This document shows, in pieces, positions 1 through 64,000 of a stretch of DNA of 64,000 nucleotides (within the stretch, counting starts at the first letter, position 1; each line of letters begins with the position of its first letter). The notes beneath the pieces are model-generated. The model saw only the letters and a list, made by a program, of their open reading frames with translations. It did not search any database and had not been told where the DNA came from. Source of the stretch: Candidatus Omnitrophota bacterium (GTDB taxonomy: Bacteria; Omnitrophota; Gorgyraeia; Duberdicusellales; 4484-171). Where the stretch lies: NCBI GenBank assembly GCA_003154195.1, contig PMCS01000008.1:143366-207365 (forward strand), read 5' to 3'. Made by a program: the position numbers and the translations under genes.

Positions 1-3000
1 ACAATTTTTTCGACACGGCAATCAGGGCTGAAAGTGTCCTTGCGGGACGGATTATGGTAAACAACGAAAATAGAAGAAAATAGTTTAAAAGAGAAGGTAT
101 TTGCTTCAAAGGTAATTGTTCTTTCTCCCCAGGCAACGGCTTCTTGCCTGGTCGTAAACATCTCGCCTTTTAAAAGCGGAGAAAATTTCAGAAATAAATT
201 ATTATCGGCATCGGTAAAAAACGGCCGCCGGCCCATTGCCATAATAATCCAAATATTAAGCAATTCCGCGGTCGCGCCGCTCAGGCGCGCGACGAATCCT
301 TTACCCCATAACTTATCGTCAGGGTAACAGCTGGAGACAATAAACGAAGAGTTTTCCAGGATATTCCTGCCATAAGTTTGCGCCGGGAAAAAACAAACAC
401 AGCAATTATAGAAATCTTCAAAGAATTCTTTATACCAACCGCTTTTTAATATTTCCAGCAGGTATTTATATTCCATATGCAGCCAAATCGATTCATTCTC
501 CAGCCATCCCGGAACAAAAACGCGGCTTCGCCCGATTTCCAACGGCATACCGGCCAGGGAATCATTTAACCTATACATCTTTAATTTTCGGTCATAAAGC
601 GGCGATTTCTTTACCGCCGCGTATAACTCTTTCCGTTTATCTACGCGCAGCAAACCGACTACGCCCTCCAACGAATAAGGCAAGGGTTTCCTCTCGAATT
701 CCAAGGGAAAAATATTTTTATCTTTACCGCGCCATTTTTTTACTTCGTACATAAAATAAGTCGAATACATCCCGTCTTTTTTGTTATGGGCTTTCTCGAT
801 GCCGGTATTCAATTTAGCGGCTAATTTTGTCAAAAACAAAATCAATCCGGCGACCTCAGTTTTGATCTCCTTACCCGTAAGATGATAAAATGTTTTTTTG
901 CGAAATTTTTCCTTGGCAGTACCGGCTTTATCCCACCATAGATAATCCTTTCTTTTTTCATCGCCGGGATTATAGGCATCCAGAAGCCTTTCTATTTCTT
1001 TCATAAAGGAGAATAATTCCTCGGCAATCGGTATTGTGTTTACTTTTTGATCTTTCAGTATTTTCAAGTTCCCGATTAAAATCAAGCAGGCCCGCTTTAA
1101 ATCAATCGTTTCACAGAGGGATGACCCGAAAAGCATGGGCAAACCATTAAGCGAATCGCACCATCCCGGCTTATCCGCTTCCATCTCCACGCCGATGCCG
1201 TCCGAATCAAGGCTGGCGGCTTTATTTAAAACAAGCGACAGGATCTTGGCAGTTAAGTTAGTTTTGTAAATTTTACCCGTTTTGGTCCTTAAAAAATTGT
1301 TGAATGCCGGACGCCGGGAAATAATATCCGCTTTCTCCTGGACATTTTCCACGCCGTGCCCCTGATAGACTTTACCGTTGCGTATCTGATAACGTCCCTT
1401 CCGGGGATTTACCCGGTATTCGTCATCCCAGAAAAGATAATCTTTGCTTAAAAATAAATCCAAAGCTTTTTCGGGATAAAACAGGAGGTAGCTTTCGATC
1501 AAATCAAGGTTGTAACGCCAATGGTCGATCCAATAACCTTCGCCGAAGCTGGCATAAGGCATGCGCGAGGCATTAACCACAAGCGCGGCGGCTAATTCGT
1601 CTCTTCTTTTTACTACCAGGCCTTGCGCCTCGGCGAGCTTAAAAAATTCGCCGAGATGAAACCCCCCTATCATCAAACCAATTATTTTTTTATCGGCCAC
1701 ACCAAAGCGATTCAAAAGTTTGCTCGCCGCGGCGGCTTTAAAGAATAATTTTTCGCCGTTGACGACCAGCGGATTATACCCGTCTATTTTTATAAGATTA
1801 AGGAAGTAGACAATATTGTTTTTTCCGATAAAAGGATTAAAAAATAAATCCATCCGCCGGTTCTGGTTTATATCGCGGTAGTTTGCCTCGCCTTCGCTAA
1901 AATAAGAAGGCAGGATCCTGAATTTATTATAGTCGCGCTCTAAATCGCCGTGCTTACGGGAAAAAACATAATAGATATCCTTGCTGCCGCCAAACGCGTA
2001 AGGATAGCCCCCTCGTAAAACATTATCCAGATATGAACATTTTATGTACTGGTCGAATTCTTTTTTAGCGGAAACGCAGAAGGCGTTGCTTTTTATTTTC
2101 TCCGTCAATTCTTCGTTTTCTTTATCTTTCTGCTCGATAAAATCAGCGCGCAACCGAGGGAGAAAACCTTCAATGATCTTAGCGTTCAAAGCGGTGCCGA
2201 AAACGCTGTAGAAAGTTCTTTCTTCACCGGCGGCCAGATCCCATTTAAAATGGCTGAACGAACAGGGAGTCTTACCGCAATCGATCTGGCGCAAGGGAAC
2301 TTTAAAATCGTCTTGCCAGAAAGCCAGCGGCGAAGAATAAGAAGTATCGTTTAAAAAAACCGCTTCGGGATCGATAATAAGGTACGGCTTACTGTTAACA
2401 CCGTTATTCTCCCAAAATGAATAATTAAAATTAGCGCCTTCCACATATTTTGTTTCGCTGACATCCTCGGGATCGACAATCAGACGAAAAATCGCCAGAT
2501 TCTCGCGAACCCCGCAACGCATCCACGCCTCCACGGTGCGGGAAAGATATTTGAGGAATACGTCCCTGGTGCCGAAAGGAATTATGCGCGAGTGGCCGTC
2601 AAGTATTTCCAGGCTAGTTTTCTCATTAGAAATGTTGCGCACGCGCAACACCCGCACCAAGCCGCCCACGGGGCAATTTGGCAGGGTAAAATACTTCACC
2701 CGGCAGCGCAAACCAAGCTGGCGGTTAGTTTCTTCTATCTCCAGCGAGGCGCTTCTTATCGTCATATCTTCCTCACCGTGGGGATGAGTGATATGAAACG
2801 GCTCGTATTTTGCCTGTCCGTTGATCTTGATAAAAGTCCTGAAACCGATCGAAGAAACCAGAGCGTAGGCTTTATTCGCCGGCCAGAATTCCGCGATGCT
2901 GGTATCTTTATTCTCCAAACCAAAGCTTATGACGGCCTGGCCCCGGTTGACATAAAAAGCCCAAACCGGGATCCCCCATACGCCCGCTACCCCCGGGAGG

Positions 3001-3080
3001 AAATTAGAAAAAGGATAAGCCTGGTTATAATCATTGATGACAAAACTACCGTCATCCTTTAATTGGTATTGCTCTTCCAT
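1..3080 (-). CDS. large glycoside hydrolase/phosphorylase-like protein, N-terminal ~1025 aa; 3' end lies beyond the window edge
   Basis: My own minus-strand translation from ATG at 3080-3078 reads MEEQYQLKDDGSFVINDYNQAYPFSNF... with no stop seen down to position 1. GGAGGT sits 6 nt upstream (rc of 3086-3091). The supplied track has no ORF >=60 aa in 1-2535, as expected if one long edge-truncated ORF occupies the region. The functional label rests only on loose resemblance to GH94/GH36-type enzymes. Confidence 0.45.
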   Translation of the reverse strand, partial: MEEQYQLKDDGSFVINDYNQAYPFSNFLPGVAGVWGIPVWAFYVNRGQAVISFGLENKDTSIAEFWPANKAYALVSSIGFRTFIKINGQAKYEPFHITHPHGEEDMTIRSASLEIEETNRQLGLRCRVKYFTLPNCPVGGLVRVLRVRNISNEKTSLEILDGHSRIIPFGTRDVFLKYLSRTVEAWMRCGVRENLAIFRLIVDPEDVSETKYVEGANFNYSFWENNGVNSKPYLIIDPEAVFLNDTSYSSPLAFWQDDFKVPLRQIDCGKTPCSFSHFKWDLAAGEERTFYSVFGTALNAKIIEGFLPRLRADFIEQKDKENEELTEKIKSNAFCVSAKKEFDQYIKCSYLDNVLRGGYPYAFGGSKDIYYVFSRKHGDLERDYNKFRILPSYFSEGEANYRDINQNRRMDLFFNPFIGKNNIVYFLNLIKIDGYNPLVVNGEKLFFKAAAASKLLNRFGVADKKIIGLMIGGFHLGEFFKLAEAQGLVVKRRDELAAALVVNASRMPYASFGEGYWIDHWRYNLDLIESYLLFYPEKALDLFLSKDYLFWDDEYRVNPRKGRYQIRNGKVYQGHGVENVQEKADIISRRPAFNNFLRTKTGKIYKTNLTAKILSLVLNKAASLDSDGIGVEMEADKPGWCDSLNGLPMLFGSSLCETIDLKRACLILIGNLKILKDQKVNTIPIAEELFSFMKEIERLLDAYNPGDEKRKDYLWWDKAGTAKEKFRKKTFYHLTGKEIKTEVAGLILFLTKLAAKLNTGIEKAHNKKDGMYSTYFMYEVKKWRGKDKNIFPLEFERKPLPYSLEGVVGLLRVDKRKELYAAVKKSPLYDRKLKMYRLNDSLAGMPLEIGRSRVFVPGWLENESIWLHMEYKYLLEILKSGWYKEFFEDFYNCCVCFFPAQTYGRNILENSSFIVSSCYPDDKLWGKGFVARLSGATAELLNIWIIMAMGRRPFFTDADNNLFLKFSPLLKGEMFTTRQEAVAWGERTITFEANTFSFKLFSSIFVVYHNPSRKDTFSPDCRVEKI

Positions 3081-3337
3081 CAGCGACCTCCTTTAACGAG
3101 CAGATGGTTTATAAAATTTTACCAAATTTTATAAACCATAGCCCCGCCAAAGCGGGGCGTCTGTGAATTTCCCGCCTTTGGCGGGATCCCGCTTCCCTAA
3201 AATAATTATTTAAGGAAGGCGGTGAAAACCCCGCCCTTTTGGCGCTATCGGCAAATTAAACTTTTATTTATAATAACCACCTTAAAATTATAATAAATCG
3301 CTTCTCTACCTAGCTACCCAGCCAAAAGGGCGGGGTC

Positions 3338-3396
3338 TAATTCGACTACCACCTCACGCTTCGCCGTTCGGGCTCGCGTTCGGTGAAGTCTCATTA
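3338..3396. repeat. 58-nt structured repeat, copy 1; overlaps the 3' end of the GT2 gene
   Basis: taattcgactaccacctcacgcttcgccgttcgggctcgcgttcggtgaagtctcatta. Preceded at 3110-3337 by a cluster of small GC hairpins of the form ccccgcc-aaag-cggggc. Confidence 0.65.
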
Positions 3397-4543
3397 GAAG
3401 CTTGGCTCGATGCAAAATGTGCCGTTTTTTAAAGACCCTTTCACGCCGCCTTTGATAAATTCCAGATTAGTCAGGTATTTCATCTTTAAAAATTCCGGCC
3501 ACTTCCAATACGGCTCGATGTTAAACGCCGAGATGACAAAATGAAAAGCCGTCCATAAAGTTGGCACCAGAAATAACCAACTTAAAAACCGCCATATTAT
3601 CGCGCCCAGCCAAATCCATTGAAAAACAAATGACAGAAGAAACAAAAAACCAAAAAAATGCATCAGTTGGAAATTGCCGATATAAATAAATCCCTTTATC
3701 GGAAAGGGAATCCTTATTATCGGCATCTGGGGCCATCGGCCCATAAACTGCAAACATAATTCCATGTAATTTTTGGCGTGCGCCTTCAGTAAAACCGGAT
3801 GGGCCGCGCCGTAAGACTGCCAAACCCGGCGTAACGCTTTTAAATCGGCGCGGTGCATATGCTCCGCGGACGCCTGGGGGCAGAAATAAAATTTCCATCC
3901 TTTATTGCGGCTGCGAATACCAAAATCCATATCTTCTCCCGTAGGTAAATCCCAGAATTTCCTTCCGTTATCGTCGATTGCTTTCTTGCGGTACGCGACA
4001 TTGGCGGTGACAAAAAAATAAGCCCGGTGGCCGCATATCTGCGTAGGCGTATAATCATCAAGGTCGGGGTAATAACCTTCCTGCAGATTTCCGTAACGCC
4101 AGGATACGCGGTTAAACCCGAAAGCTTCGCAGAAAATTTCTACAAGATTTTCCTTATCCACGCGGCGCGTCAGGATCTCTCCTCCCACAGCGCCGATTTT
4201 TTCGTCTTTGGCGAACACCGCGAGTATTTTATAAATCCAATCCTTACAAGGGGTGCAATCGCCGTCGGTAAAAAACACAAATTCTCCCCTGGCTTCCTGT
4301 AAGGCGCGCGTACGGGCGAAACCGGGTGAAGGACATTTGGGTATTTCCACCAATTTGATATAAGGATGCTCCTTTTGATAATCCTTTATTATGGAAATGG
4401 TCTTATCGGTGCTACCTCCATCCGCAAAAATAAGTTCCATCTTCACGCGGGGATAATCGATATTCATCAGATATTCAAAAGTAGTAACGATGGTTCTTTC
4501 CATGTTGCGAACAGGAACGATAATGGAAATAAACGGCTCCATG
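3394..4543 (-). CDS. family 2 glycosyltransferase with C-terminal transmembrane segments
   Basis: Track ORF 3394..4596. Internal Met MEPFISIIVPVRNME... at 4543 has a GGAGGAGG SD 7 nt upstream, so the start is trimmed to 4543. GT2 signature IIVPV...DGGSTD...FTDGD. Confidence 0.7.
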
Positions 4544-4592
4544 CGATACCTCCTCCAAATCCCTGTTTCACAGGAATTTATTTGCGCTAATA

Positions 4593-5225
4593 TCAACCCA
4601 TTAACATTTTCAACGAAGAAATAATTTTTACTATTTTATATTTCTTTACTTCGCTCAAGTTGCTCGAACCGCCCCGGACATACACAAAATCTATCCCCGC
4701 GGCCTGAGCGGTACGGGCATCGATAGCCATATCGCCCACATAAATACTATCTTTTTTTGCTACCCTGAATTTTTTAACGATAACATTCAAAATCTTCGGC
4801 TTGGGCTTTAAGCTATTTATCTGGTCGGCGCATAGCACATAATTAAAATACTTCTTTATGCCCGTTGATTCAAGGATAATCCCGGTAAACTGGCTTGGGC
4901 GATTGGATGCCAGAGCAACAATCTTACCTTGCTGCTTCAACGAAAAAAGTACGCCCCCGGCAAACGGCAGGCACCTTGCGTACTTAACTAAAGATTTTCG
5001 ATGATGGCGACGATATATGCGTAACGCGGCGTTCCTGTGTTTTGCGGGGAAAAAAGCTTTTATAAAAAGTTTATCGCCTTTGCCGACCGTACGTTTAACC
5101 TCGCGGTAGCTTACTTCGGAATACCCGAGTTTTGTTAAAGTAAAATTAAGGCTTTTTTCTATGGCTTCATAGGCATCGACTAAAGTTCCGTCTAAATCAA
5201 AGATGAATAATTTTTTATCGTGCAT
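4593..5225 (-). CDS. HAD-superfamily hydrolase (phosphoglycolate phosphatase-like)
   Basis: N-terminal FIFDLDGTLVD (HAD motif I) and a C-terminal GDMAIDARTAQAAG-type motif; 210 aa. Confidence 0.7.
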   Translation of the reverse strand: MHDKKLFIFDLDGTLVDAYEAIEKSLNFTLTKLGYSEVSYREVKRTVGKGDKLFIKAFFPAKHRNAALRIYRRHHRKSLVKYARCLPFAGGVLFSLKQQGKIVALASNRPSQFTGIILESTGIKKYFNYVLCADQINSLKPKPKILNVIVKKFRVAKKDSIYVGDMAIDARTAQAAGIDFVYVRGGSSNLSEVKKYKIVKIISSLKMLMG

Positions 5226-5769
5226 CTCTTAAATTTACATGCGCCGATACAGCCGCGGCAGTTAATATTTTTAATAACTCCGGCGCGATAAACGGCAGTA
5301 ATCCGGCGCTAATCGCCGCCATAAGCGAAAAATGGTATAAGTTAACCAGCCACGCCAACCCTAAACAATAGACAATTACGTTGACAAAAATGAAAAGAAA
5401 AAATAGTTTCATAAAAGTTGCCGGCTTAGGCAAAAAACTCGGGGCGATGGCCGCGGCGGCAAGGAACCCCAGGAGATAACCGCCGGTGGGACCGGAAAGA
5501 TAAAGAAAACCGCTGCCGCCGTTGGTAAAAACCGGCAATCCTAAAATACCAGCAGTAAGATAAAAAGCCTGGGGCAGAAACGCCTTATTTTTTAGAAAAA
5601 CTATGCTCAAACAAACTATCAGCGTCTGTAGAGTTATCGGCACCGGCGTAAAAAATAAAGGGATGCGGACATTGGCGGAAAGCGCCATAAGGAAAGTAAA
5701 AATACCGACTAAAACAACATCGCGGGAAAGCATTTTTTTTTGGTCTAGCGCAACAGCTTTCATAAACAA
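5215..5769 (-). CDS. bioY: BioY-family biotin transporter substrate-specific component
   Basis: 184-aa polytopic membrane protein with PITLQTL...GGSGFLYLSGPTGGYLLGF, the characteristic BioY core. Confidence 0.7.
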   Translation of the reverse strand: MFMKAVALDQKKMLSRDVVLVGIFTFLMALSANVRIPLFFTPVPITLQTLIVCLSIVFLKNKAFLPQAFYLTAGILGLPVFTNGGSGFLYLSGPTGGYLLGFLAAAAIAPSFLPKPATFMKLFFLFIFVNVIVYCLGLAWLVNLYHFSLMAAISAGLLPFIAPELLKILTAAAVSAHVNLRDAR

Positions 5770-6103
5770 ATCCTCCTTTACTAAATAATAAGTATTATCT
5801 TAATATTTGGAACAACCATAAGGAATTTAATTGTACCATAGGTAAAAAAAAAATGAAGCAAATTATCGAAAACGTTTACCCTTAATATCCTTGTTTTTTA
5901 ATACCCTGGCATGCTATATTTTAATAATTTCGCGGGAAATCAACGGGGGCAGGATGTTTTCAGGATAGAAAAGCGTTGCGTCCGTTAGGCCGGTTAGACC
6001 TGTTGTGTCCATTGAGCCAATTTAGCCTGTTAGAGGGTTTTAAACGCTACGACCGGCCAAACTGGCTCAACCAACTAAATGGGCTCAACCAGCCTACCGA
6101 TTT

Positions 6104-7219
6104 TCACTTAATTTTCTTATAAATACGCGGTATCCGGGACGATAAGCAAGTAGTTATTTCGTAAGGTATCGTACCGGCCCAATCCGCTAAATCGCCGGCG
6201 GAAATTTCCCGCTTACCTTTTTTGCCGAGTAAAACAACTTCCTCCCCGGCTTTAATATCCTTGCGGCCGCCTAAATCAACCATGGTATGATCCATACAGA
6301 CCCTGCCCGCCACGGGGAAAAGGCCGTCTTTTATTATCACTTTGGCGCGGTTGGACAAAATCCTCTGGTAACCGTCGGCGTAGCCTACCGCCAGAGTAGC
6401 GATACGCGTCTTTTTCTTTGCCGCATAGGTCCGGCCGTAGCTGACCGTAGCTCCTTCAGCAATATCCTTAACAAAAATTACCCTGGTTTTCAAGGAAAGG
6501 ACCGGCACAACCGCCAGTTTAGCCCGCGGCGCCGGCTTAATCCCGTATAAAATAAGGCCGGGCCGGACTAAATTTAAATAGCTTTCCGGAAAATTGACGA
6601 TTGCCGCGCTATTGGCGCAGTGAATATACTTAAAATGGATATTTTCTTTTTTAAAAGCTTCGACTAAAGCCGCGAACAGCGCGATTTGCTGCTTGGTAAA
6701 CGCCTTATCGGCATCGGCGGCGGGAAAATGCGTATAGATACCTTCCAGCCGGATATTCCTTAGTTTTTTTAAATCTAACACAAAATCAAAAACTTCCCGG
6801 CAATTTAACCCCAGCCTGCCCATGCCGGTATCGACCTTTACATGGCCGGGCATGATTACCCCTTTATTTTTTGCTTCTCGATTTAACGCGCGGGCAAAGT
6901 TTATATCGACAATGGTAGGGGTTAACCGGTACTGGATAAAAGCGGACGCAAACCGCGGCAGGATTGCTGTAAGAATCAAAATCGGTTCGTTAAAATTTTG
7001 ACGGCGCAGAATAACGGCTTCCTCGATACTCTCCAAACCAAAGAAATCCGTCTTCATCCGGGATAATTCTCTCGCTACCGGCAAAAGGCCATGGCCATAG
7101 GCATTTTGTTTTACCGTAGCGATGATGCCTGTTTTATTGCCGATACGGCGCTTGATCGCCCGGAAATTATCTCTTAAAGCCTTAAGGTCTATCTCTATCC
7201 ATAACGGACGATACATCAT
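6104..7219 (-). CDS. alr: alanine racemase
   Basis: 371 aa with the PLP-binding motif VKQNAYGHG and a C-terminal racemase domain. Confidence 0.85.
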   Translation of the reverse strand: MMYRPLWIEIDLKALRDNFRAIKRRIGNKTGIIATVKQNAYGHGLLPVARELSRMKTDFFGLESIEEAVILRRQNFNEPILILTAILPRFASAFIQYRLTPTIVDINFARALNREAKNKGVIMPGHVKVDTGMGRLGLNCREVFDFVLDLKKLRNIRLEGIYTHFPAADADKAFTKQQIALFAALVEAFKKENIHFKYIHCANSAAIVNFPESYLNLVRPGLILYGIKPAPRAKLAVVPVLSLKTRVIFVKDIAEGATVSYGRTYAAKKKTRIATLAVGYADGYQRILSNRAKVIIKDGLFPVAGRVCMDHTMVDLGGRKDIKAGEEVVLLGKKGKREISAGDLADWAGTIPYEITTCLSSRIPRIYKKIK

Positions 7220-7295
7220 AAAGGTTCTTTTATATTTAAGCTGCGCTTAGCGCTCAAAGATTGTGCGCCTCCGGCGCGGGGAGTTGAATGGTTTC

Positions 7296-7495
7296 AGCGA
7301 TGTCTTCGCTCATAGGCAATTTCCGGGCGGTAAAAACCTGCAGGGATTTTGGTGGCTGCGTAACTCGGTCTTGATATTGTTAATATCAAGACCTCAAACA
7401 CCCACAGCCATCCCGGCTTCGCTTCGGGATTCCCAAAATCCCTTCAGCTTTTTACCTAAAATTGCAAATTCGCTCAGCCCTCGCTGAAACCATTC
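7296..7495. repeat. 200-nt foldback element with nested inverted repeats
   Basis: Perfect 15-bp outer IR: gaatggtttcagcga (7296-7310) / tcgctgaaaccattc (7481-7495). Nested arms ggtaaaaacctgcagggattttgg / ccaaaatcccttcagctttttacc. Central perfect palindrome ggtcttgatatt-gtt-aatatcaagacc (7368-7394). Confidence 0.6.
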
Positions 7496-7593
7496 TGGAA
7501 ATAAAAGGAAAAAACAAAAAATCTTTTATTTTTCCCTCTTTTATCCCAGGCCAGCGGACAGATGTTTATTTTTTGCTGCACAAAAAATAAACA

Positions 7594-8142
7594 TTATTCC
7601 TGCCAGAAATTATATTTTTGCCCGGTTTTAGAATCGATCACGATATGCCTATCGGGGGAAAGTTTCAACGAATCATGTATGCTGTTATCAAAAGTATAAA
7701 GCTCAACCTGTTTTCCCTGGCGCTCTTTGACCTCTGTGATAACGTCGGAAAAATCGGAGTCGCCGGAGATCAAAGCCGCGATATCATAATGGTCCATGAA
7801 AGCTTTAGAAAGCATATCCAGCGCGATCTTGACATCAAGGCCTTTCTGAACCCATATTTTCCCCATACGCACCAACCGGCCTAATTTAAAATCGAAATAA
7901 GGAATATTTTTCTTTAAATTAGTAAGGTATTCGTGCTGCTCATGATAAGTCTGGACGTTTTCATCCCGGCTGAGTTCTGCCGAATAATAATAGCAACGCT
8001 CTAAAGTCCGATGGGCGGTTATCCATCTTATAATATTCTGCCAATTTATATCTTTCAACCGCACCGTACCTCTCGATCCACGCATATCCTTCATTTTCTG
8101 GATTAAATACTCCGCATCGATAAAAATCATCAAACGGTTCAT
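7594..8142 (-). CDS. NYN-domain protein (LabA/DUF88-like putative RNase)
   Basis: 182 aa; IFIDAEYL...[32 protein letters not shown] matches the NYN/LabA pattern. Confidence 0.55.
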
Positions 8143-8520
8143 TTTTCACTCTCCTTTATTTTTGCCGCGCAAAAAATAAACAACAGCCCTTTGTAACTTT
8201 ATAGTAATTATACCAAATTATTGGACATTCGGGGAGTTTTTTCGAGTTTTCGACTACCCATAGAATACTGGAATTTTTTTATAAGAAGGGAATGCGCGCG
8301 GGCAAAGCGATGCTATAGGGCTAAAAACTTTTTGTTTATTAGGCTGGTTTGTTCAACGATTGGCTTGAGTTAAGAAAATGCCCCGTACCCACGTCAGGAA
8401 TTACAGGGCAAGGCAGAACCAAAAACACAGGATTCCGGCTCTGCCGGACAGGAGGGGAAACCAGGGTATACCCCCATACCACCCACAGATGTGGATATGC
8501 TGTTTTGGCCGGATTTAGCT

Positions 8521-8901
8521 TCAGGCTTGGGTGGTATTGGCCCTTACCCAGGCGTCGTAGGCGCGCTCTAAAATTTCGATTTTTACCTCGGGCGAAAAAT
8601 CGACTAATTTTATCCCCGCCTCCCATCTTCCGGCAATAAACTTTTTCCACATAACTTTGCCGATGGCAGGGACAAAAATTTCTTTTTCCGGCCGTTGGAT
8701 TTTAAGCTCGACCGATGACTCGGGCTCGAAATCGAACTTTTCAAAAGCGACCCTTGCGCCTTGCCGGGAAAAATCCATAACCATGCCCGAAGCGCTCTCT
8801 TTGTTCTCGCCTCTCGCCTCAACCTGCAACGCCACATTAAATCTTAAAAATTTTCTGTTATTCATGAATACTAATGTATCACCGACATACGAAAAAGTCA
8901 A
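8521..8901 (-). CDS. PilZ-domain protein (c-di-GMP receptor-like)
   Basis: 126 aa; RKFLRFNV (RxxxR) followed by DFSRQGARV (D/NxSxxG) are the two PilZ signature motifs. Confidence 0.55.
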   Translation of the reverse strand: MTFSYVGDTLVFMNNRKFLRFNVALQVEARGENKESASGMVMDFSRQGARVAFEKFDFEPESSVELKIQRPEKEIFVPAIGKVMWKKFIAGRWEAGIKLVDFSPEVKIEILERAYDAWVRANTTQA

Positions 8902-9026
8902 GTGTTTTTTTAAAATATTTTTTCATATTACTCACCTATCGAAAAGCTGAGTTTACGTATAGCTTTTTTATAATCCAGCACGTTCAGTATCGCCGGATTA
9001 TTCAAGTGGAACGAAACCGCTTTCAT

Positions 9027-9644
9027 CTAGAATCTATGTTCTTTTTTTTCCAGTAATCTCCGAATATTTTCTTTATGCCGCAAGATAATAAAAAAAGAAA
9101 GAACAAAAGAAAATACTTTGACTTCAAACGGCAGGTTAAAAATCCAGGATAAAGAAAGAAAAACAATAACCGCAATAATCGACGCCAGGGAAACGATACG
9201 CGTAATTAATAATACAACTATCCACGCGGCCAAGGAAAATATAAGTACAGAACGTAAGCCGCTTGCCGCAAAGCCCAACCCCAGGATAACCCCTGCGCTC
9301 GTAGCCACGCCCTTGCCGCCTTTGAATTTCAAAAAAAGAGGCCAGTTATGGCCGCAAACTGCCGCCAGTCCGGAAAGAATTAACGCACTTATTGAAATAT
9401 CAGAAAAAAGCAAACGCGACACAACAACCGCCAAAAAACCCTTCAAAAAATCCAAAATAAAAACCAGAATTCCCCAGGGCTTACCGACTACCCGTAAAAC
9501 ATTAGTCGCGCCGATATTGCCGGAACCAAAATTACGGATATCAATACCTTTGACCAAGAGAGCGACGATAAAACCAAAGGGAACACTGCCTAAAATATAA
9601 CTAGCCGCGGCTACTGTCGCGGTTGTTATTACCGATTCTATCAT
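9027..9644 (-). CDS. plsY: glycerol-3-phosphate acyltransferase PlsY
   Basis: 205 aa; ILGSVPFGFIVALL...FGSGNIGATNVLRVVGK, the classic PlsY N-terminus. Confidence 0.85.
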   Translation of the reverse strand: MIESVITTATVAAASYILGSVPFGFIVALLVKGIDIRNFGSGNIGATNVLRVVGKPWGILVFILDFLKGFLAVVVSRLLFSDISISALILSGLAAVCGHNWPLFLKFKGGKGVATSAGVILGLGFAASGLRSVLIFSLAAWIVVLLITRIVSLASIIAVIVFLSLSWIFNLPFEVKVFSFVLSFFIILRHKENIRRLLEKKEHRF

Positions 9645-10173
9645 TTATAGCCCTTACTCCTCGCGCGAAATAAGCGATCCCGGAGATTAATGTAAATATC
9701 GCGGCGGCAGTCCATACAATTTGAGCAAAAGGAAAATCCAGCAACACACAAAAAATAGTCATCATCTGAAAGAAAGTAGTCAACTTCCCCCACATGGAAG
9801 GGGCAATGGGAAGTTCTATTTTCAGAAAATAAATTATAAAAAAACCTAAAAGCATTACGGCGTCGCGACTTACCACCACAAGCACGATCAACAAAGGTAT
9901 TTTAAAATCCAACAGGTATAAAGAGATAAAAGCGGTGACAAGCAATAATTTATCGGCAAGCGGATCGATGATTTGCCCGAGCTCAGATTTTTCTTTTTTG
10001 ATTCGCGCTACTAAACCGTCGAAAAAGTCGGTCAATACGGCTAAAGTAAATACTCCCACGGCAAAATATTTAATTGCGGGGTTATAGGGATTATGCCGGG
10101 AATAGATAAGCAAAGAAACAAACGCAGGTATTAGAATAATTCTTACTGAGGATACCTTGTCGGCGAAAGTCAT
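9601..10173 (-). CDS. pgsA: CDP-diacylglycerol--glycerol-3-phosphate 3-phosphatidyltransferase
   Basis: 190 aa; CDP-alcohol phosphatidyltransferase motif DFFDGLVAR...GQIIDPLADKLL. Overlaps plsY by 44 nt, so the plsY start may be further inside. Confidence 0.8.
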   Translation of the reverse strand: MTFADKVSSVRIILIPAFVSLLIYSRHNPYNPAIKYFAVGVFTLAVLTDFFDGLVARIKKEKSELGQIIDPLADKLLLVTAFISLYLLDFKIPLLIVLVVVSRDAVMLLGFFIIYFLKIELPIAPSMWGKLTTFFQMMTIFCVLLDFPFAQIVWTAAAIFTLISGIAYFARGVRAINDRIGNNNRDSSRG

Positions 10174-10188
10174 ATAATGTTTTATTTA

Positions 10189-10288
10189 AAACGGTTACTA
10201 TTAGTTACAAAAGGTTACGAATGGTTACCTTAAACAGAAGACAAACAACAATTACCCGTAACCATTAGTAACTATTAGTAACCTTTGC
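10189..10288. repeat. imperfect ~35-bp-arm palindrome built from GGTTAC/GTAACC repeats
   Basis: aaacggttactattagttacaaaaggttacgaatggttacc ... ttacccgtaaccattagtaactattagtaacctttgc; the arms are near reverse complements. Confidence 0.6.
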
Positions 10289-10295
10289 TTTTAAA

Positions 10296-10520
10296 TTACT
10301 GCCCGACCAACTGCGCGTCGTCATACGGACAGTTGGCAAGAAGCCCGTCGTCGTATACACGCAAACATTCCGGGCACTTTTTTGTTTTTGTAGCCTTCGC
10401 GCACGCTCGCCGGTCTTCTCCTGCCGACTGCACCGTTATGCAACCGTTCATAAAGATGATGCTCAAGCCTAAAACCACGATTACCAACCGCGATTTTTGC
10501 CCTCGAATGATTTTATTCAT
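10296..10520 (-). CDS. small Cys-rich putative lipoprotein (6 Cys, CPEC motif)
   Basis: 74 aa; N-terminal hydrophobic segment ending in a lipobox-like FMNGC, then CAKATKTKKCPEC...NCPYDD. No recognisable family. Confidence 0.4.
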   Translation of the reverse strand: MNKIIRGQKSRLVIVVLGLSIIFMNGCITVQSAGEDRRACAKATKTKKCPECLRVYDDGLLANCPYDDAQLVGQ

Positions 10521-10579
10521 GTCATCTTTCTCGTCCTACGCCCCAGCGAAGCGGACGTCCTACATCCTACGGTATTTAT

Positions 10580-11215
10580 CTAATCTATCGTCCCAATCCT
10601 TTTAGGCGGCCACCAGATAAAGATCGCCTTGCCGACGATATCTTTTCCGTCGGCAAAGCCCCAGAAGCGGCTGTCAAGGCTGGAAATACTGTTATCGCCC
10701 AAGAAAAAATATTTATCGGGCGGAACGATTATTTCTTTATCTTTTTTACCGTAATCGCCGCTATTGTAATAATAAACCCTGGCAATAAATGGGTCGGCGA
10801 TAATTTTACCGTTGATATAAATGTTGCCGTCTTTGATCAGCACGCGCTCGCCGCCAAGAGCGATGAGCCTTTTTATATAAACTTTTCTTTTCCAAAACGG
10901 ATTACTCTTTTCCTGAGGAGGAACAAATACAACAACCTCTCCTCTCCTGGGTTTTCTAAAACCGGGCAGTCTTAAATCGGTAAAGGGAACTTTTGAACCA
11001 TAAACCATTTTGCTTACGAAAATCTTATCGTCGGGCATTAAAACAGGTACCATGGAAGTAGTGGGAATTTTATAAATCTGAAAAAAGAAAGTACGCACAA
11101 AGATAGCAAGGGCCGCGGCAATGATAATGGATTCAATCCAATCCTGCAGGGCGCTTTTTTGCTTTGGTCCAACGGTTTGATTATTGTCCTGAATGTTTTC
11201 GGTAATATTTTCCAT
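10580..11215 (-). CDS. lepB: signal peptidase I
   Basis: 211 aa; SMVPVL (catalytic Ser box), KRLIALGGE, GDNSISSLDSRFWGF boxes. Confidence 0.85.
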   Translation of the reverse strand: MENITENIQDNNQTVGPKQKSALQDWIESIIIAAALAIFVRTFFFQIYKIPTTSMVPVLMPDDKIFVSKMVYGSKVPFTDLRLPGFRKPRRGEVVVFVPPQEKSNPFWKRKVYIKRLIALGGERVLIKDGNIYINGKIIADPFIARVYYYNSGDYGKKDKEIIVPPDKYFFLGDNSISSLDSRFWGFADGKDIVGKAIFIWWPPKRIGTID

Positions 11216-11306
11216 ACTTTAGCCTTCTTCCTATATTCTATGACGCTATTATACCGGTATACTATACACTAAAAACGGTAATTTCAAAATAAAAAAAATT
11301 ATTGGT

Positions 11307-13103
11307 TCACATTTTCAGGACCTCGATGAATGCTTCCTTGGGAACATCGATATTCCCCACCTGTTTCATCTTTTTTTTGCCTTCTTTCTGTTTTTCCCAT
11401 AGTTTACGCTTACGAGTTATGTCACCGCCGTAGCATTTGGCAGTAACGTTTTTACGCAATGCCGATATTCTCTCCGCGGCGATGATCTTGGCGCCGACCG
11501 CGGCCTGAACGCTTATTTCATACATTTGCCGGGGGATCAGCTCTTTAAATTTTTCCACCACCGCGCGGGCGCGAGATTCCGCTTTTTCCTTAAACACCAG
11601 GATTGAAAACGCTTCGACGACTTTCTTATTAAAAAGAATATCCACTTTAATGACTTCAGTTTTCCGGTAACCGATGAATTCGTAGTCCAGAGAAGCGTAG
11701 CCTTTAGTTAAAGATTTTATTTTATCGTAAAAGTCAACCACCACCTCCGCCAGCGGCATGATAAACGCCAGGCTCAACCGGTCCTTGCCCAGATAATCCA
11801 TTTTGGTGAATTCGCCGCGGCGCGACTTGGAAAGTTCGCATAAAGCGTCCATGCCGTCGATGGGCGTGACAATCGTCGCCTTCACGTAGGGCTCCTCGAC
11901 AAGCTCGATCGCCGTCGAGTCGGGTAATTTATGCGGGCTTTCCACATTCAATATCTCGCCGTTTTTCTTAGTTACGCGGTACATTACGCTGGGTGAAGTC
12001 AGAACAAGGTTTAAATCGTACTCACGTTCGAGCCGTTCCTGTACTACTTCCATATGAAGCAGGCCAAGAAACCCGCAACGAAAACCATGGCCGAGGGTAC
12101 CTAAATTATCCGGTTCGTAAACAAAAGAGGGGTCAGATAACCTTAACTTTTCGATGGCATCGCGTAAAAGCGGGTAATCATTGGGGTCGGAAGGAAATAT
12201 CCCGCAAAAAACCATCGGTGGTATTTTTTTATATCCTTCAAAAGGTTTGGCGGTAGGCTGAGAAGGAGAAGTAATCGTATCACCCATATCCACATCCTGA
12301 GGTTTTTTAATCCCGCAGCAGATATAACCGACTTCGCCGGCGCCTAAAAAATCTTTTTTCTGAGCCTGCGGCAGGAATACGCCCACCTCTTCGATTTCAT
12401 ACACGGATTTACGGTGCATCATCAGAATTTTATCTTTGCACCGGATAATCCCATCGAACACCCTTAAAAATAAAATGACGCCCCGGTAGGGGTCATAAAG
12501 GGAATCGAAAAGAATTGCCCGTAAAGGCGCTTGGGATTCGGTTTGCGGCGCCGGAACTTCGATGATTATTCTTTTTAAAACCTCGGCAACGCCGCGGCCA
12601 TCCTTAGCCGACACTAATGTTATTTCTTCTTTCTTAAAACCAAAGATATCGCAAAGCTGTCCCGTGGTGCGTTCAATGTCGGCGCCGGGAAGGTCAATTT
12701 TATTTACTACGGGAATAATTTTTAAATTAGCTTCGAACGCTAAATAAAAATTCGCCACGGTTTGCGCCTCAACACCCTGCGAGGCGTCAACCAGAAGTAT
12801 CGCTCCTTCACAGGCTTTCAATGACTTTGCTACTTCATAGGTAAAATCGACGTGGCCGGGCGTATCGATAAGGTTAAGAATATACTCCTGCCCCTCAAAG
12901 TTAAATTTCAACCGGACCGCCTTAGCTTTTATTGTAATGCCTCTTTCGCGCTCGAGTTCCATACTGTCCATCAGTTGTTCCTGCCCCAATCGCTTACGGT
13001 CGATAACACCGGCCATCTCCAAAAACCGGTCTGCCAGCGTAGACTTACCGTGGTCGATGTGGGCAATAATACAGAAATTTCTTAGATTATTTTTTATATC
13101 CAT
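11307..13103 (-). CDS. lepA: elongation factor 4 (LepA)
   Basis: 598 aa; NFCIIAHIDHGKSTLADRFLE G1 box, DTPGHVDF, NKID. Full-length LepA architecture. Confidence 0.9.
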   Translation of the reverse strand: MDIKNNLRNFCIIAHIDHGKSTLADRFLEMAGVIDRKRLGQEQLMDSMELERERGITIKAKAVRLKFNFEGQEYILNLIDTPGHVDFTYEVAKSLKACEGAILLVDASQGVEAQTVANFYLAFEANLKIIPVVNKIDLPGADIERTTGQLCDIFGFKKEEITLVSAKDGRGVAEVLKRIIIEVPAPQTESQAPLRAILFDSLYDPYRGVILFLRVFDGIIRCKDKILMMHRKSVYEIEEVGVFLPQAQKKDFLGAGEVGYICCGIKKPQDVDMGDTITSPSQPTAKPFEGYKKIPPMVFCGIFPSDPNDYPLLRDAIEKLRLSDPSFVYEPDNLGTLGHGFRCGFLGLLHMEVVQERLEREYDLNLVLTSPSVMYRVTKKNGEILNVESPHKLPDSTAIELVEEPYVKATIVTPIDGMDALCELSKSRRGEFTKMDYLGKDRLSLAFIMPLAEVVVDFYDKIKSLTKGYASLDYEFIGYRKTEVIKVDILFNKKVVEAFSILVFKEKAESRARAVVEKFKELIPRQMYEISVQAAVGAKIIAAERISALRKNVTAKCYGGDITRKRKLWEKQKEGKKKMKQVGNIDVPKEAFIEVLKM

Positions 13104-13117
13104 AAAATCAACTATTA

Positions 13118-13250
13118 AATTGGGGAAATTGGGATATTGGGGAATTGGGATTTGGATATTGGAGAATTAGGATATTAGGTTATGAGTTTTTCCCAATCAC
13201 CTAATCCCCCAATTTCCAAATCCCGATCTCCTAATCCCCTAATATCCTGA
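13118..13250. repeat. long imperfect palindrome of degenerate ATTGGGGA/ATTAGGA tandem units
   Basis: Left arm aattggggaaattgggatattggggaattgggatttggatattggagaattaggatattagg. Right arm caatcacctaatcccccaatttccaaatcccgatctcctaatcccctaatatcc is its approximate reverse complement. Lies between lepA and cmk. Confidence 0.6.
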
Positions 13251-13302
13251 AAGGGGATTTCTATACTCTCAAGCTATCACTGACTTTTTTACTAATAATT
13301 AT

Positions 13303-13947
13303 CTACGCAGAAGTTATCTTTTCAGCAAGAATTCTTACAACCTCGTCGATAGAAAAAGCGGTAGTATCAATAACCTGGGCGTCGGCGCTTTTTTTAAGCG
13401 GCCCTACGGTCCGAGACATATCCGCTTCGTCCCGCCGCTTCAAGTCCGCAGCCACCTCTTCCCGGCTTATATTTATACCTTTGGCCGAAAGTTCGCCATA
13501 GCGCCTTTCGGCGCGCACCTTATAATCGGCGTCCAGGTAAAATTTAAATTCCGCGGCGGGGAAAATAACTGTGGTAGTATCTCTGCCCTCGGTAACGCAG
13601 GAATAATTGCGCGCTATCTTCCGTGCCAGAGCCACAATATATTCCCGGACTTTTTTTATTTTACAGACATCAGAGATATTCTTATCGATTTGCGGCGCGC
13701 GTATTGCCTGGGTCACGTCTTCATTATCCAAAAATACCCTGCCGTCCTGAAAACGGAAATTCAGGCCGGCGGCAATGCTCTCGATTTTTTTCTCATCGCG
13801 TGAATCGATTTTTTCGCGGATAACCTTTAAGGTAAGCGCCCGGTACATCGCGCCCGTATCTAAATACAGGAAACCTAATTTTTCAGCTAAAAGTTTCGAT
13901 ACGGTGCTCTTACCGCTTCCCGCCGGGCCGTCAATGGCGATAATCAT
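13303..13947 (-). CDS. cmk: cytidylate kinase
   Basis: 214 aa; IIAIDGPAGSGKSTVSKLLAEKLGFLYLDTGAMYRA. Confidence 0.85.
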   Translation of the reverse strand: MIIAIDGPAGSGKSTVSKLLAEKLGFLYLDTGAMYRALTLKVIREKIDSRDEKKIESIAAGLNFRFQDGRVFLDNEDVTQAIRAPQIDKNISDVCKIKKVREYIVALARKIARNYSCVTEGRDTTTVIFPAAEFKFYLDADYKVRAERRYGELSAKGINISREEVAADLKRRDEADMSRTVGPLKKSADAQVIDTTAFSIDEVVRILAEKITSA

Positions 13948-13956
13948 ATAAATACC

Positions 13957-14805
13957 TTAATAATTCTTCTGCTTCCGGTTGGCTTTTTCGATGAATTCGT
14001 ACACCCCGCGCTTGTTTTCTTCTTTAATCAGTTTGCGAAATTTTTCCAGGGCTTCAATAAACTTTCCGGTAGCATTCAAAATATTGTCCTTATTGGAAAG
14101 AAAAATATCGGCCCAGACATTTACGGGAGAAGCGGCGACCCGGGTCATATCCTTAAACGCCGGGCCAGCAAAATCAAGACAATAACCGGGTAATTCCGCG
14201 GCCATAGTAAACGATACTATATGGGGCATATGAGAAACGAAAGCTAATATTCTATCATGCTCGATGGCAGACAAGGCAATGACATGGCCACCGGCGCTTT
14301 CCCATAATAACTTAGTTACTTTAAAACCAAAACCGGAAAAATTATCGTTGACAACAAAACAAGGCGCATTTTTGTATAAATCTTTACGGCTGAATTCCGC
14401 TCCCGACTTCTCTCCGCCGCATAAAGGATGGCAACCGATAAACTCCACATGCCGTGGTAAATATTTTTTTGCCGCGGCCACGATATATTCTTTGGTACTT
14501 CCCAAATCCAAGACAATCGCTTTTTTCTTTAAAAAAGGGGCGATTGTCTTGAAATAATCGACAATCGCGTAAACCGGCGCGGCGAGAATAACAATATCCG
14601 CCCCTTCCACGGCTACCTTTATGTTTTTTTCTACCCTATCGACAAGATTAAGTTTTTTAAGTTTTTGGTATGATTTTTCACTCCGGGCAAAACCGTAGAT
14701 TGTTCCGAAAATGCGTTTTCCTCTCAGCGCCAGAGCAAGCGAACCACCCATAAGCCCGACGCCGATAATAGCTGTCTTCTTAAACGGCCCGATTTGTTCG
14801 TTCAT
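13957..14805 (-). CDS. tyrA: prephenate/arogenate dehydrogenase
   Basis: 282 aa; Rossmann fold TAIIGVGLMGGSLALAL at the N-terminus with a prephenate dehydrogenase C-domain; embedded in an aromatic amino-acid cluster. Confidence 0.75.
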   Translation of the reverse strand: MNEQIGPFKKTAIIGVGLMGGSLALALRGKRIFGTIYGFARSEKSYQKLKKLNLVDRVEKNIKVAVEGADIVILAAPVYAIVDYFKTIAPFLKKKAIVLDLGSTKEYIVAAAKKYLPRHVEFIGCHPLCGGEKSGAEFSRKDLYKNAPCFVVNDNFSGFGFKVTKLLWESAGGHVIALSAIEHDRILAFVSHMPHIVSFTMAAELPGYCLDFAGPAFKDMTRVAASPVNVWADIFLSNKDNILNATGKFIEALEKFRKLIKEENKRGVYEFIEKANRKQKNY

Positions 14806-15818
14806 ATTTTTCTACCCACCGCTTCCGCCACTTTTGCCAGATCTTTCATCAGGCCGGCAAAAGTATCCGGCAGCAACTGCTGCGGCCCGTCGCTTAAGGC
14901 TTCCTCGGGATTAGGATGCACTTCAATCATCAGGCCGTCGGCTCCCGCCGCGATTGCCGCCAGGCTGAGCGGCGCAACCAAACCCCACTTCCCCGCCGCA
15001 TGCGAAGGATCGACTACCATCGGCAGATGCGACAACAACTTCACCGCCGGGACCGCGCTTAAATCAAGGGTACTGCGGGTAAAATCTTCGTAAGTCCGGA
15101 TACCGCGCTCGCATAAAATCACGTTCATATTGCCGCCGGCCAAAATATACTCGGCGCTCATCAATAGTTCCTTTATTGTCGCAGCCAAGCCTCTTTTTAA
15201 AAGAACCGGTTTTTGAGTCTGGCCTACTTCCTTAAGCAGATTAAAATTTTGCATATTGCGCGCGCCGATTTGCAAAATATCGGCGTATTTGCTGACCAAT
15301 TCCACGTCGCGGGTATCCATAACCTCGGTAACCGTGGCGATATCCAGTTCCCGGCCGGCATCTTGGAGGATTTTCAGGCCGTCGATGCCCAAACCTTGAA
15401 AATTATAAGGGGAAGTCCTTGGTTTATACGCGCCGCCCCGCAGAACCGAGGCTCCGGCTTTTTTTACTTTTATCGCCACTTCCCTTACCTGTTGCGCCGA
15501 TTCAATGGAACACGGCCCGGCAATCACCACTATTTTTTTACCGCCGAATTCCACACCGTCTTTTATTTTTATAACGCTATTCTCTTTTCTAAACTCGCGC
15601 GATACCAGTTTATACGGCGGTAAAACCGTCATTACTTTTTCGACGCCGCTAAAAACTTCCAACGGCTGTAAGCTTACGGTATCTTCCGGCCCGATCACCC
15701 CCAGAATGGTACGCTCCACACCTCTCGATACCATCGCCTTAAGCCCGAGCTTTTCGATACGCTCGATAACGTGGTTTATTTCCTGTTCGCTGGCGTCTTT
15801 CTTAAAAACAATTATCAT
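14802..15818 (-). CDS. aroF: 3-deoxy-7-phosphoheptulonate (DAHP) synthase, class I-beta (KDO8PS-like) with N-terminal regulatory domain
   Basis: 338 aa; KIVVIAGPCSIES...LRGGAYKPRTSPYNFQGLG and a C-terminal AAGADGLMIEVHP. ATGA overlap with tyrA. Confidence 0.85.
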   Translation of the reverse strand: MIIVFKKDASEQEINHVIERIEKLGLKAMVSRGVERTILGVIGPEDTVSLQPLEVFSGVEKVMTVLPPYKLVSREFRKENSVIKIKDGVEFGGKKIVVIAGPCSIESAQQVREVAIKVKKAGASVLRGGAYKPRTSPYNFQGLGIDGLKILQDAGRELDIATVTEVMDTRDVELVSKYADILQIGARNMQNFNLLKEVGQTQKPVLLKRGLAATIKELLMSAEYILAGGNMNVILCERGIRTYEDFTRSTLDLSAVPAVKLLSHLPMVVDPSHAAGKWGLVAPLSLAAIAAGADGLMIEVHPNPEEALSDGPQQLLPDTFAGLMKDLAKVAEAVGRKI

Positions 15819-15874
15819 CTTACTTTGTCCCTCCCACTGAAAATTTCATTTATAGTGCATCGAGATATTTTTAG

Positions 15875-15962
15875 CCACTGACTAACACTGATCAAGCACG
15901 GATAAAAATAAAAGTATAATTCAATTATTTTATCTCTTAAAATCAGTGTTTTATCCGTCCCT
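15875..15962 (-). promoter_or_regulatory. structured leader upstream of aroF with interleaved complementary segments
   Basis: aacactgat(c) and cggataaaa are followed by aatcagtgtt and ttttatccg in the order A,B,A',B'. This gives crossing (pseudoknot-like) or mutually exclusive pairing. cactgaaaat also recurs at 15831 and 15975. Confidence 0.35.
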
Positions 15963-16005
15963 TTCAGGGGGCTTCGCACTGAAAATCAGTAGTTAAACAA
16001 AAACA

Positions 16006-17088
16006 CTATTGTTTTAAGTAATTTTTCAAACACCCAATAAACTTCTTATTCTCTTTGCGCAAACCTACTGTAACCCGGAAGCAATTCTTTAATCCCCAAC
16101 CGGTCAGCTCCCGGATAATCACGCCGTTTTTTAATAAATAATCGTTAAGTTTCAAAGTATCCTGCTTAAAATTGACAAAAATAAAATTAGTAGCGCTTTT
16201 AACATAAACCAACCCCAATTTATCCATTTCCCGGTAAAAGTATTCTTTCTCTTTTTTAATATAGGGTAATACTTTTTTGATAAAACTTTTATCTTTTATC
16301 CCGGCCAGCGCCGCTACTTGCGCAAACCGGTTTATATTAAACGGCTCTCTTATCTTATCCAATCCCTCGGCAATTTCCACCGAGGTAATCGCATAACCCA
16401 GGCGTAAGCCGGCCAAGCCGTAAATTTTAGAAAAAGTGCGGCTAAAAATTATGTTGCCCCGATTTTTCAAAAACTTCTTCGTTTGGGGAAAATCGCCCGG
16501 AGCAAATTCAAAATACGCTTCGTCGAAAAATAATAAAATATTTTTGGGTATTTTGCTCAAGAATACGCCGACTTGTTTATGATTCAGGTATGTCCCGGTA
16601 GGATTGTCGGGGTTGGCAATAAAGATTATCTTAGTTTTTTTGGTAACCGCCTCCGCCATCGCGTTTAAATCATAACAAAAATTTTTTAACGGTACGCGTT
16701 TTATTTCGGCATTACAGGCGATGGCCTGGATTTCATAAATCAAAAAGGTCGGTTGGGCAATAATGACTTCGTCGCCGTCTTCGATAATCGAACGCAGCGC
16801 CAAGCTGATTAATTCATCGGAACCATTACCGAAAACAATCTGGTTGTCTGACACGCCTAACTGCCGCGCCAGCTCTTTTCGCAAGTAAAAACAACTCGCT
16901 TCCGGATAGCGGTTAATATTTTTTATTTCGTCATTAATCGCCTTACGAATATAGGAAGGCGGAAACGGCACTTCATTAGAAGCAAGTTTGTAAACTTCCC
17001 CCAAACCCAGCGCTCGCTTTACTTCCTCAATGGGCTTGCCGGGAACATACGGTTTAACTTTGTCTAATGATTTTTTGAATATATTCAT
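16006..17088 (-). CDS. hisC: histidinol-phosphate/aromatic aminotransferase (class II PLP aminotransferase)
   Basis: 360 aa; YKLASNEVPFPPS, NPDNPTG, SRTFSKIYGLAGLRLGY motifs. Its position inside a phe/tyr operon suggests an aromatic aminotransferase role. Confidence 0.8.
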   Translation of the reverse strand: MNIFKKSLDKVKPYVPGKPIEEVKRALGLGEVYKLASNEVPFPPSYIRKAINDEIKNINRYPEASCFYLRKELARQLGVSDNQIVFGNGSDELISLALRSIIEDGDEVIIAQPTFLIYEIQAIACNAEIKRVPLKNFCYDLNAMAEAVTKKTKIIFIANPDNPTGTYLNHKQVGVFLSKIPKNILLFFDEAYFEFAPGDFPQTKKFLKNRGNIIFSRTFSKIYGLAGLRLGYAITSVEIAEGLDKIREPFNINRFAQVAALAGIKDKSFIKKVLPYIKKEKEYFYREMDKLGLVYVKSATNFIFVNFKQDTLKLNDYLLKNGVIIRELTGWGLKNCFRVTVGLRKENKKFIGCLKNYLKQ

Positions 17089-17100
17089 ATAAATGCTTAA

Positions 17101-17230
17101 CGCAGATGATCACAGATTAAAAATCAACAGGTGATCGCTGACAGTTAACAAAAAATTACAAATATCAATACCTACTTTGGGATTTATGCTTTATCCGCGA
17201 TCATCAGCATCTTTTAATCAGCGATCATCC
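17101..17230. repeat. family B intergenic element (MITE-like, paired CAGATGATC iterons in ~45-bp terminal inverted repeats), copy 1
   Basis: cgcagatgatcacagattaaaaatcaacaggtgatcgctgacag ... atccgcgatcatcagcatcttttaatcagcgatcatcc; homologous to copies at 23811, 24501 and 41066. Confidence 0.7.
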
Positions 17231-17235
17231 AATAA

Positions 17236-18297
17236 TTAATTACCCCTCGGATACGAACCCAGGATTTTTACGAAAATACATTGTTTTCCCAACTCCTTTA
17301 AGGCTTTTTGAAAATCCGGCGAACTGCGATGGCCCTGGAAATCAACAAAAAAATAATACTCCCAGGGCTTTCTCCTAGACGGCCGCGATTCTATCTTGGT
17401 AAGGTTGATGCCGTATTTTTTAAACGAAAAAAGCACATCATGCAATGCCCCTACTTTATCTTTAACCGCGAAAAGAATCGATGTTTTATCATTCCCTGAA
17501 GGAAAACTGTCATTACGGGAAATTACTAAAAACCGCGTAATATTGGAAGATAGATCCTCTATCGAAGATGCGATAACTTTAAGCCCGTAGATATCGGCAA
17601 GAATCTTATTGCCGATACAGGCGCTGTCGCGTTTATCGCCCACAATCATTGCCGCTCTTGCCGTAGAACTAACCGGCACAAGTTCTGTCCCGGGATAATG
17701 TTGGACGAGCCACTTCCGGCACTGGGCTAATACTTGCGGGTTAGAATATATTCGTTTTATGCTCTTGCCCGATGGCTTAGCTAATAAAGTATGGGTTATA
17801 CCCAGTGTAGCTTCGGCGCAAATTTTCAAATCGGAAGCAAAAAACATATCCAGCGTATAGTTAACTGCTCCTTCCGTAGAATTTTCTATCGGCACCACGC
17901 CGTAATCGGCGCCGTCTTTATCAACCTCGTTGAATACATCGTCAATGCTTTCGCAGGCAATATACTCGCTGGAGCGGCCAAAATTTTTTATTGCCGCCAG
18001 ATGGGTATTCGTACCCTGGGGGCCGAAATAGGCGATACGCAGGACAGTCCTCAACGAACGGCAAGCGGAAAGTATTTCCCGAAAAATAACTTCCAGTTCA
18101 TCTGTACCCATAGGGCCGCGGCTCATCTTTTTTAAACGACTTAAAATATGGCTTTCCCGCTCCGCCGAATAAGCCGACATCTTGCTTTCTTTTTTCAGCT
18201 TGCTGATTCTGGTGGCTTCCTGCGCCCGCTTATTTAAAAGAGCAACCAGCGCCTCGTCGATCTTATCAATTTGTTTGCGTAATTCCGATAAATGCAT
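17236..18297 (-). CDS. pheA: bifunctional chorismate mutase/prephenate dehydratase
   Basis: 353 aa; N-terminal CM (LSELRKQIDKIDEALVALLNKRA), then a PDT domain and a C-terminal ACT domain. Confidence 0.8.
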   Translation of the reverse strand: MHLSELRKQIDKIDEALVALLNKRAQEATRISKLKKESKMSAYSAERESHILSRLKKMSRGPMGTDELEVIFREILSACRSLRTVLRIAYFGPQGTNTHLAAIKNFGRSSEYIACESIDDVFNEVDKDGADYGVVPIENSTEGAVNYTLDMFFASDLKICAEATLGITHTLLAKPSGKSIKRIYSNPQVLAQCRKWLVQHYPGTELVPVSSTARAAMIVGDKRDSACIGNKILADIYGLKVIASSIEDLSSNITRFLVISRNDSFPSGNDKTSILFAVKDKVGALHDVLFSFKKYGINLTKIESRPSRRKPWEYYFFVDFQGHRSSPDFQKALKELGKQCIFVKILGSYPRGN

Positions 18298-18409
18298 TTT
18301 TTCTCCTTATTAATGCTTGCATATCATTTCCAATTAAATATTTATTATTTAGCAATTACCATTTATTTTAAAATGATGATTGCCTCATGCTAAATTTAAA
18401 ATTACTATT

Positions 18410-19153
18410 TTATTTTTTTATTTTCTTGAACTCTTCCTCCGCCGACTTTAATGATTCATAACGGCCGATATCGAACCAGCTCCCTTTTAAGGGATAACCA
18501 TAAACTCTTGCTTCCTGAACCAGCCACTCGATATATTTACCGGACGCGTCGGAATGGCACCTTGCGGAGATGTATCTATTCAGCATCTCCAGAGAATCTT
18601 TAGGGAAAAAATAAACGCATGTCGCGATCAATCTTGACGGCGGATTTTCCGGTTTTTCCAAAAATATCGATATTTTCCTGGTTAAGTTCAGCTTGACCAC
18701 CCCGAAATTGGAGGCTAATTTTTTTTGCGCCAACTTGTACAACCCTATCGAAACATAGGGTTTCTTTTTACAGGCAAATCGCATAAATTTAATCAAAGCA
18801 TCATTAAATAAATTATCTCCTCCTAAAATAAGCCAATCACCAACATCTCTGCCGATAGCGAAATTTATGTCGCCGATTGCACCCAGCCGGTCTTCCGGGG
18901 AATTGGAACCGTCGTTAATAATATTTACGTCAAAATGATACTTTTTCTTCCATTCCAGAAAATTAGGATAAAATTTGTTATTCGAAACTACCCTGATTTC
19001 TTCAACGGGAAAATAATTGTTCAGGCATTTTATTTTTTCGATTAAAAAATTTATAATCGGGGTGGAACAAACGGGAATTAATGGCTTGGGGAGATTAACC
19101 GTCAAGGGGTACAATCTGGTACCGTAACCGGCCGCAAGAATCGCTACTCTCAT
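18410..19153 (-). CDS. sugar-phosphate nucleotidyltransferase (NTP_transferase family)
   Basis: 247 aa; MRVAILAAGYGTRLYPLTVNLPKPLIPV glycine-rich NTP-binding N-terminus. Confidence 0.65.
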   Translation of the reverse strand: MRVAILAAGYGTRLYPLTVNLPKPLIPVCSTPIINFLIEKIKCLNNYFPVEEIRVVSNNKFYPNFLEWKKKYHFDVNIINDGSNSPEDRLGAIGDINFAIGRDVGDWLILGGDNLFNDALIKFMRFACKKKPYVSIGLYKLAQKKLASNFGVVKLNLTRKISIFLEKPENPPSRLIATCVYFFPKDSLEMLNRYISARCHSDASGKYIEWLVQEARVYGYPLKGSWFDIGRYESLKSAEEEFKKIKK

Positions 19154-19214
19154 AGCTGGATAGCCCCAAAAGCATAAGTTAATCCATGAGCATTTTCCAT
19201 CATTTTTGCCGAAT

Positions 19215-20969
19215 TTACGCCATGCAAATCCTTTCGTAATCGTCTTTCAAAAAGCGCCTGAGTTCCTCCTGCAAAAACTTCTCTACCTCCCTGGACGTCG
19301 AAAAATCAACGGCCTTAAGGGCTAAGGCCTGGGTATCCTTGAAGTTCACGCTTCTTATCAGTTCTTTTATTTTGGGAATAAACGGCGGCGGCATACTGAA
19401 TTCATCCAAACCGAAACCTAAAAGTAAAAGAGCGAATAACGGCTCACCCGCCATCTCGCCGCACATACCTACCCATATATTATTCTTATGGGCATTTTCA
19501 ATGACGCTTTTTATCAGGCGCAATACTGCCGGATGCGCCGGATCGTACAAGTAGGCAACTTTTTCATTAGCCCGGTCCACGGCAAGCGAGTATTGAATCA
19601 AATCATTGGTACCGATACTAAAGAAATCGCTTTCCTTAGCTAAAACATCAGCAGTTAAGGCCGCCGAAGGAACTTCAATCATTATGCCTATGGATATTTT
19701 TTCATCGAAAGCCAACCCTTCTTTCTTGAGTTCCCTTTTACATTCTTCAATTAATTTCTTAGCTTCCCTGAGCTCTTCCACGCTGGAAATCATGGGAAAC
19801 ATTACCTTAACGTTGCCTTCGGCCGACGCTCTCAATATCGCGCGCAATTGAACCTTAAAAACTTCCGGCCGGGCAAGGCAAAACCTGATTGCGCGCCAGC
19901 CTAAAAATGGGCTCATCTCTACCGGAACCTGCGGCTGGGAAAGAAACTTATCCCCCCCTATATCAATGGTACGCAAAATCACCGAAGCGGGTTTAATTTT
20001 TTTGGCGACACTGAGATAAGCCTTATATTGCTCCTCTTCGCTGGGTAACTCTTTTTTTCCTAAAAATATATATTCCGTACGATAAAGGCCGATACCGTCG
20101 GCGCCGAACTCATGGGCCAACGCTAATTCTTCCGGTAATTCAATATTGGCGGAAACCACGATTTCCCTTTTATCGATTGTACGCGCCTTGGCCTTAGGTA
20201 TATGTATCGCTTCTTTTATAACGGCGATCTTGGCGGATTTTCTCTGATAATCTCTTAAAACTTTATCCGTGGGGCGGGCAATAACCGTTCCCTCTATCCC
20301 GTCAATAATCAACTTATCGTCGGGAGCGATATTCTGGGTAGCGATCTCTAAACCTACCACCGCCGGAATCCCTAAGCTTCTGGCGATAATTGCTGTATGA
20401 GACGTCCGGCCCCCGACGTCGGTAATAAAACCCAGGATATTTTCTTTGGGTAAAGTAGCAGTTTGCGAAGGAGAAAGGTCGTGAGCGACAATAATAACTT
20501 TTTCTTTCAAGTCCTGGATCTTTTTCTCTTCCTGTTTCAGGAATTTGCGCATGACGCGGCGCGCCACGTCTTCGATATCCACGACCCGTTCGCGCAGATA
20601 CTCATCGTTTATCTTAAGCAGGGTATCGATATATTTTTTTATGCTCTGGCTAAAGGCGAATTCCGCATTTACCTTTTTGTTTTTTATCTGCTGGATTATA
20701 TCTTCAATCAAAACCCGGTCTTCCAGAATCAAAAGGTGGGCTTCAAAAATCTTGGCGTGGTCGAACCCCAGGTCTTCGGAAATTTTTTTCTGCAGGGTAG
20801 AAATTTCCCGGCGCGTTTCTATCAACGCTTCTTCGAGGCGGTAAATTTCCCGCGAAACATCCTCATGGAAAATTTTTCTTTTGGGAATAGAAAGCTCTTC
20901 TTTCCCCAACAGGAAAGCCTTAGCAATCGCTATTCCGCCGCTGGCAACAACACCTTTTAATTTAATCAT
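19215..20969 (-). CDS. ptsI: phosphoenolpyruvate-protein phosphotransferase (PTS enzyme I)
   Basis: 584 aa; GGRTSHTAIIARSLGIPAVVG active-site His region and a PEP-utilising C-domain. Confidence 0.9.
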   Translation of the reverse strand: MIKLKGVVASGGIAIAKAFLLGKEELSIPKRKIFHEDVSREIYRLEEALIETRREISTLQKKISEDLGFDHAKIFEAHLLILEDRVLIEDIIQQIKNKKVNAEFAFSQSIKKYIDTLLKINDEYLRERVVDIEDVARRVMRKFLKQEEKKIQDLKEKVIIVAHDLSPSQTATLPKENILGFITDVGGRTSHTAIIARSLGIPAVVGLEIATQNIAPDDKLIIDGIEGTVIARPTDKVLRDYQRKSAKIAVIKEAIHIPKAKARTIDKREIVVSANIELPEELALAHEFGADGIGLYRTEYIFLGKKELPSEEEQYKAYLSVAKKIKPASVILRTIDIGGDKFLSQPQVPVEMSPFLGWRAIRFCLARPEVFKVQLRAILRASAEGNVKVMFPMISSVEELREAKKLIEECKRELKKEGLAFDEKISIGIMIEVPSAALTADVLAKESDFFSIGTNDLIQYSLAVDRANEKVAYLYDPAHPAVLRLIKSVIENAHKNNIWVGMCGEMAGEPLFALLLLGFGLDEFSMPPPFIPKIKELIRSVNFKDTQALALKAVDFSTSREVEKFLQEELRRFLKDDYERICMA

Positions 20970-21225
20970 TGCTGTTTTCTAAAAACCTCTTTAGTTCTTC
21001 AAACGCCTGCCGAGCGTCAATGCCTTCAACAATTAATTTAACGCTCATACCTTTATTTACACCCAGGCTCAAAATGGCGATTATCGACCTTCCGTCAACA
21101 ATCTCGCCCTTCCCCAACTGTATGGAAGAATCAAACTTGTTGGCGATTTGGACAAAAATTGCCGCGGGACGCGCGTGCAAACCGTTAGGATTATTTACGA
21201 TAATTTGACACTCAATCTTTTCCAT
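20962..21225 (-). CDS. ptsH: phosphocarrier protein HPr
   Basis: 87 aa; NPNGLHARPAA with the active-site His15 context. Confidence 0.85.
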   Translation of the reverse strand: MEKIECQIIVNNPNGLHARPAAIFVQIANKFDSSIQLGKGEIVDGRSIIAILSLGVNKGMSVKLIVEGIDARQAFEELKRFLENSND

Positions 21226-22511
21226 CGTTTTTTCCCATAATTATAAATATTCATTATTTCTTTTGCCGTTCTCGCGCTGTCATGACGAAGATAATTGCTT
21301 TTACTGACAATATCGGCCTCAAAAACCATTACGCCCATTTTCTTCAGCCTTTCCCGGTCGAGAATCACAGGAAACGACTTTTCCTGCGCGTATTTCAAGA
21401 GAAGTTCATATTCCAGGCGGCCGGAATTTATCAGACAGCAATTAGCTATACTTCTTTTTGAATGAGCAAGGATTGCCTCGAAGTGGTCGGCGGCAGTGAA
21501 CCCGTCGGCTTCTCCCGGTTGAGTCATAACGTTGCAAATATAAACCTTTAATACGCACTTTCGGAAAATCTCTTCTTTTATCTGCTCAATCAGAATATTG
21601 GGAATAATACTGGTAAAAATACTTCCCGGACCAAGGATAATTATCTCCGCTGCCCTTATCGCTTCGATAGCCTTAGGGTTAGGCTTAACATCCTGGGGAA
21701 TTAAGGATACTCTTTTTATTAATTTACCGGCCACGGGAATCTTATCCTCGCCTTCCTTAACCGTACCATCTGTATACTCTGCTCTGAGCCTTATCTTATC
21801 AAGGCTGGAAGGAATTACCCTGCCGGTTATCGCCAAAACTTTGCTCGATTCTTCGATTGCCTCCTCGAAACTTCCCGTAATCTGGGTCATCGCGGTGATA
21901 AAAAGATTACCGAAACTATGCCCCTTAATACCGTCGCCCTCTTTAAAGCGGTACTGGAACAACTCCCTCATCAATCGGGGAGCCTCCGCTAAAGAAACAA
22001 GGCAGTTGCGTATATCTCCCGGCGGTAAAATACCGAATTCTTCGCGCAAGCGTCCCGAGGATCCGCCTTCATCGGCAACCGCGACGATCGCCGTAATATT
22101 AGCAGTGTATTCCTTCAACCCTTCCAGTATCGTCGACAGGCCGGTCCCTCCGCCGACGGCAACAATCTTTGGGCCTTTTAGCAAAAAACGTTTTTCGTAA
22201 ATAATGTCAATGAGCTCTTTGTTTTTTTGGGGAAAAATCACCTCAAAAAAACTTTTTATCAAGGACTTAAAACCGGCGAAAAATGCGATGAATGCGAAGA
22301 AAGATAATAACGCGTCAAAAATTTTCAAGAGAAGCGAGGTATCTCTTCCAAAATGGTATACCCCAAACAACATCAAAAAAAATCCGGCTAACAATAAAGT
22401 AACCCATCTTTTTACTTTCAAGCCGGGGTAGAACCATTTTATAACCTTTAAAAACTTTTTTAGTTGACCGGAATTTTGCTCATTATTATTTTTATTATTA
22501 AATGAACTCAT
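21195..22511 (-). CDS. yvcK: YvcK/UPF0052 (CofD-like) gluconeogenesis-factor family protein with N-terminal TM region
   Basis: 438 aa; KIVAVGGGTGLSTILEGLK...AIVAVADEGGSSGRLR...PPGDIRNCL. Start uncertain; overlaps ptsH by 31 nt. Confidence 0.8.
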   Translation of the reverse strand: MSSFNNKNNNEQNSGQLKKFLKVIKWFYPGLKVKRWVTLLLAGFFLMLFGVYHFGRDTSLLLKIFDALLSFFAFIAFFAGFKSLIKSFFEVIFPQKNKELIDIIYEKRFLLKGPKIVAVGGGTGLSTILEGLKEYTANITAIVAVADEGGSSGRLREEFGILPPGDIRNCLVSLAEAPRLMRELFQYRFKEGDGIKGHSFGNLFITAMTQITGSFEEAIEESSKVLAITGRVIPSSLDKIRLRAEYTDGTVKEGEDKIPVAGKLIKRVSLIPQDVKPNPKAIEAIRAAEIIILGPGSIFTSIIPNILIEQIKEEIFRKCVLKVYICNVMTQPGEADGFTAADHFEAILAHSKRSIANCCLINSGRLEYELLLKYAQEKSFPVILDRERLKKMGVMVFEADIVSKSNYLRHDSARTAKEIMNIYNYGKKRWKRLSVKLS

Positions 22512-22984
22512 TTTATTATATGATTCTGCTTACTGAGCATCGCCAGGACTTCTGCCTCATTTTTCGCTTCTTTCAACCGCTGCACAAAATATTTGTCGCG
22601 CAGCATCCTCGCTAAAAAAGCAAGCATCTTTAAATGAAGACCGGCTTCTTTCTGGTTGGACAAAAGCAGCACAATTATATTTACCGGCCCCTGGTCCAAA
22701 GCGTCAAAATCCAATCCTTCTTTAGCGATGACCAAACAAAGAACAACATCTTTAACAAAATCCACTCGGGCGTGAGGAAGAGCGATAGAACCGCCGATCG
22801 CGGTAGACCCCATTTCTTCTCTTTGCAAAAGAACCTTTAAAACTTCCTTTTTGTTGTCTTTTTTAATCTTCTTTTTATCGACAAGATGATCCAGGATCAC
22901 TGAAAGTATGTTTTTTTTGCTCTTTTGTTTTAATCCGATAATTACGTTGTCTTTTTCGAGATATTCAAGAATGTTAATATCCAT
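22508..22984 (-). CDS. ptsN: PTS IIA-like nitrogen-regulatory protein (EIIA-Ntr)
   Basis: 158 aa; LPHARVDFVKD...IVLLLSNQ motif with phosphorylatable His. Sits in a ptsN-yvcK-ptsH-ptsI block. Confidence 0.8.
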   Translation of the reverse strand: MDINILEYLEKDNVIIGLKQKSKKNILSVILDHLVDKKKIKKDNKKEVLKVLLQREEMGSTAIGGSIALPHARVDFVKDVVLCLVIAKEGLDFDALDQGPVNIIVLLLSNQKEAGLHLKMLAFLARMLRDKYFVQRLKEAKNEAEVLAMLSKQNHIIK

Positions 22985-23083
22985 ATTTTTTACTCCGTAA
23001 TAAAAGATTCCTTACCGCCGATATCATTACGGCGGAATAATTTGAAGGGTAATTTTTATTTTTTGCGAAACAAAAAATAAAAA

Positions 23084-23160
23084 TGGAGCGGGCGAAGGGA
23101 ATTGAACCCTCAACCTCCACGTTGGCAACGTGACGCTCTAGCCGGTTGAGCTACACCCGC
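23084..23160 (-). tRNA. tRNA-Gly (anticodon GCC)
   Basis: rc reads GCGGGTGTAGCTCAACCGGCTAGAGCGTCACGTTGCCAACGTGGAGGTTGAGGGTTCAATTCCCTTCGCCCGCTCCA. 7-bp acceptor, D-loop with GG, anticodon loop TTGCCAA, T-loop GGTTCAATTCC, CCA encoded. Confidence 0.8.
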
Positions 23161-23161
23161 G

Positions 23162-23207
23162 CTAATCCAATACTAATTTTCCTATAGGAAAATTAGTATT
23201 GGATTAG
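23162..23207. repeat. perfect 21-bp-stem palindrome with TATA loop directly 5' of tRNA-Gly
   Basis: ctaatccaatactaattttcc-tata-ggaaaattagtattggattag with no mismatches. Confidence 0.7.
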
Positions 23208-23327
23208 ATGACCAAAAAATGCGCTTCACTCATTTTTCGGATTAATAAATATTTACGAATTTTCTATTTCCATTTTGCATTGATCAATGAACATTAGACA
23301 ATGATCAATTTAAAATGATATAACACA

Positions 23328-23413
23328 TGCCGGGAGAGGGATTTGAACCCCCACGCCCTTTTAAAGGCACTGGGTTCTAAGCCCAGCACGTCTGCCAGTT
23401 CCGCCATCCCGGC
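23328..23413 (-). tRNA. tRNA-Leu (anticodon TAG)
   Basis: rc reads GCCGGGATGGCGGAACTGGCAGACG...CTGGGCTTAGAACCCAG...long variable arm...GGGGGTTCAAATCCCTCTCCCGGCA. Anticodon loop CTTAGAA; CCA not encoded. Track ORF 23377..23631 overlapping it is spurious. Confidence 0.75.
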
Positions 23414-23731
23414 AGTACTTTTATTTCAGCCATAAGCTCTCCCCTACCGCCATTACTTATCAAATAAACAAAGCATTGCGGGAACAACGAATTTAAAGCA
23501 TAAGTCGCGTTTCGCGCGACCGTTGTTGCCGCCATCCCGGCAGTACTTGAAAAAATGTTTTGCCGCTCAACACGAGATTTTATAACCAGGTAGCCGACAA
23601 TTCTCTCCCGCCACAATAATTTAAAGAACAAATGTATTTTTAACTATTTCCTTCTTCCTCTCTTTCTTTCTATTTTTTGGATGGCGTCAGGATTAATTTT
23701 CCCGGCTGTACCCGGTCGGGAAAATTAAAAG

Positions 23732-23804
23732 TGAGCCGCCCGAGGATCGAACTCGGCACAACCTGCTTAAAAGGCAGGTGCTCTACCAACTGAGCTAGCG
23801 GCCC
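23732..23804 (-). tRNA. tRNA-Lys (anticodon TTT)
   Basis: rc reads GGGCCGCTAGCTCAGTTGGTAGAGCACCTGCCTTTTAAGCAGGTTGTGCCGAGTTCGATCCTCGGGCGGCTCA; anticodon loop CTTTTAA, T-loop GTTCGATCC. Confidence 0.8.
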
Positions 23805-23810
23805 GATAAA

Positions 23811-23926
23811 ACGATGATCGCTGATTAGAAGATGCTGACGATCACTGATAAATACTATAAACGCCTATCCCGTATTAGTTATCAGCGGTCATCTGTTGAT
23901 TTTCAATCTGCGATCATCATCGTTTA
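23811..23926. repeat. family B intergenic element, copy 2 (inverted orientation relative to copy 1)
   Basis: acgatgatcgctgattagaagatgctgacgatcactgat ... atcagcggtcatctgttgattttcaatctgcgatcatcatcg. The arms are reverse complements of the copy-1 arms. The right end overlaps the frr stop codon. Confidence 0.7.
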
Positions 23927-24484
23927 GAATTCTTTCAACTCTTTCTCTTTGTCCGCCAGCAATTTATCTAATTCCTTGGTATATTTATCAGTTAACTTCT
24001 GAAGTTCCTCATCCGCCTTAAACTTTTCGTCTTCAGAAATTTTCTTGTCTTTCTCTAAAGTCTTTATCTTATCTTTTCCATCCTGGCGTATTGTCCTGAT
24101 TGAAACCTTACCTTCTTCGTCCACCTTCTTAACAATCTTTATCAAATCATTACGGCGTTCCTGGGACAACGGCGGAACGACAAGCCTGATTAATTTACCA
24201 TCAACCATCGGGGTAATCCCTAAATCGGATTGTAAAATTGCTTTTTCGATATCCTTTAATGCCGTCGGGTCATAAGGATTTATAACCACGAGGCGCGCTT
24301 CGGGGATACCTATCGTAGCGATTTCTTTCAATAGCATCGGGGTACCATAATAATCAACTCGGATACCTTCTACCATCTTGGGATTAGCCCGGCCGGAACG
24401 CAGTTCGGAAAACTCGCGCTTAGTCGCCTCAATAGCTTTTTTCATCGCGTTTTCAGTATCGATTAAGACTTGCTTGGAAAGCAT
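23924..24484 (-). CDS. frr: ribosome recycling factor
   Basis: 186 aa; typical Frr sequence LRSGRANPKMVEGIRVDYYGTPMLLKEIATI...RRNDLIK. Confidence 0.9.
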   Translation of the reverse strand: MLSKQVLIDTENAMKKAIEATKREFSELRSGRANPKMVEGIRVDYYGTPMLLKEIATIGIPEARLVVINPYDPTALKDIEKAILQSDLGITPMVDGKLIRLVVPPLSQERRNDLIKIVKKVDEEGKVSIRTIRQDGKDKIKTLEKDKKISEDEKFKADEELQKLTDKYTKELDKLLADKEKELKEF

Positions 24485-24500
24485 GATTAACTCCTTGTAA

Positions 24501-24626
24501 CACAGATGATCGCCGATTAAAAATCAACTGATGATCACAGATAAAAAAATTAAATCCCAAATCGCAAATTTCTAAAACCTATCTGCGATCATCTGCATCT
24601 TCCAATCTGTGGTCATCTGCGTTTTT
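24501..24626. repeat. family B intergenic element, copy 3
   Basis: cacagatgatcgccgattaaaaatcaactgatgatcacagataaaa ... atctgcgatcatctgcatcttccaatctgtggtcatctgcg. Overlaps the pyrH stop. Confidence 0.7.
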
Positions 24627-25425
24627 AGCTGACTCTCGTCCCTATATCTTTCCCTAAGACGACTTTTTTTAAATTACCCTTTTCCAGAAAAGAAAAAACT
24701 AAAATCGGAAGTTTATTCTCCATACATAAAGTTACGGCCGTTGAATCCATAACCTTCAGTTCTTTATTTATTACATCCATATAGGACAATCTTTTAAAAA
24801 ATTTGGCGTCTTTATTCTGCAATGGATCCGCGGAATAGACCCCGTCGACTTTTGTCCCTTTTAATAAAATATCCGCGTCGACCTCTACACTTTTTAGAGC
24901 CGCAGCGGTATCGGTAGTAAAATAAGGGTTGCCGGTTCCCGCGACAAATACCACAACTCGTTTTTTTTCCAGATGACGGATGGCCCGCCTTCTTATATAC
25001 GGCTCGGCAATCTGGTGCATTTCGATAGCGGTTATAACTCTGGTAGGGATTCCCGCTTTCTCTAAAGCGTTTTGCAAAGCTAAACCGTTTATGACTGTAG
25101 CAAGCATACCCATGTAATCGGCAACGGTACGCTCCATCTCAAATTCTTTTGAACGAGCCGCGCCTCTAAAAATATTCCCACCGCCGATAACCAGGGCGAC
25201 CTCAACCCCCAAGTCGACGACTTCTTTTATTTCTTCGGCTAGATAGGCGAGTATTGCCGCGTCGATACCGTGAGAATGCTGGCCCAGCAACGCTTCCCCG
25301 CTTAACTTTAAAAGAATTCTTTTAAATTTCGCTTTCATTATTTTTTTGCTTCGCAAAAAATCTTCCCCGCTTCGCGGATGAAAAAAAGAAAGAATATCCT
25401 TAACCAGAAAAATACGTTTACTCAT
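24625..25425 (-). CDS. pyrH: uridylate kinase
   Basis: [12 protein letters not shown]...GGGNIFRG...[21 protein letters not shown]. The true start may be the internal Met at 25338 ([15 protein letters not shown]); no SD is seen at either candidate. Confidence 0.85.
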
Positions 25426-25510
25426 TTTTCCGGTTAATCCATTAACCGTACCATTATTTGTTCAAGGCTAATTTTATGGCTGTATTCAGCCGGAAAGATT
25501 AAAATATATA

Positions 25511-25539
25511 ATCATTTTGCGCTGTCGGCGCAAAATGAT
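25511..25539 (-). terminator. rho-independent terminator of tsf
   Basis: Perfect 12-bp stem atcattttgcgc-tgtcg-gcgcaaaatgat ends at the tsf stop and is followed on the minus strand by UAUAUAUUUU. Confidence 0.5.
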
Positions 25540-26057
25540 TATTCACCCAGAGAAAAACGACTGAATCGCCGGATAATTATGTTTTCTCCTGTCTGGGCGA
25601 CAACATTCTTTAAATATTCGCTGACGGTAATCTGGTTATCTTTGACATAGGCCTGGTTAAGCAGGCAGTGCTGTTTGACGAATTCATCGGCGTTCTCTGC
25701 TTTCGCAAGGACATCGGCCGGAATATCTTCTTTCTTGATATATAACGGGCTTAGCGCGGCGACATGCATGGCGATATCTTTGACGAATTTTTTAAAATTA
25801 TCTGTCCGGGCGACGAAATCGGTTTCGCAGTTAATCTCGATAATCGCTCCCAGGTTACCGCCGAAGTGTATATATGATTCGATCAAGCCTTGCGAAGTCG
25901 CACGGCCGCTTTTTTTATCAATAACCTGAGCCCCTCTTTCCCTTAAAACCTTAAGCGCCTTATCAAAATCGCCTCTGGCTTCTTCAAGCGCTTTTTTACA
26001 CTCATTAATCCCCATCGAAGTCATTTCTCTTAATTTCTTTACATCTTCCACGCCCAT
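25539..26057 (-). CDS. tsf: elongation factor Ts (short form)
   Basis: 172 aa; VKKLREMTSMGINECKKALEEARGDFDKALKVLRERG UBA-like N-terminus. Confidence 0.85.
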   Translation of the reverse strand: MGVEDVKKLREMTSMGINECKKALEEARGDFDKALKVLRERGAQVIDKKSGRATSQGLIESYIHFGGNLGAIIEINCETDFVARTDNFKKFVKDIAMHVAALSPLYIKKEDIPADVLAKAENADEFVKQHCLLNQAYVKDNQITVSEYLKNVVAQTGENIIIRRFSRFSLGE

Positions 26058-26100
26058 CTTGATTACCCCCTTTAAGACACCCGCTTTATATTGAAAACGG

Positions 26101-26216
26101 TTAGGGCAAAGGTAAGGATGCCGGTATAGGTTAGGGTTAAGGTAACGGCTAAAGAAATTGTTTTAAACCCTTAACATTACCATAACCCAAACCGGCTTTG
26201 CAACCTTAGCCCTAGC
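26101..26216. repeat. long imperfect palindrome of GGTTAGGG/GGTAAGG-type units between tsf and rpsB
   Basis: ttagggcaaaggtaaggatgccggtataggttagggttaaggtaa approximately pairs with ttaacattaccataacccaaaccggctttgcaaccttagccctag. Confidence 0.55.
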
Positions 26217-26256
26217 CTATTTATCATTACCGGCTTTCTAAATCTCGCTCCGCCCC

Positions 26257-27123
26257 TTATACTTCCTTCTGCTGCGCCCGGCGCTTAGCTTCTTTTTTTT
26301 CTTCCTCTTCGGCTTTAAGTTTTTCGTCTAAATCCTCATACTTACTCACATCGGGTTCATCTTTACCGGAAGCATCCCCGCCGGATTTTTCAGCAGCCAA
26401 CCGGGCCTTTTCGCTCTCCGCCTGGATTATTTCTTCTGCTTTTTTAGTACCATTCTTAACTGCCGCCGCGATGCAAGAAGTTATATATTTGACTGATTTT
26501 ATCGCGTCATCGTTACCCGGGATAGGATATTCCGCCACATCGGGATCGGCATCGGTATCTACCAACGCAATAATCGGAATGGAAAGCTTATTCGCTTCTC
26601 GAACGCAAGCAATTTCCTTTTTAGGGTCTACCACAAATACGCAAGCGGGAAGTTCATCTAAATCCTTCACGCCTGTATAATTTCTATCCATTCGACTCAA
26701 CTGCCGGTTAAGCCGCACCACTTCTTTCCGCGGCATCTTAGCGAAATCGCCTTTCTCCTTTTTTTCGAGAATAGAAATATAGGTCTTTACCCTTCCCCTT
26801 ATGGTGGAAAAATTAGTTAAAAATCCGCCTACCCAACGGTCAATTATATGAGGCATGCCGCAGTCTTGCGCCTGCTCTTTTAATAATTCCCGGAATTGCT
26901 TCTTGGTCGCCACGAAAAGAATCTTTCCGCCGCTCTGCGCTACATTCTTAGCGAATTCCTTAGCTTCCTCTAATTTCTTGGCGGTCTTTTCTAAATCAAT
27001 AATGTAAACATCTTTCTTCTTCCCGAAGATAAATTTTTTCATTTTGGGGTTCCAGTGTTTGCTGAGATGCCCAAAATGCACCCCGTTCTCCAATAGTTGC
27101 TTGATCACTTCCGGTAACGACAT
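26257..27123 (-). CDS. rpsB: 30S ribosomal protein S2 with Lys/Glu-rich C-terminal tail
   Basis: MSLPEVIKQLLENGVHFGHLSKHWNPKMKKFIFG... Start placed at the Met with GGAGG 10 nt upstream; the track ORF extends 10 codons further to 27153. Confidence 0.85.
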   Translation of the reverse strand: MSLPEVIKQLLENGVHFGHLSKHWNPKMKKFIFGKKKDVYIIDLEKTAKKLEEAKEFAKNVAQSGGKILFVATKKQFRELLKEQAQDCGMPHIIDRWVGGFLTNFSTIRGRVKTYISILEKKEKGDFAKMPRKEVVRLNRQLSRMDRNYTGVKDLDELPACVFVVDPKKEIACVREANKLSIPIIALVDTDADPDVAEYPIPGNDDAIKSVKYITSCIAAAVKNGTKKAEEIIQAESEKARLAAEKSGGDASGKDEPDVSKYEDLDEKLKAEEEEKKEAKRRAQQKEV

Positions 27124-27331
27124 GTTTTCGCGGCCTCCTTTAAATTCGGCCAAAATAGCATATTACCCTCTGGCCTAATTTACATGCCTCAGTAATGCTA
27201 ATTTGCCCTTAAAATAATATATATTCTCTTAGATTGGGCTAATAATTGCCATAGAATACACCTCACCCCTATGGCACAAGCCCCCCCCAAACTGTTTCAA
27301 AAGTATACCATATTTCTTTTTATTTGCAATA

Positions 27332-27372
27332 TTTAGTTTTCGCCGAAAACCCCCGGCGAAAACTAAATATCA
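27332..27372. repeat. perfect 15-bp hairpin in rpsB upstream region
   Basis: atttagttttcgccg-aaaaccccc-ggcgaaaactaaat. Confidence 0.55.
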
Positions 27373-27518
27373 TTCCCATTCGATACTCAATTTATTTTTT
27401 TACATCCTAACGTTTTTACTATAAATTTTCCTCTTATTTTTATAAGGGAAAGTTTAAAAACCGTAGGTTTTCATTCATCTGATTTCGGCAATCGCCGCGA
27501 CTGCGGCTATTGTCGAAA

Positions 27519-29330
27519 TCAGGCGCGAAATTGCATTTCGTGCAGTTTTTTGTACAAGGTATCGCCGGATAGAAGCAAAGCATGGCTGCCCGCCTCGACA
27601 ATCCGCCCTTTATCCAAAACTAATATCTTATCCGCCTTCTGAACCGTAGACAGCCGGTGAGCAATAATAAATGCCGTACGGTTGCCGGCTAAAAGATTAT
27701 AAAAAGCCTCCTGCACTACCTTTTCCGATTTAGAATCAAGGCTGCTGGTCGCTTCATCGAGGATAAGAATCGGCGCGTCCTTTAAAATAGCTCTCGCGAT
27801 CGCAACCCGCTGGCGTTCCCCGCCGGATAACCGGAAACCCCGGTCACCGATCACGGTATCAAACCCTCTAGGAAGTTTTTCGATAAAATCGTAGGCATAA
27901 GCCTTTTTCGCCGCTTCAATGATTTCCGCTTCGCTCGCGCCTTCTCTGCCATAGCCGATATTATCGCGGACGGTCGAATTGAACAGGACCATTTCCTGCG
28001 AAACAACCGCGATCATCGACCTTAAAGGTTTCAGCTTAAATTCTTTGGTATCGACGCCGTCGATTAATATTCTGCCCCTCTGGGGGTCGTAAAGCCGGGG
28101 CAATAACCCCACCAGAGACGTCTTACCGGCGCCGGAGTAACCGACGATGGCAATCGTTTCTCCCCTTTTGACCTCAAGGTTGATCTCGGATAAAACATAA
28201 TCCGAATCATATTTAAACCAGACATTCTCGAAAGTGATCTTTTCTTTAAATTCTCTTATATCTTTAGCGTTGCCCATTTCCTTAATCCGCGGCTCTTCGT
28301 TAAGAATATCATAAATCCGGTTGGAAGCGGCAATCGCCTGCTGATTTATCACATGCGCCGCCGAAAGCTTCTTAAACGGTTTCATCATCTGCAAAAGCGC
28401 AGCCATATATACCGCGAAAAAACCAAATGACATCACCCCGCTGATCACATCTTTTCCCACGATCCAGAGAATCGCGATGGCGCCGATCGAGCCGGCAAAT
28501 TCCGTGAACGGCGTTAGAAAAGTCATCCGCTTAACACTACTTAAGTTAAATTTATAATAATGATAATTGATATCCTTGAACCGTTTCAGCTCATAATCCT
28601 CGCGGCAAAAGACCTTGACGATATAAGCCCCCTGTATCGTTTCGGCCAGTAAGGTATTCAAATCCGCCATCTTTTCCTGCGTCGCGCGGCTTAACTTTTT
28701 GACGCGTTTGCCGATGCTGACTACCGGCCAGATAAAAAAAGGGGCGGTGCCCAGGGCGATTAATGTAAGGTCCCAGCGTAAATACAGCGTCATAAAAGTA
28801 AAAACGACAAGCTGCATCGAATGTAAAATAACGTCGCTAAGACCGAAAGAAATCGCGTTGGCGATAAAACCGACATCGGTAGTGATGCGCGAAATAAGTT
28901 CGCCGGCGCGTTTTTTAGAATAAAAATCCAACGATAAATCCTGCAATTTAGCATAAAGCCGGTCCTTGACTTCGCGCATCGCGGCTTGCGCCACGACATT
29001 CATCAGGTAGGACTGGAAAAAGAAAAATACCCCCTTAACGATAATCAATGTCGGGATGACGATAAGCATCCCTTTTAAGATAACCAGGGGCGGCAAACTG
29101 TTAAGCTTAGCGACGAAACCCGAGAGAAACGGCGGAAGCCCCCGCGGCGCGATAATTTTACCGGGGGTCAATACCCGATCGAGAATAGGCACGAGCATGC
29201 CTAAACTCACGCCGTCAAAAATAGTGGAAATGGCCATAAAAATAGAGGCTAAAACCAGATTGGCCTTTTGCGGCGTGACAAATTTAAGCAGTTTAAAATA
29301 ATCTTTGAGATATTTTGTGGTTTTGCTCAT
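27519..29330 (-). CDS. msbA: ABC transporter permease/ATPase fusion, MsbA-like lipid exporter
   Basis: 603 aa; six TM helices, then Walker A GYSGAGKTS, signature LSGGERQRVAIARA and Walker B ILILDEATSSLD. Confidence 0.8.
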   Translation of the reverse strand: MSKTTKYLKDYFKLLKFVTPQKANLVLASIFMAISTIFDGVSLGMLVPILDRVLTPGKIIAPRGLPPFLSGFVAKLNSLPPLVILKGMLIVIPTLIIVKGVFFFFQSYLMNVVAQAAMREVKDRLYAKLQDLSLDFYSKKRAGELISRITTDVGFIANAISFGLSDVILHSMQLVVFTFMTLYLRWDLTLIALGTAPFFIWPVVSIGKRVKKLSRATQEKMADLNTLLAETIQGAYIVKVFCREDYELKRFKDINYHYYKFNLSSVKRMTFLTPFTEFAGSIGAIAILWIVGKDVISGVMSFGFFAVYMAALLQMMKPFKKLSAAHVINQQAIAASNRIYDILNEEPRIKEMGNAKDIREFKEKITFENVWFKYDSDYVLSEINLEVKRGETIAIVGYSGAGKTSLVGLLPRLYDPQRGRILIDGVDTKEFKLKPLRSMIAVVSQEMVLFNSTVRDNIGYGREGASEAEIIEAAKKAYAYDFIEKLPRGFDTVIGDRGFRLSGGERQRVAIARAILKDAPILILDEATSSLDSKSEKVVQEAFYNLLAGNRTAFIIAHRLSTVQKADKILVLDKGRIVEAGSHALLLSGDTLYKKLHEMQFRA

Positions 29331-29440
29331 AAAAAAATTTCTTACAACCGGCTATCGCCGGAATTTTTTTATCTGTTTTGCCCGCCACAAATAATCAATA
29401 TTTAGGCGGGTCCGCCTTTGGCGGAAAAACCTATGATGCG

Positions 29441-29503
29441 GTTTTTCCGCTGAAAACGAGACTTCGCCAAAAGTTAGAAACTTTCGGCGAGCAAACTTTC
29501 CCT
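29441..29503. repeat. family A hairpin repeat (GAGACTTCGCCAAAAGTT...AACTTTCGGCGAGCAAACTTTCCC), copy 1
   Basis: ggtttttccgctgaaaacgagacttcgccaaaagttagaaactttcggcgagcaaactttccc; near-identical copies at 45531 and 57090. Confidence 0.7.
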
Positions 29504-29596
29504 TTTTTATAGGAATAGTCAATCCTACGGGGGGATAAACAAGATTAATGATTGTATCACGCCAATTGACTTTGCTCAACTAAAAACAATGCGTTA

Positions 29597-29624
29597 TTGC
29601 GCCCAGTTTGAATTATGATATAAT
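29597..29624 (+). promoter_or_regulatory. sigma70-type promoter with extended -10 (TTGCGC-16nt-TGaTATAAT)
   Basis: ttgcgc at 29597-29602, 16-nt spacer, tataat at 29619-29624 preceded by tga (TGnTATAAT). Confidence 0.45.
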
Positions 29625-29675
29625 TTCTTCGGTGAATAAAAATCAAAAAGTATTATTTTTGCGTTGCATCTTATC

Positions 29676-29707
29676 CCATCCGCGAAGCGGATGGCGGTTA
29701 TTTTTTT
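29676..29707 (+). terminator. rho-independent terminator/attenuator ~50 nt downstream of the promoter
   Basis: ccatccgc-gaag-gcggatgg followed by cggttattttttt. Confidence 0.55.
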
Positions 29708-29724
29708 ACGGAGTACCCAAAGGG

Positions 29725-29782
29725 TAATTCGACTACCGCCTCGCGCGGCGCCCTTCGGGCTTGCGCTCGTTAAGTCTCATTA
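29725..29782. repeat. 58-nt structured repeat (TAATTCGACTACC...GTCTCATTA), copy 2; ends 10 nt before the oxidoreductase ATG
   Basis: taattcgactaccgcctcgcgcggcgcccttcgggcttgcgctcgttaagtctcatta versus copy 1 at 3338-3396. The substitutions are compensatory in the predicted stem (GCGC..GCGC versus ACGC..GCGT). Confidence 0.65.
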
Positions 29783-29792
29783 AAAAAATAAT

Positions 29793-30689
29793 ATGAGAGT
29801 AGCCGTAATCGGAATCGGAAAATTAGGCAGCATTCATCTACGTATCTACCGGGAGATTACCGGAATAGAGAAGGTCTACGTCGTCGATACCGACCCGGCA
29901 AAACTTCCTGCACCGGACGGCGTCGAATATCTTGCGGACTACCGCAGCCTTTTGGGCAAGGTCGACATGGCCAGCATCGCCACCCCCACGACTACCCACT
30001 TTAAAATCGCCAAATTCTTCCTGGAACATAAAATACCGGTTTTAGTGGAAAAACCGCTCACCCAGAACCTAAAAGAAGCCGCTAAGTTGGTCTCTCTTTC
30101 GAAAAAAAACAAAACTCTGCTCTGCGTCGGCCACGTCGAACGTTACAATAACGCCTATTTAGCCATAAAAAAAATCATCAAAAACCCGATTTTTATCGAA
30201 TGTCACCGGCTCAGCCCTTACCCCTACCGTTCTCTCGACATCAGCGTTGTCCTCGATTTGATGATCCATGACCTGGACATCATCCAATACCTCGTAAAAG
30301 ATAAAATCAAAAGAATCGAGGCCAAGGGCGTGAAGGTCCTTTCTAAATCCGAAGATATCGCCAACGCCAGGATTACTTTTGCCAAAGGCTGCGTTGCCAA
30401 CATCACCTCATCGCGGGTATCGGCAAAAAAAGAAAGGAAACTGCGTATTTTCATGCATAACGCCTATATCTCCATGGACTACGCCGAACAGCAGGCGGAA
30501 GTATATAAAAAAAGCGGCAATCAGATCATTAAGGAACTCCTGCCGATCAATAAAGAAGAATCGTTAAAAAACGAGATCATCCATTTCGTCGAGCTAGTAA
30601 AAAATAAAACCTTCGCCATCGAATACGCCGAAAAAGCCAAAGACGCTTTGGCGTTAGCGTTACGAGTGCAGAGAGAGATAACGAAATAA
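29793..30689 (+). CDS. Gfo/Idh/MocA-family NAD(P)-dependent oxidoreductase
   Basis: 298 aa; MRVAVIGIGKLGSIHL Rossmann N-terminus ... EKPL ... a C-terminal GFO_IDH_MocA-type domain. Upstream of lpxB, as in many lipid A clusters. Confidence 0.75.
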   Translation: MRVAVIGIGKLGSIHLRIYREITGIEKVYVVDTDPAKLPAPDGVEYLADYRSLLGKVDMASIATPTTTHFKIAKFFLEHKIPVLVEKPLTQNLKEAAKLVSLSKKNKTLLCVGHVERYNNAYLAIKKIIKNPIFIECHRLSPYPYRSLDISVVLDLMIHDLDIIQYLVKDKIKRIEAKGVKVLSKSEDIANARITFAKGCVANITSSRVSAKKERKLRIFMHNAYISMDYAEQQAEVYKKSGNQIIKELLPINKEESLKNEIIHFVELVKNKTFAIEYAEKAKDALALALRVQREITK

Positions 30690-30795
30690 TATGTAGGGGC
30701 CGGCCCCTGTGCCGGCCCGTTACAAATAATAAAATAAACAATAACCATCGATAAATCATAGCGGGCGGACACACCGGTCCGCCCCTACAATTATT

Positions 30796-31890
30796 ATGAA
30801 AAAAATCATCATCGTTGCCGGCGATAAATCCGGCGATCTCTACGGCGGATTTCTCGGCCAAAAACTGTCCGAGAAATCCGATGAGATAGAAATTTACTCC
30901 TTTGGTGGAGAAAAACTGGCGGCACACTCAAAACAGCTCATTAACCTTTTAGAGCACTCCGTCACCGGCCTCGTCGAAGTCTTATTCTCTTTAAAAAAAA
31001 TCATCGCTACCTTCAACCAAATTATTACCAAAATCCACGAAATAAAACCTGATTTGATTATTCTCATCGATTTTCCCGATTTTAACCTGCGGCTGGCGAA
31101 AAAACTGAACAAAAAATACCCACTTTTTTATTACGTCAGTCCGCAAGTCTGGGCCTGGCGCAAAGAGCGCGTTAAAGAAATAAAAAAATACGTGGATAAA
31201 ATGGTAGTGATCTTTAATTTCGAAAAAGACTTCTACCAAAAAGAAGGCGTGGACGCGCTGTATTTCGGCCACCCGCTTCTGGAAATCGTTAAAAAAACCA
31301 ATCCCTCCACGCAAAAAATCATAACTCTGATGCCCGGCTCGCGGCGCAACGAAATAAAAAAGCACTTACCCGTAATGCTTGCGGCGGCAAAAATTATCAA
31401 ACAAGCCTTGCCCGATTATAATTTCCGAATTATCCGCCCGCCGAATATCAACAAAATGTTCTACAAAGATCTATTGTCGGGTATGGATATAGTAGATATA
31501 GAAATTAAAGACCATTCCTACCAGGCAATCGAAGAATCGGCGTTTGTCATCGCTTCCAGCGGCACAACTACAGTAGAGCTGGCGATATTAGAAGTCCCCT
31601 TTATCCTGATGTATAAAGTCAATAGCTTAAGCTGGTTTTTAGTCCAGCGATTGGTTAACGTAAAATTCGCCGGAATGGTAAATATTCTGGCGGGAAGAAA
31701 AATCATCGAGGAATTTTTGCAGGATCAAGCAAGCGCGGAAAATTTAGCTAAAGCGGCAATCGAAGTTATGAAAACAAAAGAAAAATACAATCAGATAAAA
31801 ACCGACCTCAAAAATATCAAGACAATCCTCTCTCCTGAAGGCGCCACGGACAGCTTCGCAAGATACATAGAATCATTTCTGAAAAAATAA
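30796..31890 (+). CDS. lpxB: lipid-A-disaccharide synthase
   Basis: 364 aa; KIIIVAGDKSGDLYGGFL...YYVSPQVWAWR...SGTTTVELAI, the LpxB hallmark motifs. Confidence 0.85.
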   Translation: MKKIIIVAGDKSGDLYGGFLGQKLSEKSDEIEIYSFGGEKLAAHSKQLINLLEHSVTGLVEVLFSLKKIIATFNQIITKIHEIKPDLIILIDFPDFNLRLAKKLNKKYPLFYYVSPQVWAWRKERVKEIKKYVDKMVVIFNFEKDFYQKEGVDALYFGHPLLEIVKKTNPSTQKIITLMPGSRRNEIKKHLPVMLAAAKIIKQALPDYNFRIIRPPNINKMFYKDLLSGMDIVDIEIKDHSYQAIEESAFVIASSGTTTVELAILEVPFILMYKVNSLSWFLVQRLVNVKFAGMVNILAGRKIIEEFLQDQASAENLAKAAIEVMKTKEKYNQIKTDLKNIKTILSPEGATDSFARYIESFLKK

Positions 31891-31904
31891 GCCGCAAGAA
31901 TACC

Positions 31905-31998
31905 GTGTCCACAGATTGCTCAGATTTTACAGATTAACTTTTAATTCTATACTGCCTAATCCATATTTTCTGATAAATCAGCGAAATCTGTGGACAAG
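31905..31998. repeat. family C intergenic element (CAGATT arrays with TGTCCACAGATT / AATCTGTGGACA termini), copy 1
   Basis: gtgtccacagattgctcagattttacagatt ... tcagcgaaatctgtggacaagac followed by tttttgtttttaa. Lies between the convergent lpxB and giant-gene 3' ends. Confidence 0.65.
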
Positions 31999-32018
31999 AC
32001 TTTTTGTTTTTAAATATT

Positions 32019-35000
32019 TTACTTCCACGCTTTTGCCGCCAATTCATCTATAGTTTCTTTCGCCGAGACATCTTTCATAAACGTAATCACAAATTGCAAG
32101 CGGTTAAAATGCGGGTTGAGACGGCTATCGGCCAGAGCTGCGTCCATGCCGGGGCCGCTGGTTTGAAGATTAAAGCTCTTGCCGGTGACGTCGATACCGC
32201 CCAAGGGCGTTGAGCCGGTCCCCTCCGGGGAGGCTCCGCTTCGCTCCGCGCTTGAGCCCGTTGAAGAAAGCGGCGAGGCGGCGGATTGTCTTTCTGCTTT
32301 TCCCCCCAGAGGTGAAGCGGCGGCTCTTCTTTCTTCTTCCCTCACCCCCTCTCCTTTGACATCTAACAGGACAAACTTATCCGACATATCCATACTGTTA
32401 TATTTATCTGGACCGAACCCAATATCGGTAAATGTCTGCCAGCTATCCCTGTGCAACGGTACAACGCTGATAGTCTTACCTTGCTGGTAAACTGTCATTT
32501 TAGGAATAGTTATTTCATTAGAGAAATTAAACGACCCTCCAATTTCCGCCGGCAAAGCGATACCGATACAATCGAGTTTTCGCGCGGTAACAGATAGTCC
32601 CCTGAATACATTCATTAATAATTTTCCGCCGTCAAGAGAAGGAGAATTAAGCGTATCTATGGTCAGGACTCTTTCGCCTTTATCGGTCACGCCAACCATC
32701 AACCCGATATATCCTTTAAGTTCTTTTCCTTTATAAACAAAATAGTATTGCGTATCTTCATGCATTGTCCGGGTAAACGGAAATCCCTTATCCGTATCCA
32801 TAAAGAAAGAACAATCGATCATCCCGGCCCGGCCGCGGAAGGCCGCCAAAAATCCCTGGCCGACAAAACGATAGTTGGTATTTCCCGCACGCTGGACGGA
32901 TACTAACGCCGGCCGGGATAAATCTTCCAGCAACTTGCTCACCGCCTTAATCTTCTCCGCCTTTATCCCCAAAGAATCAGGTAAGTGCTTTTTGTAACCT
33001 TCGAAGTTTATAAGTGCGGCGGTGAGCCGCTCAATATCGGTTGAATCAAGATCACTGGCCAATGCTTCATCGGATAAAACATCGGCGACGATTAAATCTC
33101 GCATCAACCCAAAGCAGGCTGCTTCGATTACATTATCCCCGCGGTTGCCTCTGGCCAATTTTTCAGCCAAAAGAAATACAGTCTTATAAAATTCCTTCCG
33201 GTTATCCCTGAAATACTGTTCCATATCGTCTGTGGAAGGATATTCAATATGGAAGCGTCCACCGCCTAGCAGCCTTCCTTCGGTAACAGCTTTACGACGC
33301 TGCATCTCATAATAGATCCCTTTAACACTGGAAAATTTATGCCCCGGGCCGAATACTTTTGCGATCAGGCTCAAATCGTCTATGCCTTTTTTTATCTCCC
33401 TTAACTGCCGGGCATGTTCATCGATCACCACGGAATTGACGGAAGTGGCGTCAAGCACAGTAACCCCTTCTTCGCTTACCTCAAAACCAGGCAGCGCCCG
33501 TTTCTTAGCAAACATCTTCTGCCAACTGCCGGGATACTTGGCGTCGTATTCCTTAAATTTAGCCAAGCGCTCTTTTAATTCGTCAAGGGTCATATTGATG
33601 CCCGCGACTCTTATCCCGGCATAAGCATACCAAACCGACGCCTCGTCGTCGTAGTTGAAACCGGCGTCATCGTCAACCGCCGCCGCGGCATCACGCATAA
33701 TTTCCTCTAAGGCAGCGCGGGAATCTTCTTCGGTTAAATACCACTCCACGACTTTTGGCTCATATGGTAAATTGCTCTTGCTCCACAATTTATATTTTTT
33801 ATAATCCTCACCAGCGTTCATCCCTTGTCGGGCCAGCTCATCGCTATAGACTAAGACTAAAGCTTGGGCTGCAGCCTGGACTACATCATGATTTCCATTA
33901 ACAACGCTCCTTAAGGCATCACGGGTGGCTTCTTTTTCCTGCTGGTCCATCCCGGCGTAAGCCAAACCCAAGGCTTTGGCCGCGGCCAGGCATACCGCCC
34001 AATCTTCGGCGGCGGCGGTAAGTCGGCTTCTTAATTCATCCAGCGACATATTATTCTGCCGAAACATCGCGGCATAAATCAAGCCTAACGCGTTGGCTCC
34101 AACTCGACACAAATCAAGCTCCGCATAGGTAAGCGTGCTTTTTAAAGCCTCGGCTATCCCCTTTGCTATACCCGGTTGTCGGACCAGTTCGCTGCCGACC
34201 AGGCCTAAAGCCTGGGCCGCGGCCTTGATTACGTCCCAATTCGGGTCATTAAGTTTGCTTTTAAAAATTTCTACTATCTCCGGAGAGACTTCTTCTCCCT
34301 GTCGGGCTAATACGGTATAGATCAAGCCTAAAGCTTCGACTACGGCCAAGCGCACCCACCCATCTTCGTCGCTGAGCTTACTTTTAAAAGCCTCTACTAT
34401 CTCCGGGGGGACTTTTTTTGCATGCCGCGCCAATTCACTGCAGACGGTGCCTAATATTTGGGCCGCGACACGCGACATACCAGAATCCTGATCGGTGAGT
34501 TTCTCCCTAAAGTAACCTATTTCCCGGAGCAGAAAAGCTTCTTCTTCCGGTTGTCCAGCCATTTCAGTATAGAATATACCTAAAGCTTTGACCGCGGCCT
34601 GGCTTACGGGATCAAACCTGTCAGTAAGCTGAATTTTTAAAGCCTCTACTATCTCCGGGGGAACTTTTTCTGCCCTTCGTGCCAGCGCGGCACAGGCCAT
34701 GCCTAAAGCTCCAACCATAGCCTGGCGTACAACCCAATTTCTTTCGACATCAAGTGCGTCTTTTAATTCAGTTAAGTCTGCTCTTTTTCCATTTCGGGCT
34801 AACGCGGTGTAGATTGCGCCTAAAACTTGGGCTGCGTCTCGGCGTATGCTATAATTCGAATCGCTCAAATCGCTAAGCTTGCTTTTTATCTCTGAGGCCA
34901 GGAAGGCTTCTCTCCCCGGTTGTCCAGCCAGTTCGGTGTAGACCAAGCATAAAGCATCAATCAAAGCCAGGCGCATGTCCGCATTCATTTCACCAACAAG

Positions 35001-38000
35001 CAGGCCTTTAAAAGCCTCTATCTCTCGGAAGATTTCTTTTCCCTTTCGCGCCATCTCAGTATAGACCAAACCTAAAGCTTTAATCGCATTTTGGCGTGTT
35101 TTAGGAGACTCAACGGAGCTGTAAACGGAGGTGTATTTACGTTGTAAATCAGTTAAGTCGACTTCTTTTCCCTGTCGGACCATCTCACTGTAAATCAGCC
35201 CCAAAGATTCAATCGCGGCCTGGCGTACGTTATCATCCCAATCGTTAAGTCTGTTTTTTAAAAGAGTTAAGTTGACTTCTTCTCCCCTACGAATCAGTTC
35301 GCTGTAGAATAAACCTAAAGCTTGAGCCGCGGCCTTGCGTATATACCAATTCTTGTCGTGAAGATCGCCTTCTATGGACAGCATGGATCGAACCGCTCGC
35401 TGGGAAAGAGTCAGGGGTTTATCGCTCTTAGGCAGAGTAAAAGTCCGGACCGGCGAAGCGGCGGATGAACTCTCTGCTTTTTTTCCGAGGGGCGCGACAT
35501 CCCTGGCGACCGCACATCTACCATGTGTTATATCATGGCCGTTGAACCGGTTAACATCTCTTAAATCGACACGGGGTTGGTTGGAGAACATCCTTTTATA
35601 AAAATCGAGAATATCGGGATTGTTGCTTCCCAATCCCGGATCTGACTCATCTCTCATGGGAACGAGTACTTTTGTCGCGCCGAGGGAACGGGCGATTTTC
35701 TCTTCGTAATCCAAAACCTGCCTCATCAAATCTTCGGTGACAATGCTTTCCGTAACTTCCTTGCGCGGGCTGAAGCCACGGTCGATAAGGACAGGCTCGT
35801 TGGTCCCGGCAATGGCATTACCAATAATAAGAAGAGTACCGCCTAAAAGGTCGTTAGTATCGGCATCGACAAGCACCAAGGCCACCATGTTATCGTTGTC
35901 TTCCATGGTATGATTTGTGCGCGTCCAACATTCGTCACTAAAATAGCCGATAAATTCGGCAAGCCAGCCCCTGGTGGGAACGATTTTTATCCTCCGGGTA
36001 AAACCGCCTGCCTTTATGCGTTCGCTCTCGTCTCTTAAGGCCTTGGCATCGATCGGCTTAAACAGGGCCCGGGCTCTTTGTTGATCATTGGAAATACCTT
36101 CCGAAGGAAAACCATCGACGAGTTCAATTAATTTAGAGATAGTCTCATGGGTCAACTCCTTGCCGCGACGGCCTCTAAAATATTCCAACAACTTTGACAA
36201 GCCGGTGTTATGATAAAAAGCGTAGGTAAGTAGTAACCTCCTGACCACCGGCCTAGTCGTTTTAACAGAGTTTATCGTTGTTATTGTCTCGATGGTTAAA
36301 TTCAATAAAGGAAATTGCCCCTTGGGCGCGGCTTCAAGCTCTGACCTGGCTGATCTTAACAATCTCAGTTTTCTTTCTACATCCGCTATCTTTCTCGCCT
36401 CCGTAGCTTCACTAGGCGTATGCGATAACTTCTCGACTTCCTTATCAATCAGAGAGAATAAATCCAGAATCGTAGCGTCATAGGGCGATTTATCTTCTCC
36501 CGCCACGGCGATAGCATCAATCGCGCCTTCAACCGCCTCAACCATTCCTTTACCATAGCTTGCCGCGTCAGCCCCAAGGCCCTGTTGTTTACCGGTAGAG
36601 ACTACGATTGATTCTTCCAACAAGGGGAAACCTTTTGGTAAAGCGGCCATATCTTTATCTTCTTCCTTCTTTTTTTTCTCGTAAGCCTTTTTATAATAAC
36701 CATAAATCGCGTCAAACGGTTCAACCCCATCCTCTCCCCTATGCAGGCTGGTATCGTAATGGACGATATGACGCAATAAAGCATTGACTTCGGGGTCGGA
36801 AATATTTAAATCACCCGGCAAGACAGCGTCAAAGAGATGGCCGAAAATTTTACGGTGTAGCTCACCTTTAATGAATACGCTGTTTTGTCCGCTCGGCTCT
36901 GTCCTTGGCTCTACTGCCGGCGAGGCGACAACTCTTTCTTTTCGTCCCGCGTCCGAGTGACCGGAGGGAACGGACGTCCTACGTCCTACGGATAGCTTTG
37001 CGTTTTGCCCTGTTGCCGGCGACCCGGCTCGCCCCGAAACAATAACCTCACTGCTGATTACTTTTACACCATGGCCTTCACAGATATCGGCTATCGTAAA
37101 CCTGGGAGGAAGGTTTGGCCTAACTTCCAGATTAAAAGCCTTTGGGGTAAAAATTGTTCCGCCCGAAGTATACCGACGCCGCACCGGATGCTTGGTAGCG
37201 CTATCCTGCTCCCGCTTGATACAGTTATAGACACCTCCCTTGTAAGCCTGGACATAAAGGTTAAAGATTTTATCTTTTACGTTCTTGTCGTTTAAATCAA
37301 TCCCGGCGATCTTACTCTGGTCGATGTAGTATTTATAGAAGGTATTTTGGAATTTCTTGCGGAACCAGACGGCTAAGATAAGGGAGTGGTAGATTTGGCG
37401 AAGGGTCGCAAAGCTCTTTCCCTGGTTGACTTCTTGGTTGACTTGAGGCAGAATTACTTCTTTGAATACATTTGAAGCGATCTCATCAGCTTTTTCTTTT
37501 TCATCCTTCATCCTTCGTCCTTCATCCTTCGATTGACCGCGCTGCGCCGCAGTGTAATCGCGCTCATGCATCGTCTTCAGGCTGGCTTCCAGGACAAACG
37601 CCGTATCCCCTTTCTCATAAACCACGCTCTTCTGGGGCATGACCCAGACTTTGTTGTAGGTGTTGATAGAACCGTTGATCCCGTTGAGCCGGTTTTGCCG
37701 GTTGAGCCCGTTAGAATTGGTTTTTGCGATAACCTCATTCCAATACCTTTTTCCCAATTCTGTTTCCGGATAAGTCAAAGAAGAAACGAGTTGCTTCAGG
37801 CAATAATCCTGCCCTAACAGGTCTTTACCGAGATCGGTCAGGGCTAAATTGTCTGAAGCGACTCGTTCCCCTTCATAAGGTGACAGGTTGACCCATAACT
37901 CTTCCTGGGGAAGAGTTAACCCTGCCAGAAAATACTTGATAAGACGATTAGCTTCTTCTTTGGTGACATCTTCTTTATTGGCGGTATCGACTAAGAATTC

Positions 38001-38306
38001 TATGTTGAGAGGGTTTTTAGGATTAAAACGTAAACCTTTAAGCACGGGATAAGAGAACTTTTCCGAAAGGTTGAGGAGTTTGGTCGGGGCTGGAAGGTTG
38101 TAGATCGCACCGGTAGGCTGGGGAGCCGGGGATACGGAAACGGCTTCCGCCATGATTTCCGGCGCGAATGAAGAAAAAAATATCGCGCCGGAAAGAAATA
38201 CAGCGGTGCACCTGAACAGAATAGTACTTCTGCGTATTGGGATTAGCTGGGTCATAACTAATCCAGAAAATACGTCCGGTAAAACGTATTTTCTGCTCCT
38301 TAGCAA
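32019..38306 (-). CDS. giant (2095 aa) exported or membrane-anchored protein with central HEAT/PBS-lyase-like repeat array and Ser/Ala-rich linkers
   Basis: Single uninterrupted ORF in the track. Hydrophobic N-terminal segment AVFLSGAIFFSSFAPEIMA. About 12 or more tandem repeats of the form D..VR.AA..ALG.(I/V)Y(S/T)E(L/M)AR.G..(V)...L. Low-complexity linkers GKKAESSSAASPV and GGKAERQSAASPLSSTGSSAERSGASPEGTGS. No recognisable catalytic motif. Confidence 0.7.
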   Translation of the reverse strand: MLRSRKYVLPDVFSGLVMTQLIPIRRSTILFRCTAVFLSGAIFFSSFAPEIMAEAVSVSPAPQPTGAIYNLPAPTKLLNLSEKFSYPVLKGLRFNPKNPLNIEFLVDTANKEDVTKEEANRLIKYFLAGLTLPQEELWVNLSPYEGERVASDNLALTDLGKDLLGQDYCLKQLVSSLTYPETELGKRYWNEVIAKTNSNGLNRQNRLNGINGSINTYNKVWVMPQKSVVYEKGDTAFVLEASLKTMHERDYTAAQRGQSKDEGRRMKDEKEKADEIASNVFKEVILPQVNQEVNQGKSFATLRQIYHSLILAVWFRKKFQNTFYKYYIDQSKIAGIDLNDKNVKDKIFNLYVQAYKGGVYNCIKREQDSATKHPVRRRYTSGGTIFTPKAFNLEVRPNLPPRFTIADICEGHGVKVISSEVIVSGRAGSPATGQNAKLSVGRRTSVPSGHSDAGRKERVVASPAVEPRTEPSGQNSVFIKGELHRKIFGHLFDAVLPGDLNISDPEVNALLRHIVHYDTSLHRGEDGVEPFDAIYGYYKKAYEKKKKEEDKDMAALPKGFPLLEESIVVSTGKQQGLGADAASYGKGMVEAVEGAIDAIAVAGEDKSPYDATILDLFSLIDKEVEKLSHTPSEATEARKIADVERKLRLLRSARSELEAAPKGQFPLLNLTIETITTINSVKTTRPVVRRLLLTYAFYHNTGLSKLLEYFRGRRGKELTHETISKLIELVDGFPSEGISNDQQRARALFKPIDAKALRDESERIKAGGFTRRIKIVPTRGWLAEFIGYFSDECWTRTNHTMEDNDNMVALVLVDADTNDLLGGTLLIIGNAIAGTNEPVLIDRGFSPRKEVTESIVTEDLMRQVLDYEEKIARSLGATKVLVPMRDESDPGLGSNNPDILDFYKRMFSNQPRVDLRDVNRFNGHDITHGRCAVARDVAPLGKKAESSSAASPVRTFTLPKSDKPLTLSQRAVRSMLSIEGDLHDKNWYIRKAAAQALGLFYSELIRRGEEVNLTLLKNRLNDWDDNVRQAAIESLGLIYSEMVRQGKEVDLTDLQRKYTSVYSSVESPKTRQNAIKALGLVYTEMARKGKEIFREIEAFKGLLVGEMNADMRLALIDALCLVYTELAGQPGREAFLASEIKSKLSDLSDSNYSIRRDAAQVLGAIYTALARNGKRADLTELKDALDVERNWVVRQAMVGALGMACAALARRAEKVPPEIVEALKIQLTDRFDPVSQAAVKALGIFYTEMAGQPEEEAFLLREIGYFREKLTDQDSGMSRVAAQILGTVCSELARHAKKVPPEIVEAFKSKLSDEDGWVRLAVVEALGLIYTVLARQGEEVSPEIVEIFKSKLNDPNWDVIKAAAQALGLVGSELVRQPGIAKGIAEALKSTLTYAELDLCRVGANALGLIYAAMFRQNNMSLDELRSRLTAAAEDWAVCLAAAKALGLAYAGMDQQEKEATRDALRSVVNGNHDVVQAAAQALVLVYSDELARQGMNAGEDYKKYKLWSKSNLPYEPKVVEWYLTEEDSRAALEEIMRDAAAAVDDDAGFNYDDEASVWYAYAGIRVAGINMTLDELKERLAKFKEYDAKYPGSWQKMFAKKRALPGFEVSEEGVTVLDATSVNSVVIDEHARQLREIKKGIDDLSLIAKVFGPGHKFSSVKGIYYEMQRRKAVTEGRLLGGGRFHIEYPSTDDMEQYFRDNRKEFYKTVFLLAEKLARGNRGDNVIEAACFGLMRDLIVADVLSDEALASDLDSTDIERLTAALINFEGYKKHLPDSLGIKAEKIKAVSKLLEDLSRPALVSVQRAGNTNYRFVGQGFLAAFRGRAGMIDCSFFMDTDKGFPFTRTMHEDTQYYFVYKGKELKGYIGLMVGVTDKGERVLTIDTLNSPSLDGGKLLMNVFRGLSVTARKLDCIGIALPAEIGGSFNFSNEITIPKMTVYQQGKTISVVPLHRDSWQTFTDIGFGPDKYNSMDMSDKFVLLDVKGEGVREEERRAAASPLGGKAERQSAASPLSSTGSSAERSGASPEGTGSTPLGGIDVTGKSFNLQTSGPGMDAALADSRLNPHFNRLQFVITFMKDVSAKETIDELAAKAWK

Positions 38307-38405
38307 CAGACAGGCATCGCCTGTCTCTACGCATTATATTTAACATATTTAATCGGGGAAAACCGGAAAAAGGGAGGGTTTTTGAGGGATTTTTGAAAAC
38401 GCTTT

Positions 38406-38456
38406 CTAATCCGGACGAGCCGGAAACAAAAAAAGAAAAAAGCTCGTCCGGATTAG
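38406..38456. other. perfect 15-bp-stem hairpin between the yhcH-like gene and the giant gene
   Basis: ctaatccggacgagc-cggaaacaaaaaaagaaaaaa-gctcgtccggattag. Confidence 0.55.
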
Positions 38457-38487
38457 CTATATCTTGCTCGCGGAAAAAAACTATAAA

Positions 38488-38643
38488 TCATTTTCTAACC
38501 CTACTCTTTAAAAACTCTGTCATTTCTTTACCGGATTTAAAACGTAATTCATCCTTGGTTGATTCGCCGAAAAGGGCTTTCTCTGCCGCTTTTAAATCTT
38601 CCTGACAATATTTATCTTCAAGAATAACTTCCTTAGGGGTCAT
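38488..38643 (-). CDS. possible 51-aa small protein
   Basis: My own translation gives MTPKEVILEDKYCQEDLKAAEKALFGESTKDELRFKSGKEMTEFLKSRVRK; protein-like composition, 26 nt downstream of the yhcH-like gene, but no clear SD. Confidence 0.25.
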   Translation of the reverse strand: MTPKEVILEDKYCQEDLKAAEKALFGESTKDELRFKSGKEMTEFLKSRVRK

Positions 38644-38668
38644 AATTATCTTGTTATCTACATATATT

Positions 38669-39115
38669 TCATACCGCGACTTTCACCACTACCTTACGCA
38701 CCGCGCCATTACCGGCGAGCGGGGCGTGAGCATCTTCGGGAAAAAATATGACGAATCTACCGGACGTAAGGGCGAACCAGGCCTGCGGCGTATCTTTTAA
38801 TATGCCGAAATCTTTTTTCTTATTATATTTCTGGTCCACGCTGAAGCAATCCGCCAACGACAACCAACCGATAACATCCACGCCGCTTACGCAGTATTGG
38901 ATATCGATGAATTTACGGTGAAATTCTAATTTAGAATCATCCTTCCCTCTTCCATTCGAAACCGCAACCGTGGCAAAAAGTTTTTTCCCGTTTAATTCAT
39001 ATTTGCCGTCTTTTAACTCGCGGGGGTTACTTTTACATAAAAAGGCAAACGCTTCCTTGAAGGCAGGATGCAAGGCGTAATAAATTTTAGCGTTTTCTAA
39101 GGTATCAATGATCAT
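38669..39115 (-). CDS. YhcH/YjgK/YiaL (DUF386, EbgC-like) family protein
   Basis: 148 aa; FHRKFIDIQYC...FFPEDAHAP...VRKVVVKV parallels the EbgC/YhcH beta-sandwich family motifs. Confidence 0.55.
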   Translation of the reverse strand: MIIDTLENAKIYYALHPAFKEAFAFLCKSNPRELKDGKYELNGKKLFATVAVSNGRGKDDSKLEFHRKFIDIQYCVSGVDVIGWLSLADCFSVDQKYNKKKDFGILKDTPQAWFALTSGRFVIFFPEDAHAPLAGNGAVRKVVVKVAV

Positions 39116-39129
39116 AGCCTATCCTTCAC

Positions 39130-39327
39130 TCATTGCGTTAACTCTCTTATTTTCTCCTCAATCATCTTAACATGTTTTTCCTCTTCGTTGATTAAGGAAC
39201 CTAACAAATCGCCAATGGAAGAATGTTCGAGCGCCAATCTTCGATATAATTTAACCGACGCTTTTTCCTTACTTAAAGCCAATTCCAATGCTTCCAGGGG
39301 TATCATAACGCCTCCTTTTAGAAACAA
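39130..39327 (-). CDS. small (65 aa) ferritin/rubrerythrin-like helical protein
   Basis: ALELALSKEKASVKLYRRLALEH...EEEKHVKMIEEKI: E...H / E..H spacing reminiscent of half a diiron four-helix bundle. Weak call. Confidence 0.3.
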   Translation of the reverse strand: MFLKGGVMIPLEALELALSKEKASVKLYRRLALEHSSIGDLLGSLINEEEKHVKMIEEKIRELTQ

Positions 39328-39362
39328 AAACTTTGGTCCACAGATATTTTTTTATTTATGGC

Positions 39363-40376
39363 TTATCCCTGAATGCTTGCCATATGTTCACACCCGGACG
39401 AACGAAACTCGCCGATAAAACCGTCCATTTCTTGTTTAGTCTTGGCCAGAAACGCCCGCATCCGCAACGGCCTTACCCGGGAAAACCCCTTGGTATACCA
39501 GCCGAAGAATTTGCGAAAATGCAAAACCCCCCGCGCTTCGCCGTAAAGTTCGACATTCATTCCCAAATGCCGTTCCATAATCCCGGCGACAACTTCCAGC
39601 GCCGGCCGTTCTGGTAGAATCCCGGTTCGGCAAAATTCTTCGATTTCCTTAAAAATCCAGGGATTACCCGTGGCGCCGCGCGCCACCATCACCACGTCAC
39701 AGCCGGTCTCATCGAACATCCTTTTGGTTAACCGGCCGCTTAGTATATCCCCGCTGGCGATCACCGGGATTGTTAAAGATTTTTTAACTTTCGCGATAAT
39801 ATCATAATCGACCGCGCCGCTATATCCCTGTTTTCGCGTCCGGCCATGGACCGAAACCGCAGCCACGCCGCAATCCTGGGCCAGCTTGGCTATCTCTACC
39901 GCGTTTATCGAGGAACTATCCCAGCCGGCGCGAATCTTAACGGTTACCGGAACGGTTGAACGGGCAACCATAGAAGTAAGCAATTCCTTTAATTTATCAG
40001 GTTGGCGCATCAACCCTGAACCCGCACCGGATCGGATAACTTTCTTTACCGGGCAAGCAGCGTTTAAATCAAGAATATCAAATTTATAACCGGCCAGACA
40101 GTCAATCGCGCGCGCGATAATATCCGGCTCGTGGGTAAGCAGTTGTATCCCTAACGGCTGGTCAGCCGCGCAAGACTTAAGGATTATCTGCGCTTCGTTA
40201 CTCTTATAGCAAAGCGACCGGCCGCTGATCATCTCAGTAAACGCGAATGCGCATCCGGCCTCCCGGCTGACCAGCCGGAACGGCAGGTCGCTCACTCCCG
40301 ATAAAGGAGCAAGGATGTAAGGTTTTTCTAAGGTGAATTTTCCTATTTTAACCATATAAAAACTTTTTTTGTCCAC
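39363..40376 (-). CDS. dusB: tRNA-dihydrouridine synthase
   Basis: 337 aa; LAPLSGVSDLPFRLVSREAGCAFAFTEMISG, NAACP, HGRTRKQ, GNPWIF, the canonical Dus motifs. Confidence 0.85.
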   Translation of the reverse strand: MDKKSFYMVKIGKFTLEKPYILAPLSGVSDLPFRLVSREAGCAFAFTEMISGRSLCYKSNEAQIILKSCAADQPLGIQLLTHEPDIIARAIDCLAGYKFDILDLNAACPVKKVIRSGAGSGLMRQPDKLKELLTSMVARSTVPVTVKIRAGWDSSSINAVEIAKLAQDCGVAAVSVHGRTRKQGYSGAVDYDIIAKVKKSLTIPVIASGDILSGRLTKRMFDETGCDVVMVARGATGNPWIFKEIEEFCRTGILPERPALEVVAGIMERHLGMNVELYGEARGVLHFRKFFGWYTKGFSRVRPLRMRAFLAKTKQEMDGFIGEFRSSGCEHMASIQG

Positions 40377-40499
40377 AGATTGCTCAGATTAGAAAATATG
40401 GAATCAAGCTCGAAACAAAATAGAATATCGGTATTTTCGCAATCTATTAGTTTATATTTTTCCCACAAAATCTGTGAAAATCTGCGTAATCTGTGGACC
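40361..40499. repeat. family C intergenic element, copy 2
   Basis: ataaaaactttttttgtccacagattgctcagattag ... atctgtgaaaatctgcgtaatctgtggacc. Confidence 0.65.
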
Positions 40500-40520
40500 G
40501 ATTATTCTTTGGTTAAAATT

Positions 40521-41048
40521 TTATTTCCAAAAAGTATGCCCTTCCAAAAATAAAAAACTCAACGCACAGATTGTCTTAGCATCGATAATTTCCCCGCTTC
40601 GCAACATCTGTGCTATATCTTCGCGGTCGAAAATCTCCTCGCTAATTACTTCGTCGGCCATCGCTTTTTTAGTTACTTTCGCCAGCCGCGTCGCTTTATA
40701 AATGATTATCCGCTCGGTGGAATAACCCGGCACCGGCACAATTTCCTGGATTTTTTCTAACTTCCCCGCCTTATAGCCGGTTTCCTCGATAATCTCCCGT
40801 CTGGCGCAATCAACGGGCTTCTCGCCTTTTTCCAAAGTGCCGGCGGGAAATTCCCAGATATACTTATTAATCGCGGCGCGGAACTGGCGGATCAATAAAA
40901 TCCTGCCATCGTCAAAAATCGGGACAATCAAAACCGCGCCGGGGTGCTTGATGATTTCCACCTTAACGTCAAAACCGTTAGGCAGGGTCATTTCCTTGAC
41001 AAATACCTTAAGTAATTTACCGTTATAGACTTGTTTTTCTTTTTTCAT
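40521..41048 (-). CDS. NUDIX hydrolase (ADP-ribose pyrophosphatase-like)
   Basis: 175 aa; Nudix box GTLEKGEKPVDCARREIIEETG. Confidence 0.8.
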   Translation of the reverse strand: MKKEKQVYNGKLLKVFVKEMTLPNGFDVKVEIIKHPGAVLIVPIFDDGRILLIRQFRAAINKYIWEFPAGTLEKGEKPVDCARREIIEETGYKAGKLEKIQEIVPVPGYSTERIIIYKATRLAKVTKKAMADEVISEEIFDREDIAQMLRSGEIIDAKTICALSFLFLEGHTFWK

Positions 41049-41065
41049 TTGAGCTCCTTACGATA

Positions 41066-41218
41066 CGCAGATGATCGCCGATTGAAAATCAACAGATGAT
41101 CACAGATAAAACTATTGAATGCCAAAATTTTCCATCTTTGACTCAATCGTATATCTCTCTTCGGTATTTTTATCAACGATCATCAGCATCTTCTAATCAG
41201 TGATCATCTGCGTTTAAT
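41066..41218. repeat. family B intergenic element, copy 4
   Basis: cgcagatgatcgccgattgaaaatcaacagatgatcacagataaaa ... caacgatcatcagcatcttctaatcagtgatcatctgcgttt. Overlaps the mnmG stop. Confidence 0.7.
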
Positions 41219-43030
41219 AAAACTATAAATAGCCAGAATCGCCGCTGGGGTGATGCCGCTGATCCTTAACGCCTCGGCTAATGTCCCCGGCTTGAACTTA
41301 GTTAATTTCTCCACCACCTCTTTAGACAACGAAGGCACTTTCGTGAAATCCATCTTAGGTATCTTTATCCGCTCCAGATGTTTCAATTCCGCCTGCCAGA
41401 CTTTTTCCCGGCGCAGAAAAGCTTCATATTTAACTTCTATCTCCGCCTCGATTTTAACCTGCCCATCGGCTTTGCCGAGGGGCGAGCCGCTGATATTTTT
41501 ATCCGCCAGGTCTTTTTCGATATTCTCGAAACTTATATTCGGCCGCTTTAAGATTTCCCGCAGGCTGATTTTTTTGCCTTCGAACGCTACCTTAACCACA
41601 GCCAATTCCGTAAGGGTTTTTTTAATCTCTTCCTGCCTGGCTAAAACTCTTTCATATTCGTTCTTATCGATAAGTTTTAATTTCAACGCTAACGGCGACA
41701 GCCGAAAAATCGCGTTGCTCTCCCGCACGGAAAGCCGGAATTCCGAACGCGAGGTAAACATCCGGTAAGGCTCATCCGTACCCTTCGCCGTTAAATCATC
41801 GATCAACACGCCGATAAACGCCTCTTCCCTTTTCAGCACTAAAGGCTTCTTGCCTTTTACCGCAAGAACAGCGTTAACCCCGGCGATAAAACCCTGGGCC
41901 GCGGCTTCTTCATAACCGGTAGTGCCGTTAACCTGGCCGGCAAAAAATAACCCGCCGACTTTTTTGGCTTCTAAATTCGCGTCAAGCTCTCGCGCGTCAA
42001 TCAGTCCGTGCTCGATGCCGTAACCCGGCCGCAACACCACCGCTTTTTCTAAACCCTCGATAGTATGAATAAAATCGATTTGCGCGTCCAACGGCAGGGA
42101 TGTGGAAATCCCGTTGGGATAGACTTCGTTAGTATCGCGGCCTTCCGGCTCGATAAAAATATGGTGGCCTTCCCGGTCGCCAAAGCGGACGATCTTATCC
42201 TCCAACGAGGGGCAATAACGCACGCCGTGCGCCTTGATTTTTCCCGTGTACAGCGGCGAACGGTTTAGATTCGCTAAAATTATCTTATGGGTCTTTTTAT
42301 TGGTGCGGGTAATATAACAACTTAACTGGTCTGTTAATATCTGCGAATTAGAAAAAGAAAACGGGATGACGTCGGTATCGGGAACCTGCTCCTGCATCTT
42401 TAAAAAATCGATACTGCGCTTATCCAACCGGGCGCAAGTACCGGTTTTAAAATGCTTAGTCGTAATCTTAAGTTTTCTGATGCTCTCAAAAAGTTCATCG
42501 CTCGATTCTTCGCCCAGCCTTCCCCCGCTGAAACTGTTCAACCCGATATGAATCGTACTTTTCAAAAAAGTCCCCGCACAAATGATTGCGGCCCCGGCCT
42601 CAATCATTTGTCCAAAATTTGTCTCGATGCCGACAAATTTCTTATTTTTGACAATAAGACATTTTACTTTGGCCTGGAGAATTGTAAGGTTTTTGGTATT
42701 TTCCAGAAATTCGCGGGCGATTTTCGGGTAAAGATACTTGTCCACCTGCACCCTTGTCGCCCAAACTGCCTTCCCCTTGGAGCGGTTCAAAAAGCGGTAA
42801 GCCACTGCGGCCTTGTCGGTGATCTTACCGATCAACCCGCCCAAGGCATCCACCTCCCGCACCAAATGGCCCTTAGATACGCCGCCTACGGCCGGGTTAC
42901 AAGAAAGCGCACCGATGCGGTCGATGTCGATAGTAAGGAGCAAAGTGGAACAGCCCAGCTTGGCGGAAGCGTGCGCGGCCTCAATCCCCGCATGCCCGGC
43001 GCCGATGACAATCACATCATATTTGGTCAT
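41204..43030 (-). CDS. mnmG: tRNA uridine-5-carboxymethylaminomethyl synthesis enzyme MnmG (GidA)
   Basis: 608 aa; YDVIVIGAGHAGIEAAHASAKLG FAD-binding N-terminus and full-length GidA architecture. Confidence 0.9.
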   Translation of the reverse strand: MTKYDVIVIGAGHAGIEAAHASAKLGCSTLLLTIDIDRIGALSCNPAVGGVSKGHLVREVDALGGLIGKITDKAAVAYRFLNRSKGKAVWATRVQVDKYLYPKIAREFLENTKNLTILQAKVKCLIVKNKKFVGIETNFGQMIEAGAAIICAGTFLKSTIHIGLNSFSGGRLGEESSDELFESIRKLKITTKHFKTGTCARLDKRSIDFLKMQEQVPDTDVIPFSFSNSQILTDQLSCYITRTNKKTHKIILANLNRSPLYTGKIKAHGVRYCPSLEDKIVRFGDREGHHIFIEPEGRDTNEVYPNGISTSLPLDAQIDFIHTIEGLEKAVVLRPGYGIEHGLIDARELDANLEAKKVGGLFFAGQVNGTTGYEEAAAQGFIAGVNAVLAVKGKKPLVLKREEAFIGVLIDDLTAKGTDEPYRMFTSRSEFRLSVRESNAIFRLSPLALKLKLIDKNEYERVLARQEEIKKTLTELAVVKVAFEGKKISLREILKRPNISFENIEKDLADKNISGSPLGKADGQVKIEAEIEVKYEAFLRREKVWQAELKHLERIKIPKMDFTKVPSLSKEVVEKLTKFKPGTLAEALRISGITPAAILAIYSFIKRR

Positions 43031-43086
43031 AATAAAATTTTAACCGCGAAGATAAGGAGATAAATAAAAGACAAAAACAATTTTTA

Positions 43087-43228
43087 CCACAGAGGACACA
43101 GAGCTCACAGAGGATACAAAAATAATTTCCTTTTCAAATATTTTTAATACTGGCCTAGGCCAATAAAAATCTTTTAAAAATTAGCATTTATCGCTTCTCT
43201 CTGTGTTCTCTGTGCGCTCTGTGGTGAG
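43087..43228. repeat. family D: inverted pair of CACAGAG(N2) nonamer arrays flanking a TGGCCTAGGCCA palindrome, upstream of mnmG and of the plus-strand islet
   Basis: ccacagaggacacagagctcacagagga (43087-43114) and tctctctgtgttctctgtgcgctctgtggtgag (43196-43228). The latter is near-identical to rc of 59692-59735 and homologous to rc of 57659-57696. Confidence 0.65.
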
Positions 43229-43295
43229 ATTTTTTAGTATTTATCGCTTTAATATTTGCCGTTATTATAGGGCAAAAGGGCCGAAATCACAAGGG

Positions 43296-43328
43296 ATAAA
43301 ATCTTTGTATTCCAATGGTTTTAAAGGT
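43296..43328 (+). promoter_or_regulatory. candidate sigma70 promoter TTGTAT-17-TATAAT for the plus-strand islet
   Basis: ttgtattccaatggttttaaaggtataat. Confidence 0.35.
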
Positions 43329-43428
43329 ATAATTTAGTTATACCTAGCCCGCTTCATTTCGAAAGACACGATACATAATTATTATCTTTGCGCGCTTTTC
43401 GCCTTTGCGGGAAAAATTTGGAGACGGT

Positions 43429-43725
43429 ATGGCCTTTGTCGAATGGCAAAATCATAGCATAGAATTTATCCCGGTTTTGTCGCACAAAACCCTCTGGATG
43501 GCGACAAAAAATGAGTTGCGGGTCGACGGCCGATTGCTGGCAACATCGGGCGGTTTTGTTTTCCGCAGTAAAGCCGAAGGCGAGTTTGAACACCGTAGCG
43601 AAAATGTTAAAATAGAAGTAAAAAGTCGTACTTACTGGGGAGCGTTTTTCGATATAAATTACGAAATCGTAATTAACGGGAAAACGATAAACAAAGCGAT
43701 CGCAAAATCAAAAATTCGCTGGTAA
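43429..43725 (+). CDS. hypothetical 98-aa protein
   Basis: Track ORF 43405..43725, trimmed to the Met at 43429 (GGAGA SD 5 nt upstream); MAFVEWQNHSIEFIPVLSHKTLW... No recognisable family. Confidence 0.45.
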   Translation: MAFVEWQNHSIEFIPVLSHKTLWMATKNELRVDGRLLATSGGFVFRSKAEGEFEHRSENVKIEVKSRTYWGAFFDINYEIVINGKTINKAIAKSKIRW

Positions 43726-43851
43726 AATCAGTCCGGCATTATATTCCATAAAAGAATATCCTGAATCGACTGAACTATCCGCCGCAAAACGAGTAACGCA
43801 TATTTTGTAAGACGGTTTAGCTCGTTGCTAAGCTAAGCTGCGGGAGCGCCT

Positions 43852-44532
43852 ATGAAAAAATCGAGCGCGGCGGTCATCGCGGTTTTATTACCCTGCCTGG
43901 CTTACGCGGCAATTGTCGCGCTGACGGAACAGGCTTCCGGGAACACCGGCACCACGCCGGGCAGAGAAAAACGAGCCGCTCTGGCGATTCGCGATAACGT
44001 AACGCCGTTCCAGAAGTGGGGTTCCCGGAATTTTACCCTGCCCTATCTCAACCGGTACTATGACGCCGCCTGGTATTTCACGCAAAGCGACACAAGAGAC
44101 TGCCGGCAGTTGTTTCTGGCGCGCCTCGACGAAGCTTTGAAACGGTATCCCCAAGTCGACCTCTTTATCCTCGCGCATGATAACCGATTAGTCACGTGGA
44201 TAGAAGGGCTGCCGGCGGAACAACGCGAACGCTTGCGCCTGGTGTATAATACCGGCTGCTATGACTTAAAGCAGGGCCCGTTGTGGTTAAGCCTGGGCGC
44301 CAAAGCTTACGTTGGGCATCCCGGGTACAGCGTTTCACCTGTTTTTTACTTCTATTTCCTGCGCCGGTGGACTCGCGGGATAAAGCTGGCTGACGCGATA
44401 GAGGAATCAAACGCCTTGATGCGGTTGATTATTACCCGGGCACAACTCTTCTCCTTCGGAAAATTGAAGATGGACAAAAAAATTCAAGAATCGGAGGCCT
44501 TTTGTTATGGCGACCGCGAACTACACCTCTAA
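43852..44532 (+). CDS. exported hypothetical protein (signal peptide), GC-rich
   Basis: 226 aa; MKKSSAAVIAVLLPCLAYAAIVAL signal-like N-terminus. By eye the GC content is higher than in neighbouring genes. No recognisable family. Confidence 0.5.
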   Translation: MKKSSAAVIAVLLPCLAYAAIVALTEQASGNTGTTPGREKRAALAIRDNVTPFQKWGSRNFTLPYLNRYYDAAWYFTQSDTRDCRQLFLARLDEALKRYPQVDLFILAHDNRLVTWIEGLPAEQRERLRLVYNTGCYDLKQGPLWLSLGAKAYVGHPGYSVSPVFYFYFLRRWTRGIKLADAIEESNALMRLIITRAQLFSFGKLKMDKKIQESEAFCYGDRELHL

Positions 44533-44872
44533 AACCACCGGCGGCAGGCAGAAGGACCGCCGATACCTGGTGATTCCCGCACTGGCCCTTTTATTTCAAC
44601 TAACGCCGGCGGTTATCATCGGGATAATCGCGAAATCGGCCTACGGGCAACCGCAATGGTTACCGGAAACGTGGGAACGGCCGATATCTCTTCTGGTGCT
44701 GGGGTATTCCGCCGCAATCAGCTGGCTGTTGGGAAGCATCGGCGCGTATAGACTCCTGGCCCACTGCCGTCCCCGGATTGCGCTATTGCTGATTATTGTT
44801 TGCTGCGTACCGGCGTTGCTCGCCGGAGCTGTTTACCTGCGCGCGTTACTTGTATTCCTGACGCTGGCGTAG
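44507..44872 (+). CDS. small integral membrane protein (3-4 TM)
   Basis: 121 aa, GC-rich, overlaps the upstream gene by 26 nt; hydrophobic stretches LVIPALALLFQLTPAVIIGIIA, ISLLVLGYSAAISWLLGSIGAY, IALLLIIVCCVPALLAGAVYL. Confidence 0.45.
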   Translation: MATANYTSKTTGGRQKDRRYLVIPALALLFQLTPAVIIGIIAKSAYGQPQWLPETWERPISLLVLGYSAAISWLLGSIGAYRLLAHCRPRIALLLIIVCCVPALLAGAVYLRALLVFLTLA

Positions 44873-44966
44873 TATTTTGCCAAAACCGGGAATACGCAGG
44901 GATATGAATGTTTTTAAACACTCATACAATTTTCATAATCTAAATGTTTATGATATAATCACAACA

Positions 44967-45464
44967 ATGGAAAACAAATATAAAAAATTATTTATAAAGA
45001 TTCAAATTCTTTTAATCTCGGCGGCGCTGGCGATACCCTCGTTAAGCTTTGCCGATAATCTCCGGACCTTTCTGGTCGGGCAAATTGCCGTAGAAAAAAC
45101 AACGAGGCAAGGCGGCGCAAATGAATTTTCCGGATTGGTAGGATCATTACGTTTCGATATCGAAGGAAAAGCGGTTTATATCGCGGAATTCTTTAAGCTA
45201 AATAAAAACATAACCGTAATCAACGGCATTTTTAAAATAACTAAATTAGAGCAATCCGCCGATATTATTGCTTTTGAATGTATTGACCAAAGTTTCCTGA
45301 CCAAGGGTGCGGAATGGACGGGAAAAATCTGGCTCGCGGGCACCGATGATGTAAAAATTGAAATGAACCAAAAACAATCTTCGCGCCAGTGGGTTAACTT
45401 AGGGGGGCGAGGAAAAAAGTTCCTTGAAGAAAACGGATTAAAACATTTATTTTTGGGAATCTAA
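44967..45464 (+). CDS. exported hypothetical protein (AT-rich gene)
   Basis: Track ORF 44877..45464; start moved to MENKYKKLFIKIQILLISAALAIPSLSFA (signal peptide), which is preceded by tgatataat. Confidence 0.5.
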   Translation: MENKYKKLFIKIQILLISAALAIPSLSFADNLRTFLVGQIAVEKTTRQGGANEFSGLVGSLRFDIEGKAVYIAEFFKLNKNITVINGIFKITKLEQSADIIAFECIDQSFLTKGAEWTGKIWLAGTDDVKIEMNQKQSSRQWVNLGGRGKKFLEENGLKHLFLGI

Positions 45465-45530
45465 TTCGGCAGAGCCGGAACCAAAACCGAGTTTCAATTA
45501 TACCGAATTAGATTAATGAAAACCTACAAT

Positions 45531-45599
45531 TTTTCCGCCAAGGCGAGACTTCGCCAAAAGTTTCCAACTTTTGGCGAGCAAACTTTCCCTCATATAAAA
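45531..45599. repeat. family A hairpin repeat, copy 2
   Basis: aatttttccgccaaggcgagacttcgccaaaagtttccaacttttggcgagcaaactttccc. Confidence 0.7.
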
Positions 45600-45710
45600 A
45601 CTAGTGCACTGTCAAATTAATTTTTACTGGTATCACTTCAGGAAAAATTAATTTCTACATGCACTTGTACCGCGTACCACTATTAACAATTAAGCTGACG
45701 CGGTACGAGG

Positions 45711-46457
45711 CTACTTCTTCGCGGTCTGTTTCGCTACCGCTTCAACCGCCTTCTTCAAAACCTCCGGATCACCCAGATAATAATGCTTAAGCGGTTTCAG
45801 ATTTTCATCGAGTTCATACACCAGAGGTATCCCCGTAGGTATATTAAGCTTAACGATTTCCTCTTCGCTCATATTATCGAGATACTTGACCAACGCGCGC
45901 AAACTGTTGCCGTGCGCGGCAATCAAAACGCGCTTACCGCCCTTGATAGACAGCGCGATTGTTTCATGCCAGTAAGGAAGGAATCTCGCCACGGTATCCT
46001 TCAAAGATTCGGCCAAGGGAATTTCTTCTTTTTTTAAACTTTTATAACGCGGGTCAAAAGCGGGCGAACGCTGGTCGCCGGTTTTTAGCGCCGGCGGCGG
46101 GACATCGTAGCTCCGGCGCCATTGTAACACCTGAGCCTCGCCGTACTTTTCCACCATTTCCATCTTATTAAGCCCCTGTAAACTGCCGTAATGGCGCTCA
46201 TTCAGGCGCCAGCTGTTGATAACGGGTATCCACATCAAATCCATATCTTCTAAAGTAAGCCAGAGGGTTTTAATCGCGCGCCTTAAAACCGAGGTATAAG
46301 CGATATCGAAAACAAATTTTTCTTTTTTTAAATCTTTGGCGGCACGGCGCGCCTCTTCAACTCCCTTAGGCGATAAATCGACGTCGGTCCAGCCGGTAAA
46401 ACGGTTTTCCAGATTCCACTGGCTCTCGCCGTGACGAAGTAAAACTAATTTATACAT
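45711..46457 (-). CDS. gpmA: 2,3-bisphosphoglycerate-dependent phosphoglycerate mutase
   Basis: 248 aa; [26 protein letters not shown] with catalytic His and the full dPGM fold motifs. Confidence 0.9.
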
Positions 46458-46728
46458 GCTTCCTCCTCTCCTTGACTAAATTAATATCTCGAGAAACTTA
46501 AAAAAATAGACAGGATTAACAGATTCTACTCTGCCAATCCTGTCGGATTTTTATAATTTAGGATTAACCTGGAAAGTGTAGTTGGAGCGAGCAAAGAACC
46601 GTAAGATTTTGCAGCGAAAGGATTGACAAAAAACGTAGGCATACTCAAGGAGTATGTCGAGGCTTTTTGGCATTCCTTGCAGCGCAAAAGATTACGGCTA
46701 TTTGCCGCGAGCAACTGCATTTTTCAGG

Positions 46729-49023
46729 TTAGCACTTCGAATAACCACAGGCATCGCAGATAAGACAGCCTTCCTGATGCCGGAGGGCGAAACCGCACTC
46801 GGCGCAGACACCCACGATCGCGATAAGGTCGTTGTTAATACTTTTAGCAACCGATACCGTTTCTTCTCCCGGCTGTTCCACCATAGCCTCGACGCTAACC
46901 TCTTCTTTCTGGTCGATGGCGCGTTTTTCCAGAACCCGGGCAATAGCGTCGGCGCAGGAAAATATCTTTTTACCGCTGGTCCAGGAAGGAGACGGACACC
47001 TTATCCCTTTAAGCTGTTCGATAACGACTTTCATGTCGATACCGCCGCGCAGCGCCAGGGAAATCAACCGGCCGATTGCTTCCAGCTGGCTGGCGGCGCA
47101 TCCGCCGGCTTTGCCCATCTGGGTGAAAACTTCGAAAAACTCTCCGTCCTGGCCATGGTTGATCGTCACGTAAAGATTGCCGCAACCGGTAGTAACCTTT
47201 GTGGTGGTCCCCAAAATCACTTCCGGCCGCGGCCTCGGAAAAGCGATAGAATAAACCTGTTTATTATCCGCTTTAATTTCTTTCTTATCTTCTTTTTTCT
47301 TGTCGACCGTCAAGACCTGGACGCTGCGGCTGCCGTCACGGTAAACCGTAATCCCCTTACACCCTAATTTATAGGAAAGCAGGTAGGTCTCCTTTACGTC
47401 TTCAACCGTAGCACAATTGGGAAGATTTATTGTTTTAGAAACGGCATTATCGGTATACTCCTGAAAAGCCGCCTGGTGTTTGATATGCCAGAAAGAACTT
47501 ATTTCCATCGCCGTTTTGAAAACTTTCTTGATTTTTTCGGGGATTTCCTTCATTGTCTGGATACTCTCACCCGAGGCGATTCTTTTCATTATCTCCGGCG
47601 TATAACAACCTTCTTTTTTCATCACATATTCAAAGGCGGGGTCGACTTCCAGAAGCTTTTCGCCGTCAAGAACATTACGGAAATAACATAAAGAAAAATT
47701 CGGCTCGATGCCGCTTGATGTCGGACCGGCGATAATACTGATCGTGCCGGTAGGCGCTACCGTAGTAAGGGTGGCGTTTCTTATTTTGATATTACGCGCT
47801 TCCCAAATACTCCCTTTCCATGACGGAAATAGCCCTCTCTCCTTAGCCAGCGCTACCGACTCCTCTTTTGCCGAACTGTAGATGAAAGACATTATCTTTT
47901 TACCTAAAACAATCGATTCATCGCCGTCATAAGGAATACCCATAAATCCCAGCATGGTTGCCCAGCCCATAATTCCCAAACCGATTTTGCGTGTCCTTAA
48001 AGTGTTTTCCTTTATTTCCTCGAGCGGAAATTTATTAGTATCGATAACGTTATCTAAAAATCGGACGGCAACCCTGGTAACCCGATCCAGCTTATCCCAG
48101 TCAACACTAAAGGCGCCGGCGGCCTCTTGGATACAGCGCGTTAAATTGACGGAACCGAGATTACAGGATTCAAAAGGAAGCAACGGCTGTTCGCCGCAAG
48201 GATTGGTGCTTTCGATATTACCTAAATGAGGCGTGGGATTAGCTTCATTGATCCGGTCGATAAAAACGATTCCCGGTTCGCCGTTACGATGGGCGTACAG
48301 GGCGATTAAATCAAAAACTTCGCGGGCATTTTGCCGGCAAATGATTTCTTTAGTCCGCGGGTCGATAAGGTCATATTCCCCGCCTTTTAAAACTTGTTCC
48401 ATGAATTCATTAGTGATGGCGATGGAAATATTAAAATTGGAGATATCGCCTTCGGTCTCTTTGCATTTGATAAATTCTAAAACATCGGGATGGTCGACGC
48501 GCAGGATTCCCATATTGGCGCCGCGGCGCGTTCCACCTTGTTTTACCGCCTGGGTGGCCGCGTCGAAAACTTTCATGAAAGAAACCGGGCCGCTGGCGAC
48601 GCCGCCGGTCGATTTAACCACGCTGTTTTTGGAACGCAGCCGCGAGAAACTGAAACCCGTTCCGCCGCCGGTCTTATGGATAAGCGCGGTGGCCTTTATC
48701 GCGTCGAAAATCGATTCCATGGAATCTTCTATTGGGACCACGAAGCAGGCGGAAAGCTGGCCTAAATCTTTGCCCGCATTCATCAGTGTCGGCGAGTTGG
48801 GCACAAATTCAAGGTTGGCCATCGTTTCGAAAAATTGCTTTTTTATTTCTTCGACTTTATCTTTCTTGGCGCCGTAGCGTCTTTCGGTAAGGGCGATGGC
48901 TTCAGCGACGCGTTCGAGCATTTCACGCGGCGTTTCCTGAGGCTGGCCGTTTTCGTCTTTAGAAAGATAACGTTTTTTCAAAACAATGAGAGCGTTGGAA
49001 GAAAAGTTTAAATTATCATCCAT
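46729..49023 (-). CDS. nrdJ: adenosylcobalamin-dependent (class II) ribonucleotide reductase
   Basis: 764 aa; class II RNR core and a C-terminal Cys-rich finger CAECGFALRHQEGCLICDACGYSKC; GAGGAG SD. Confidence 0.9.
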   Translation of the reverse strand: MDDNLNFSSNALIVLKKRYLSKDENGQPQETPREMLERVAEAIALTERRYGAKKDKVEEIKKQFFETMANLEFVPNSPTLMNAGKDLGQLSACFVVPIEDSMESIFDAIKATALIHKTGGGTGFSFSRLRSKNSVVKSTGGVASGPVSFMKVFDAATQAVKQGGTRRGANMGILRVDHPDVLEFIKCKETEGDISNFNISIAITNEFMEQVLKGGEYDLIDPRTKEIICRQNAREVFDLIALYAHRNGEPGIVFIDRINEANPTPHLGNIESTNPCGEQPLLPFESCNLGSVNLTRCIQEAAGAFSVDWDKLDRVTRVAVRFLDNVIDTNKFPLEEIKENTLRTRKIGLGIMGWATMLGFMGIPYDGDESIVLGKKIMSFIYSSAKEESVALAKERGLFPSWKGSIWEARNIKIRNATLTTVAPTGTISIIAGPTSSGIEPNFSLCYFRNVLDGEKLLEVDPAFEYVMKKEGCYTPEIMKRIASGESIQTMKEIPEKIKKVFKTAMEISSFWHIKHQAAFQEYTDNAVSKTINLPNCATVEDVKETYLLSYKLGCKGITVYRDGSRSVQVLTVDKKKEDKKEIKADNKQVYSIAFPRPRPEVILGTTTKVTTGCGNLYVTINHGQDGEFFEVFTQMGKAGGCAASQLEAIGRLISLALRGGIDMKVVIEQLKGIRCPSPSWTSGKKIFSCADAIARVLEKRAIDQKEEVSVEAMVEQPGEETVSVAKSINNDLIAIVGVCAECGFALRHQEGCLICDACGYSKC

Positions 49024-49051
49024 GACAAACTCCTCTTAATTTTTTCGCAAA

Positions 49052-49084
49052 CAAATTGTTTCGCAATCCTTGCGAAACAATTTG
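49052..49084. promoter_or_regulatory. perfect 15-bp inverted repeat (NrdR-box-like AACAAATTGTT core) 30-60 nt upstream of the nrdJ start
   Basis: caaattgtttcgcaa-tcc-ttgcgaaacaatttg; overlapping near-palindrome cgcaaacaaattgtttcgc. Confidence 0.45.
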
Positions 49085-49571
49085 GCGGTAAAAAACAAAT
49101 ATCAATAGTTTATTTTATATCACAGGGCACGGCGGGTGTCAAGAAAAATACTACATATTGTATCCACAGCTTATCCACTCACAATATATTGATAATTAAA
49201 GGATTATGCTCCCCTTTAAATTTAAGTAAGTTTTTTGCTGAAAATATTTTTGATTAATGAGACTTCGCCGTAATGAAACTTGCCCGGTATGCCGGGCTTA
49301 GTTGAATTATCAAGTCCGAAGTCCGTCAATTCGTTTAACGAATTGACGAGACCTCGCCATCTATGGGATGGCGGGGGCGCAGGATGAGGCGGTAGTCGAA
49401 CAATAAAACTTGCCCCGTACTCGGGGCTTAGTTTTATTGCCCAGCACTAATTTTGCTGTGGCAAAATTAGTGCTGGGCAGCGTAAACCACGACATCGGTT
49501 GATGGTACTTCATGGAGTAGGATTTTAAAAAAATCGTCAAACGTACCTGAGGTTTACGCGGCCGGGCTTGG

Positions 49572-50570
49572 TCAATGGAAACTCACTGTATCTCTCATCA
49601 CCAATTCCGTATCCAGAACAATTTTCTTAACTACAGCGTTTTTATTCTTTACTGCTTCGTCTAAAATATCGACGGCGGCCGCGCACATCGCCGACAAAGG
49701 CTGCCTTACTGTGGTAAGCGCGAGGCTGCCCCAATGATAATTGGGATTATCGTCAAAACCGATTACGCTTAAATCTTTGGGGATAGTTATTTTATTTTCT
49801 TCGGCAAAGGTTATCACCTCGCCCGCTACTTCGTCGCTGCAACATAAAATAGCCGTAGGCGGTTCAGACCCGGAAAATAACTCACCCAGCCTTTCCCGCG
49901 CTTCTTTGCGCGAAAAATTTGTTACCTTAATATAAGTGTCTTTTACCGGTATCCCGTTTTTCTGTAAAGCATTCTTGTACCCATCAAGACGTTCCGCGGC
50001 GCATTGCACGTGAAGATTTCCCGCTAAATGAGCAATTTTTTTATGGCCGTGGTTCAACAAAAACTCCGTTGCGTCATAGCTTCCCTTAAAGTTATTTATC
50101 GCTACATAATTAACATTTTCGGCGTCAAGTTTTTTATTCATCACTACGAACGGCAATCCTTCTTTGGCTATTCTCTCCATCTGGCTTTCGTTACCTAAAA
50201 CATCGGAAAAAATAATCCCGTCGACCAGAGAAGTCTTTAAACTATCTTTATTCCAGAAAACATGCAGCTGTAAATCTACCCCCTTGGCCGCCATCGAAAC
50301 AGCAACACTTCTTATTATTTCCATCGCATAATAAGAATAAAAAAGACCTTCGTAGCCGGGAATAACCAGGCTAAAAACGCCCAGCTTCCCCCCAGCCAAC
50401 CGTCGGGCATAAATAAAAGGCTGGTAATTAACTTCTTTAATAATTCGTTCGATTTTTCTGCGGCTGGATTCTTTCAAAAGGGAAGGATTATTGAAAAAGC
50501 GGGATACGCTGGCGATGGAAACGCCCGCTTTCTGCGCGACATCTTTAATGGTAATTTTGGGAGTGCCCAC
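49572..50570 (-). CDS. LacI-family transcriptional regulator
   Basis: 332 aa; N-terminal HTH ITIKDVAQKAGVSIASVSRFFN and a periplasmic-binding-protein-like sugar-binding domain. Confidence 0.85.
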   Translation of the reverse strand: MGTPKITIKDVAQKAGVSIASVSRFFNNPSLLKESSRRKIERIIKEVNYQPFIYARRLAGGKLGVFSLVIPGYEGLFYSYYAMEIIRSVAVSMAAKGVDLQLHVFWNKDSLKTSLVDGIIFSDVLGNESQMERIAKEGLPFVVMNKKLDAENVNYVAINNFKGSYDATEFLLNHGHKKIAHLAGNLHVQCAAERLDGYKNALQKNGIPVKDTYIKVTNFSRKEARERLGELFSGSEPPTAILCCSDEVAGEVITFAEENKITIPKDLSVIGFDDNPNYHWGSLALTTVRQPLSAMCAAAVDILDEAVKNKNAVVKKIVLDTELVMRDTVSFH

Positions 50571-50674
50571 TTTCCTGCCTTAATTTAATATAGCTTGTAG
50601 ATTATAGATAGTAGCTGTACCGGTTATCTGTACTATCTATCATCTATGAAAGGCAATTCTTAAATTACTCCAAG

Positions 50675-51913
50675 TTATTTACTGACTACCGTATCGCCTT
50701 CCTGGACGGTTGAGCCGCTTATTACATTCCTTACATCGGCCGCGGAGATTTCTTTCCTTGTTTCGATTATCTCGACATCAGCGATAGCTTTATCGCCGCG
50801 CATAACTTTCATGCTCATGCCCGGCTTCAGGCCGGCAGACTCTCCTATATCCATAACAATGAATTTTTCTTCCTGGTTTACCGCGATAATCGAACCCTTT
50901 GCCCCCTTGACCCCTGAAATTTCCGGTTTTACCACAATCGGAGGCAATTCCACGGAAGCAGACCCGCTGCCGACGCCGGAATCTTTTGTCCTGATCGCGC
51001 TTTTTAAATCTTCCTGCAATTCTCCCAAAGCAAGCGTTTTTTGTTTAAAAACATTTTCTACTTCCGTAATCCTCTTATCTAAATTATCCTTCTTATCCTG
51101 GATATCTTTAATGGCATTCTGAAGCTGGGTTCTTTCTTTGTTGGCCATAATCAACTCTCTTTTAAGATTAAGATTGTCTTCGCGCATTTTAGTCAGCTCA
51201 TCGCTGGCTACCTTGCGAGTTTCTCTTTCATTGACCAGATCCCTGCTCATAATATCCATGCTGCGCTCTTTGTATTGGAGATCCTGCTCAAGGCGGGTTT
51301 TTTCTTTATTGAGGTCGTCAATCTTCAAGGTTAATTCCTGGTTGGTCCGTTCTAATCCTACTATCTGGTTCTTGGTATCCAAAAGTTCCCTGGTTATTGA
51401 ATCAAACTTTGCTTCCAACTCGGCTTTCGTCCTAACCACGTCAGCCCAGTAATCTTCTCCGGAAATCTTGCTTTCCTCGGATTTTTTTTCTGGTTCTCCC
51501 TGGCCTCCCTCCGGCGCGGCCCCTGCGCCGGACGCAGCAGGCGGCTCTTTGACCGCCATCGACATGCCTGCTTTAGATTTCTTAATCTCTTCGACTAAAG
51601 CTTCTTTATCCTTGGAAATAGTTTCGTATCTATTTTTATAGGAATCTCTTTCTTTCTTAAGGGCATCAAGCTGGCCCATGGCCTGCCTGGTTTTGGCAAG
51701 CTCATTTTCTATGCCTTTTACCTTATCGTTGGCTTCGGCATACTTAGCCTGCCAATCATCTTTTTCTTTAATCAGCCGCGCCTTTTCGGATGTAAGTTCG
51801 TCATTTTGCGTTTTTAAAACCTGGTTATCGCCCGCAAATTTAAAAACAGCCGCGCCGCCGACTAAAAGCACCAGAACAAATAAGACAAGAAAAATTATTC
51901 TTGTTTTATCCAT
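50675..51913 (-). CDS. membrane-anchored coiled-coil protein with C-terminal beta-rich domain
   Basis: 412 aa; N-terminal TM IIFLVLFVLVLLVGGAAVF, about 280 aa of heptad-rich coiled coil (many E/K/L), a Gly/Ala/Pro linker, then a C-terminal about 80-aa SAF/SH3-like segment. Function unknown. Confidence 0.6.
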   Translation of the reverse strand: MDKTRIIFLVLFVLVLLVGGAAVFKFAGDNQVLKTQNDELTSEKARLIKEKDDWQAKYAEANDKVKGIENELAKTRQAMGQLDALKKERDSYKNRYETISKDKEALVEEIKKSKAGMSMAVKEPPAASGAGAAPEGGQGEPEKKSEESKISGEDYWADVVRTKAELEAKFDSITRELLDTKNQIVGLERTNQELTLKIDDLNKEKTRLEQDLQYKERSMDIMSRDLVNERETRKVASDELTKMREDNLNLKRELIMANKERTQLQNAIKDIQDKKDNLDKRITEVENVFKQKTLALGELQEDLKSAIRTKDSGVGSGSASVELPPIVVKPEISGVKGAKGSIIAVNQEEKFIVMDIGESAGLKPGMSMKVMRGDKAIADVEIIETRKEISAADVRNVISGSTVQEGDTVVSK

Positions 51914-52029
51914 TAATCCTCCCTTTCACGAATAGTTGACTCAAGAAAATGCAATAAAAAATTGCATTTTTCCCATTAATTTCGATTATAACATATAAAT
52001 AATTCGTGTAAAGAGCTTTATAATATATT

Positions 52030-52992
52030 TCACAGATCATCCAGGGCAAGCATTGCCGCGCCAAGAACGGTCGCGTTTCTCCCTAAAGCGGAATAAGTAA
52101 GCTTTAAATTTTTTCTCATCTCGCTGAAAGTAAAATCTTTCACGCAGGCAATACAATCATCTAAAAAGAAATCAGGCGCTTCTTCCAACCCCCCCCCGAT
52201 AACGACTACTTCGGGATTAAGCATGTTGACCAGAAAGGAAATCTTGGCGGCCAAAGCCGTTGCCGCCTCTTTAAGAATTCCCCGGCTTAATTTATCTTTT
52301 TTTGCCTCTTCGAAAATATCGGCCAGCGAAAGCTCGCCGGTCGAAGTTATCCTTTTAATAAGGGAAGTCCCTTCGCCGCGGGCGATGAGTTCTTTTGCCT
52401 TCTTAACCATGTCCAAGTCAGCGTGCCATTTCTTAAGAAAAGAAAGGTCTCCCAGACAAGAAGCATGCGCCTCTCTTAAATTTATAAACAGCTCGCCGGC
52501 GGCGCCATCTTTACCTCTATATAATTTACCGTTAATGACAATCCCCATCCCCACGCCGGAAAACATATAGAGCATATCTTCATGCCTGGAAAAATTAAGC
52601 TGGTGCTCGGCAAAAGCGCAGGCATTGGCGTCGTTTTCTAAAATCACCGGAAATCCGAATTTTTTTTCCAGATATTCCTGAAGCGGCAAAGCGATATAAA
52701 CATAAGTAGATTTTTGTTTTTGCGGCCAGTAGACTATTCCTTTATCGTGGACAATTCCCCCTAAGGCAACCCCGACTCGTGCGATATTTTTTTTGTCTTT
52801 ACGCGCTTCGGCAATAACTTCCTCAAATAGCTCTATCAGCACCTCAATCGTTTCATTGGCATCTACTTTATTTCTTTTTTTCTGGATTTGCGCTATAACC
52901 TTACGGTCATCGCGCAAAACCACCGCCCTGGCATCAAAAAGATTAAGGCCGATACCGATCGAACATTTAGATTCCATATCGTTCTCCTTCAA
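52030..52992 (-). CDS. ROK-family sugar kinase or regulator
   Basis: 320 aa; N-terminal GIGLNLFDARAVV, ILENDANACAFAE and GMGIVING motifs typical of ROK glucokinase/NagC family members. Confidence 0.6.
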   Translation of the reverse strand: MKENDMESKCSIGIGLNLFDARAVVLRDDRKVIAQIQKKRNKVDANETIEVLIELFEEVIAEARKDKKNIARVGVALGGIVHDKGIVYWPQKQKSTYVYIALPLQEYLEKKFGFPVILENDANACAFAEHQLNFSRHEDMLYMFSGVGMGIVINGKLYRGKDGAAGELFINLREAHASCLGDLSFLKKWHADLDMVKKAKELIARGEGTSLIKRITSTGELSLADIFEEAKKDKLSRGILKEAATALAAKISFLVNMLNPEVVVIGGGLEEAPDFFLDDCIACVKDFTFSEMRKNLKLTYSALGRNATVLGAAMLALDDL

Positions 52993-53144
52993 GAAAAATC
53001 TGCCTCTCCCAAAAAGCTAAGCAGATACAACGCCGAGAAAACCGATGATTTAGACAAGCAGTCAACAATAGAATACCAGATTTATAGTTTTTATCAATAA
53101 AGAAACCGGGTATGGCGCCGGATAGACGATTCCTGCAAATAAAC

Positions 53145-54071
53145 TTATTTCTCCACCCTGAACTTAGCGTTCATCATTGCATCGTTCGGCCGGGATTTCC
53201 ACCGGCGGTGAATCCAGCTCCATTGCGAAGGAACATCGCGAATCCACCCCTCGATTATGCGCGTAAACTTTATCGCGTTTAAAAGTATCGTTTCATTATT
53301 ATCTTCCTTTAAAATAAGATTTTCGGCGGGAAATATCTTTAAACAATGCTGCCCCGGCTTTTGTGAAGATATATACGCGGGAACAACGGCAGCCTGTGTG
53401 CGCAAAGCAAAAACAATAGGGCCGATGGGAGTAGCGGCGAGTTCGCCAAAAAACTTGACCCATACTCCGCCGGTGCCAAAGTTCTGATCCATCAGCATCA
53501 CGACAATTTCATTGTCACGCAACGCCTTTATGGTATTCTTAACGCACTCTTGCCGCGGAAAGGAAAGAATGGTTTTTATACCCGCCCGGTCGCGCAAACT
53601 TTGGATATAGTCGCCGGTTTTTTCATCGCGCATCGGCCGTGCCATGACATTCACGGTATAACCTTCCTTTACCAGCTTAAGCAGGAGTAAAGGAAAATTA
53701 CCCAGATGGGCGGTAAGGATAAGCACACCTTTATTCCGGCACAGCGCCGCGTCGAGATATTCCTTGCCTTCAATCGTAATACGCGCGATTTCGTCAGGAT
53801 GCTGCAGGAAATATACCGATTCAAAAGACCATTGCGCCATATACCGGAATACATCCCCGGCTATCTTTTCTTTTTCTTTCTGCGCCATCCCGGGAAAAGC
53901 AATCGTCAGACCTTCCCTGGCGAATTTTCGGTGGGGGGTAAGCCAATAGGCGATACGCGCGATAAATGCGCCTACGGCATAGGAAACTTTCAAGGAAAAC
54001 AATCCATTCAAAAAAAGAAAAAGATTAAATGCCAGTTCGCTGGATTTACGTCTTAAAAATTTATTATCCAT
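53145..54071 (-). CDS. lipid A biosynthesis late acyltransferase (LpxL/HtrB/MsbB family)
   Basis: 308 aa; N-terminal membrane anchor, catalytic-region motif LILTAHLGNF (HX4D-like acyltransferase box) and PGQHCL. Confidence 0.65.
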   Translation of the reverse strand: MDNKFLRRKSSELAFNLFLFLNGLFSLKVSYAVGAFIARIAYWLTPHRKFAREGLTIAFPGMAQKEKEKIAGDVFRYMAQWSFESVYFLQHPDEIARITIEGKEYLDAALCRNKGVLILTAHLGNFPLLLLKLVKEGYTVNVMARPMRDEKTGDYIQSLRDRAGIKTILSFPRQECVKNTIKALRDNEIVVMLMDQNFGTGGVWVKFFGELAATPIGPIVFALRTQAAVVPAYISSQKPGQHCLKIFPAENLILKEDNNETILLNAIKFTRIIEGWIRDVPSQWSWIHRRWKSRPNDAMMNAKFRVEK

Positions 54072-54583
54072 TATAGTTTATACCCGATCTTCCTTAATAA
54101 ATCTTTCCGCCATTTTATATCTTCGGAGCCTTCAATGCCTTTGGGCGAAGAACCATCGATCACCCCCATAATTCCCCTGCCCGATTGTGTTTGGGCAACA
54201 ATAACTTCCAGAGGATTAGCCGTGGCGCAAAAAATATTGCATACTTCGCTGAGGTTCTTCAACTGGTTTAAAATATTTATGGGGTAGACGTCTTTTAAAA
54301 TAAGGAGAAAAGAGTGGCCACAGCCAATCGCCTGAGCATTACCGACGGCGATTTTTTTCAGCGCCTCGTCATTGCCTTCGGCCCGGATGAGGCATTTGCC
54401 GCTGGCTTCGCAAAACGCCAGGCCGAATTTAGCGTTGGGGACGCTGGAAACAATCAGCTCATAAATATCTTCCACGGTCTTGATGAAATGCGTCTGGCCG
54501 ATGATAACATTCAATTCTTCGGGTTTATCGATTTTGACTGCCTCGAATTTTATTTCCATAACCCCCTCCAATATTTTCGCCAC
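54071..54583 (-). CDS. adenosine-specific-kinase-like (PF04008-like) protein
   Basis: 170 aa; the IGQTHFIKTVEDIYELI...FGLAFCEASGK...ANPLEVIVAQTQSGRGIMGVIDG pattern resembles the adenosine-specific kinase family as I recall it. Weak. Confidence 0.4.
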   Translation of the reverse strand: MAKILEGVMEIKFEAVKIDKPEELNVIIGQTHFIKTVEDIYELIVSSVPNAKFGLAFCEASGKCLIRAEGNDEALKKIAVGNAQAIGCGHSFLLILKDVYPINILNQLKNLSEVCNIFCATANPLEVIVAQTQSGRGIMGVIDGSSPKGIEGSEDIKWRKDLLRKIGYKL

Positions 54584-54636
54584 GAAAACACAAAGATTAT
54601 TAATTAGGCCAATTTAATTTTAAAATAAATTGGCCA

Positions 54637-56121
54637 TTAGTCTATGGTTTTTCTTTGTGGCAAAATCTTCTCTGATTTATATCTTATTTTGATAACAGAA
54701 AAAATCAATAGAAATAATAAGCAGGCTGCGGAAAATAATTCCGGAAAGCGGTTAAAAAAGCTCCTTCCTTTATTCAAGGGCAGTTTAAAACTCCACGCGC
54801 CACGGCAAAATGTCTCCTTGCCGTTGCGGTTAAATTTATTTACGCGCCCATAGAAATCGGCATACCCCGATATGCCGGTGTTGGCGCACCGGGCAATAGA
54901 AATCCGGTTCTCCATCGCCCGTATCGCCATAATCGCCAGATGTTGGCTTGCCTCCGGCTCGCCATGAAACCACTCGTCGTTGGTGATATTGACGAGAAAA
55001 TCGCTTTTGGCCGCAAAGCGCGCGGCAAAAACCGGCGGCGTATCTTCAAAACAAATCAGAACGCCGAAATTTTTTCCTTTCCAGGAAAAAATCTTATCCT
55101 CGCTGCCGCGCTGCATATCGCCCAGCTCGTTAAGCACTTCGATGAAACTGAATACTTTACGCAAAGGGACATATTCGCCAAACGGCACCAGTTTTATCTT
55201 CTGGTACTCGCCCCGGAAACACCCGCATTTAGCAATCAGAAAACTGCTGTTGGTAAATTGATTATTCCGGTAACCGATCGCCCCCATTAAAATATCGCGG
55301 CCGATATTTCTAGAAAAATCTTCGATGAGCCTCAATTCTTCATCGTGGACGAGCGCCGGCCAGGCGGCTTCGGGAAAAATGGCTAAAGAATCTTTATCGG
55401 TTTTAGCGCTTAATTCTTTTAGCCCTGCTAAAATATCGGATTTCTTGACGTCGCTCCGCTTCTCGCTTTCGGCGACATCCGGCTGGACAACCGACAAATC
55501 TATCGTATCGGCTATCTTCAGAGTATTTATTTTAAATAAGGAGTAAGCGACGCATGCCGCCATGATAAAAGAAAAAATAACGGTTTTCCTAGCCAGGTTT
55601 TTTTTCGCGGAGAAAAAATCGCCGATTAAAACATTGGCCGCGACGATTAAAAAAGAAATGAATTTAACACCGAATAAATCTACCGGTTGGACCAAATATA
55701 AATTGGTATATTGCGAATAGCCTAAGTTACCCCAACTGAATCCGCACCAGATACTTTCCTTAAGCAATTCCATGGCAACCCATAAACACGGCAAAGCGAT
55801 AAGCCGGAAAGGCCGGCCGCTGAAAAACCGGCCCAAAAGAAAAAATAGAACCTGGTAAAGCGCCAGATACCCCAGTAAAAAAACAAGCCCCAAAACGGTG
55901 ACGTGGCCGACCCAGAAAATCATCACGCCGAAAAAAACGTACCCGAAAATAAAACTATAGAACAGGCCTTCTTTTAAACGGCTCCGTGATTGTACGACAA
56001 AATACGGGGCGAGAGAAAACCAGATTAAAAAAGAAAAGGAAGGAAAATTAAAACTCAGGGCAGACGCTGCCGCGCTTAGAACAACAATTACTAGATTTTT
56101 AGAGTAAGTATTACTTTGCAT
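54637..56121 (-). CDS. lnt: apolipoprotein N-acyltransferase
   Basis: 494 aa; N-terminal polytopic membrane domain and a C-terminal CN-hydrolase domain with GVLICFEDTPP (catalytic Cys) and NDEWF. Confidence 0.85.
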   Translation of the reverse strand: MQSNTYSKNLVIVVLSAAASALSFNFPSFSFLIWFSLAPYFVVQSRSRLKEGLFYSFIFGYVFFGVMIFWVGHVTVLGLVFLLGYLALYQVLFFLLGRFFSGRPFRLIALPCLWVAMELLKESIWCGFSWGNLGYSQYTNLYLVQPVDLFGVKFISFLIVAANVLIGDFFSAKKNLARKTVIFSFIMAACVAYSLFKINTLKIADTIDLSVVQPDVAESEKRSDVKKSDILAGLKELSAKTDKDSLAIFPEAAWPALVHDEELRLIEDFSRNIGRDILMGAIGYRNNQFTNSSFLIAKCGCFRGEYQKIKLVPFGEYVPLRKVFSFIEVLNELGDMQRGSEDKIFSWKGKNFGVLICFEDTPPVFAARFAAKSDFLVNITNDEWFHGEPEASQHLAIMAIRAMENRISIARCANTGISGYADFYGRVNKFNRNGKETFCRGAWSFKLPLNKGRSFFNRFPELFSAACLLFLLIFSVIKIRYKSEKILPQRKTID

Positions 56122-56166
56122 AATAACGGAACGGAATTAAATCAGAAAAACAATAGAAAAAAATAT

Positions 56167-56410
56167 AGTCCACAGATTTCTCAGATTACTCAGATTGGTT
56201 TCCCCAGATTTTTCTTTTTGTTTCTAAAAACGGCACGCCGAAATTTAATAATAAACCTAAAATTTTATGCACCTCGATGGCGGCGCCGATTATTTTTTCG
56301 GTAATATCTTCATGCGGCCAGATTTTATCGTCATAGTTTCGAATATTTTTCTCCTAATCTTAATCTGTGACAATCTGAAAAATCTGTGGACAAAAATTTT
56401 TTGTTTTTAA
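56167..56410. repeat. family C intergenic element, copy 3 (expanded, ~240 nt)
   Basis: atagtccacagatttctcagattactcagattgg ... taatctgtgacaatctgaaaaatctgtggacaaaaattttttgtttttaa. Track ORF 56116..56304 inside it is probably spurious. Confidence 0.6.
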
Positions 56411-57066
56411 GGATTGCTCTCAATCGCGTTTTCCACGGGATTGGTTTGAGGTTCCGGTTCCGGCAAATCGGTATCGCGGGATTCCTCCGGCGCAAAGCCT
56501 ACGGCGATAAGATATCCGATCGCCCGTTCGGCCAATTTATAACGATGGACAATACTCCAGAAGGCTTTGCTGTGGTTAGTCTCGATTAAATGCGCTAATT
56601 CATGGATAATCACATAATCCCTGACCCAGACGGGCATCGCGCTAAGGCGGTGGGAGATAAGAATTTTTTTAGTCTGGTAGTAGCAGCAGCCGAATTTTTT
56701 GTCCTGATAGGCGCTATATTCGATCCCCGCGATGTGCAATTTGCCGTCAAAATATTCCTTATTAAATCTCCGGGCGATTTCCATCAGGTCTTGCGTCTTT
56801 CTCAACTCGGCTCTCAGCTTTCGTTTCTGGAACCGCGCGGCGAAATTATTGATGACCTTGCGCAATTCGGTTTCGGAAATGTTACGGGGAGCATGGACCA
56901 GCATAGTATCGCCGGCAACCCGCGCGTTTATTGTCCGTCGGCGCTTCTTACTGCGGATGATTTGTACTTTATAAGGAAGGCATCCGGCCCGGTTAAGGCT
57001 TTCCTCTAAACCGCCGGGCGCTTCTTTCTTATTCGTAATCCGTTCAAAAAATTTTTCGAATACCAT
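56407..57066 (-). CDS. YgjP/DUF45-like zinc metallohydrolase (M48/WLM-like)
   Basis: 219 aa; HEXXH motif VIIHELAHLIETNHS in a YgjP-like context. Confidence 0.7.
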   Translation of the reverse strand: MVFEKFFERITNKKEAPGGLEESLNRAGCLPYKVQIIRSKKRRRTINARVAGDTMLVHAPRNISETELRKVINNFAARFQKRKLRAELRKTQDLMEIARRFNKEYFDGKLHIAGIEYSAYQDKKFGCCYYQTKKILISHRLSAMPVWVRDYVIIHELAHLIETNHSKAFWSIVHRYKLAERAIGYLIAVGFAPEESRDTDLPEPEPQTNPVENAIESNP

Positions 57067-57089
57067 ATTTTATTTTTTTATTTCCCACT

Positions 57090-57176
57090 GATTCGCATTT
57101 TCTGCCAGAGGCCATCGGCTTCGCCGAGAGGCGAGCGAGACCTCGCCAAAAGTTTTAACTTTTGGCGGGCAAGGCC
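57090..57176. repeat. family A hairpin repeat, copy 3
   Basis: ttttctgccagaggccatcggcttcgccgagaggcgagcgagacctcgccaaaagttttaacttttggcgggcaaggcc. Confidence 0.65.
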
Positions 57177-57196
57177 TAATAATATGTTTTTTGTTT

Positions 57197-57643
57197 TCAC
57201 AACATTTTTTCTATAGAAGCCTTTTTGGCCGCATACGCTTTACCCAAACCGATTTTAATGGCCAGGTCACACAAGGTAAGTGCCGGTTGGAATTCTCCGG
57301 CGTCGACCATGATCGAAATGCCCCGTTCGATAAAACGAAGTTCGCCCAGGTATTCAATAAATCGACGGCTATTTTCCACCTGCGCCTCCCCCAGATATTC
57401 ACCGGCACGAATTACCGCTTCGCGGCATACGACAAGATCGCCGCATCGATACGCGTCTTCGGCCAAAAGATCATACACAAAAAACTTCACGGCATTAGGG
57501 ATCGAATTAAACATTCCAAGATAATTCAGCAGATACCTCTTCCCCTTTTCGCTACCGTCAAACATGGCTTCGCTATGCCCGGCAAAAACACTATCCAATA
57601 TCTCATCCGGTTTTTTAACAACCGGCCGGTGCCGATCAGACAT
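57197..57643 (-). CDS. hypothetical 148-aa protein
   Basis: GGAG SD 9 nt upstream; MSDRHRPVVKKPDEILDSVFAGH... The fully antisense track ORF 57191..57649 has poor composition and no SD. A family D element lies 16 nt upstream. Confidence 0.4.
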   Translation of the reverse strand: MSDRHRPVVKKPDEILDSVFAGHSEAMFDGSEKGKRYLLNYLGMFNSIPNAVKFFVYDLLAEDAYRCGDLVVCREAVIRAGEYLGEAQVENSRRFIEYLGELRFIERGISIMVDAGEFQPALTLCDLAIKIGLGKAYAAKKASIEKML

Positions 57644-57658
57644 GTATAAACTCCATTA

Positions 57659-57696
57659 AAAAATATTTTCACCACGAAGGCACGAAAAACACGAAG
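57659..57696. repeat. family D element, copy 3 (CACGAAG variant)
   Basis: aaaaaatattttcaccacgaaggcacgaaaaacacgaag; colinear with copy 2. Confidence 0.55.
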
Positions 57697-57748
57697 CTTA
57701 AAGGGCGCTGACCCTTTTACTCCCGCGCTCCAACGTGGGGTGATTTAC

Positions 57749-57892
57749 TTAAAAATAATAACCAAAGTTCCGGCCGCAATCATGCTGACGCCCAGCCATT
57801 GGTAGACGCCTAAGCGTTCGCCCAAAAATAGCAGCGCCAAGATGATTGCGAACACTATGCTTAACTTATCAATCGACAACTTGAGGCATAAA
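57749..57892 (-). pseudogene. C-terminal remnant of an EamA/DMT-type transporter gene (no start codon)
   Basis: Reading frame open without a start: ...LCLKLSIDKLSIVFAIILALLFLGERLGVYQWLGVSMIAAGTLVIIFK* (stop rc of tta at 57749-57751). This is a typical EamA C-terminal helix pair. The frame is offset from the upstream small-protein gene. Confidence 0.3.
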
Positions 57893-58210
57893 TCATAATA
57901 ATTCTCTTCCGCGCAAGGAATTCCTAAAGAATCTGATTTGTTTTTTTACCTTGGATAATAATTTTCTATATTTAGCTCTGCATTTCTTTGCATCTTTATA
58001 TTTTTTTATTTCATTTTCAGAAACCTTACCTTTGTATATAAATTTCACCTTGCCGTTTTTTCTAAACAAAAGGTAATAATATTCATGTCCTTTTATGTTT
58101 TTTTTAACGAGGCTGCCCCGGGGTAATTTTTCTAATTCTCTTACATAGCCCCCCGCCATGCGGAGAGAAGTTTCCAGCCCCTTTTTTAAAACCCCTTTTA
58201 TCATGCCCAT
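57893..58210 (-). CDS. small basic (K/R-rich) protein, possible DNA-binding regulator
   Basis: Track ORF 57893..58303; start trimmed to MGMIKGVLKKGLE... (AGGAGA SD 7 nt upstream). Contains KGHEYYYLLFRKNGKVKFIYKGKVSE and a Lys-rich C-terminus. Confidence 0.5.
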   Translation of the reverse strand: MGMIKGVLKKGLETSLRMAGGYVRELEKLPRGSLVKKNIKGHEYYYLLFRKNGKVKFIYKGKVSENEIKKYKDAKKCRAKYRKLLSKVKKQIRFFRNSLRGRELL

Positions 58211-58237
58211 GTCATATTCTCCTGTAGTATATAGTAT

Positions 58238-58337
58238 GTTACCATACAAGCTAATGAACAATATACATTGTATGGTAACTTTTGTCAAACAAAAGGTTGC
58301 CATGCAGGTTATATAATATTGTTATTTGTATGGTAAC
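58238..58337 (-). promoter_or_regulatory. promoter TTGACA-18-TATATT (minus strand) interleaved with three copies of TGTATGGTAAC operator-like repeat
   Basis: Copies at 58238-58248 (inverted), 58269-58279 and 58327-58337. The -35 is rc of 58284-58289 and the -10 is rc of 58260-58265, so copies sit upstream of -35, in the spacer and at the transcription start site. Confidence 0.5.
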
Positions 58338-58538
58338 TTGTAGGGTGACAATAACGAGGCAACTTGAATATTTCACCACGGTAGGCATAAGGAAAAGACA
58401 GTGATGGGTGGCGAGGGAATGCTGGTAACTATTTATTTTATCCCTCAACCTTGGCCCCTCATCACTGCGCTTAAAAGGTGTCCCCGGAACTCCTTTGTTT
58501 TCTCTTGGCCCATGCCCCTTGACCCATTTTCACAAAGC

Positions 58539-59561
58539 TTATCCAACCACATATAAATCAAACAACCCCTTTACGGCATCGTGATACATTAGGATGGTTT
58601 TGACTTTTAATATTTTCTTCAGTACATCCCTGCTGTTTTCAAAACTTAGCGCCCAGTATGACCAGAGTTCTTTCATTTTATGCAATAAATGCGCAGGGCC
58701 GTATAACTTCTGCTGATATTTTTCTAAGAGCGTATCGTGAAATGCTTTAAAACGTTCACGCGCTTCCCGGCAATTTCCGCAATTAAGATTTTTTATTCTT
58801 TCAGGAAGAAACGGATCGATCACTCCGCCCCGGCCCAACATCCATCGATTTATTCGGGAAAAACGGCTCGAGAAATCTTGAAAATTTTTCAATGTGTAAA
58901 TATCGCCGCTATAAACAATTTCATGCCGAGTTAAGGCAATTGCCTTTTCAAATCCATCTAAGTCGACTTGGCCGCCGTAAAGCTGAATGGCCGTACGCGG
59001 GTGAATAATAATATTCTCCAAGGGGAAATCATTGAGCAAAGGCAAAAGCGCATAAAGCGGGGCATTATCTTTTATGCCGAGCCTGACTTTCAGGGAAAGA
59101 ATATTAGGGATCGATGGAATAACACACTCTAAAAACTTTAAAATTAAATCCGGATACGGCAAAAGGCCTGAGCCGCGTTTTTTGTTTCTTACCATAGGAA
59201 AAGGACAACCTAAATTCCAATTAACTTTTTTATACCCAAGCTCAAACAGCGATTTCGAGAACTGAATAAAATCCTGGTCGTTATTGCCAAGTATCTGTGG
59301 TATCAATTCAACGTTGGCAGTAGTGGAGCCCCCTTGAGCTAAAGCCTGAGGCTCCCCCCCGGAAGCAGAAATATTTCTGCTGAAGGGATTTAATTCAGGA
59401 CGTACCTCATTAAACACCTTGTTGTTTAAATTTGTGGCATTACATTCACCAATAAGCGGGCTAACCGCAATGTCATAACCTTTAAAATAACGAAAATACA
59501 CATCGCGGTAGATATAATTAGTTACCCCCTGCATTGGCGCCATGTATAAAATTGTATCCAT
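58539..59561 (-). CDS. divergent tRNA-dihydrouridine synthase (Dus) family paralog
   Basis: 340 aa; MAPMQGVTN, NWNLGCP, LKVRLG, IHPRTA, GRGGVIDPF align to Dus motifs, with an about 45-aa insertion (NATNLNNKV...STTANVE) in place of the usual loop. Confidence 0.6.
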   Translation of the reverse strand: MDTILYMAPMQGVTNYIYRDVYFRYFKGYDIAVSPLIGECNATNLNNKVFNEVRPELNPFSRNISASGGEPQALAQGGSTTANVELIPQILGNNDQDFIQFSKSLFELGYKKVNWNLGCPFPMVRNKKRGSGLLPYPDLILKFLECVIPSIPNILSLKVRLGIKDNAPLYALLPLLNDFPLENIIIHPRTAIQLYGGQVDLDGFEKAIALTRHEIVYSGDIYTLKNFQDFSSRFSRINRWMLGRGGVIDPFLPERIKNLNCGNCREARERFKAFHDTLLEKYQQKLYGPAHLLHKMKELWSYWALSFENSRDVLKKILKVKTILMYHDAVKGLFDLYVVG

Positions 59562-59691
59562 ATAATTAAAGGACGTTATCTCCCTTTTCCTAAGAGCTAA
59601 GCACTAAGGGACACGAAGTTCATAAAGAATATAAAAAAAAGCTAAGAGAAATTTCAAGACGCAGATTTATAAAATGAATAAGGATAAAGCA

Positions 59692-59735
59692 AAATATTTT
59701 CACCACAGAGGGCACAGAGAACACAGAGAAAATCA
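59692..59735. repeat. family D CACAGAG-array element, copy 2
   Basis: aaaatattttcaccacagagggcacagagaacacagagaaaatc. Confidence 0.6.
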
Positions 59736-59753
59736 AAGGGCGTCGTGCCATTT

Positions 59754-60014
59754 TCACTTAATAATCCGGGAAATACTCTGCTTAAGCTGTTGAACCACTG
59801 TGTCGCCGGACAATTTATAAACCGCGCCGGAGATAATCAAACCTGTTATGAGAAACGCGTATGCCCTCCTGCGTCCCGATGTCGCGCGTTGCCAGGATCC
59901 CTCGTCCTCGAGCGCGAGAAAGCGCATACGGCTGCTTACATCCTTTAGCATAACTGTTCCCGCTAAAGTGAGCAACAACCCGATGATAAAAACTATTTCA
60001 TTTAGACTTAGCAT
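59754..60014 (-). CDS. small two-TM membrane protein
   Basis: 86 aa; IVFIIGLLLTLAGTVML and AYAFLITGLIISGAVY hydrophobic helices. Confidence 0.4.
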   Translation of the reverse strand: MLSLNEIVFIIGLLLTLAGTVMLKDVSSRMRFLALEDEGSWQRATSGRRRAYAFLITGLIISGAVYKLSGDTVVQQLKQSISRIIK

Positions 60015-60056
60015 GAAGAATAACCCTAATTTTCTAACGAGCCTTGCCCGTCTTTA

Positions 60057-61325
60057 TCATTTTTCAGTATACATGGCTTCGTAAGCTTTTGCAACCGCAT
60101 CAATGTCACGGCGGTTCATCCGGCCGGTCACAAAATCAACTCCCGGCGAAAGATATGGCGACCGGTGTTTTTTTAAAAGACGTATCCCGTAATTAGCAGG
60201 AGCGTCGGAAATATCAGTGCCAAAAAAAAGGTTAAGTTGTTGGCCGGCAGAATTTCCCACAATTTTTATTTTCAAGCGTTTCAAAAAATCCAGCGTTTTT
60301 AAACACGACTCCTTGCTTTGTCCGGGTAAACCATAAAGCGTAAAAACCTCAGGGGTTATTCCTGCTTCATGGGTAAGTTTTATAATTTTCTCAAATTGAT
60401 CGAGGTCAATCGGCTTACGTAAAATTTTATTAACCTTTGCGTCCGCCGACTCAAGCCCATAGGCGATAAATTTAACCCCGGCGCGTGCCATAAGCGTTAA
60501 CAACGGTTTATCGATAAGGTCGGCGCGCGTTTCGCACCAGATATTGACTTTCCAGCGCCTTTTAATAATGCCGCGCATTATCGATGCGACTCGTTTTTTA
60601 TCAAAAGTAAACGAGGGGTCCGCAAAGAAAAATCTTTTAATCCGCGCCTTTACGCAAATAGACATATCCGCAAGTACCCGCGAAGGGGAATGTACTCTGA
60701 TACGTTTACCGAAAGCGCGGGGCGTACAACAAAAAGCGCAGTGGTAACAGCATCCGCGAGAAGTCAGCATTACTGCTATTGGGTGCTGGCGCAAATCAAA
60801 TGCATTATTGACGTATGGTGAAGGAAGTAAATCAAGATCTCTTACGAACGGCGCAGGCGGAGTTTCAATTATCGTATTGTCTCGCATAAAAACAATGCCT
60901 CTTATATGGGCGGGGTTAGAATTGGCAGCTATGGAACGTACTAATTCCGGCCAGGTATTTTCCCCTTCCCCACGCATAATAACATCAACCTCGCGCATCT
61001 GGCGCAAGACTTCTTTAGGCATAAACCCTGCCTGGGGCCCGCCAAAAACTACCACGATCTGCGGGGCAACATTTTTCACAATCCGCGCTAATTGTAACGC
61101 GAGTTTTATATTAGCCTGGTACACGGAAAATCCCACGGCGAGCGGTTTGTAGGTTTTTACAAAATTAGCAACTTCAGGGCCGGTGCGTTTAGTAATCCGG
61201 TCAATCTCGGCAATTACCGTTTCAATGTTATGGACCTTAAGGCTGGCGGCAATATACCCGAGGGATATAGGAAAAAAATCTCCGCCCGAAGGCGGAAGGG
61301 TGTAGAGCAATACTCTGGCATTCAT
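60057..61325 (-). CDS. B12-binding-domain radical SAM enzyme (class B), substrate unknown
   Basis: 422 aa; N-terminal cobalamin-binding Rossmann-like region (VVVFGGPQAGFMPKE), then CCYHCAFC (CxxxCxxC) radical SAM cluster motif. Confidence 0.8.
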   Translation of the reverse strand: MNARVLLYTLPPSGGDFFPISLGYIAASLKVHNIETVIAEIDRITKRTGPEVANFVKTYKPLAVGFSVYQANIKLALQLARIVKNVAPQIVVVFGGPQAGFMPKEVLRQMREVDVIMRGEGENTWPELVRSIAANSNPAHIRGIVFMRDNTIIETPPAPFVRDLDLLPSPYVNNAFDLRQHPIAVMLTSRGCCYHCAFCCTPRAFGKRIRVHSPSRVLADMSICVKARIKRFFFADPSFTFDKKRVASIMRGIIKRRWKVNIWCETRADLIDKPLLTLMARAGVKFIAYGLESADAKVNKILRKPIDLDQFEKIIKLTHEAGITPEVFTLYGLPGQSKESCLKTLDFLKRLKIKIVGNSAGQQLNLFFGTDISDAPANYGIRLLKKHRSPYLSPGVDFVTGRMNRRDIDAVAKAYEAMYTEK

Positions 61326-61383
61326 AAAATTTCACACAGTATAAAGATAAAATATTGCAGGGGCGGACCTATGTGTCCGCCCG

Positions 61384-62421
61384 TTAACAACTACAAAACA
61401 AAGACATTGTCCACAGATTACAGCGCGGAGCCTGGCAAAGCCGGGCGTAGCCTCCCGCAAGGGACAGATTTTCACAAATAAACAAATTAATTATGGTAGC
61501 TACCCCGTAGCTCTTACTGAGGCGGCGTAAAATTTTAATGACCTGGCGCCGCCGGCCGCTGGCGCTCCAATCTTCAGGAAGTTTGATGCCTCGGGCAAGC
61601 TCTTCTAAATCGACATAAAAATGGTCGGAGTTTTTCTGTATCGAACGGGCATAAAGAAGCAGGTAAACCTGAAAATCGCGATTGGCCCGGTTAAAAAGCA
61701 TCCGGGCAAAAAGACGGCTGTCCTCCACCCATATCTTAGGAACCGAAACAATATCCGGCAACGGCTCCAGCACTTCTGCCGGCGGATCATGATGTTCGGT
61801 TATTTTTTTAATCGTGGCTTCGTCGGCAAGTTTAAAATTTATTAAACGTTCAAGTTTGTCTTTAGCCAGGCCGGGAGAATCGACAACTACCACCGATCCA
61901 TAATTGGTACGAAAAGCGCTAACGCTCCAGTTCATACTGCCATCAATGACATAGCGGCCATCGACGATGATAAGTTTATCGTGGAGCTTGATCGAGGGAA
62001 CGGTCAGATAAACCTTCGCCCCGGCATCAATAAGTTCTTTGCAATAATCAAGAATATAGCGCTCTTCATTGCTGTCGAATTGGGTATTAAAATACAACTC
62101 GATTGCTACCCCGCGTTTCCTGGCACTAAGCAGGCTGTCGGAAAGCTTCTTCACCGGCGCGGTATTCGGTTTAAAAATATACATCGACATCACAATCGAT
62201 TGCCTGGCGGAATCAATCAATTCCTGAAGCGCCGGCTCATACTTCCGGTCGGAAATATCGGCAACCTGGGCGGGTTGGAAATCGAGGGCAAAAGATGAAG
62301 CGGATAGCGTTAAAATAAACGCAGCGAAAAATAAACTGCGGGCAAGGCATTTAAGAATTGGTACAGATAATCTCAAAAGCCGCATTGAATTATTGTATAA
62401 CAACATGGATTTTCTTGCCAA
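61384..62421 (-). CDS. secreted phospholipase D-family protein with a single HKD motif (Nuc-like)
   Basis: Signal-peptide-like N-terminus; [24 protein letters not shown] motif. The track start is a TTG at 62421; alternative ATG starts lie at 62406 and 62385. Confidence 0.65.
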
Positions 62422-62665
62422 GAATCATGGCAATCTTCTGTAAGGTAGAAAGCCTGATATCCTGCGCATGGTTTTCTATCCTTGATATTGCCGATTTTTT
62501 CGTATGAAGTTTGTGAGCCAATTGCTCCTGGGTCATTCCGGCTTTTTCCCGCGTCATTCGAAACATTACCCCGATCTTAAAATCGCCGTAACCTTCTTCG
62601 AATTTTTTGCTGAATTTAGCGTCGCGGCCTTTACGCTTCTCGATATATTTTTTTAAATCACTCAT
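62390..62665 (-). CDS. higA: HigA-like XRE-family HTH antitoxin
   Basis: Trimmed from track ORF 62390..62821 to [13 protein letters not shown]... (GGAGG SD overlapping the toxin stop); [23 protein letters not shown]. Confidence 0.7.
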
Positions 62666-62669
62666 AGAT

Positions 62670-63014
62670 TTACCTCCGTTTTGAATAATCACATTTATGT
62701 TTTTCCGACAATTCAATCTCCCGTAAAGGTGTTTTTTGTGTTTTCTTCCTAAATCCATGGGAAATAATAAAATTCCCGGAACCATCAAAAAAACCCAATA
62801 AACGAAACGCACTAGAACCAAGCTGAGCCCTAATTTCCCAAACGTTGCCGGCGCTTTCTAATTTTTTAAAATATTGCTCCGGTATGCGGTCAAGTTCTTC
62901 GACCAAACGCATAACCCAAGCAACCTTTTGCGCCTGCTTGCCGTCCAATGAATCTAAGAAATCTTCAACCGGGCAATCTCCCAGTTCGGTTCGATAAAAT
63001 ATTATTTCTCTCAC
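62670..63014 (-). CDS. higB: HigB-like RelE/ParE-superfamily toxin (Gp49/DUF891-like)
   Basis: 114 aa; (M)[22 protein letters not shown]...WEIR...[30 protein letters not shown] start in my reading. Confidence 0.7.
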
Positions 63015-63038
63015 ATATAGATGTTAACATATATGTGA
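63011..63038. promoter_or_regulatory. near-palindromic operator at the higB start (TCACATATA-N-GTTAAC-N-TATATGTGA)
   Basis: tcacatatagatgttaacatatatgtga. Confidence 0.45.
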
Positions 63039-63232
63039 ACATAAATCAAGGTATTTTTTAGATTTTTTTAGGTTGGTAATATTTTTATTCGGTTGGCTAG
63101 AAAAAATCGGCTGGAAAACTTGCCCGCTCTCCCCTTTTATTTCGGTTGGACTTCGATGTAATAAAGCATGGGCATCAGGCTACAAGCGATAGACTAAATA
63201 TTAGTATACAGATTTGTATACCAATATCTTAA

Positions 63233-63391
63233 TTATTTCGGCTTCACTCCTATCTTGCCTAATCCCTCCGGCAGGGGTTGAGTCTTTTCGTTGTTGACCG
63301 TATATTGCCATTCGTCATAATCAAACGAAACCGCATAGCAATGCGCTGATTATTTTCCGTCAAGTTTAACCACAAATCCGCCATCGGGCAT
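63233..63391 (-). pseudogene. small ORF with strong SD but in-frame TAA after codon 13
   Basis: AGAGGAG SD; MPDGGFVVKLDGK*SAHCYAVSFDYDEWQYTVNNEKTQPLPEGLGKIGVKPK*. Confidence 0.25.
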
Positions 63392-63454
63392 AGACAATCT
63401 CCTCTTGGATTAAATCAAACGTGTCTGTCCCCTTTTCCCCTCGTCCTTCGGGCA

Positions 63455-64000
63455 TCATTGTCCGCAACATTTTTTGAACTTCTTCCCACTCCCGCAGGGG
63501 CATGGGTCATTGCGGCCGATTTTTTTATCGACTTTACGCGGCGCGGCTTTTTCTGCAGGTTTATCCGGGGACTGGGCTCCCGTTCCCTGCGGCGGATGCT
63601 CCAGGGAGGAGTATTCGGAATGGACGAAATTCTGGCCGGCTTCCTCAAACACGCTAACGCGTTTTTCAGGAGCCTGCACTTTAGTTTTAAAAATCATATC
63701 GACGATACCTTCCTTAATTGAAGCGACCATATCGTCAAAAGCATTATAAGATTCTTTCTGGTATTCCACCAGCGGGTCGGTCTGGGCGTAGCTGCGCAGA
63801 TGTATACCTTCGCGCAGCGAATCCATAATCAGCAGATTCTCTTTCCAGCGCGCGTCGACAACCCACAGGGCGATAGCCTTTTCCATCTGGCGCATCATCG
63901 CCGGATCGGATTTCTTTTCTTTTTCTTCGTAAAACTTTTTCACTTCATCTTTTAAAAAAGATTTAGTTTCTTCCAGGCCCAATTCGCTCAAAGTTTGAGC
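63455..64000 (-). CDS. secA: preprotein translocase SecA, C-terminal part (5' end beyond window)
   Basis: C-terminal zinc-finger [21 protein letters not shown] and the helical scaffold [49 protein letters not shown] are SecA hallmarks. The ORF continues open to the window edge. Confidence 0.85.

Follow-up and report, generated by a model that had tools for sequence, protein, structure and literature searches.

Four intergenic inverted-repeat elements of an Omnitrophota genome have arms matching those of GxxExxY nuclease cassettes

The window analysed here, a stretch of 64,000 nt of a Candidatus Omnitrophota genome, carries four intergenic hairpin elements, E1-E4, whose arms are homologous to those of cassettes built around a GxxExxY gene; this is the principal new result. 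Because such arms bracket a GxxExxY gene in the cases examined, we read E1-E4 as ORF-less shells of that cassette. They are probably miniature, gene-less, MITE-like copies of a small selfish unit, with the link to the cassette drawn from arm homology alone.

Layout of the four elements

Each element measures about 115-150 bp and consists of a core between two inverted arms of about 42-46 nt, each arm with two (C)AGATGATCRC motifs. E1 (17100-17234, minus strand) is a hairpin without an ORF in the pheA–hisC gap (core 17143-17191, 49 nt); E3 (24500-24622, minus strand) lies between pyrH and the Shine-Dalgarno/start region of frr (core 24544-24579, 36 nt), and E4 (41065-41213, minus strand) between mnmG and a Nudix hydrolase gene (core 41109-41170, 62 nt). 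E2 (23808-23923, plus strand; core 23851-23879, 29 nt) sits in the opposite orientation in the frr–tRNA-Lys gap. Motif and arm searches confirmed all four copies where an earlier note had placed them, along with its description of inverted arms near 45 bp with two motifs each, occurring in both orientations. Its motif spacing of about 21 nt and its core of 40-80 nt were replaced by measured values of 24-25 nt (start to start, with 13-14 nt between motifs) and 29-62 nt.

The two arms of an element differ in period and spacer (GATTRRAAGATGC with the 24-nt period, GATTRAAAATCAAC with the 25-nt period); they are therefore non-equivalent and give each element a polarity, which is the same in E1, E3 and E4 and reversed in E2. 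The 25-nt-period arms lie on the plus strand at 17101-17142 in E1 (half-sites 17105-17113 and 17130-17138), 24501-24543 in E3 (24505-24513 and 24530-24538) and 41066-41108 in E4 (41070-41078 and 41095-41103), and on the minus strand at 23880-23919 in E2 (23885-23893 and 23910-23918). Their 24-nt-period counterparts occupy the minus strand at 17192-17229 in E1 (spacer GATTAAAAGATGC; half-sites 17197-17205 and 17221-17229), 24580-24621 in E3 (24585-24593 and 24609-24617) and 41171-41212 in E4 (41176-41184 and 41200-41208), and the plus strand at 23813-23850 in E2 (23813-23821 and 23837-23845). Allowing at most one mismatch, CAGATGATCRC has 12 matches in the window against 0.9 expected, 11 of them inside E1-E4, and the core RATGATCRC is found in all 16 half-sites, four per element. 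The arm pattern GATGAYCRCNGATTRRAAN{4,5}CWGRYGAYCR matched all eight arms, with no further match in the window and 0 expected, and an arm HMM search of the window found no fifth copy.

All four elements fall within operon-like co-directional gene pairs. E1, E2 and E3 begin 0-5 nt past the stop codons of pheA (17236-17238), frr (23924-23926) and pyrH (24625-24627), respectively. At their other ends, E1, E3 and E4 stop 11-16 nt before the start codons of hisC (17088), frr (24484) and the Nudix gene (41048), and E2 stops 4 nt before the adjoining tRNA-Lys (23731-23804). From its outer half-site, which contains the mnmG stop codon TGA, E4 provides the final two amino-acid codons of that gene together with its stop (CGC AGA TGA, R R *; 41204-41212, minus strand). 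The described abutment or overlap with the stops of frr, pyrH and mnmG holds.

Insertion and dispersal

E1-E4 are insertions, since sister species have the same gene order with short gaps and without the elements. The order rpsB-tsf-pyrH-frr-tRNA-Lys-tRNA-Leu-tRNA-Gly-ptsN is kept in relatives whose Frr is 78-82% identical; in sister Omnitrophota the pyrH–frr gap measures 9-14 nt, compared with 140 nt here (E3), and the frr–tRNA-Lys gap 3-7 nt, compared with about 120 nt (E2). At the E4 junction, one relative (L073) has its next gene 3 nt after mnmG and no element, and another (L072) carries a related element at exactly this junction after mnmG. Within the species studied, the four copies are identical and fixed in all of the at least 23 contigs compared, which come from different samples, a comparison that gave no sign of current activity.

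Further copies exist beyond the window: 37 contig stretches, nearly all from Candidatus Omnitrophota MAGs, carry the arm pattern, and a single MAG has as many as 14 loci. At least 10 other Omnitrophota MAGs have arms of the E1-E4 type, found at unrelated loci and facing either way. Among 32 full elements that were reconstructed, all in intergenic gaps of unrelated loci, 13 have the same orientation as their co-directional neighbour genes and 10 the opposite one. Several core types recur, each at different loci within one genome, and a composite element with a nested palindrome is present at non-orthologous loci in L009/L015 and L072.

The absence from sister junctions and the dispersal uphold part of the initial reading as non-autonomous MITEs; the part that finds no support is a classical IS-derived origin, the one gene found between such arms being a nuclease and not a transposase. 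It is very unlikely that a conventional transposase elsewhere in the genome, such as an IS630-like DDE or a RAYT/IS200-type Y1 enzyme, moves the elements in trans as classical MITEs or REPINs, with GxxExxY as a frequent passenger. Their size, terminal inverted repeats, A/T-rich intergenic targets, two orientations and clustering or nesting are typical of MITEs (PMC10969869), and a mechanism of the RAYT or IS200/IS605 type would be consistent with the missing target duplication. However, neither a target-site duplication nor a defined target sequence is visible at the elements, leaving the classical IS-derived reading unsupported. In agreement with the earlier note, the 28 window ORFs scanned include no transposase, and none lies between or beside the arms at the inspected loci, where the enclosed gene is GxxExxY in six of six and has its reading frame built into the arms.

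REPIN-RAYT systems resemble the present elements in their hairpin doublets of inverted units, intergenic location and lack of target duplication. A RAYT gene is bracketed by inverted units, an anatomy of a gene between arms that is common to RAYT loci and the GxxExxY cassette. The enclosed protein is nevertheless a PD-(D/E)XK nuclease here and a HUH/Y1 transposase there; the GxxExxY gene is multi-copy, with its start and stop codons inside the arms, and the arms are without a REP GT[A/G]G head, neither of them being a palindrome by itself.

The GxxExxY cassette

At all six loci examined, the arms bracket a gene of about 125 aa belonging to the GxxExxY family (TIGR04256/PF13366, PD-(D/E)XK nuclease); this, and not a transposase, was the sole enclosed gene found. 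An HMM built from only the eight window arms matches both flanks of all six independent loci, which come from Omnitrophota and Nitrospirota (E 2e-3 to 3e-10 in 51 kb). The succession of arm, ORF and arm is found with an intact ORF in L002 (1688-2112) and with a frameshifted one in L014 (932-1384), and the ORF matches NCBIfam TIGR04256 at E = 2e-31 and Pfam PF13366 at E = 9e-32.

The arms contain the boundaries of the gene. The inner 5' half-site, CAG-ATG-ATC-RCA-GAT, provides the start codon, with proteins beginning MIAD or MITD; a purine-rich spacer in the 5' arm (GATTAGAAGA or AGAGGA) occupies the Shine-Dalgarno position; AAT-CTG-TGA-TCATC in the 3' arm provides the stop codon; and the 24-nt motif period equals eight codons. 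Among the 120 closest homologues, 105 start with M-x-[A/T]-[D/E] and 21 have at least two motifs of this type, 17 of the 22 spacings being eight residues (24 nt). C-termini such as TGNL, ICDHL and DDHRYL are likewise translated arm sequence.

With the start codon inside the inner 5' motif and a period of eight codons, the initial interpretation of the 11-mers as iterons was rejected. More broadly, it is barely credible that the elements are a DNA-level binding array for a host protein, whether as iterons, nucleoid-protein sites or part of a Dam/GATC-related function. Each element does hold four ordered, well-conserved half-sites, and the elements are enriched about 11-fold in GATC, a sequence that the window as a whole avoids (observed/expected 0.53). 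Yet GATC is not the conserved feature, because the outer 3' half-site in other species is usually CTAATCTGTG, which lacks it; the surroundings include neither a rep gene nor an origin; positions vary between species; and the motifs fall where the GxxExxY gene starts and stops. The host protein-binding architecture proposed earlier is also unlikely as a fixed feature because the elements are missing from orthologous sites in relatives.

With P69-D70...E80-x-K82 invariant and a predicted model (pLDDT 90) of PD-(D/E)XK fold, the nuclease looks active. The Omnitrophota and Nitrospirota copies are 72-92% identical to one another, a conservation across phyla that suggests horizontal spread; an intact copy at the same locus in two Nitrospirota, 81% conserved against 79% and 67% for its neighbours, would also fit a domesticated host gene. 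Distant GxxExxY genes are bracketed by inverted repeats as well, one of 28 nt made of CACAGAGA units in cultured Bernardetia and one of 16 nt in Treponema.

The 64-kb window contains no intact GxxExxY gene with E1-E4 arms, and no ORF remnant is statistically detectable in the E1-E4 cores. A second arm family (GTCCACAGATT...CAGATT) forms an element of the same class at 56152-56407 (minus strand), enclosing an internally deleted GxxExxY gene (56189-56353, minus strand; residues about 9-28 joined to about 109-126) recovered by a six-frame search of the whole window (hmmsearch E = 0.003). Two second-family hairpins without an ORF lie on the minus strand at 40363-40509, immediately downstream of the Nudix gene, and at 31892-32014, between lpxB and a 2095-aa ORF. 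The 56152-56407 element appears to be part of a decay series in this window.

The same features can be arranged in the reverse order, in an account that we consider unlikely: ORF-less palindromes would be the primary dispersed repeat, and GxxExxY a homing-type endonuclease that cuts empty palindrome centres, its gene being copied into them during repair that uses the ~45-bp arms as homology. E1-E4 would then be unoccupied landing pads, not decayed cassettes. Such an account would accommodate arms that are the same in kind with or without an enclosed ORF, the far greater number of ORF-less copies (in 265 kb, 3 of more than 45 elements have an ORF), the nesting of other palindromes in element cores and the lack of an ORF remnant in those of E1-E4. 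But it leaves unexplained how empty palindromes spread to new sites, and damaged genes between arms do exist (the internally deleted one at 56189-56353 and the frameshifted one in L014). The gene start, Shine-Dalgarno-like spacer and stop, moreover, all lie in the arms, in frame and with the eight-codon period, which points to joint evolution of the arms with their gene as a single unit. Free-standing homing endonuclease genes, including that of the PD-(D/E)XK enzyme I-Ssp6803I, are comparable to the cassette in being small, often decayed nuclease genes between conserved genes. To our knowledge, each of them has a single cognate site and lacks both long inverted arms and scattered miniature derivatives, whereas the arms described here accompany the gene to many sites that are unrelated.

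Folding of the elements and comparison with known repeats

As RNA, E1-E4 are predicted to form hairpins of -39 to -52 kcal/mol (z = -4.5 to -7.1 against shuffled sequences), among them the minus-strand fold of E1 (-41.1 kcal/mol, z = -4.5) and that of E3 (-47.4 kcal/mol, z = -7.1). No T-run, terminator-like site or promoter was found at E1-E4, which rules out a terminator function and with it the terminator-associated alternative raised at the outset. It is highly improbable that the hairpins are host-selected, recruited and kept to process or stabilise mRNA between cistrons or to uncouple translation. All four do lie in operon-like co-directional pairs and would be transcribed, the folds are strong (z down to -7), in E1, E3 and E4 the mRNA-sense fold is more stable than the antisense one by about 10 kcal/mol, and RNase III or RNase E is known to cleave Correia and ERIC elements (PMC10969869). 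Against this, the arms do not covary, the two arms of an element being 80.2% complementary and randomly matched arms of different elements 80.5%; 13 elements run with transcription and 10 against it, E2 being antisense; the same junctions are empty in sister species; and there is no U-tract.

Of known repeats, the Correia/NEMIS MITEs of Neisseria are similar in being intergenic, about 100-200 bp long, multicopy, bounded by terminal inverted repeats and present in both orientations, as well as co-transcribed with their neighbours as long hairpins. Correia elements have inverted repeats of about 26 bp, a TA target duplication and an IHF site; the elements here have arms of 42-46 nt with two internal direct repeats each, no visible duplication and a full-length relative encoding a PD-(D/E)XK nuclease. 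Correia hairpin RNAs are cleaved by RNase III (PMC10969869). ERIC/IRU and RPE repeats, too, lie at gene ends as imperfect palindromes about 100-150 bp long, and some add codons or stops to host genes as E4 does for mnmG; we know of no protein-coding full-length form of these. The intervening sequences of 23S rRNA (Coxiella, Leptospira), which are excised by RNase III, share with the cassette the character of a small selfish insert in a transcribed essential locus, with a long inverted-end stem and one small ORF. They code for a four-helix-bundle S23p protein and interrupt a helix of the rRNA, as opposed to GxxExxY in the intercistronic spacers of operon mRNAs. The Coxiella sequence is a 428-nt element with an S23p ORF (PMC4990558).

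Returning to the cassette model, the full-length form is about 450-500 bp long and comprises a 5' arm, the ~125-aa GxxExxY gene and a 3' arm repeating the 5' arm as its inverted complement, with two CAGATGATCRC half-sites 24-25 nt apart in each. Cassettes and shells would enter A/T-rich spacers, typically the gap between an operon stop codon and the next ribosome-binding site, leaving no recognisable target duplication. The enclosed gene would decay or be deleted to yield two arms and a short core, and ORF-less forms would also multiply on their own. The GxxExxY nuclease may recognise the paired half-sites and drive movement or copying, a proposal to which we give somewhat less than an even chance; counting against it, PD-(D/E)XK nucleases this small are not known to act as transposases. 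The four shells would be co-transcribed with pheA-hisC, pyrH-frr-tRNA-Lys and mnmG-Nudix, their RNA folding into long imperfect hairpins without a U-tail. An effect of these hairpins at the RNA level, of whatever kind, is rather doubtful; the shells are probably passive structured spacers and possibly sites for RNase III or barriers to exonucleases. For GxxExxY, a large family without an assigned function, the cassette would offer a plausible role as a selfish mobile element.

Four inverted-arm elements between co-directional genes

The four hairpin elements claimed by the earlier note are all present in the window, E1 at 17100-17234 (minus strand), E2 at 23808-23923 (plus), E3 at 24500-24622 (minus) and E4 at 41065-41213 (minus). 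Each is 116-149 bp long and consists of two inverted arms of ~42-46 nt, ~80% complementary to each other, around a core of 29-62 nt. The motif CAGATGATCRC, with at most one mismatch, occurs 12 times in the window as compared with 0.9 expected, and 11 of these matches are inside E1-E4; its shorter core, RATGATCRC, accounts for 16 half-sites, four per element. The two half-sites of an arm lie 24 or 25 nt apart, and not ~21 nt as had been noted before. The arm pattern GATGAYCRCNGATTRRAAN{4,5}CWGRYGAYCR matched all eight arms and no other site in the 64 kb (0 expected by chance), and an arm HMM found no fifth copy in the window. Arms start with CRCAGATG and contain internal direct repeats, with no internal palindromes. 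The spacer is consistently GATTRRAAGATGC in one arm of an element and GATTRAAAATCAAC in the other, and each element therefore has a polarity, which is alike in E1, E3 and E4 and opposite in E2. A core motif next to one arm is common to E3 and E4 (TTTGGGATTTAAT / TTTTGGCATTCAAT); with the arm types as reference, a similar motif in the E1 core at 17143-17191 (CTTTGGGATTTATG) lies on the opposite strand, and this core looks as if it were inverted between its arms. GATC is under-represented in the window as a whole (150 observed vs ~285 expected, ratio 0.53; the ratio for CTAG is 0.36), with 14 of the 150 sites falling in the 523 nt of E1-E4, and a restriction or repair system specific for GATC might underlie its genome-wide avoidance.

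The genes on either side of the elements are all encoded on the minus strand, in the orders pheA-E1-hisC, pyrH-E3-frr-E2-tRNA-Lys and mnmG-E4-Nudix hydrolase. An element starts 0-5 nt past the upstream stop codon and runs up to the Shine-Dalgarno sequence that precedes the following gene (AAGGAG for frr and the Nudix gene), or ends 4 nt before tRNA-Lys, so that the intergenic gap is almost wholly filled; the final codons of mnmG, CGC-AGA-TGA, lie within E4. The best relatives by Frr and by MnmG, like nearly all matches to the arm pattern, are named Candidatus Omnitrophota. At least 23 metagenome contigs of the same species carry identical E2 and E3 (100% identical in 10 loci), which makes strain comparison uninformative, and the spacing in a strain with 99% Frr identity is the same as in the window. 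Relatives with Frr 78-82% identical keep the order rpsB-tsf-pyrH-frr-tRNA-Lys-tRNA-Leu-tRNA-Gly-ptsN, with a pyrH-frr gap of only 9-14 nt and, in three of them, an frr-tRNA-Lys gap of only 3-7 nt; in L073, a stretch from another relative, mnmG is separated from the next gene by 3 nt. E1-E4 are lineage-specific insertions of a dispersed family. A related element is found at exactly the insertion point of E4, at the junction of TTTATTAAA with CGCAGAT, in a further species (stretch L072, MnmG 70% identical), and MnmG ends in FIKRR* in both L072 and the window; either both species share an old insertion, or the point is a preferred target.

Upstream of E3, pyrH was called as a 266-aa gene (24625-25425), compared with 237-240 aa in relatives, and its TIGR02075 match begins at residue 35. 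The true start codon is probably ~30 codons downstream of the called one, which would leave a tsf-pyrH gap of 110-200 nt in the window vs 0-40 nt in relatives. A 36-nt repeat in this region (25403-25438) occurs again at 23211-23246, and this may be another insertion.

Arms as the termini of a GxxExxY gene cassette

Arms of this kind also enclose a gene. In L014, a stretch from another genome, the core that they surround, of 400 nt, is a GxxExxY gene with a frameshift, and in a second such stretch, L002, they enclose an intact one, the protein of the arm-bracketed ORF matching TIGR04256 (E = 2e-31) and PF13366 PDDEXK_3 (E = 9e-32). The loci of four further close homologues all lie between co-directional housekeeping genes (neighbours include acpP-fabZ-like, radical-SAM-hemE and glycosyltransferase-deacetylase pairs), and each is flanked on either side by CACAGATKA-type arms. 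When an HMM was trained on the eight window arms alone, it matched both flanks at 6/6 independent GxxExxY loci from Omnitrophota and Nitrospirota (E ~2e-3 to 3e-10 in 51 kb).

The reading frame itself is anchored in the arms. Its start codon is the ATG within the inner half-site (CAG-ATG-ATC-GCA-GAT, encoding M-I-A-D), a purine-rich spacer (AGAAGA / AGAGGA) occupies the position expected for a Shine-Dalgarno sequence, and the stop codon is inside the 3' arm (AAT-CTG-TGA). By independent gene calls, 105 of the 120 closest homologues start with M-x-[A/T]-[D/E], 21 of the 120 carry two or more motifs of this type, with 17 of the 22 spacings between them being 8 residues (24 nt), and many C-termini are translated arm sequence (...TGNL, ICDHL, DDHRYL). 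Since the start and stop of the ORF are built from arm motifs, the 11-mers that the earlier note had taken for iterons are instead the conserved termini of a cassette, composed of a 5' arm, a ~125-aa nuclease gene and a 3' arm. Replication-origin iterons were also rejected on the arrangement of the elements, which lie at four separate housekeeping loci and are organised as inverted, not direct, repeats. The arms of all four elements are homologous to those flanking GxxExxY genes, that is, to the termini of a nuclease-gene cassette, and these arms carry the translation signals of the gene.

In the protein, P69-D70 and E80-x-K82 are invariant and form the PD-(D/E)XK signature. The AlphaFold model is confident (pLDDT 90), and a structure search with it returned weak, generic PD-(D/E)XK matches (Cas4 SSO0001, lambda exonuclease, EcoRV and Hjc) and hence no mechanistic lead; a sequence search found no solved relative, PHROGs gave no match and PADLOC a weak Cas4 match only. 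Copies from Omnitrophota and Nitrospirota are 72-92% identical, far above what is usual for housekeeping proteins across phyla, and the sequences point to horizontal spread of GxxExxY copies between phyla. PDDEXK_3 has been listed as of unknown function, with "multiple transfers" between divisions (PMC3424549). Two Nitrospirota share an intact copy at the same locus that is 81% identical, the neighbouring genes being 79% and 67% identical, and such intact, equally conserved copies indicate that some are under purifying selection. Inverted repeats, of CACAGAGA and CACACGGATTCG units, likewise enclose distantly related members of the family in cultured Bernardetia and Treponema, and the arm sequence thus changes with the protein subfamily. 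On a Bernardetia plasmid, a GxxExxY gene lies between the copies of a 28-nt inverted repeat made of CACAGAG units (L070, 1451-1478 and 1874-1901), and the window holds two solo arms of this unit (CACCACAGAGCGCACAGAGAACACAGAGAGAA) at 43195-43235 and 59692-59732, mutually inverted and 16 kb apart. We found no report of Omnitrophota repeats or of arms around GxxExxY genes in the literature, our coverage of which was incomplete.

Gene-less shells and their dispersal

A second arm family (GTCCACAGATT...CAGATT), probably the "family A" of the earlier note, occurs in the window at 31892-32014, 40363-40509 and 56152-56407. The third element contains a GxxExxY gene (56189-56353) that has lost an internal segment, so that residues ~9-28 are joined to ~109-126; a six-frame search covering the entire window detected it at E = 0.003. 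E4 and a family-A element lie on opposite sides of the Nudix gene. Together with the frameshifted copy in L014, the deleted copy shows a path from cassette to gene-less shell. The reverse course, homing of the nuclease gene into empty palindromes, we consider unlikely. In the cores of E1-E4, a protein HMM and a DNA HMM of the ORF 3' end gave no significant match to an ORF remnant, so the assignment of these elements to the cassette rests on arm homology; the in-frame reading of E4 (MIVD...ENFGIQ*) is only suggestive and was not relied on, and apparent N-terminal remnants in the cores of two elements from other genomes (L029 and L035) fell below significance. The window also contains, at 32019-38306, a 2095-aa ORF that contains numerous internal repeats of ~120-125 nt or multiples thereof (families D1-D7).

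In a collection with one genome per species, the arm pattern was found in 37 stretches, almost all from Omnitrophota and with up to 14 loci per MAG; viral contigs gave no arm match. The 32 full elements that we reconstructed lie at unrelated loci, each in a short gap between genes that are mostly co-directional; relative to such co-directional genes, 13 have the same and 10 the opposite orientation. Several core types were each found again at different loci within one genome, indicating that the ORF-less forms multiply as such. Tandem arrays of elements occur in L055, a further stretch, where five loop-less hairpin elements precede a GxxExxY cassette and one more follows it (640-1722; also in L057 and L058), and elements thus accumulate beside each other. 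A composite element, in which a second palindrome, built of ACAAATCACAA-type units, is nested between CACAGAT arms, is present at non-orthologous loci of different species (L009 191-420, L015 4351-4580, L072 ~3297-3510). Three copies in the MAG JBBIOC01 (L012 7462-7640, L027 5936-6110, L034 640-800) have identical flanks beyond the arms, over ~30 nt on the left and ~25 nt on the right, and may belong to a larger repeat unit.

RNA structure, kinship with known repeats and a candidate mechanism

As RNA, the elements are predicted to form extended, imperfect hairpins (-39 to -52 kcal/mol, z = -4.5 to -7.1). No terminator-like site was detected at any of E1-E4, and the sequence after the hairpins is GTTACAAGGAG or similar, without a U-run; the one weak promoter-like match, in E4, was not above chance, and the only known RNA families in the window were three tRNAs (Rfam 15, gathering score). 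An RNA stem maintained by covariation was also rejected, because an element's own arms are 80.2% complementary vs 80.5% for shuffled partners, with 1387/2000 shuffles reaching the observed value. The R position of GATCRC is variable, most often with a G in the 5' arm facing an A in the reverse-complemented 3' arm, and each arm thus follows its own consensus; the arms are conserved as sequences and not as pairing partners. An excess of G:U-compatible differences (90 vs 59) was unconvincing as a strand-specific RNA signal, because the strand had been picked by HMM score and the copies share descent. The shells in the window are probably passive structured spacers in polycistronic RNA, and the predicted hairpins possibly have a role in RNA processing or stability. 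Two other kinds of palindrome occur in the window: a long hairpin just upstream of lepA (13124-13247), whose 56-nt arms are 75% complementary around a loop of 12 nt and which, made up of GGGATATT / GGGAATT-like units, belongs to a separate sequence family, and A/T-rich perfect-stem palindromes of 33-35 nt (ATTTTTATTTTTTGCGAAACAAAAAATAAAAAT) at 7562-7596, 8151-8183 and 23050-23084, one of them directly after tRNA-Gly, which look like bidirectional terminator hairpins.

MITEs are described as non-coding elements of <500 bp with terminal inverted repeats of typically 4-30 bp and flanking direct repeats (PMC10969869). E1-E4, whose 42-46-nt arms exceed that typical range, are short, contain no ORF matching any family, and belong to a set of dispersed A/T-rich intergenic copies present or absent between relatives, in which they behave like the bacterial MITEs Correia and ERIC. 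The MITE-like reading thus holds for size, inverted repeats, copy number and intergenic location, and fails on target duplication and on a transposase parent. The flanks of ~30 elements inspected, which are A/T-rich and extend the palindrome by only 2-4 nt, contained no target-site duplication, a feature that old copies can lose. No transposase was seen in the window, as had been noted before, and GxxExxY was the only gene found between such ends in the loci inspected. That a conventional transposase elsewhere in the genome moves the elements would fit the MITE-like features, and we regard it as quite improbable. The arms also lack the GT[A/G]G head and the palindromic unit of REP/REPIN sequences, and no RAYT was seen in the DNA inspected; REPIN-RAYT is the closest system in its anatomy of a gene between inverted units, although the enzyme there has a different fold. 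A similar stem-plus-small-ORF design is found in 23S rRNA intervening sequences with an ORF (PMC4990558).

We tentatively favor a mechanism, conceivable though short of probable, in which the nuclease would recognise the paired half-sites, two per arm and four per element, and would promote movement or copying of both cassettes and shells. GxxExxY genes with inverted CACAGAT-type arms could then represent a previously unrecognised class of selfish mobile element, a proposal about which we remain more doubtful than confident: a ~125-aa PD-(D/E)XK nuclease recognising its own arms would mobilise or copy itself and its ORF-less hairpin forms, without a conventional transposase or target duplication, in several phyla (Omnitrophota, Nitrospirota and probably Bacteroidota and Spirochaetota).

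Short palindromic intergenic repeats are common in bacteria, and for most families the partner gene is not known. The repeat of E1-E4 leads directly to its partner, a large protein family listed as of unknown function (PMC3424549), and the question of what GxxExxY proteins are for becomes testable, by asking whether they bind and cut their own arms. The finding explains the odd N- and C-terminal extensions of these proteins (MIADEKTQMITD..., ...ICDHL), altered host gene ends such as the RR* of mnmG, which is supplied by the element, and the 100-150-bp "gaps" in the tightly packed operons of Omnitrophota. If the nuclease moves the element, it would be a new type among DNA-moving enzymes, and the proposed element class, if true, would explain the function of the whole TIGR04256/PF13366 family.

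Follow-up and report, generated by a model that had tools for sequence, protein, structure and literature searches.

The hairpin-ended repeats of family C, dispersed over the 64-kb window (i.e., the whole stretch of DNA that was analysed), are probably non-autonomous, MITE-like relics that arose by internal deletion from a small selfish cassette encoding a GxxExxY nuclease. An intact cassette would consist of a promoter-less GxxExxY (PDDEXK_3) gene of ~125 aa with an array of a 9-nt unit on either side, the two arrays being mutually inverted and holding 2-4 copies each; in the host lineage, the unit continues outward as an A-rich leader on one side and a T-rich tail on the other. Such a cassette may insert where genes adjoin, in the short spacers between them, and rely for its expression on read-through in host operons, with intact copies having the same orientation as their neighbours, and decay of the gene would leave only the hairpin behind. 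The mode of movement that we infer is one in which the nuclease recognises the repeated units of its own cassette's arrays, as duplex, cruciform or hairpin DNA, and would promote copying by way of homing or of transposition. At the RNA level, pairing between the two arrays may form a long interrupted stem. This stem could insulate the insert or lead to its processing, comparable to the action of RNase III on rRNA intervening sequences, and, together with the A/T tracts, would work as a terminator-like hairpin in both directions. We found no published description of these hairpin-ended nuclease cassettes in the literature, and they are apparently undescribed so far.

Family C and related repeats in the window

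The earlier note on this DNA had proposed a family of dispersed repeats that share defined termini, and this proposal held: GTCCACAGATT occurs at nine sites with one mismatch or fewer, compared to 0.56 +/- 0.70 sites in shuffled sequences (no shuffle reached nine), and CAGATT occurs 47 times vs. 28.5 expected. Three full copies form inverted pairs (31907-31995, 40371-40498 and 56168-56391) and two fragments carry solo ends at 39336 and 61409, every one of them in a short spacer adjoining a stop or start codon (Table 1). Nearly the whole element is deleted in fragment C4, found in the gap that separates the dusB stop from the start of the next gene; C5 lacks the opposite arm and overlaps the 3' end of a PLD-like ORF (61384-62421, - strand). 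The interiors are not arrays of CAGATT/AATCTG hexamers as previously described; that is, each arm carries 2-4 CAGATT units, spaced 9-10 nt apart and confined to the outer ~20-30 nt, and the cores between the arrays are unique sequences of about 40-165 nt. Likewise, TTTTTGTTTTTAA, thought to follow the termini generally, does so on one side only, which is 5' when the element is read in sense (C1, C3, C4 and, more weakly, C5), and the 3' side carries nnnGTATT(T/C)TT instead. Homology among the copies ends at AAAAACAAAAA..GTCCAC and GTGGACTATATTTTT (the other end also given as GTGGAC..TATTTTT), and folds through the arms gave z values of -4.2 to -4.7 in all three full copies.

Table 1. Positions and settings of family-C elements and related repeats in the window.
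Feature	Position	Strand	Description
GTCCACAGATT, exact sites	31907, 31985, 40371, 40488, 56168, 56381, 61409	+, -, +, -, +, -, +	
GTCCACAGATT, one-mismatch sites	39336, 24604	+, -	24604 inside a family-B element
C1, whole element	31896..32014	sense (-)	leader TTTAAAAACAAAAAGTCTT (31996-32014), arms, ~40-nt core, 3' tail ACGGTATTCTT (31896-31906)
C1, setting			between convergent stops of lpxB, 30796-31890 (+), and a 2095-aa HEAT-repeat ORF, 32019-38306 (-)
C1, arm	31907..31935	+	GTCCACAGATT GCTCAGATT TTACAGATT; three 9-nt units
C1, opposite arm	31976..31995	+	AATCAGCG AAATCTGTGGAC; inverted, one unit degenerate
C2, whole element	40358..40526	sense (+)	leader AAAAACTTTTTTT, arms 40371-40390 and 40469-40498, 78-nt core, tail CGATTATTCTTTGGTTAAAATTTTATTT
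C2, setting			antisense to neighbours; occupies the spacer between nudix-gene stop (40521) and dusB start (~40355)
C3, whole element	56155..56410	sense (-)	leader 56392-56410; arms 56362-56391 and 56168-56196 (+56205-56210)
C3, setting			same orientation as ygjP-like (56407-57066) and lnt (54637-56121); ygjP-like stop codon inside leader
C3 core, GxxExxY pseudogene	56189..56353	-	~20 N-terminal profile positions fused to the ~20 C-terminal ones
C4, fragment	39317..39361	+	leader TTTAGAAACAAAAACTTTG and GTCCACAGAT fused directly to T-rich tail ATATTTTTTTATTTATGG
C5, fragment	61392..61479	+	leader TACAAAACAAAGACATT and GTCCACAGATTACAG, interrupting GC-rich palindrome, then GACAGATTTTCACAAAT
D1, related element with CACAGAG units	43086..43227	.	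ACCACAGAG GACACAGAG CTCACAGAG ... CTCTCTGTG TTCTCTGTG CGCTCTGTGGTGA; family-C architecture
D2, related solo half array	59701..59728	+	CACCACAGAG GGCACAGAG AACACAGAG; no partner nearby
Family-B element, related	41065..41215	.	~44-nt inverted arms of CAGATGATC/CAGAT units
Further family-B copies	17092-17236, 23813-23931, 24500-24624		

The window sequences recur in independent ENA, JGI and NCBI assemblies, and hence the copies are not assembly artefacts. Together with three elements on other contigs (L204, L207 and L229), C1-C5 occupy at least eight unrelated loci in the host population. C3 is fixed, none of the six population contigs reaching lnt showing presence/absence variation, which counts against the reading as a mobile-element relic. 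Every copy is flanked on either side almost entirely by - strand genes.

A GxxExxY gene remnant and its full-length relatives

Judged by its sequence, the core of C3 is an internally deleted GxxExxY gene (PD-(D/E)XK; PF13366/TIGR04256), from which the catalytic D..ExK core has been lost (the E...D...ExK residues are missing) and which has no in-frame start. It aligned to TIGR04256 in two pieces, at profile positions 1-18 and at the profile's C-terminal end (E = 0.0022), and to a subfamily HMM at positions 13-32 and 114-134 (E = 7e-6). Its scores are below the curated cut-offs (18.4 bits vs. 35, and 14.7 vs. 22), as expected from a remnant of only 55 codons. The core is also 87% identical to P0002, which carries PF13366 and which, like L204 and L207, is a less-deleted relative from the same peat metagenomes. 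L229 has a deletion junction identical to that of C3 within different flanks, on a 691-bp metagenome contig that could be chimeric. These sequences form a graded deletion series that runs from full length through the L204/L207 type to C3/L229, C1/C2 and C4. On the other side, no intact GxxExxY gene is present within the 64-kb window.

Full-length GxxExxY genes with the same ends were found in a Planctomycetota MAG, where the order is array, AGGAGG and ATG with the opposite array overlapped by the stop codon (L119), and on an unassigned metagenome contig, where the limits of the cassette are exact, from GTCCGCAGATT to AATCTGCGGAT (L223); a further locus (L117) holds a truncated gene (53 bits). 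CAGATT-type arrays were present at at least 119 loci in the genome scan, at least 83 of which, in about a dozen phyla, were supported by a third unit or an inverted partner. The 9-nt unit has the consensus nCRCAGATT, with C at 97% at an unconstrained position, and the terminal unit is (G/A)TCCACAGATT. Of the 120 closest GxxExxY homologues, most have the arrays translated as N- and C-terminal tails of the protein ('PQITQI' and 'NLRKSAKSAD'). Tails read in other frames also occur, indicating that the conservation is at the nucleotide rather than the protein level. Co-inheritance alone would explain this association between gene and array.

The GxxExxY family comprises 19,397 clusters at 50% identity. 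The predicted structure (pLDDT 89.7) is a PD-(D/E)XK fold whose best matches are Cas4 and lambda exonuclease, with the homing endonuclease I-Bth0305I, also PD-(D/E)XK, among the weak matches, and E37, D77, E87 and K89 are invariant among the full-length relatives. Two independent cassettes are placed between ResIII and methylase genes, which could reflect a role in host defence rather than selfish insertion.

The suggestion that families B, C and D are related was borne out by arrays of CACAGAG units (the family-D type), which flank GxxExxY genes elsewhere just as CAGATT arrays do; CGCGAAG and CGCAAAG arrays bracket other GxxExxY genes in the same manner. D1 itself lies upstream of mnmG/gidA and has fold z values of -7.7 / -9.8. 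In an unbiased sample of eight GxxExxY genes, inverted arrays of four unit types were found at five (one of the five being partial), and all six genes with annotated neighbours were co-oriented with these neighbours and separated from them by tight spacers. A sister array type (not CAGATT) also provided one clean filled-vs-empty site: Sphingomonas parapaucimobilis carries a cassette of ~440 bp between fabD and fabG, where the sister species S. paeninsulae has a 32-nt spacer. For family C itself, no close host relative was found for an empty-site comparison.

DnaA binding and host RNA functions

The earlier note had read the terminal 9-mer as lying one base from a DnaA box, and this is true of four family-C termini, which carry TTGTCCACA, but not of the others. 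Under this hypothesis, DnaA binds the termini and CAGATT units, which would function as an origin, in DnaA titration as datA does, or in a promoter under DnaA control, and the universality of the DnaA box would account for the conservation across phyla. The terminal 7-mer (A/G)TCCACA, which is intrinsic to the element, equals the core of the box and, among 196 termini in other genomes, 18 have a perfect TTATCCACA and 56 one mismatch (the other 122 have two or three). In addition, the layout of an outer strong site, inner weaker iterated sites and two inverted halves loosely recalls oriC, and mnmG/gidA, which is often near an origin, is present in the window.

Nevertheless, we find this hypothesis hardly credible. 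The window contains no perfect TTATCCACA; its 24 one-mismatch sites are scattered, with only 4/24 being family-C termini, each arm holds at most one of them rather than a cluster, and the spacer upstream of mnmG/gidA also has no cluster of boxes. The GC-skew check that had been proposed for placing the origin, run here on the window, gave negative values in 32/32 2-kb bins, with no switch of sign. Across the 196 termini the conserved part is (G/A)TCCACAGATT, and the first two box positions ('TT') fall in the variable flank; some members terminate in CACCACAGATT or AGCCACAGATT (CACCAC or AGCCAC) instead. By direct reading of the sequence, the inner units are at least two positions off the relaxed box TTWTNCACA, and their register is 9 nt compared to 11 nt in oriC. 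Further, the CGCGAAG, CGCAAAG and CACAGAG units share the same architecture and gene association with no likeness to a DnaA box, and the arrays physically flank a nuclease ORF. Hence, DnaA-binding or origin sites are very unlikely, and the box-like appearance of the termini would come from a T-rich flank adjoining the terminal TCCACA.

Alternatively, the elements might serve the host at the RNA level, as two-way terminators, mRNA-stabilising 3' stems or RNase III sites, with the nuclease gene being incidental; rRNA intervening sequences cut by RNase III provide a precedent (10.1101/2024.02.27.582315). Strong long-range stems are predicted for either strand (z between -4 and -10), a conserved A-rich leader and T-rich tail are present in this genome, with a trend toward A-tracts and T-tracts across phyla, and the elements lie 0-25 nt from stop codons, including C1 between convergent genes. 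However, with about 40-165 nt of loop separating the arrays, the elements are poor candidates for intrinsic terminators, and a simple scan called no canonical intrinsic terminator at C1 or C3, their T-rich tails notwithstanding. Copies also occur within operons where termination would hurt (serC in Bacteroides, fabD-fabG), the B. finegoldii copy has no U-run, and units nearly identical across phyla are unexpected of terminators.

Selection for an RNA stem is unproven, because the inter-unit spacer base shows no covariation and agreement between arms is only modest (61 vs. 51.6 +/- 4.9); G.U and A.C mismatches are balanced (78 vs. 92). The hairpin is not a conserved host feature either, since family-C elements are absent from 576 kb of host relatives (51-58% DusB identity). 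The elements had no Rfam 15 match at gathering score, only sub-threshold matches to miRNA-like hairpins, and Rfam found three tRNAs only and no 23S rRNA in the window, where all copies lie between protein-coding genes. Taken together, we consider a host-serving RNA function unlikely, and favor decayed nuclease cassettes.

Comparison with known repeats and mobile elements

Homing-endonuclease genes pass through a cycle of invasion, fixation and decay, and the proposed cassettes resemble them in having a free-standing nuclease gene that becomes fixed and decays by internal deletion (C3 to C1/C2 to C4). Homing targets one cognate site, however, whereas family-C copies are at many unrelated sites. 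Correia elements of Neisseria and ERIC/BOX elements are inverted repeats of spacers that are co-transcribed with their neighbours and may become RNase III substrates or supply promoter-like ends, similar to the -35-like terminal TGGACA of family C; these families are, to our knowledge, genus-specific with no coding parent known, and Correia elements generate a TA duplication. In cyanobacteria, STRR heptamer arrays and small dispersed repeats likewise comprise short tandem units in intergenic hairpins, nested insertions and very small mobile units, as in family C but with different sequences, and we know of no described link between them and a nuclease ORF. The work on small dispersed repeats is cited within PMC3116915.

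Another hypothesis is that family C is of the REP/REPIN type, that is, short palindromic repeats that depend for movement on a Y1 (RAYT/IS200-like) transposase acting in trans from a single-copy gene, with GxxExxY as an occasional passenger. The paired, inverted intergenic hairpins, many per genome and nested, fit this description, and in L207-L209 and L211 the element is followed, at a distance of ~320 bp, by a Y1_Tnp gene of 233 aa. The absence of a RAYT near most copies is also expected, since RAYTs are single-copy (PMC3116915). Yet the window has no Y1_Tnp homologue, only 1/119 of the array loci listed has one within 8 kb, and the L207 Y1 gene has no arrays on its far side. REP families are lineage-specific, as opposed to the near-identical family-C units across phyla, and the arrays are tied to the ends of the GxxExxY ORF in most of the 120 closest homologues. 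We therefore view movement by a Y1 transposase as very unlikely.

Decayed nuclease cassettes share several features with MITEs and REPINs in general (PMC3116915). Family-C elements are small (90-260 bp), hold no complete gene (at most a gene remnant), have terminal inverted repeats, occur in many copies at unrelated intergenic sites with nesting, show homology that ends at the element ends, and appear to descend, through internal deletion, from a parent with these ends that carries a gene. They differ in that the parent encodes a ~125-aa PD-(D/E)XK protein, not a known transposase, that the ends are arrays of a 9-nt unit instead of a single terminal inverted repeat, and that the unit sequence is conserved across phyla. 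The transposon-like alternative raised earlier thus comes close to our favored explanation, except for the target duplications it included, none of which was found at any junction examined, the Sphingomonas filled/empty pair included.

Finally, the intervening sequences of 23S rRNA (23S_rRNA_IVP / four-helix-bundle ORF) also combine a small ORF with inverted, stem-forming ends and are sporadic and horizontally spread (10.1101/2024.02.27.582315; PMC3936711). GxxExxY cassettes differ from these in lying in spacers of protein-coding genes, in having a different ORF family and a predicted stem that would be cut by RNase III, and in their arrays of short units, which are not reported for rRNA intervening sequences in the same two sources. 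The IVP ORF can, however, be wedged in an operon as well, between cmr3 and cmr2 (PMC3936711), which resembles the placement of GxxExxY cassettes between ResIII and methylase and between fabD and fabG.

Family C copies and their setting in the window

The dispersed family C repeat described in the earlier note is borne out, since GTCCACAGATT occurs in the window at seven exact and two one-mismatch sites compared to 0.56 expected from shuffled sequence, and the exact sites include three inverted pairs (31907/31995, 40371/40498 and 56168/56391), with solo ends at 39336 and 61409. The same note held that the interiors are arrays of CAGATT hexamers. The units are indeed present, but in the arms only (two to four per arm, spaced 9-10 nt), whereas the interiors are unique sequence, and that wording was therefore too strong. 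All copies lie within short spacers, each adjoining a gene end, and identical sequences were recovered in independent ENA, JGI and NCBI assemblies. Folding of the copies gave long stems from arm pairing on either strand (z = -4.2 to -4.7); the unit spacer base showed no covariation between arms, and the G.U vs. A.C asymmetry, used as a test of the transcribed strand, was uninformative (78 vs. 92). No canonical terminator was called in C1 or C3, and the only hits of a promoter scan were weak promoter-like sites that face outward, in which TGGACA of the terminus stands as the -35-like hexamer (9/12). At the C3 boundary, the ygjP-like ORF runs 24 residues beyond the end of its homologue P0175 and takes its stop codon from the first C3 leader bases (TTAAAAAC, 56407-56410); the C-terminus of this host protein may have been reshaped by the C3 insertion.

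Repeat elements of the window, with their positions and settings
Feature	Position (strand)	Description
C1	31896-32014 (-)	Between lpxB stop and stop of the 2095-aa HEAT-repeat ORF, convergent
C2	40358-40526 (+)	Between nudix-gene stop and dusB start
C3	56155-56410 (-)	Between ygjP-like gene and lnt
C4	39317-39361 (+)	Family C fragment
C5	61392-61479 (+)	Family C fragment
Family B elements	17092-17236, 23813-23931, 24500-24624, 41065-41215	~150-165 bp, ~44-nt inverted arms of CAGATGATC/CAGAT units
D1	43086-43227	Full hairpin of CACAGAG units (z -7.7 / -9.8), a short distance upstream of mnmG/gidA
D2	59701-59728	Solo half array, partnerless
CTAAG-unit array	59592-59620	
Hairpin after lepA (11307-13103)	13120-13250	130 nt, GGGAATTGG / GGATATTGG units; same layout with another unit
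GC-rich palindrome	30759-30791, 61354-61386	GGGGCGGACC..GTCCGCCC
CGAGACTTCGCCAAAAGTT hairpins	29457, 45544, 57136, 49250-49480	

The C3 core and its GxxExxY relatives

Read on the minus strand, the core of C3 matched the GxxExxY profile TIGR04256 (a PD-(D/E)XK nuclease family) in two pieces at E = 0.0022, short of the curated cut-off, and PF13366 at E = 0.04, likewise under its curated cut-off, while a subfamily HMM matched at E = 7e-6 over positions 13-32 and 114-134. C3 is therefore a GxxExxY gene minus its middle, catalytic core included. A protein search gave only two relatives: P0001, with the same junction as C3 and an intact start, and P0002, in which the PF13366 domain is present and whose contigs, from a sample series in common with the window, carry a less-deleted copy of the C3-type element in two different settings. 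The C3-type junction recurs at another locus (L229) in flanks different from those of C3. Comparison of the copies set the limits of homology at (T)AAAAACAAAAAnnTTT-GTCCAC and GTGGAC-nnnGTATTTTT, and therefore the repeated unit takes in the A-rich leader and the T-rich tail. C1 and C2 can be aligned to a mini-element found elsewhere (L204/L207), and C4 consists of the leader and a single terminal unit fused to the tail. Together, the copies are a graded deletion series spanning at least eight loci.

A family-C composite element is followed, ~320 bp downstream, by a gene for a 233-aa Y1_Tnp protein (IS200/RAYT-like; L207, 2728-3429; also L208, L209 and L211); a Y1 transposase link was not supported, this gene being no general neighbour of the arrays.

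The AlphaFold model of the GxxExxY protein is confident (pLDDT 89.7), with the first 10 residues, which are array-encoded, disordered, and residues E37, D77, E87 and K89 are invariant. Foldseek returned general PD-(D/E)XK relatives only (TM ~0.45-0.54), namely Cas4 SSO0001, lambda exonuclease, RecE, tRNA-splicing endonuclease and Hjc; a PDB sequence search for a solved homologue, PADLOC and PHROG gave no match, and neither did viral contigs scanned with a two-sequence GxxExxY alignment. The family (PDDEXK_3) comprises 19,397 clusters at 50% identity. A 2012 survey of PD-(D/E)XK proteins listed PF13366 as of unknown function and multiply transferred (PMC3424549), and the later literature we found assigns no function to it. 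Several members of ~270-295 aa (P0254, P0262, P0290, P0316 and others) contain two tandem GxxExxY domains and look like fused neighbouring cassettes.

Array-bracketed cassettes in other genomes

A scan for GTCCACAGATTNNNCAGATT, with one genome per species, found at least 119 loci in about a dozen phyla (by record titles), and at least 83 of them had independent support, either from a third unit or from a partner array in inverted orientation. Among the matches listed, the second unit reads (A/T)C(A/G)CAGATT across 196 termini, with C at 97% at the position left free by the search pattern, and the paired elements are mostly 39-320 bp and ORF-less. The hairpin consensus had no match in E. coli genomes. 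A Planctomycetota MAG (L119) carries a full-length GxxExxY gene in the order array, AGGAGG, ATG and a stop codon within the array; another locus (L117) has a truncated gene (53 bits). The limits of the L223 cassette are exactly GTCCGCAGATT to AATCTGCGGAT, its start overlapping the upstream stop codon and the next gene following 9 nt beyond it. Of the 120 homologues closest to the L119 protein, most begin with MNPQI(T/S)QIDAD and end with NLRKSAKSAD, which are the translations of CCACAGATTACACAGATTGACGCAGAT and AATCTGCGTAAATCTGCGAAATCTGCGGAT. More distant members translate the arrays in other reading frames (e.g., STDYTDFTD, SVKSVD), and therefore the arrays are conserved at the nucleotide level. 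The arrays thus account for the odd repetitive peptide tails ('SAKSAD', 'PQITQI', 'SVSSV') of predicted proteins.

The same architecture occurs with other units. CACAGAG arrays, the unit of family D of the window, bracket the GxxExxY genes of L063, Bacteroides finegoldii and Bernardetia, and the unit is CGCAAAG in L009, CGCGAAG in Sphingomonas and CACGGATT in Treponema. Among eight GxxExxY genes from PLSDB replicons, picked by protein similarity alone, five had inverted arrays (one of them partial), two had direct-repeat flanks and one had neither. All six with annotated neighbours lay in tight spacers and pointed the same way as the host genes, as in radA|X|FAD protein, ade|X|manC and fabD|X|fabG (X being the cassette). 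More broadly, every intact cassette with annotated or called neighbours was co-oriented, as opposed to only two of the five decayed copies in the window.

One insertion event was observed. Between fabD and fabG, Sphingomonas parapaucimobilis carries a ~440-bp cassette with inverted flanks (ATCTTTTTTCACGCG ... CGCGTGAACCAAAGAAT) where S. paeninsulae has a 32-nt spacer. This pair of a filled and an empty site is direct evidence that cassettes of this sort are insertions. No direct duplication was present at this site, nor was a target duplication found elsewhere; 9-bp target duplications were dropped as a source of the arrays, because the pair is inverted rather than direct. An integron attC reading was also set aside, with no GTTRRRY core read at the ends and arrays on both sides of the ORF. 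For family C itself, a metagenome scan with DusB provided no orthologous empty site, because the relatives were only 51-58% identical (and array-free). The ygjP-like homologues available for C3 shared either 99% identity or no more than 63%, with no close relative among them, and C3 was not polymorphic, the 285-nt spacer being identical in all six population contigs that reach lnt.

A chromosome of Planctomycetaceae (L005, 5590-6125) carries three tandem CAGATT hairpins of 124-130 bp, and spacers of the MAG CAZIEA01 (L044, L066, L098, L107) are serial half arrays of many kinds (CAGATT, CTTCATG, GGCTGAAG, ACATGTAG, CGGATTA and others). Hairpins are nested in L215, where an ORF-less hairpin also truncates a small upstream ORF; such nesting and the spacers made up of many half arrays point to repeated insertion and decay.

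Alternatively, the GxxExxY cassette could serve a host role. Two different cassettes (P0107 and P0069; L214-L228), whose proteins share 70% and 73% identity with that of L119, each have a gene for a ~1000-aa ResIII helicase on one side and one for an N6_N4 methylase on the other, as would suit such a role. We favor the reading of family C as internally deleted, MITE-like relics of an array-bracketed nuclease-gene cassette, which we consider reasonably probable. Under this reading, recognition of the iterated units by the nuclease would promote copying, host read-through would provide expression, and pairing of the arrays in RNA might insulate the inserted sequence or lead to its processing. 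Among known elements, MITEs/REPINs and rRNA intervening sequences that carry an ORF come closest. We class the family C copies as non-autonomous remnants of a small selfish cassette, and this parent cassette may itself be a new class of element. No Rfam family covers the hairpins at gathering or E-value thresholds, full-text searches for the array sequences returned primer coincidences only, and the searchable literature on GxxExxY, PF13366, TIGR04256 and 23S_rRNA_IVP contains no description of array-bracketed genes.

It is tempting to generalize further, albeit as a speculation that we regard as rather unlikely to hold: GxxExxY cassettes might be unrecognised cross-phylum mobile elements whose nuclease recognises arrays of 7-9-nt iterons at either end (probably extruded into a hairpin or cruciform), drives copying into gene-boundary spacers, rides host operons and leaves hairpin relics. 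If so, a large share of the unexplained intergenic hairpin and tandem-unit repeats of Bacteroidota, Planctomycetota, Verrucomicrobiota, Acidobacteriota, Cyanobacteriota and others would be accounted for, and a protein family of ~19,000 clusters (50% identity) would be assigned a function. The conserved inverted arrays around the genes offer a concrete, testable nucleic-acid partner for the family, as do decayed copies seeding hairpins in housekeeping-operon spacers of many phyla, and cultured hosts include Asticcacaulis, B. finegoldii, S. parapaucimobilis and Persicobacter.

DnaA-box resemblance and other repeats of the window

The family C termini had also been read as DnaA-box-like and origin-related. 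This reading did not hold: the window is without a perfect box, the termini make up four of its 24 one-mismatch sites, the GC skew changes sign nowhere in the window, and no box cluster lies near its mnmG/gidA. In other genomes, perfect boxes were found at 18 of the 196 termini (among the matches listed), the 'TT' of the box belongs to the variable flank, and family C-like ends are sometimes CACCAC or AGCCAC. The resemblance is a by-product, and we caution that repeats containing TCCACA should not be taken for DnaA boxes. Upstream of the class II ribonucleotide reductase gene, two adjoining near-DnaA boxes (GTATCCACA, TTATCCACT; 49149-49190) are flanked by AT-rich palindromic halves (ACTACATATTGTAT / CACAATATATTG), and these may be NrdR-type boxes.

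Among the remaining repeats, two oppositely oriented family B copies bracket frr (23924-24484), and a one-mismatch GACCACAGATT lies inside a family B element at 24604. Fragment C5 is split by one of the GC-rich hairpins. Finally, the 2095-aa HEAT-repeat ORF (32019-38306) contains diverged internal DNA repeats with copies spaced 111-621 nt apart, many of these distances being multiples of ~123 nt.
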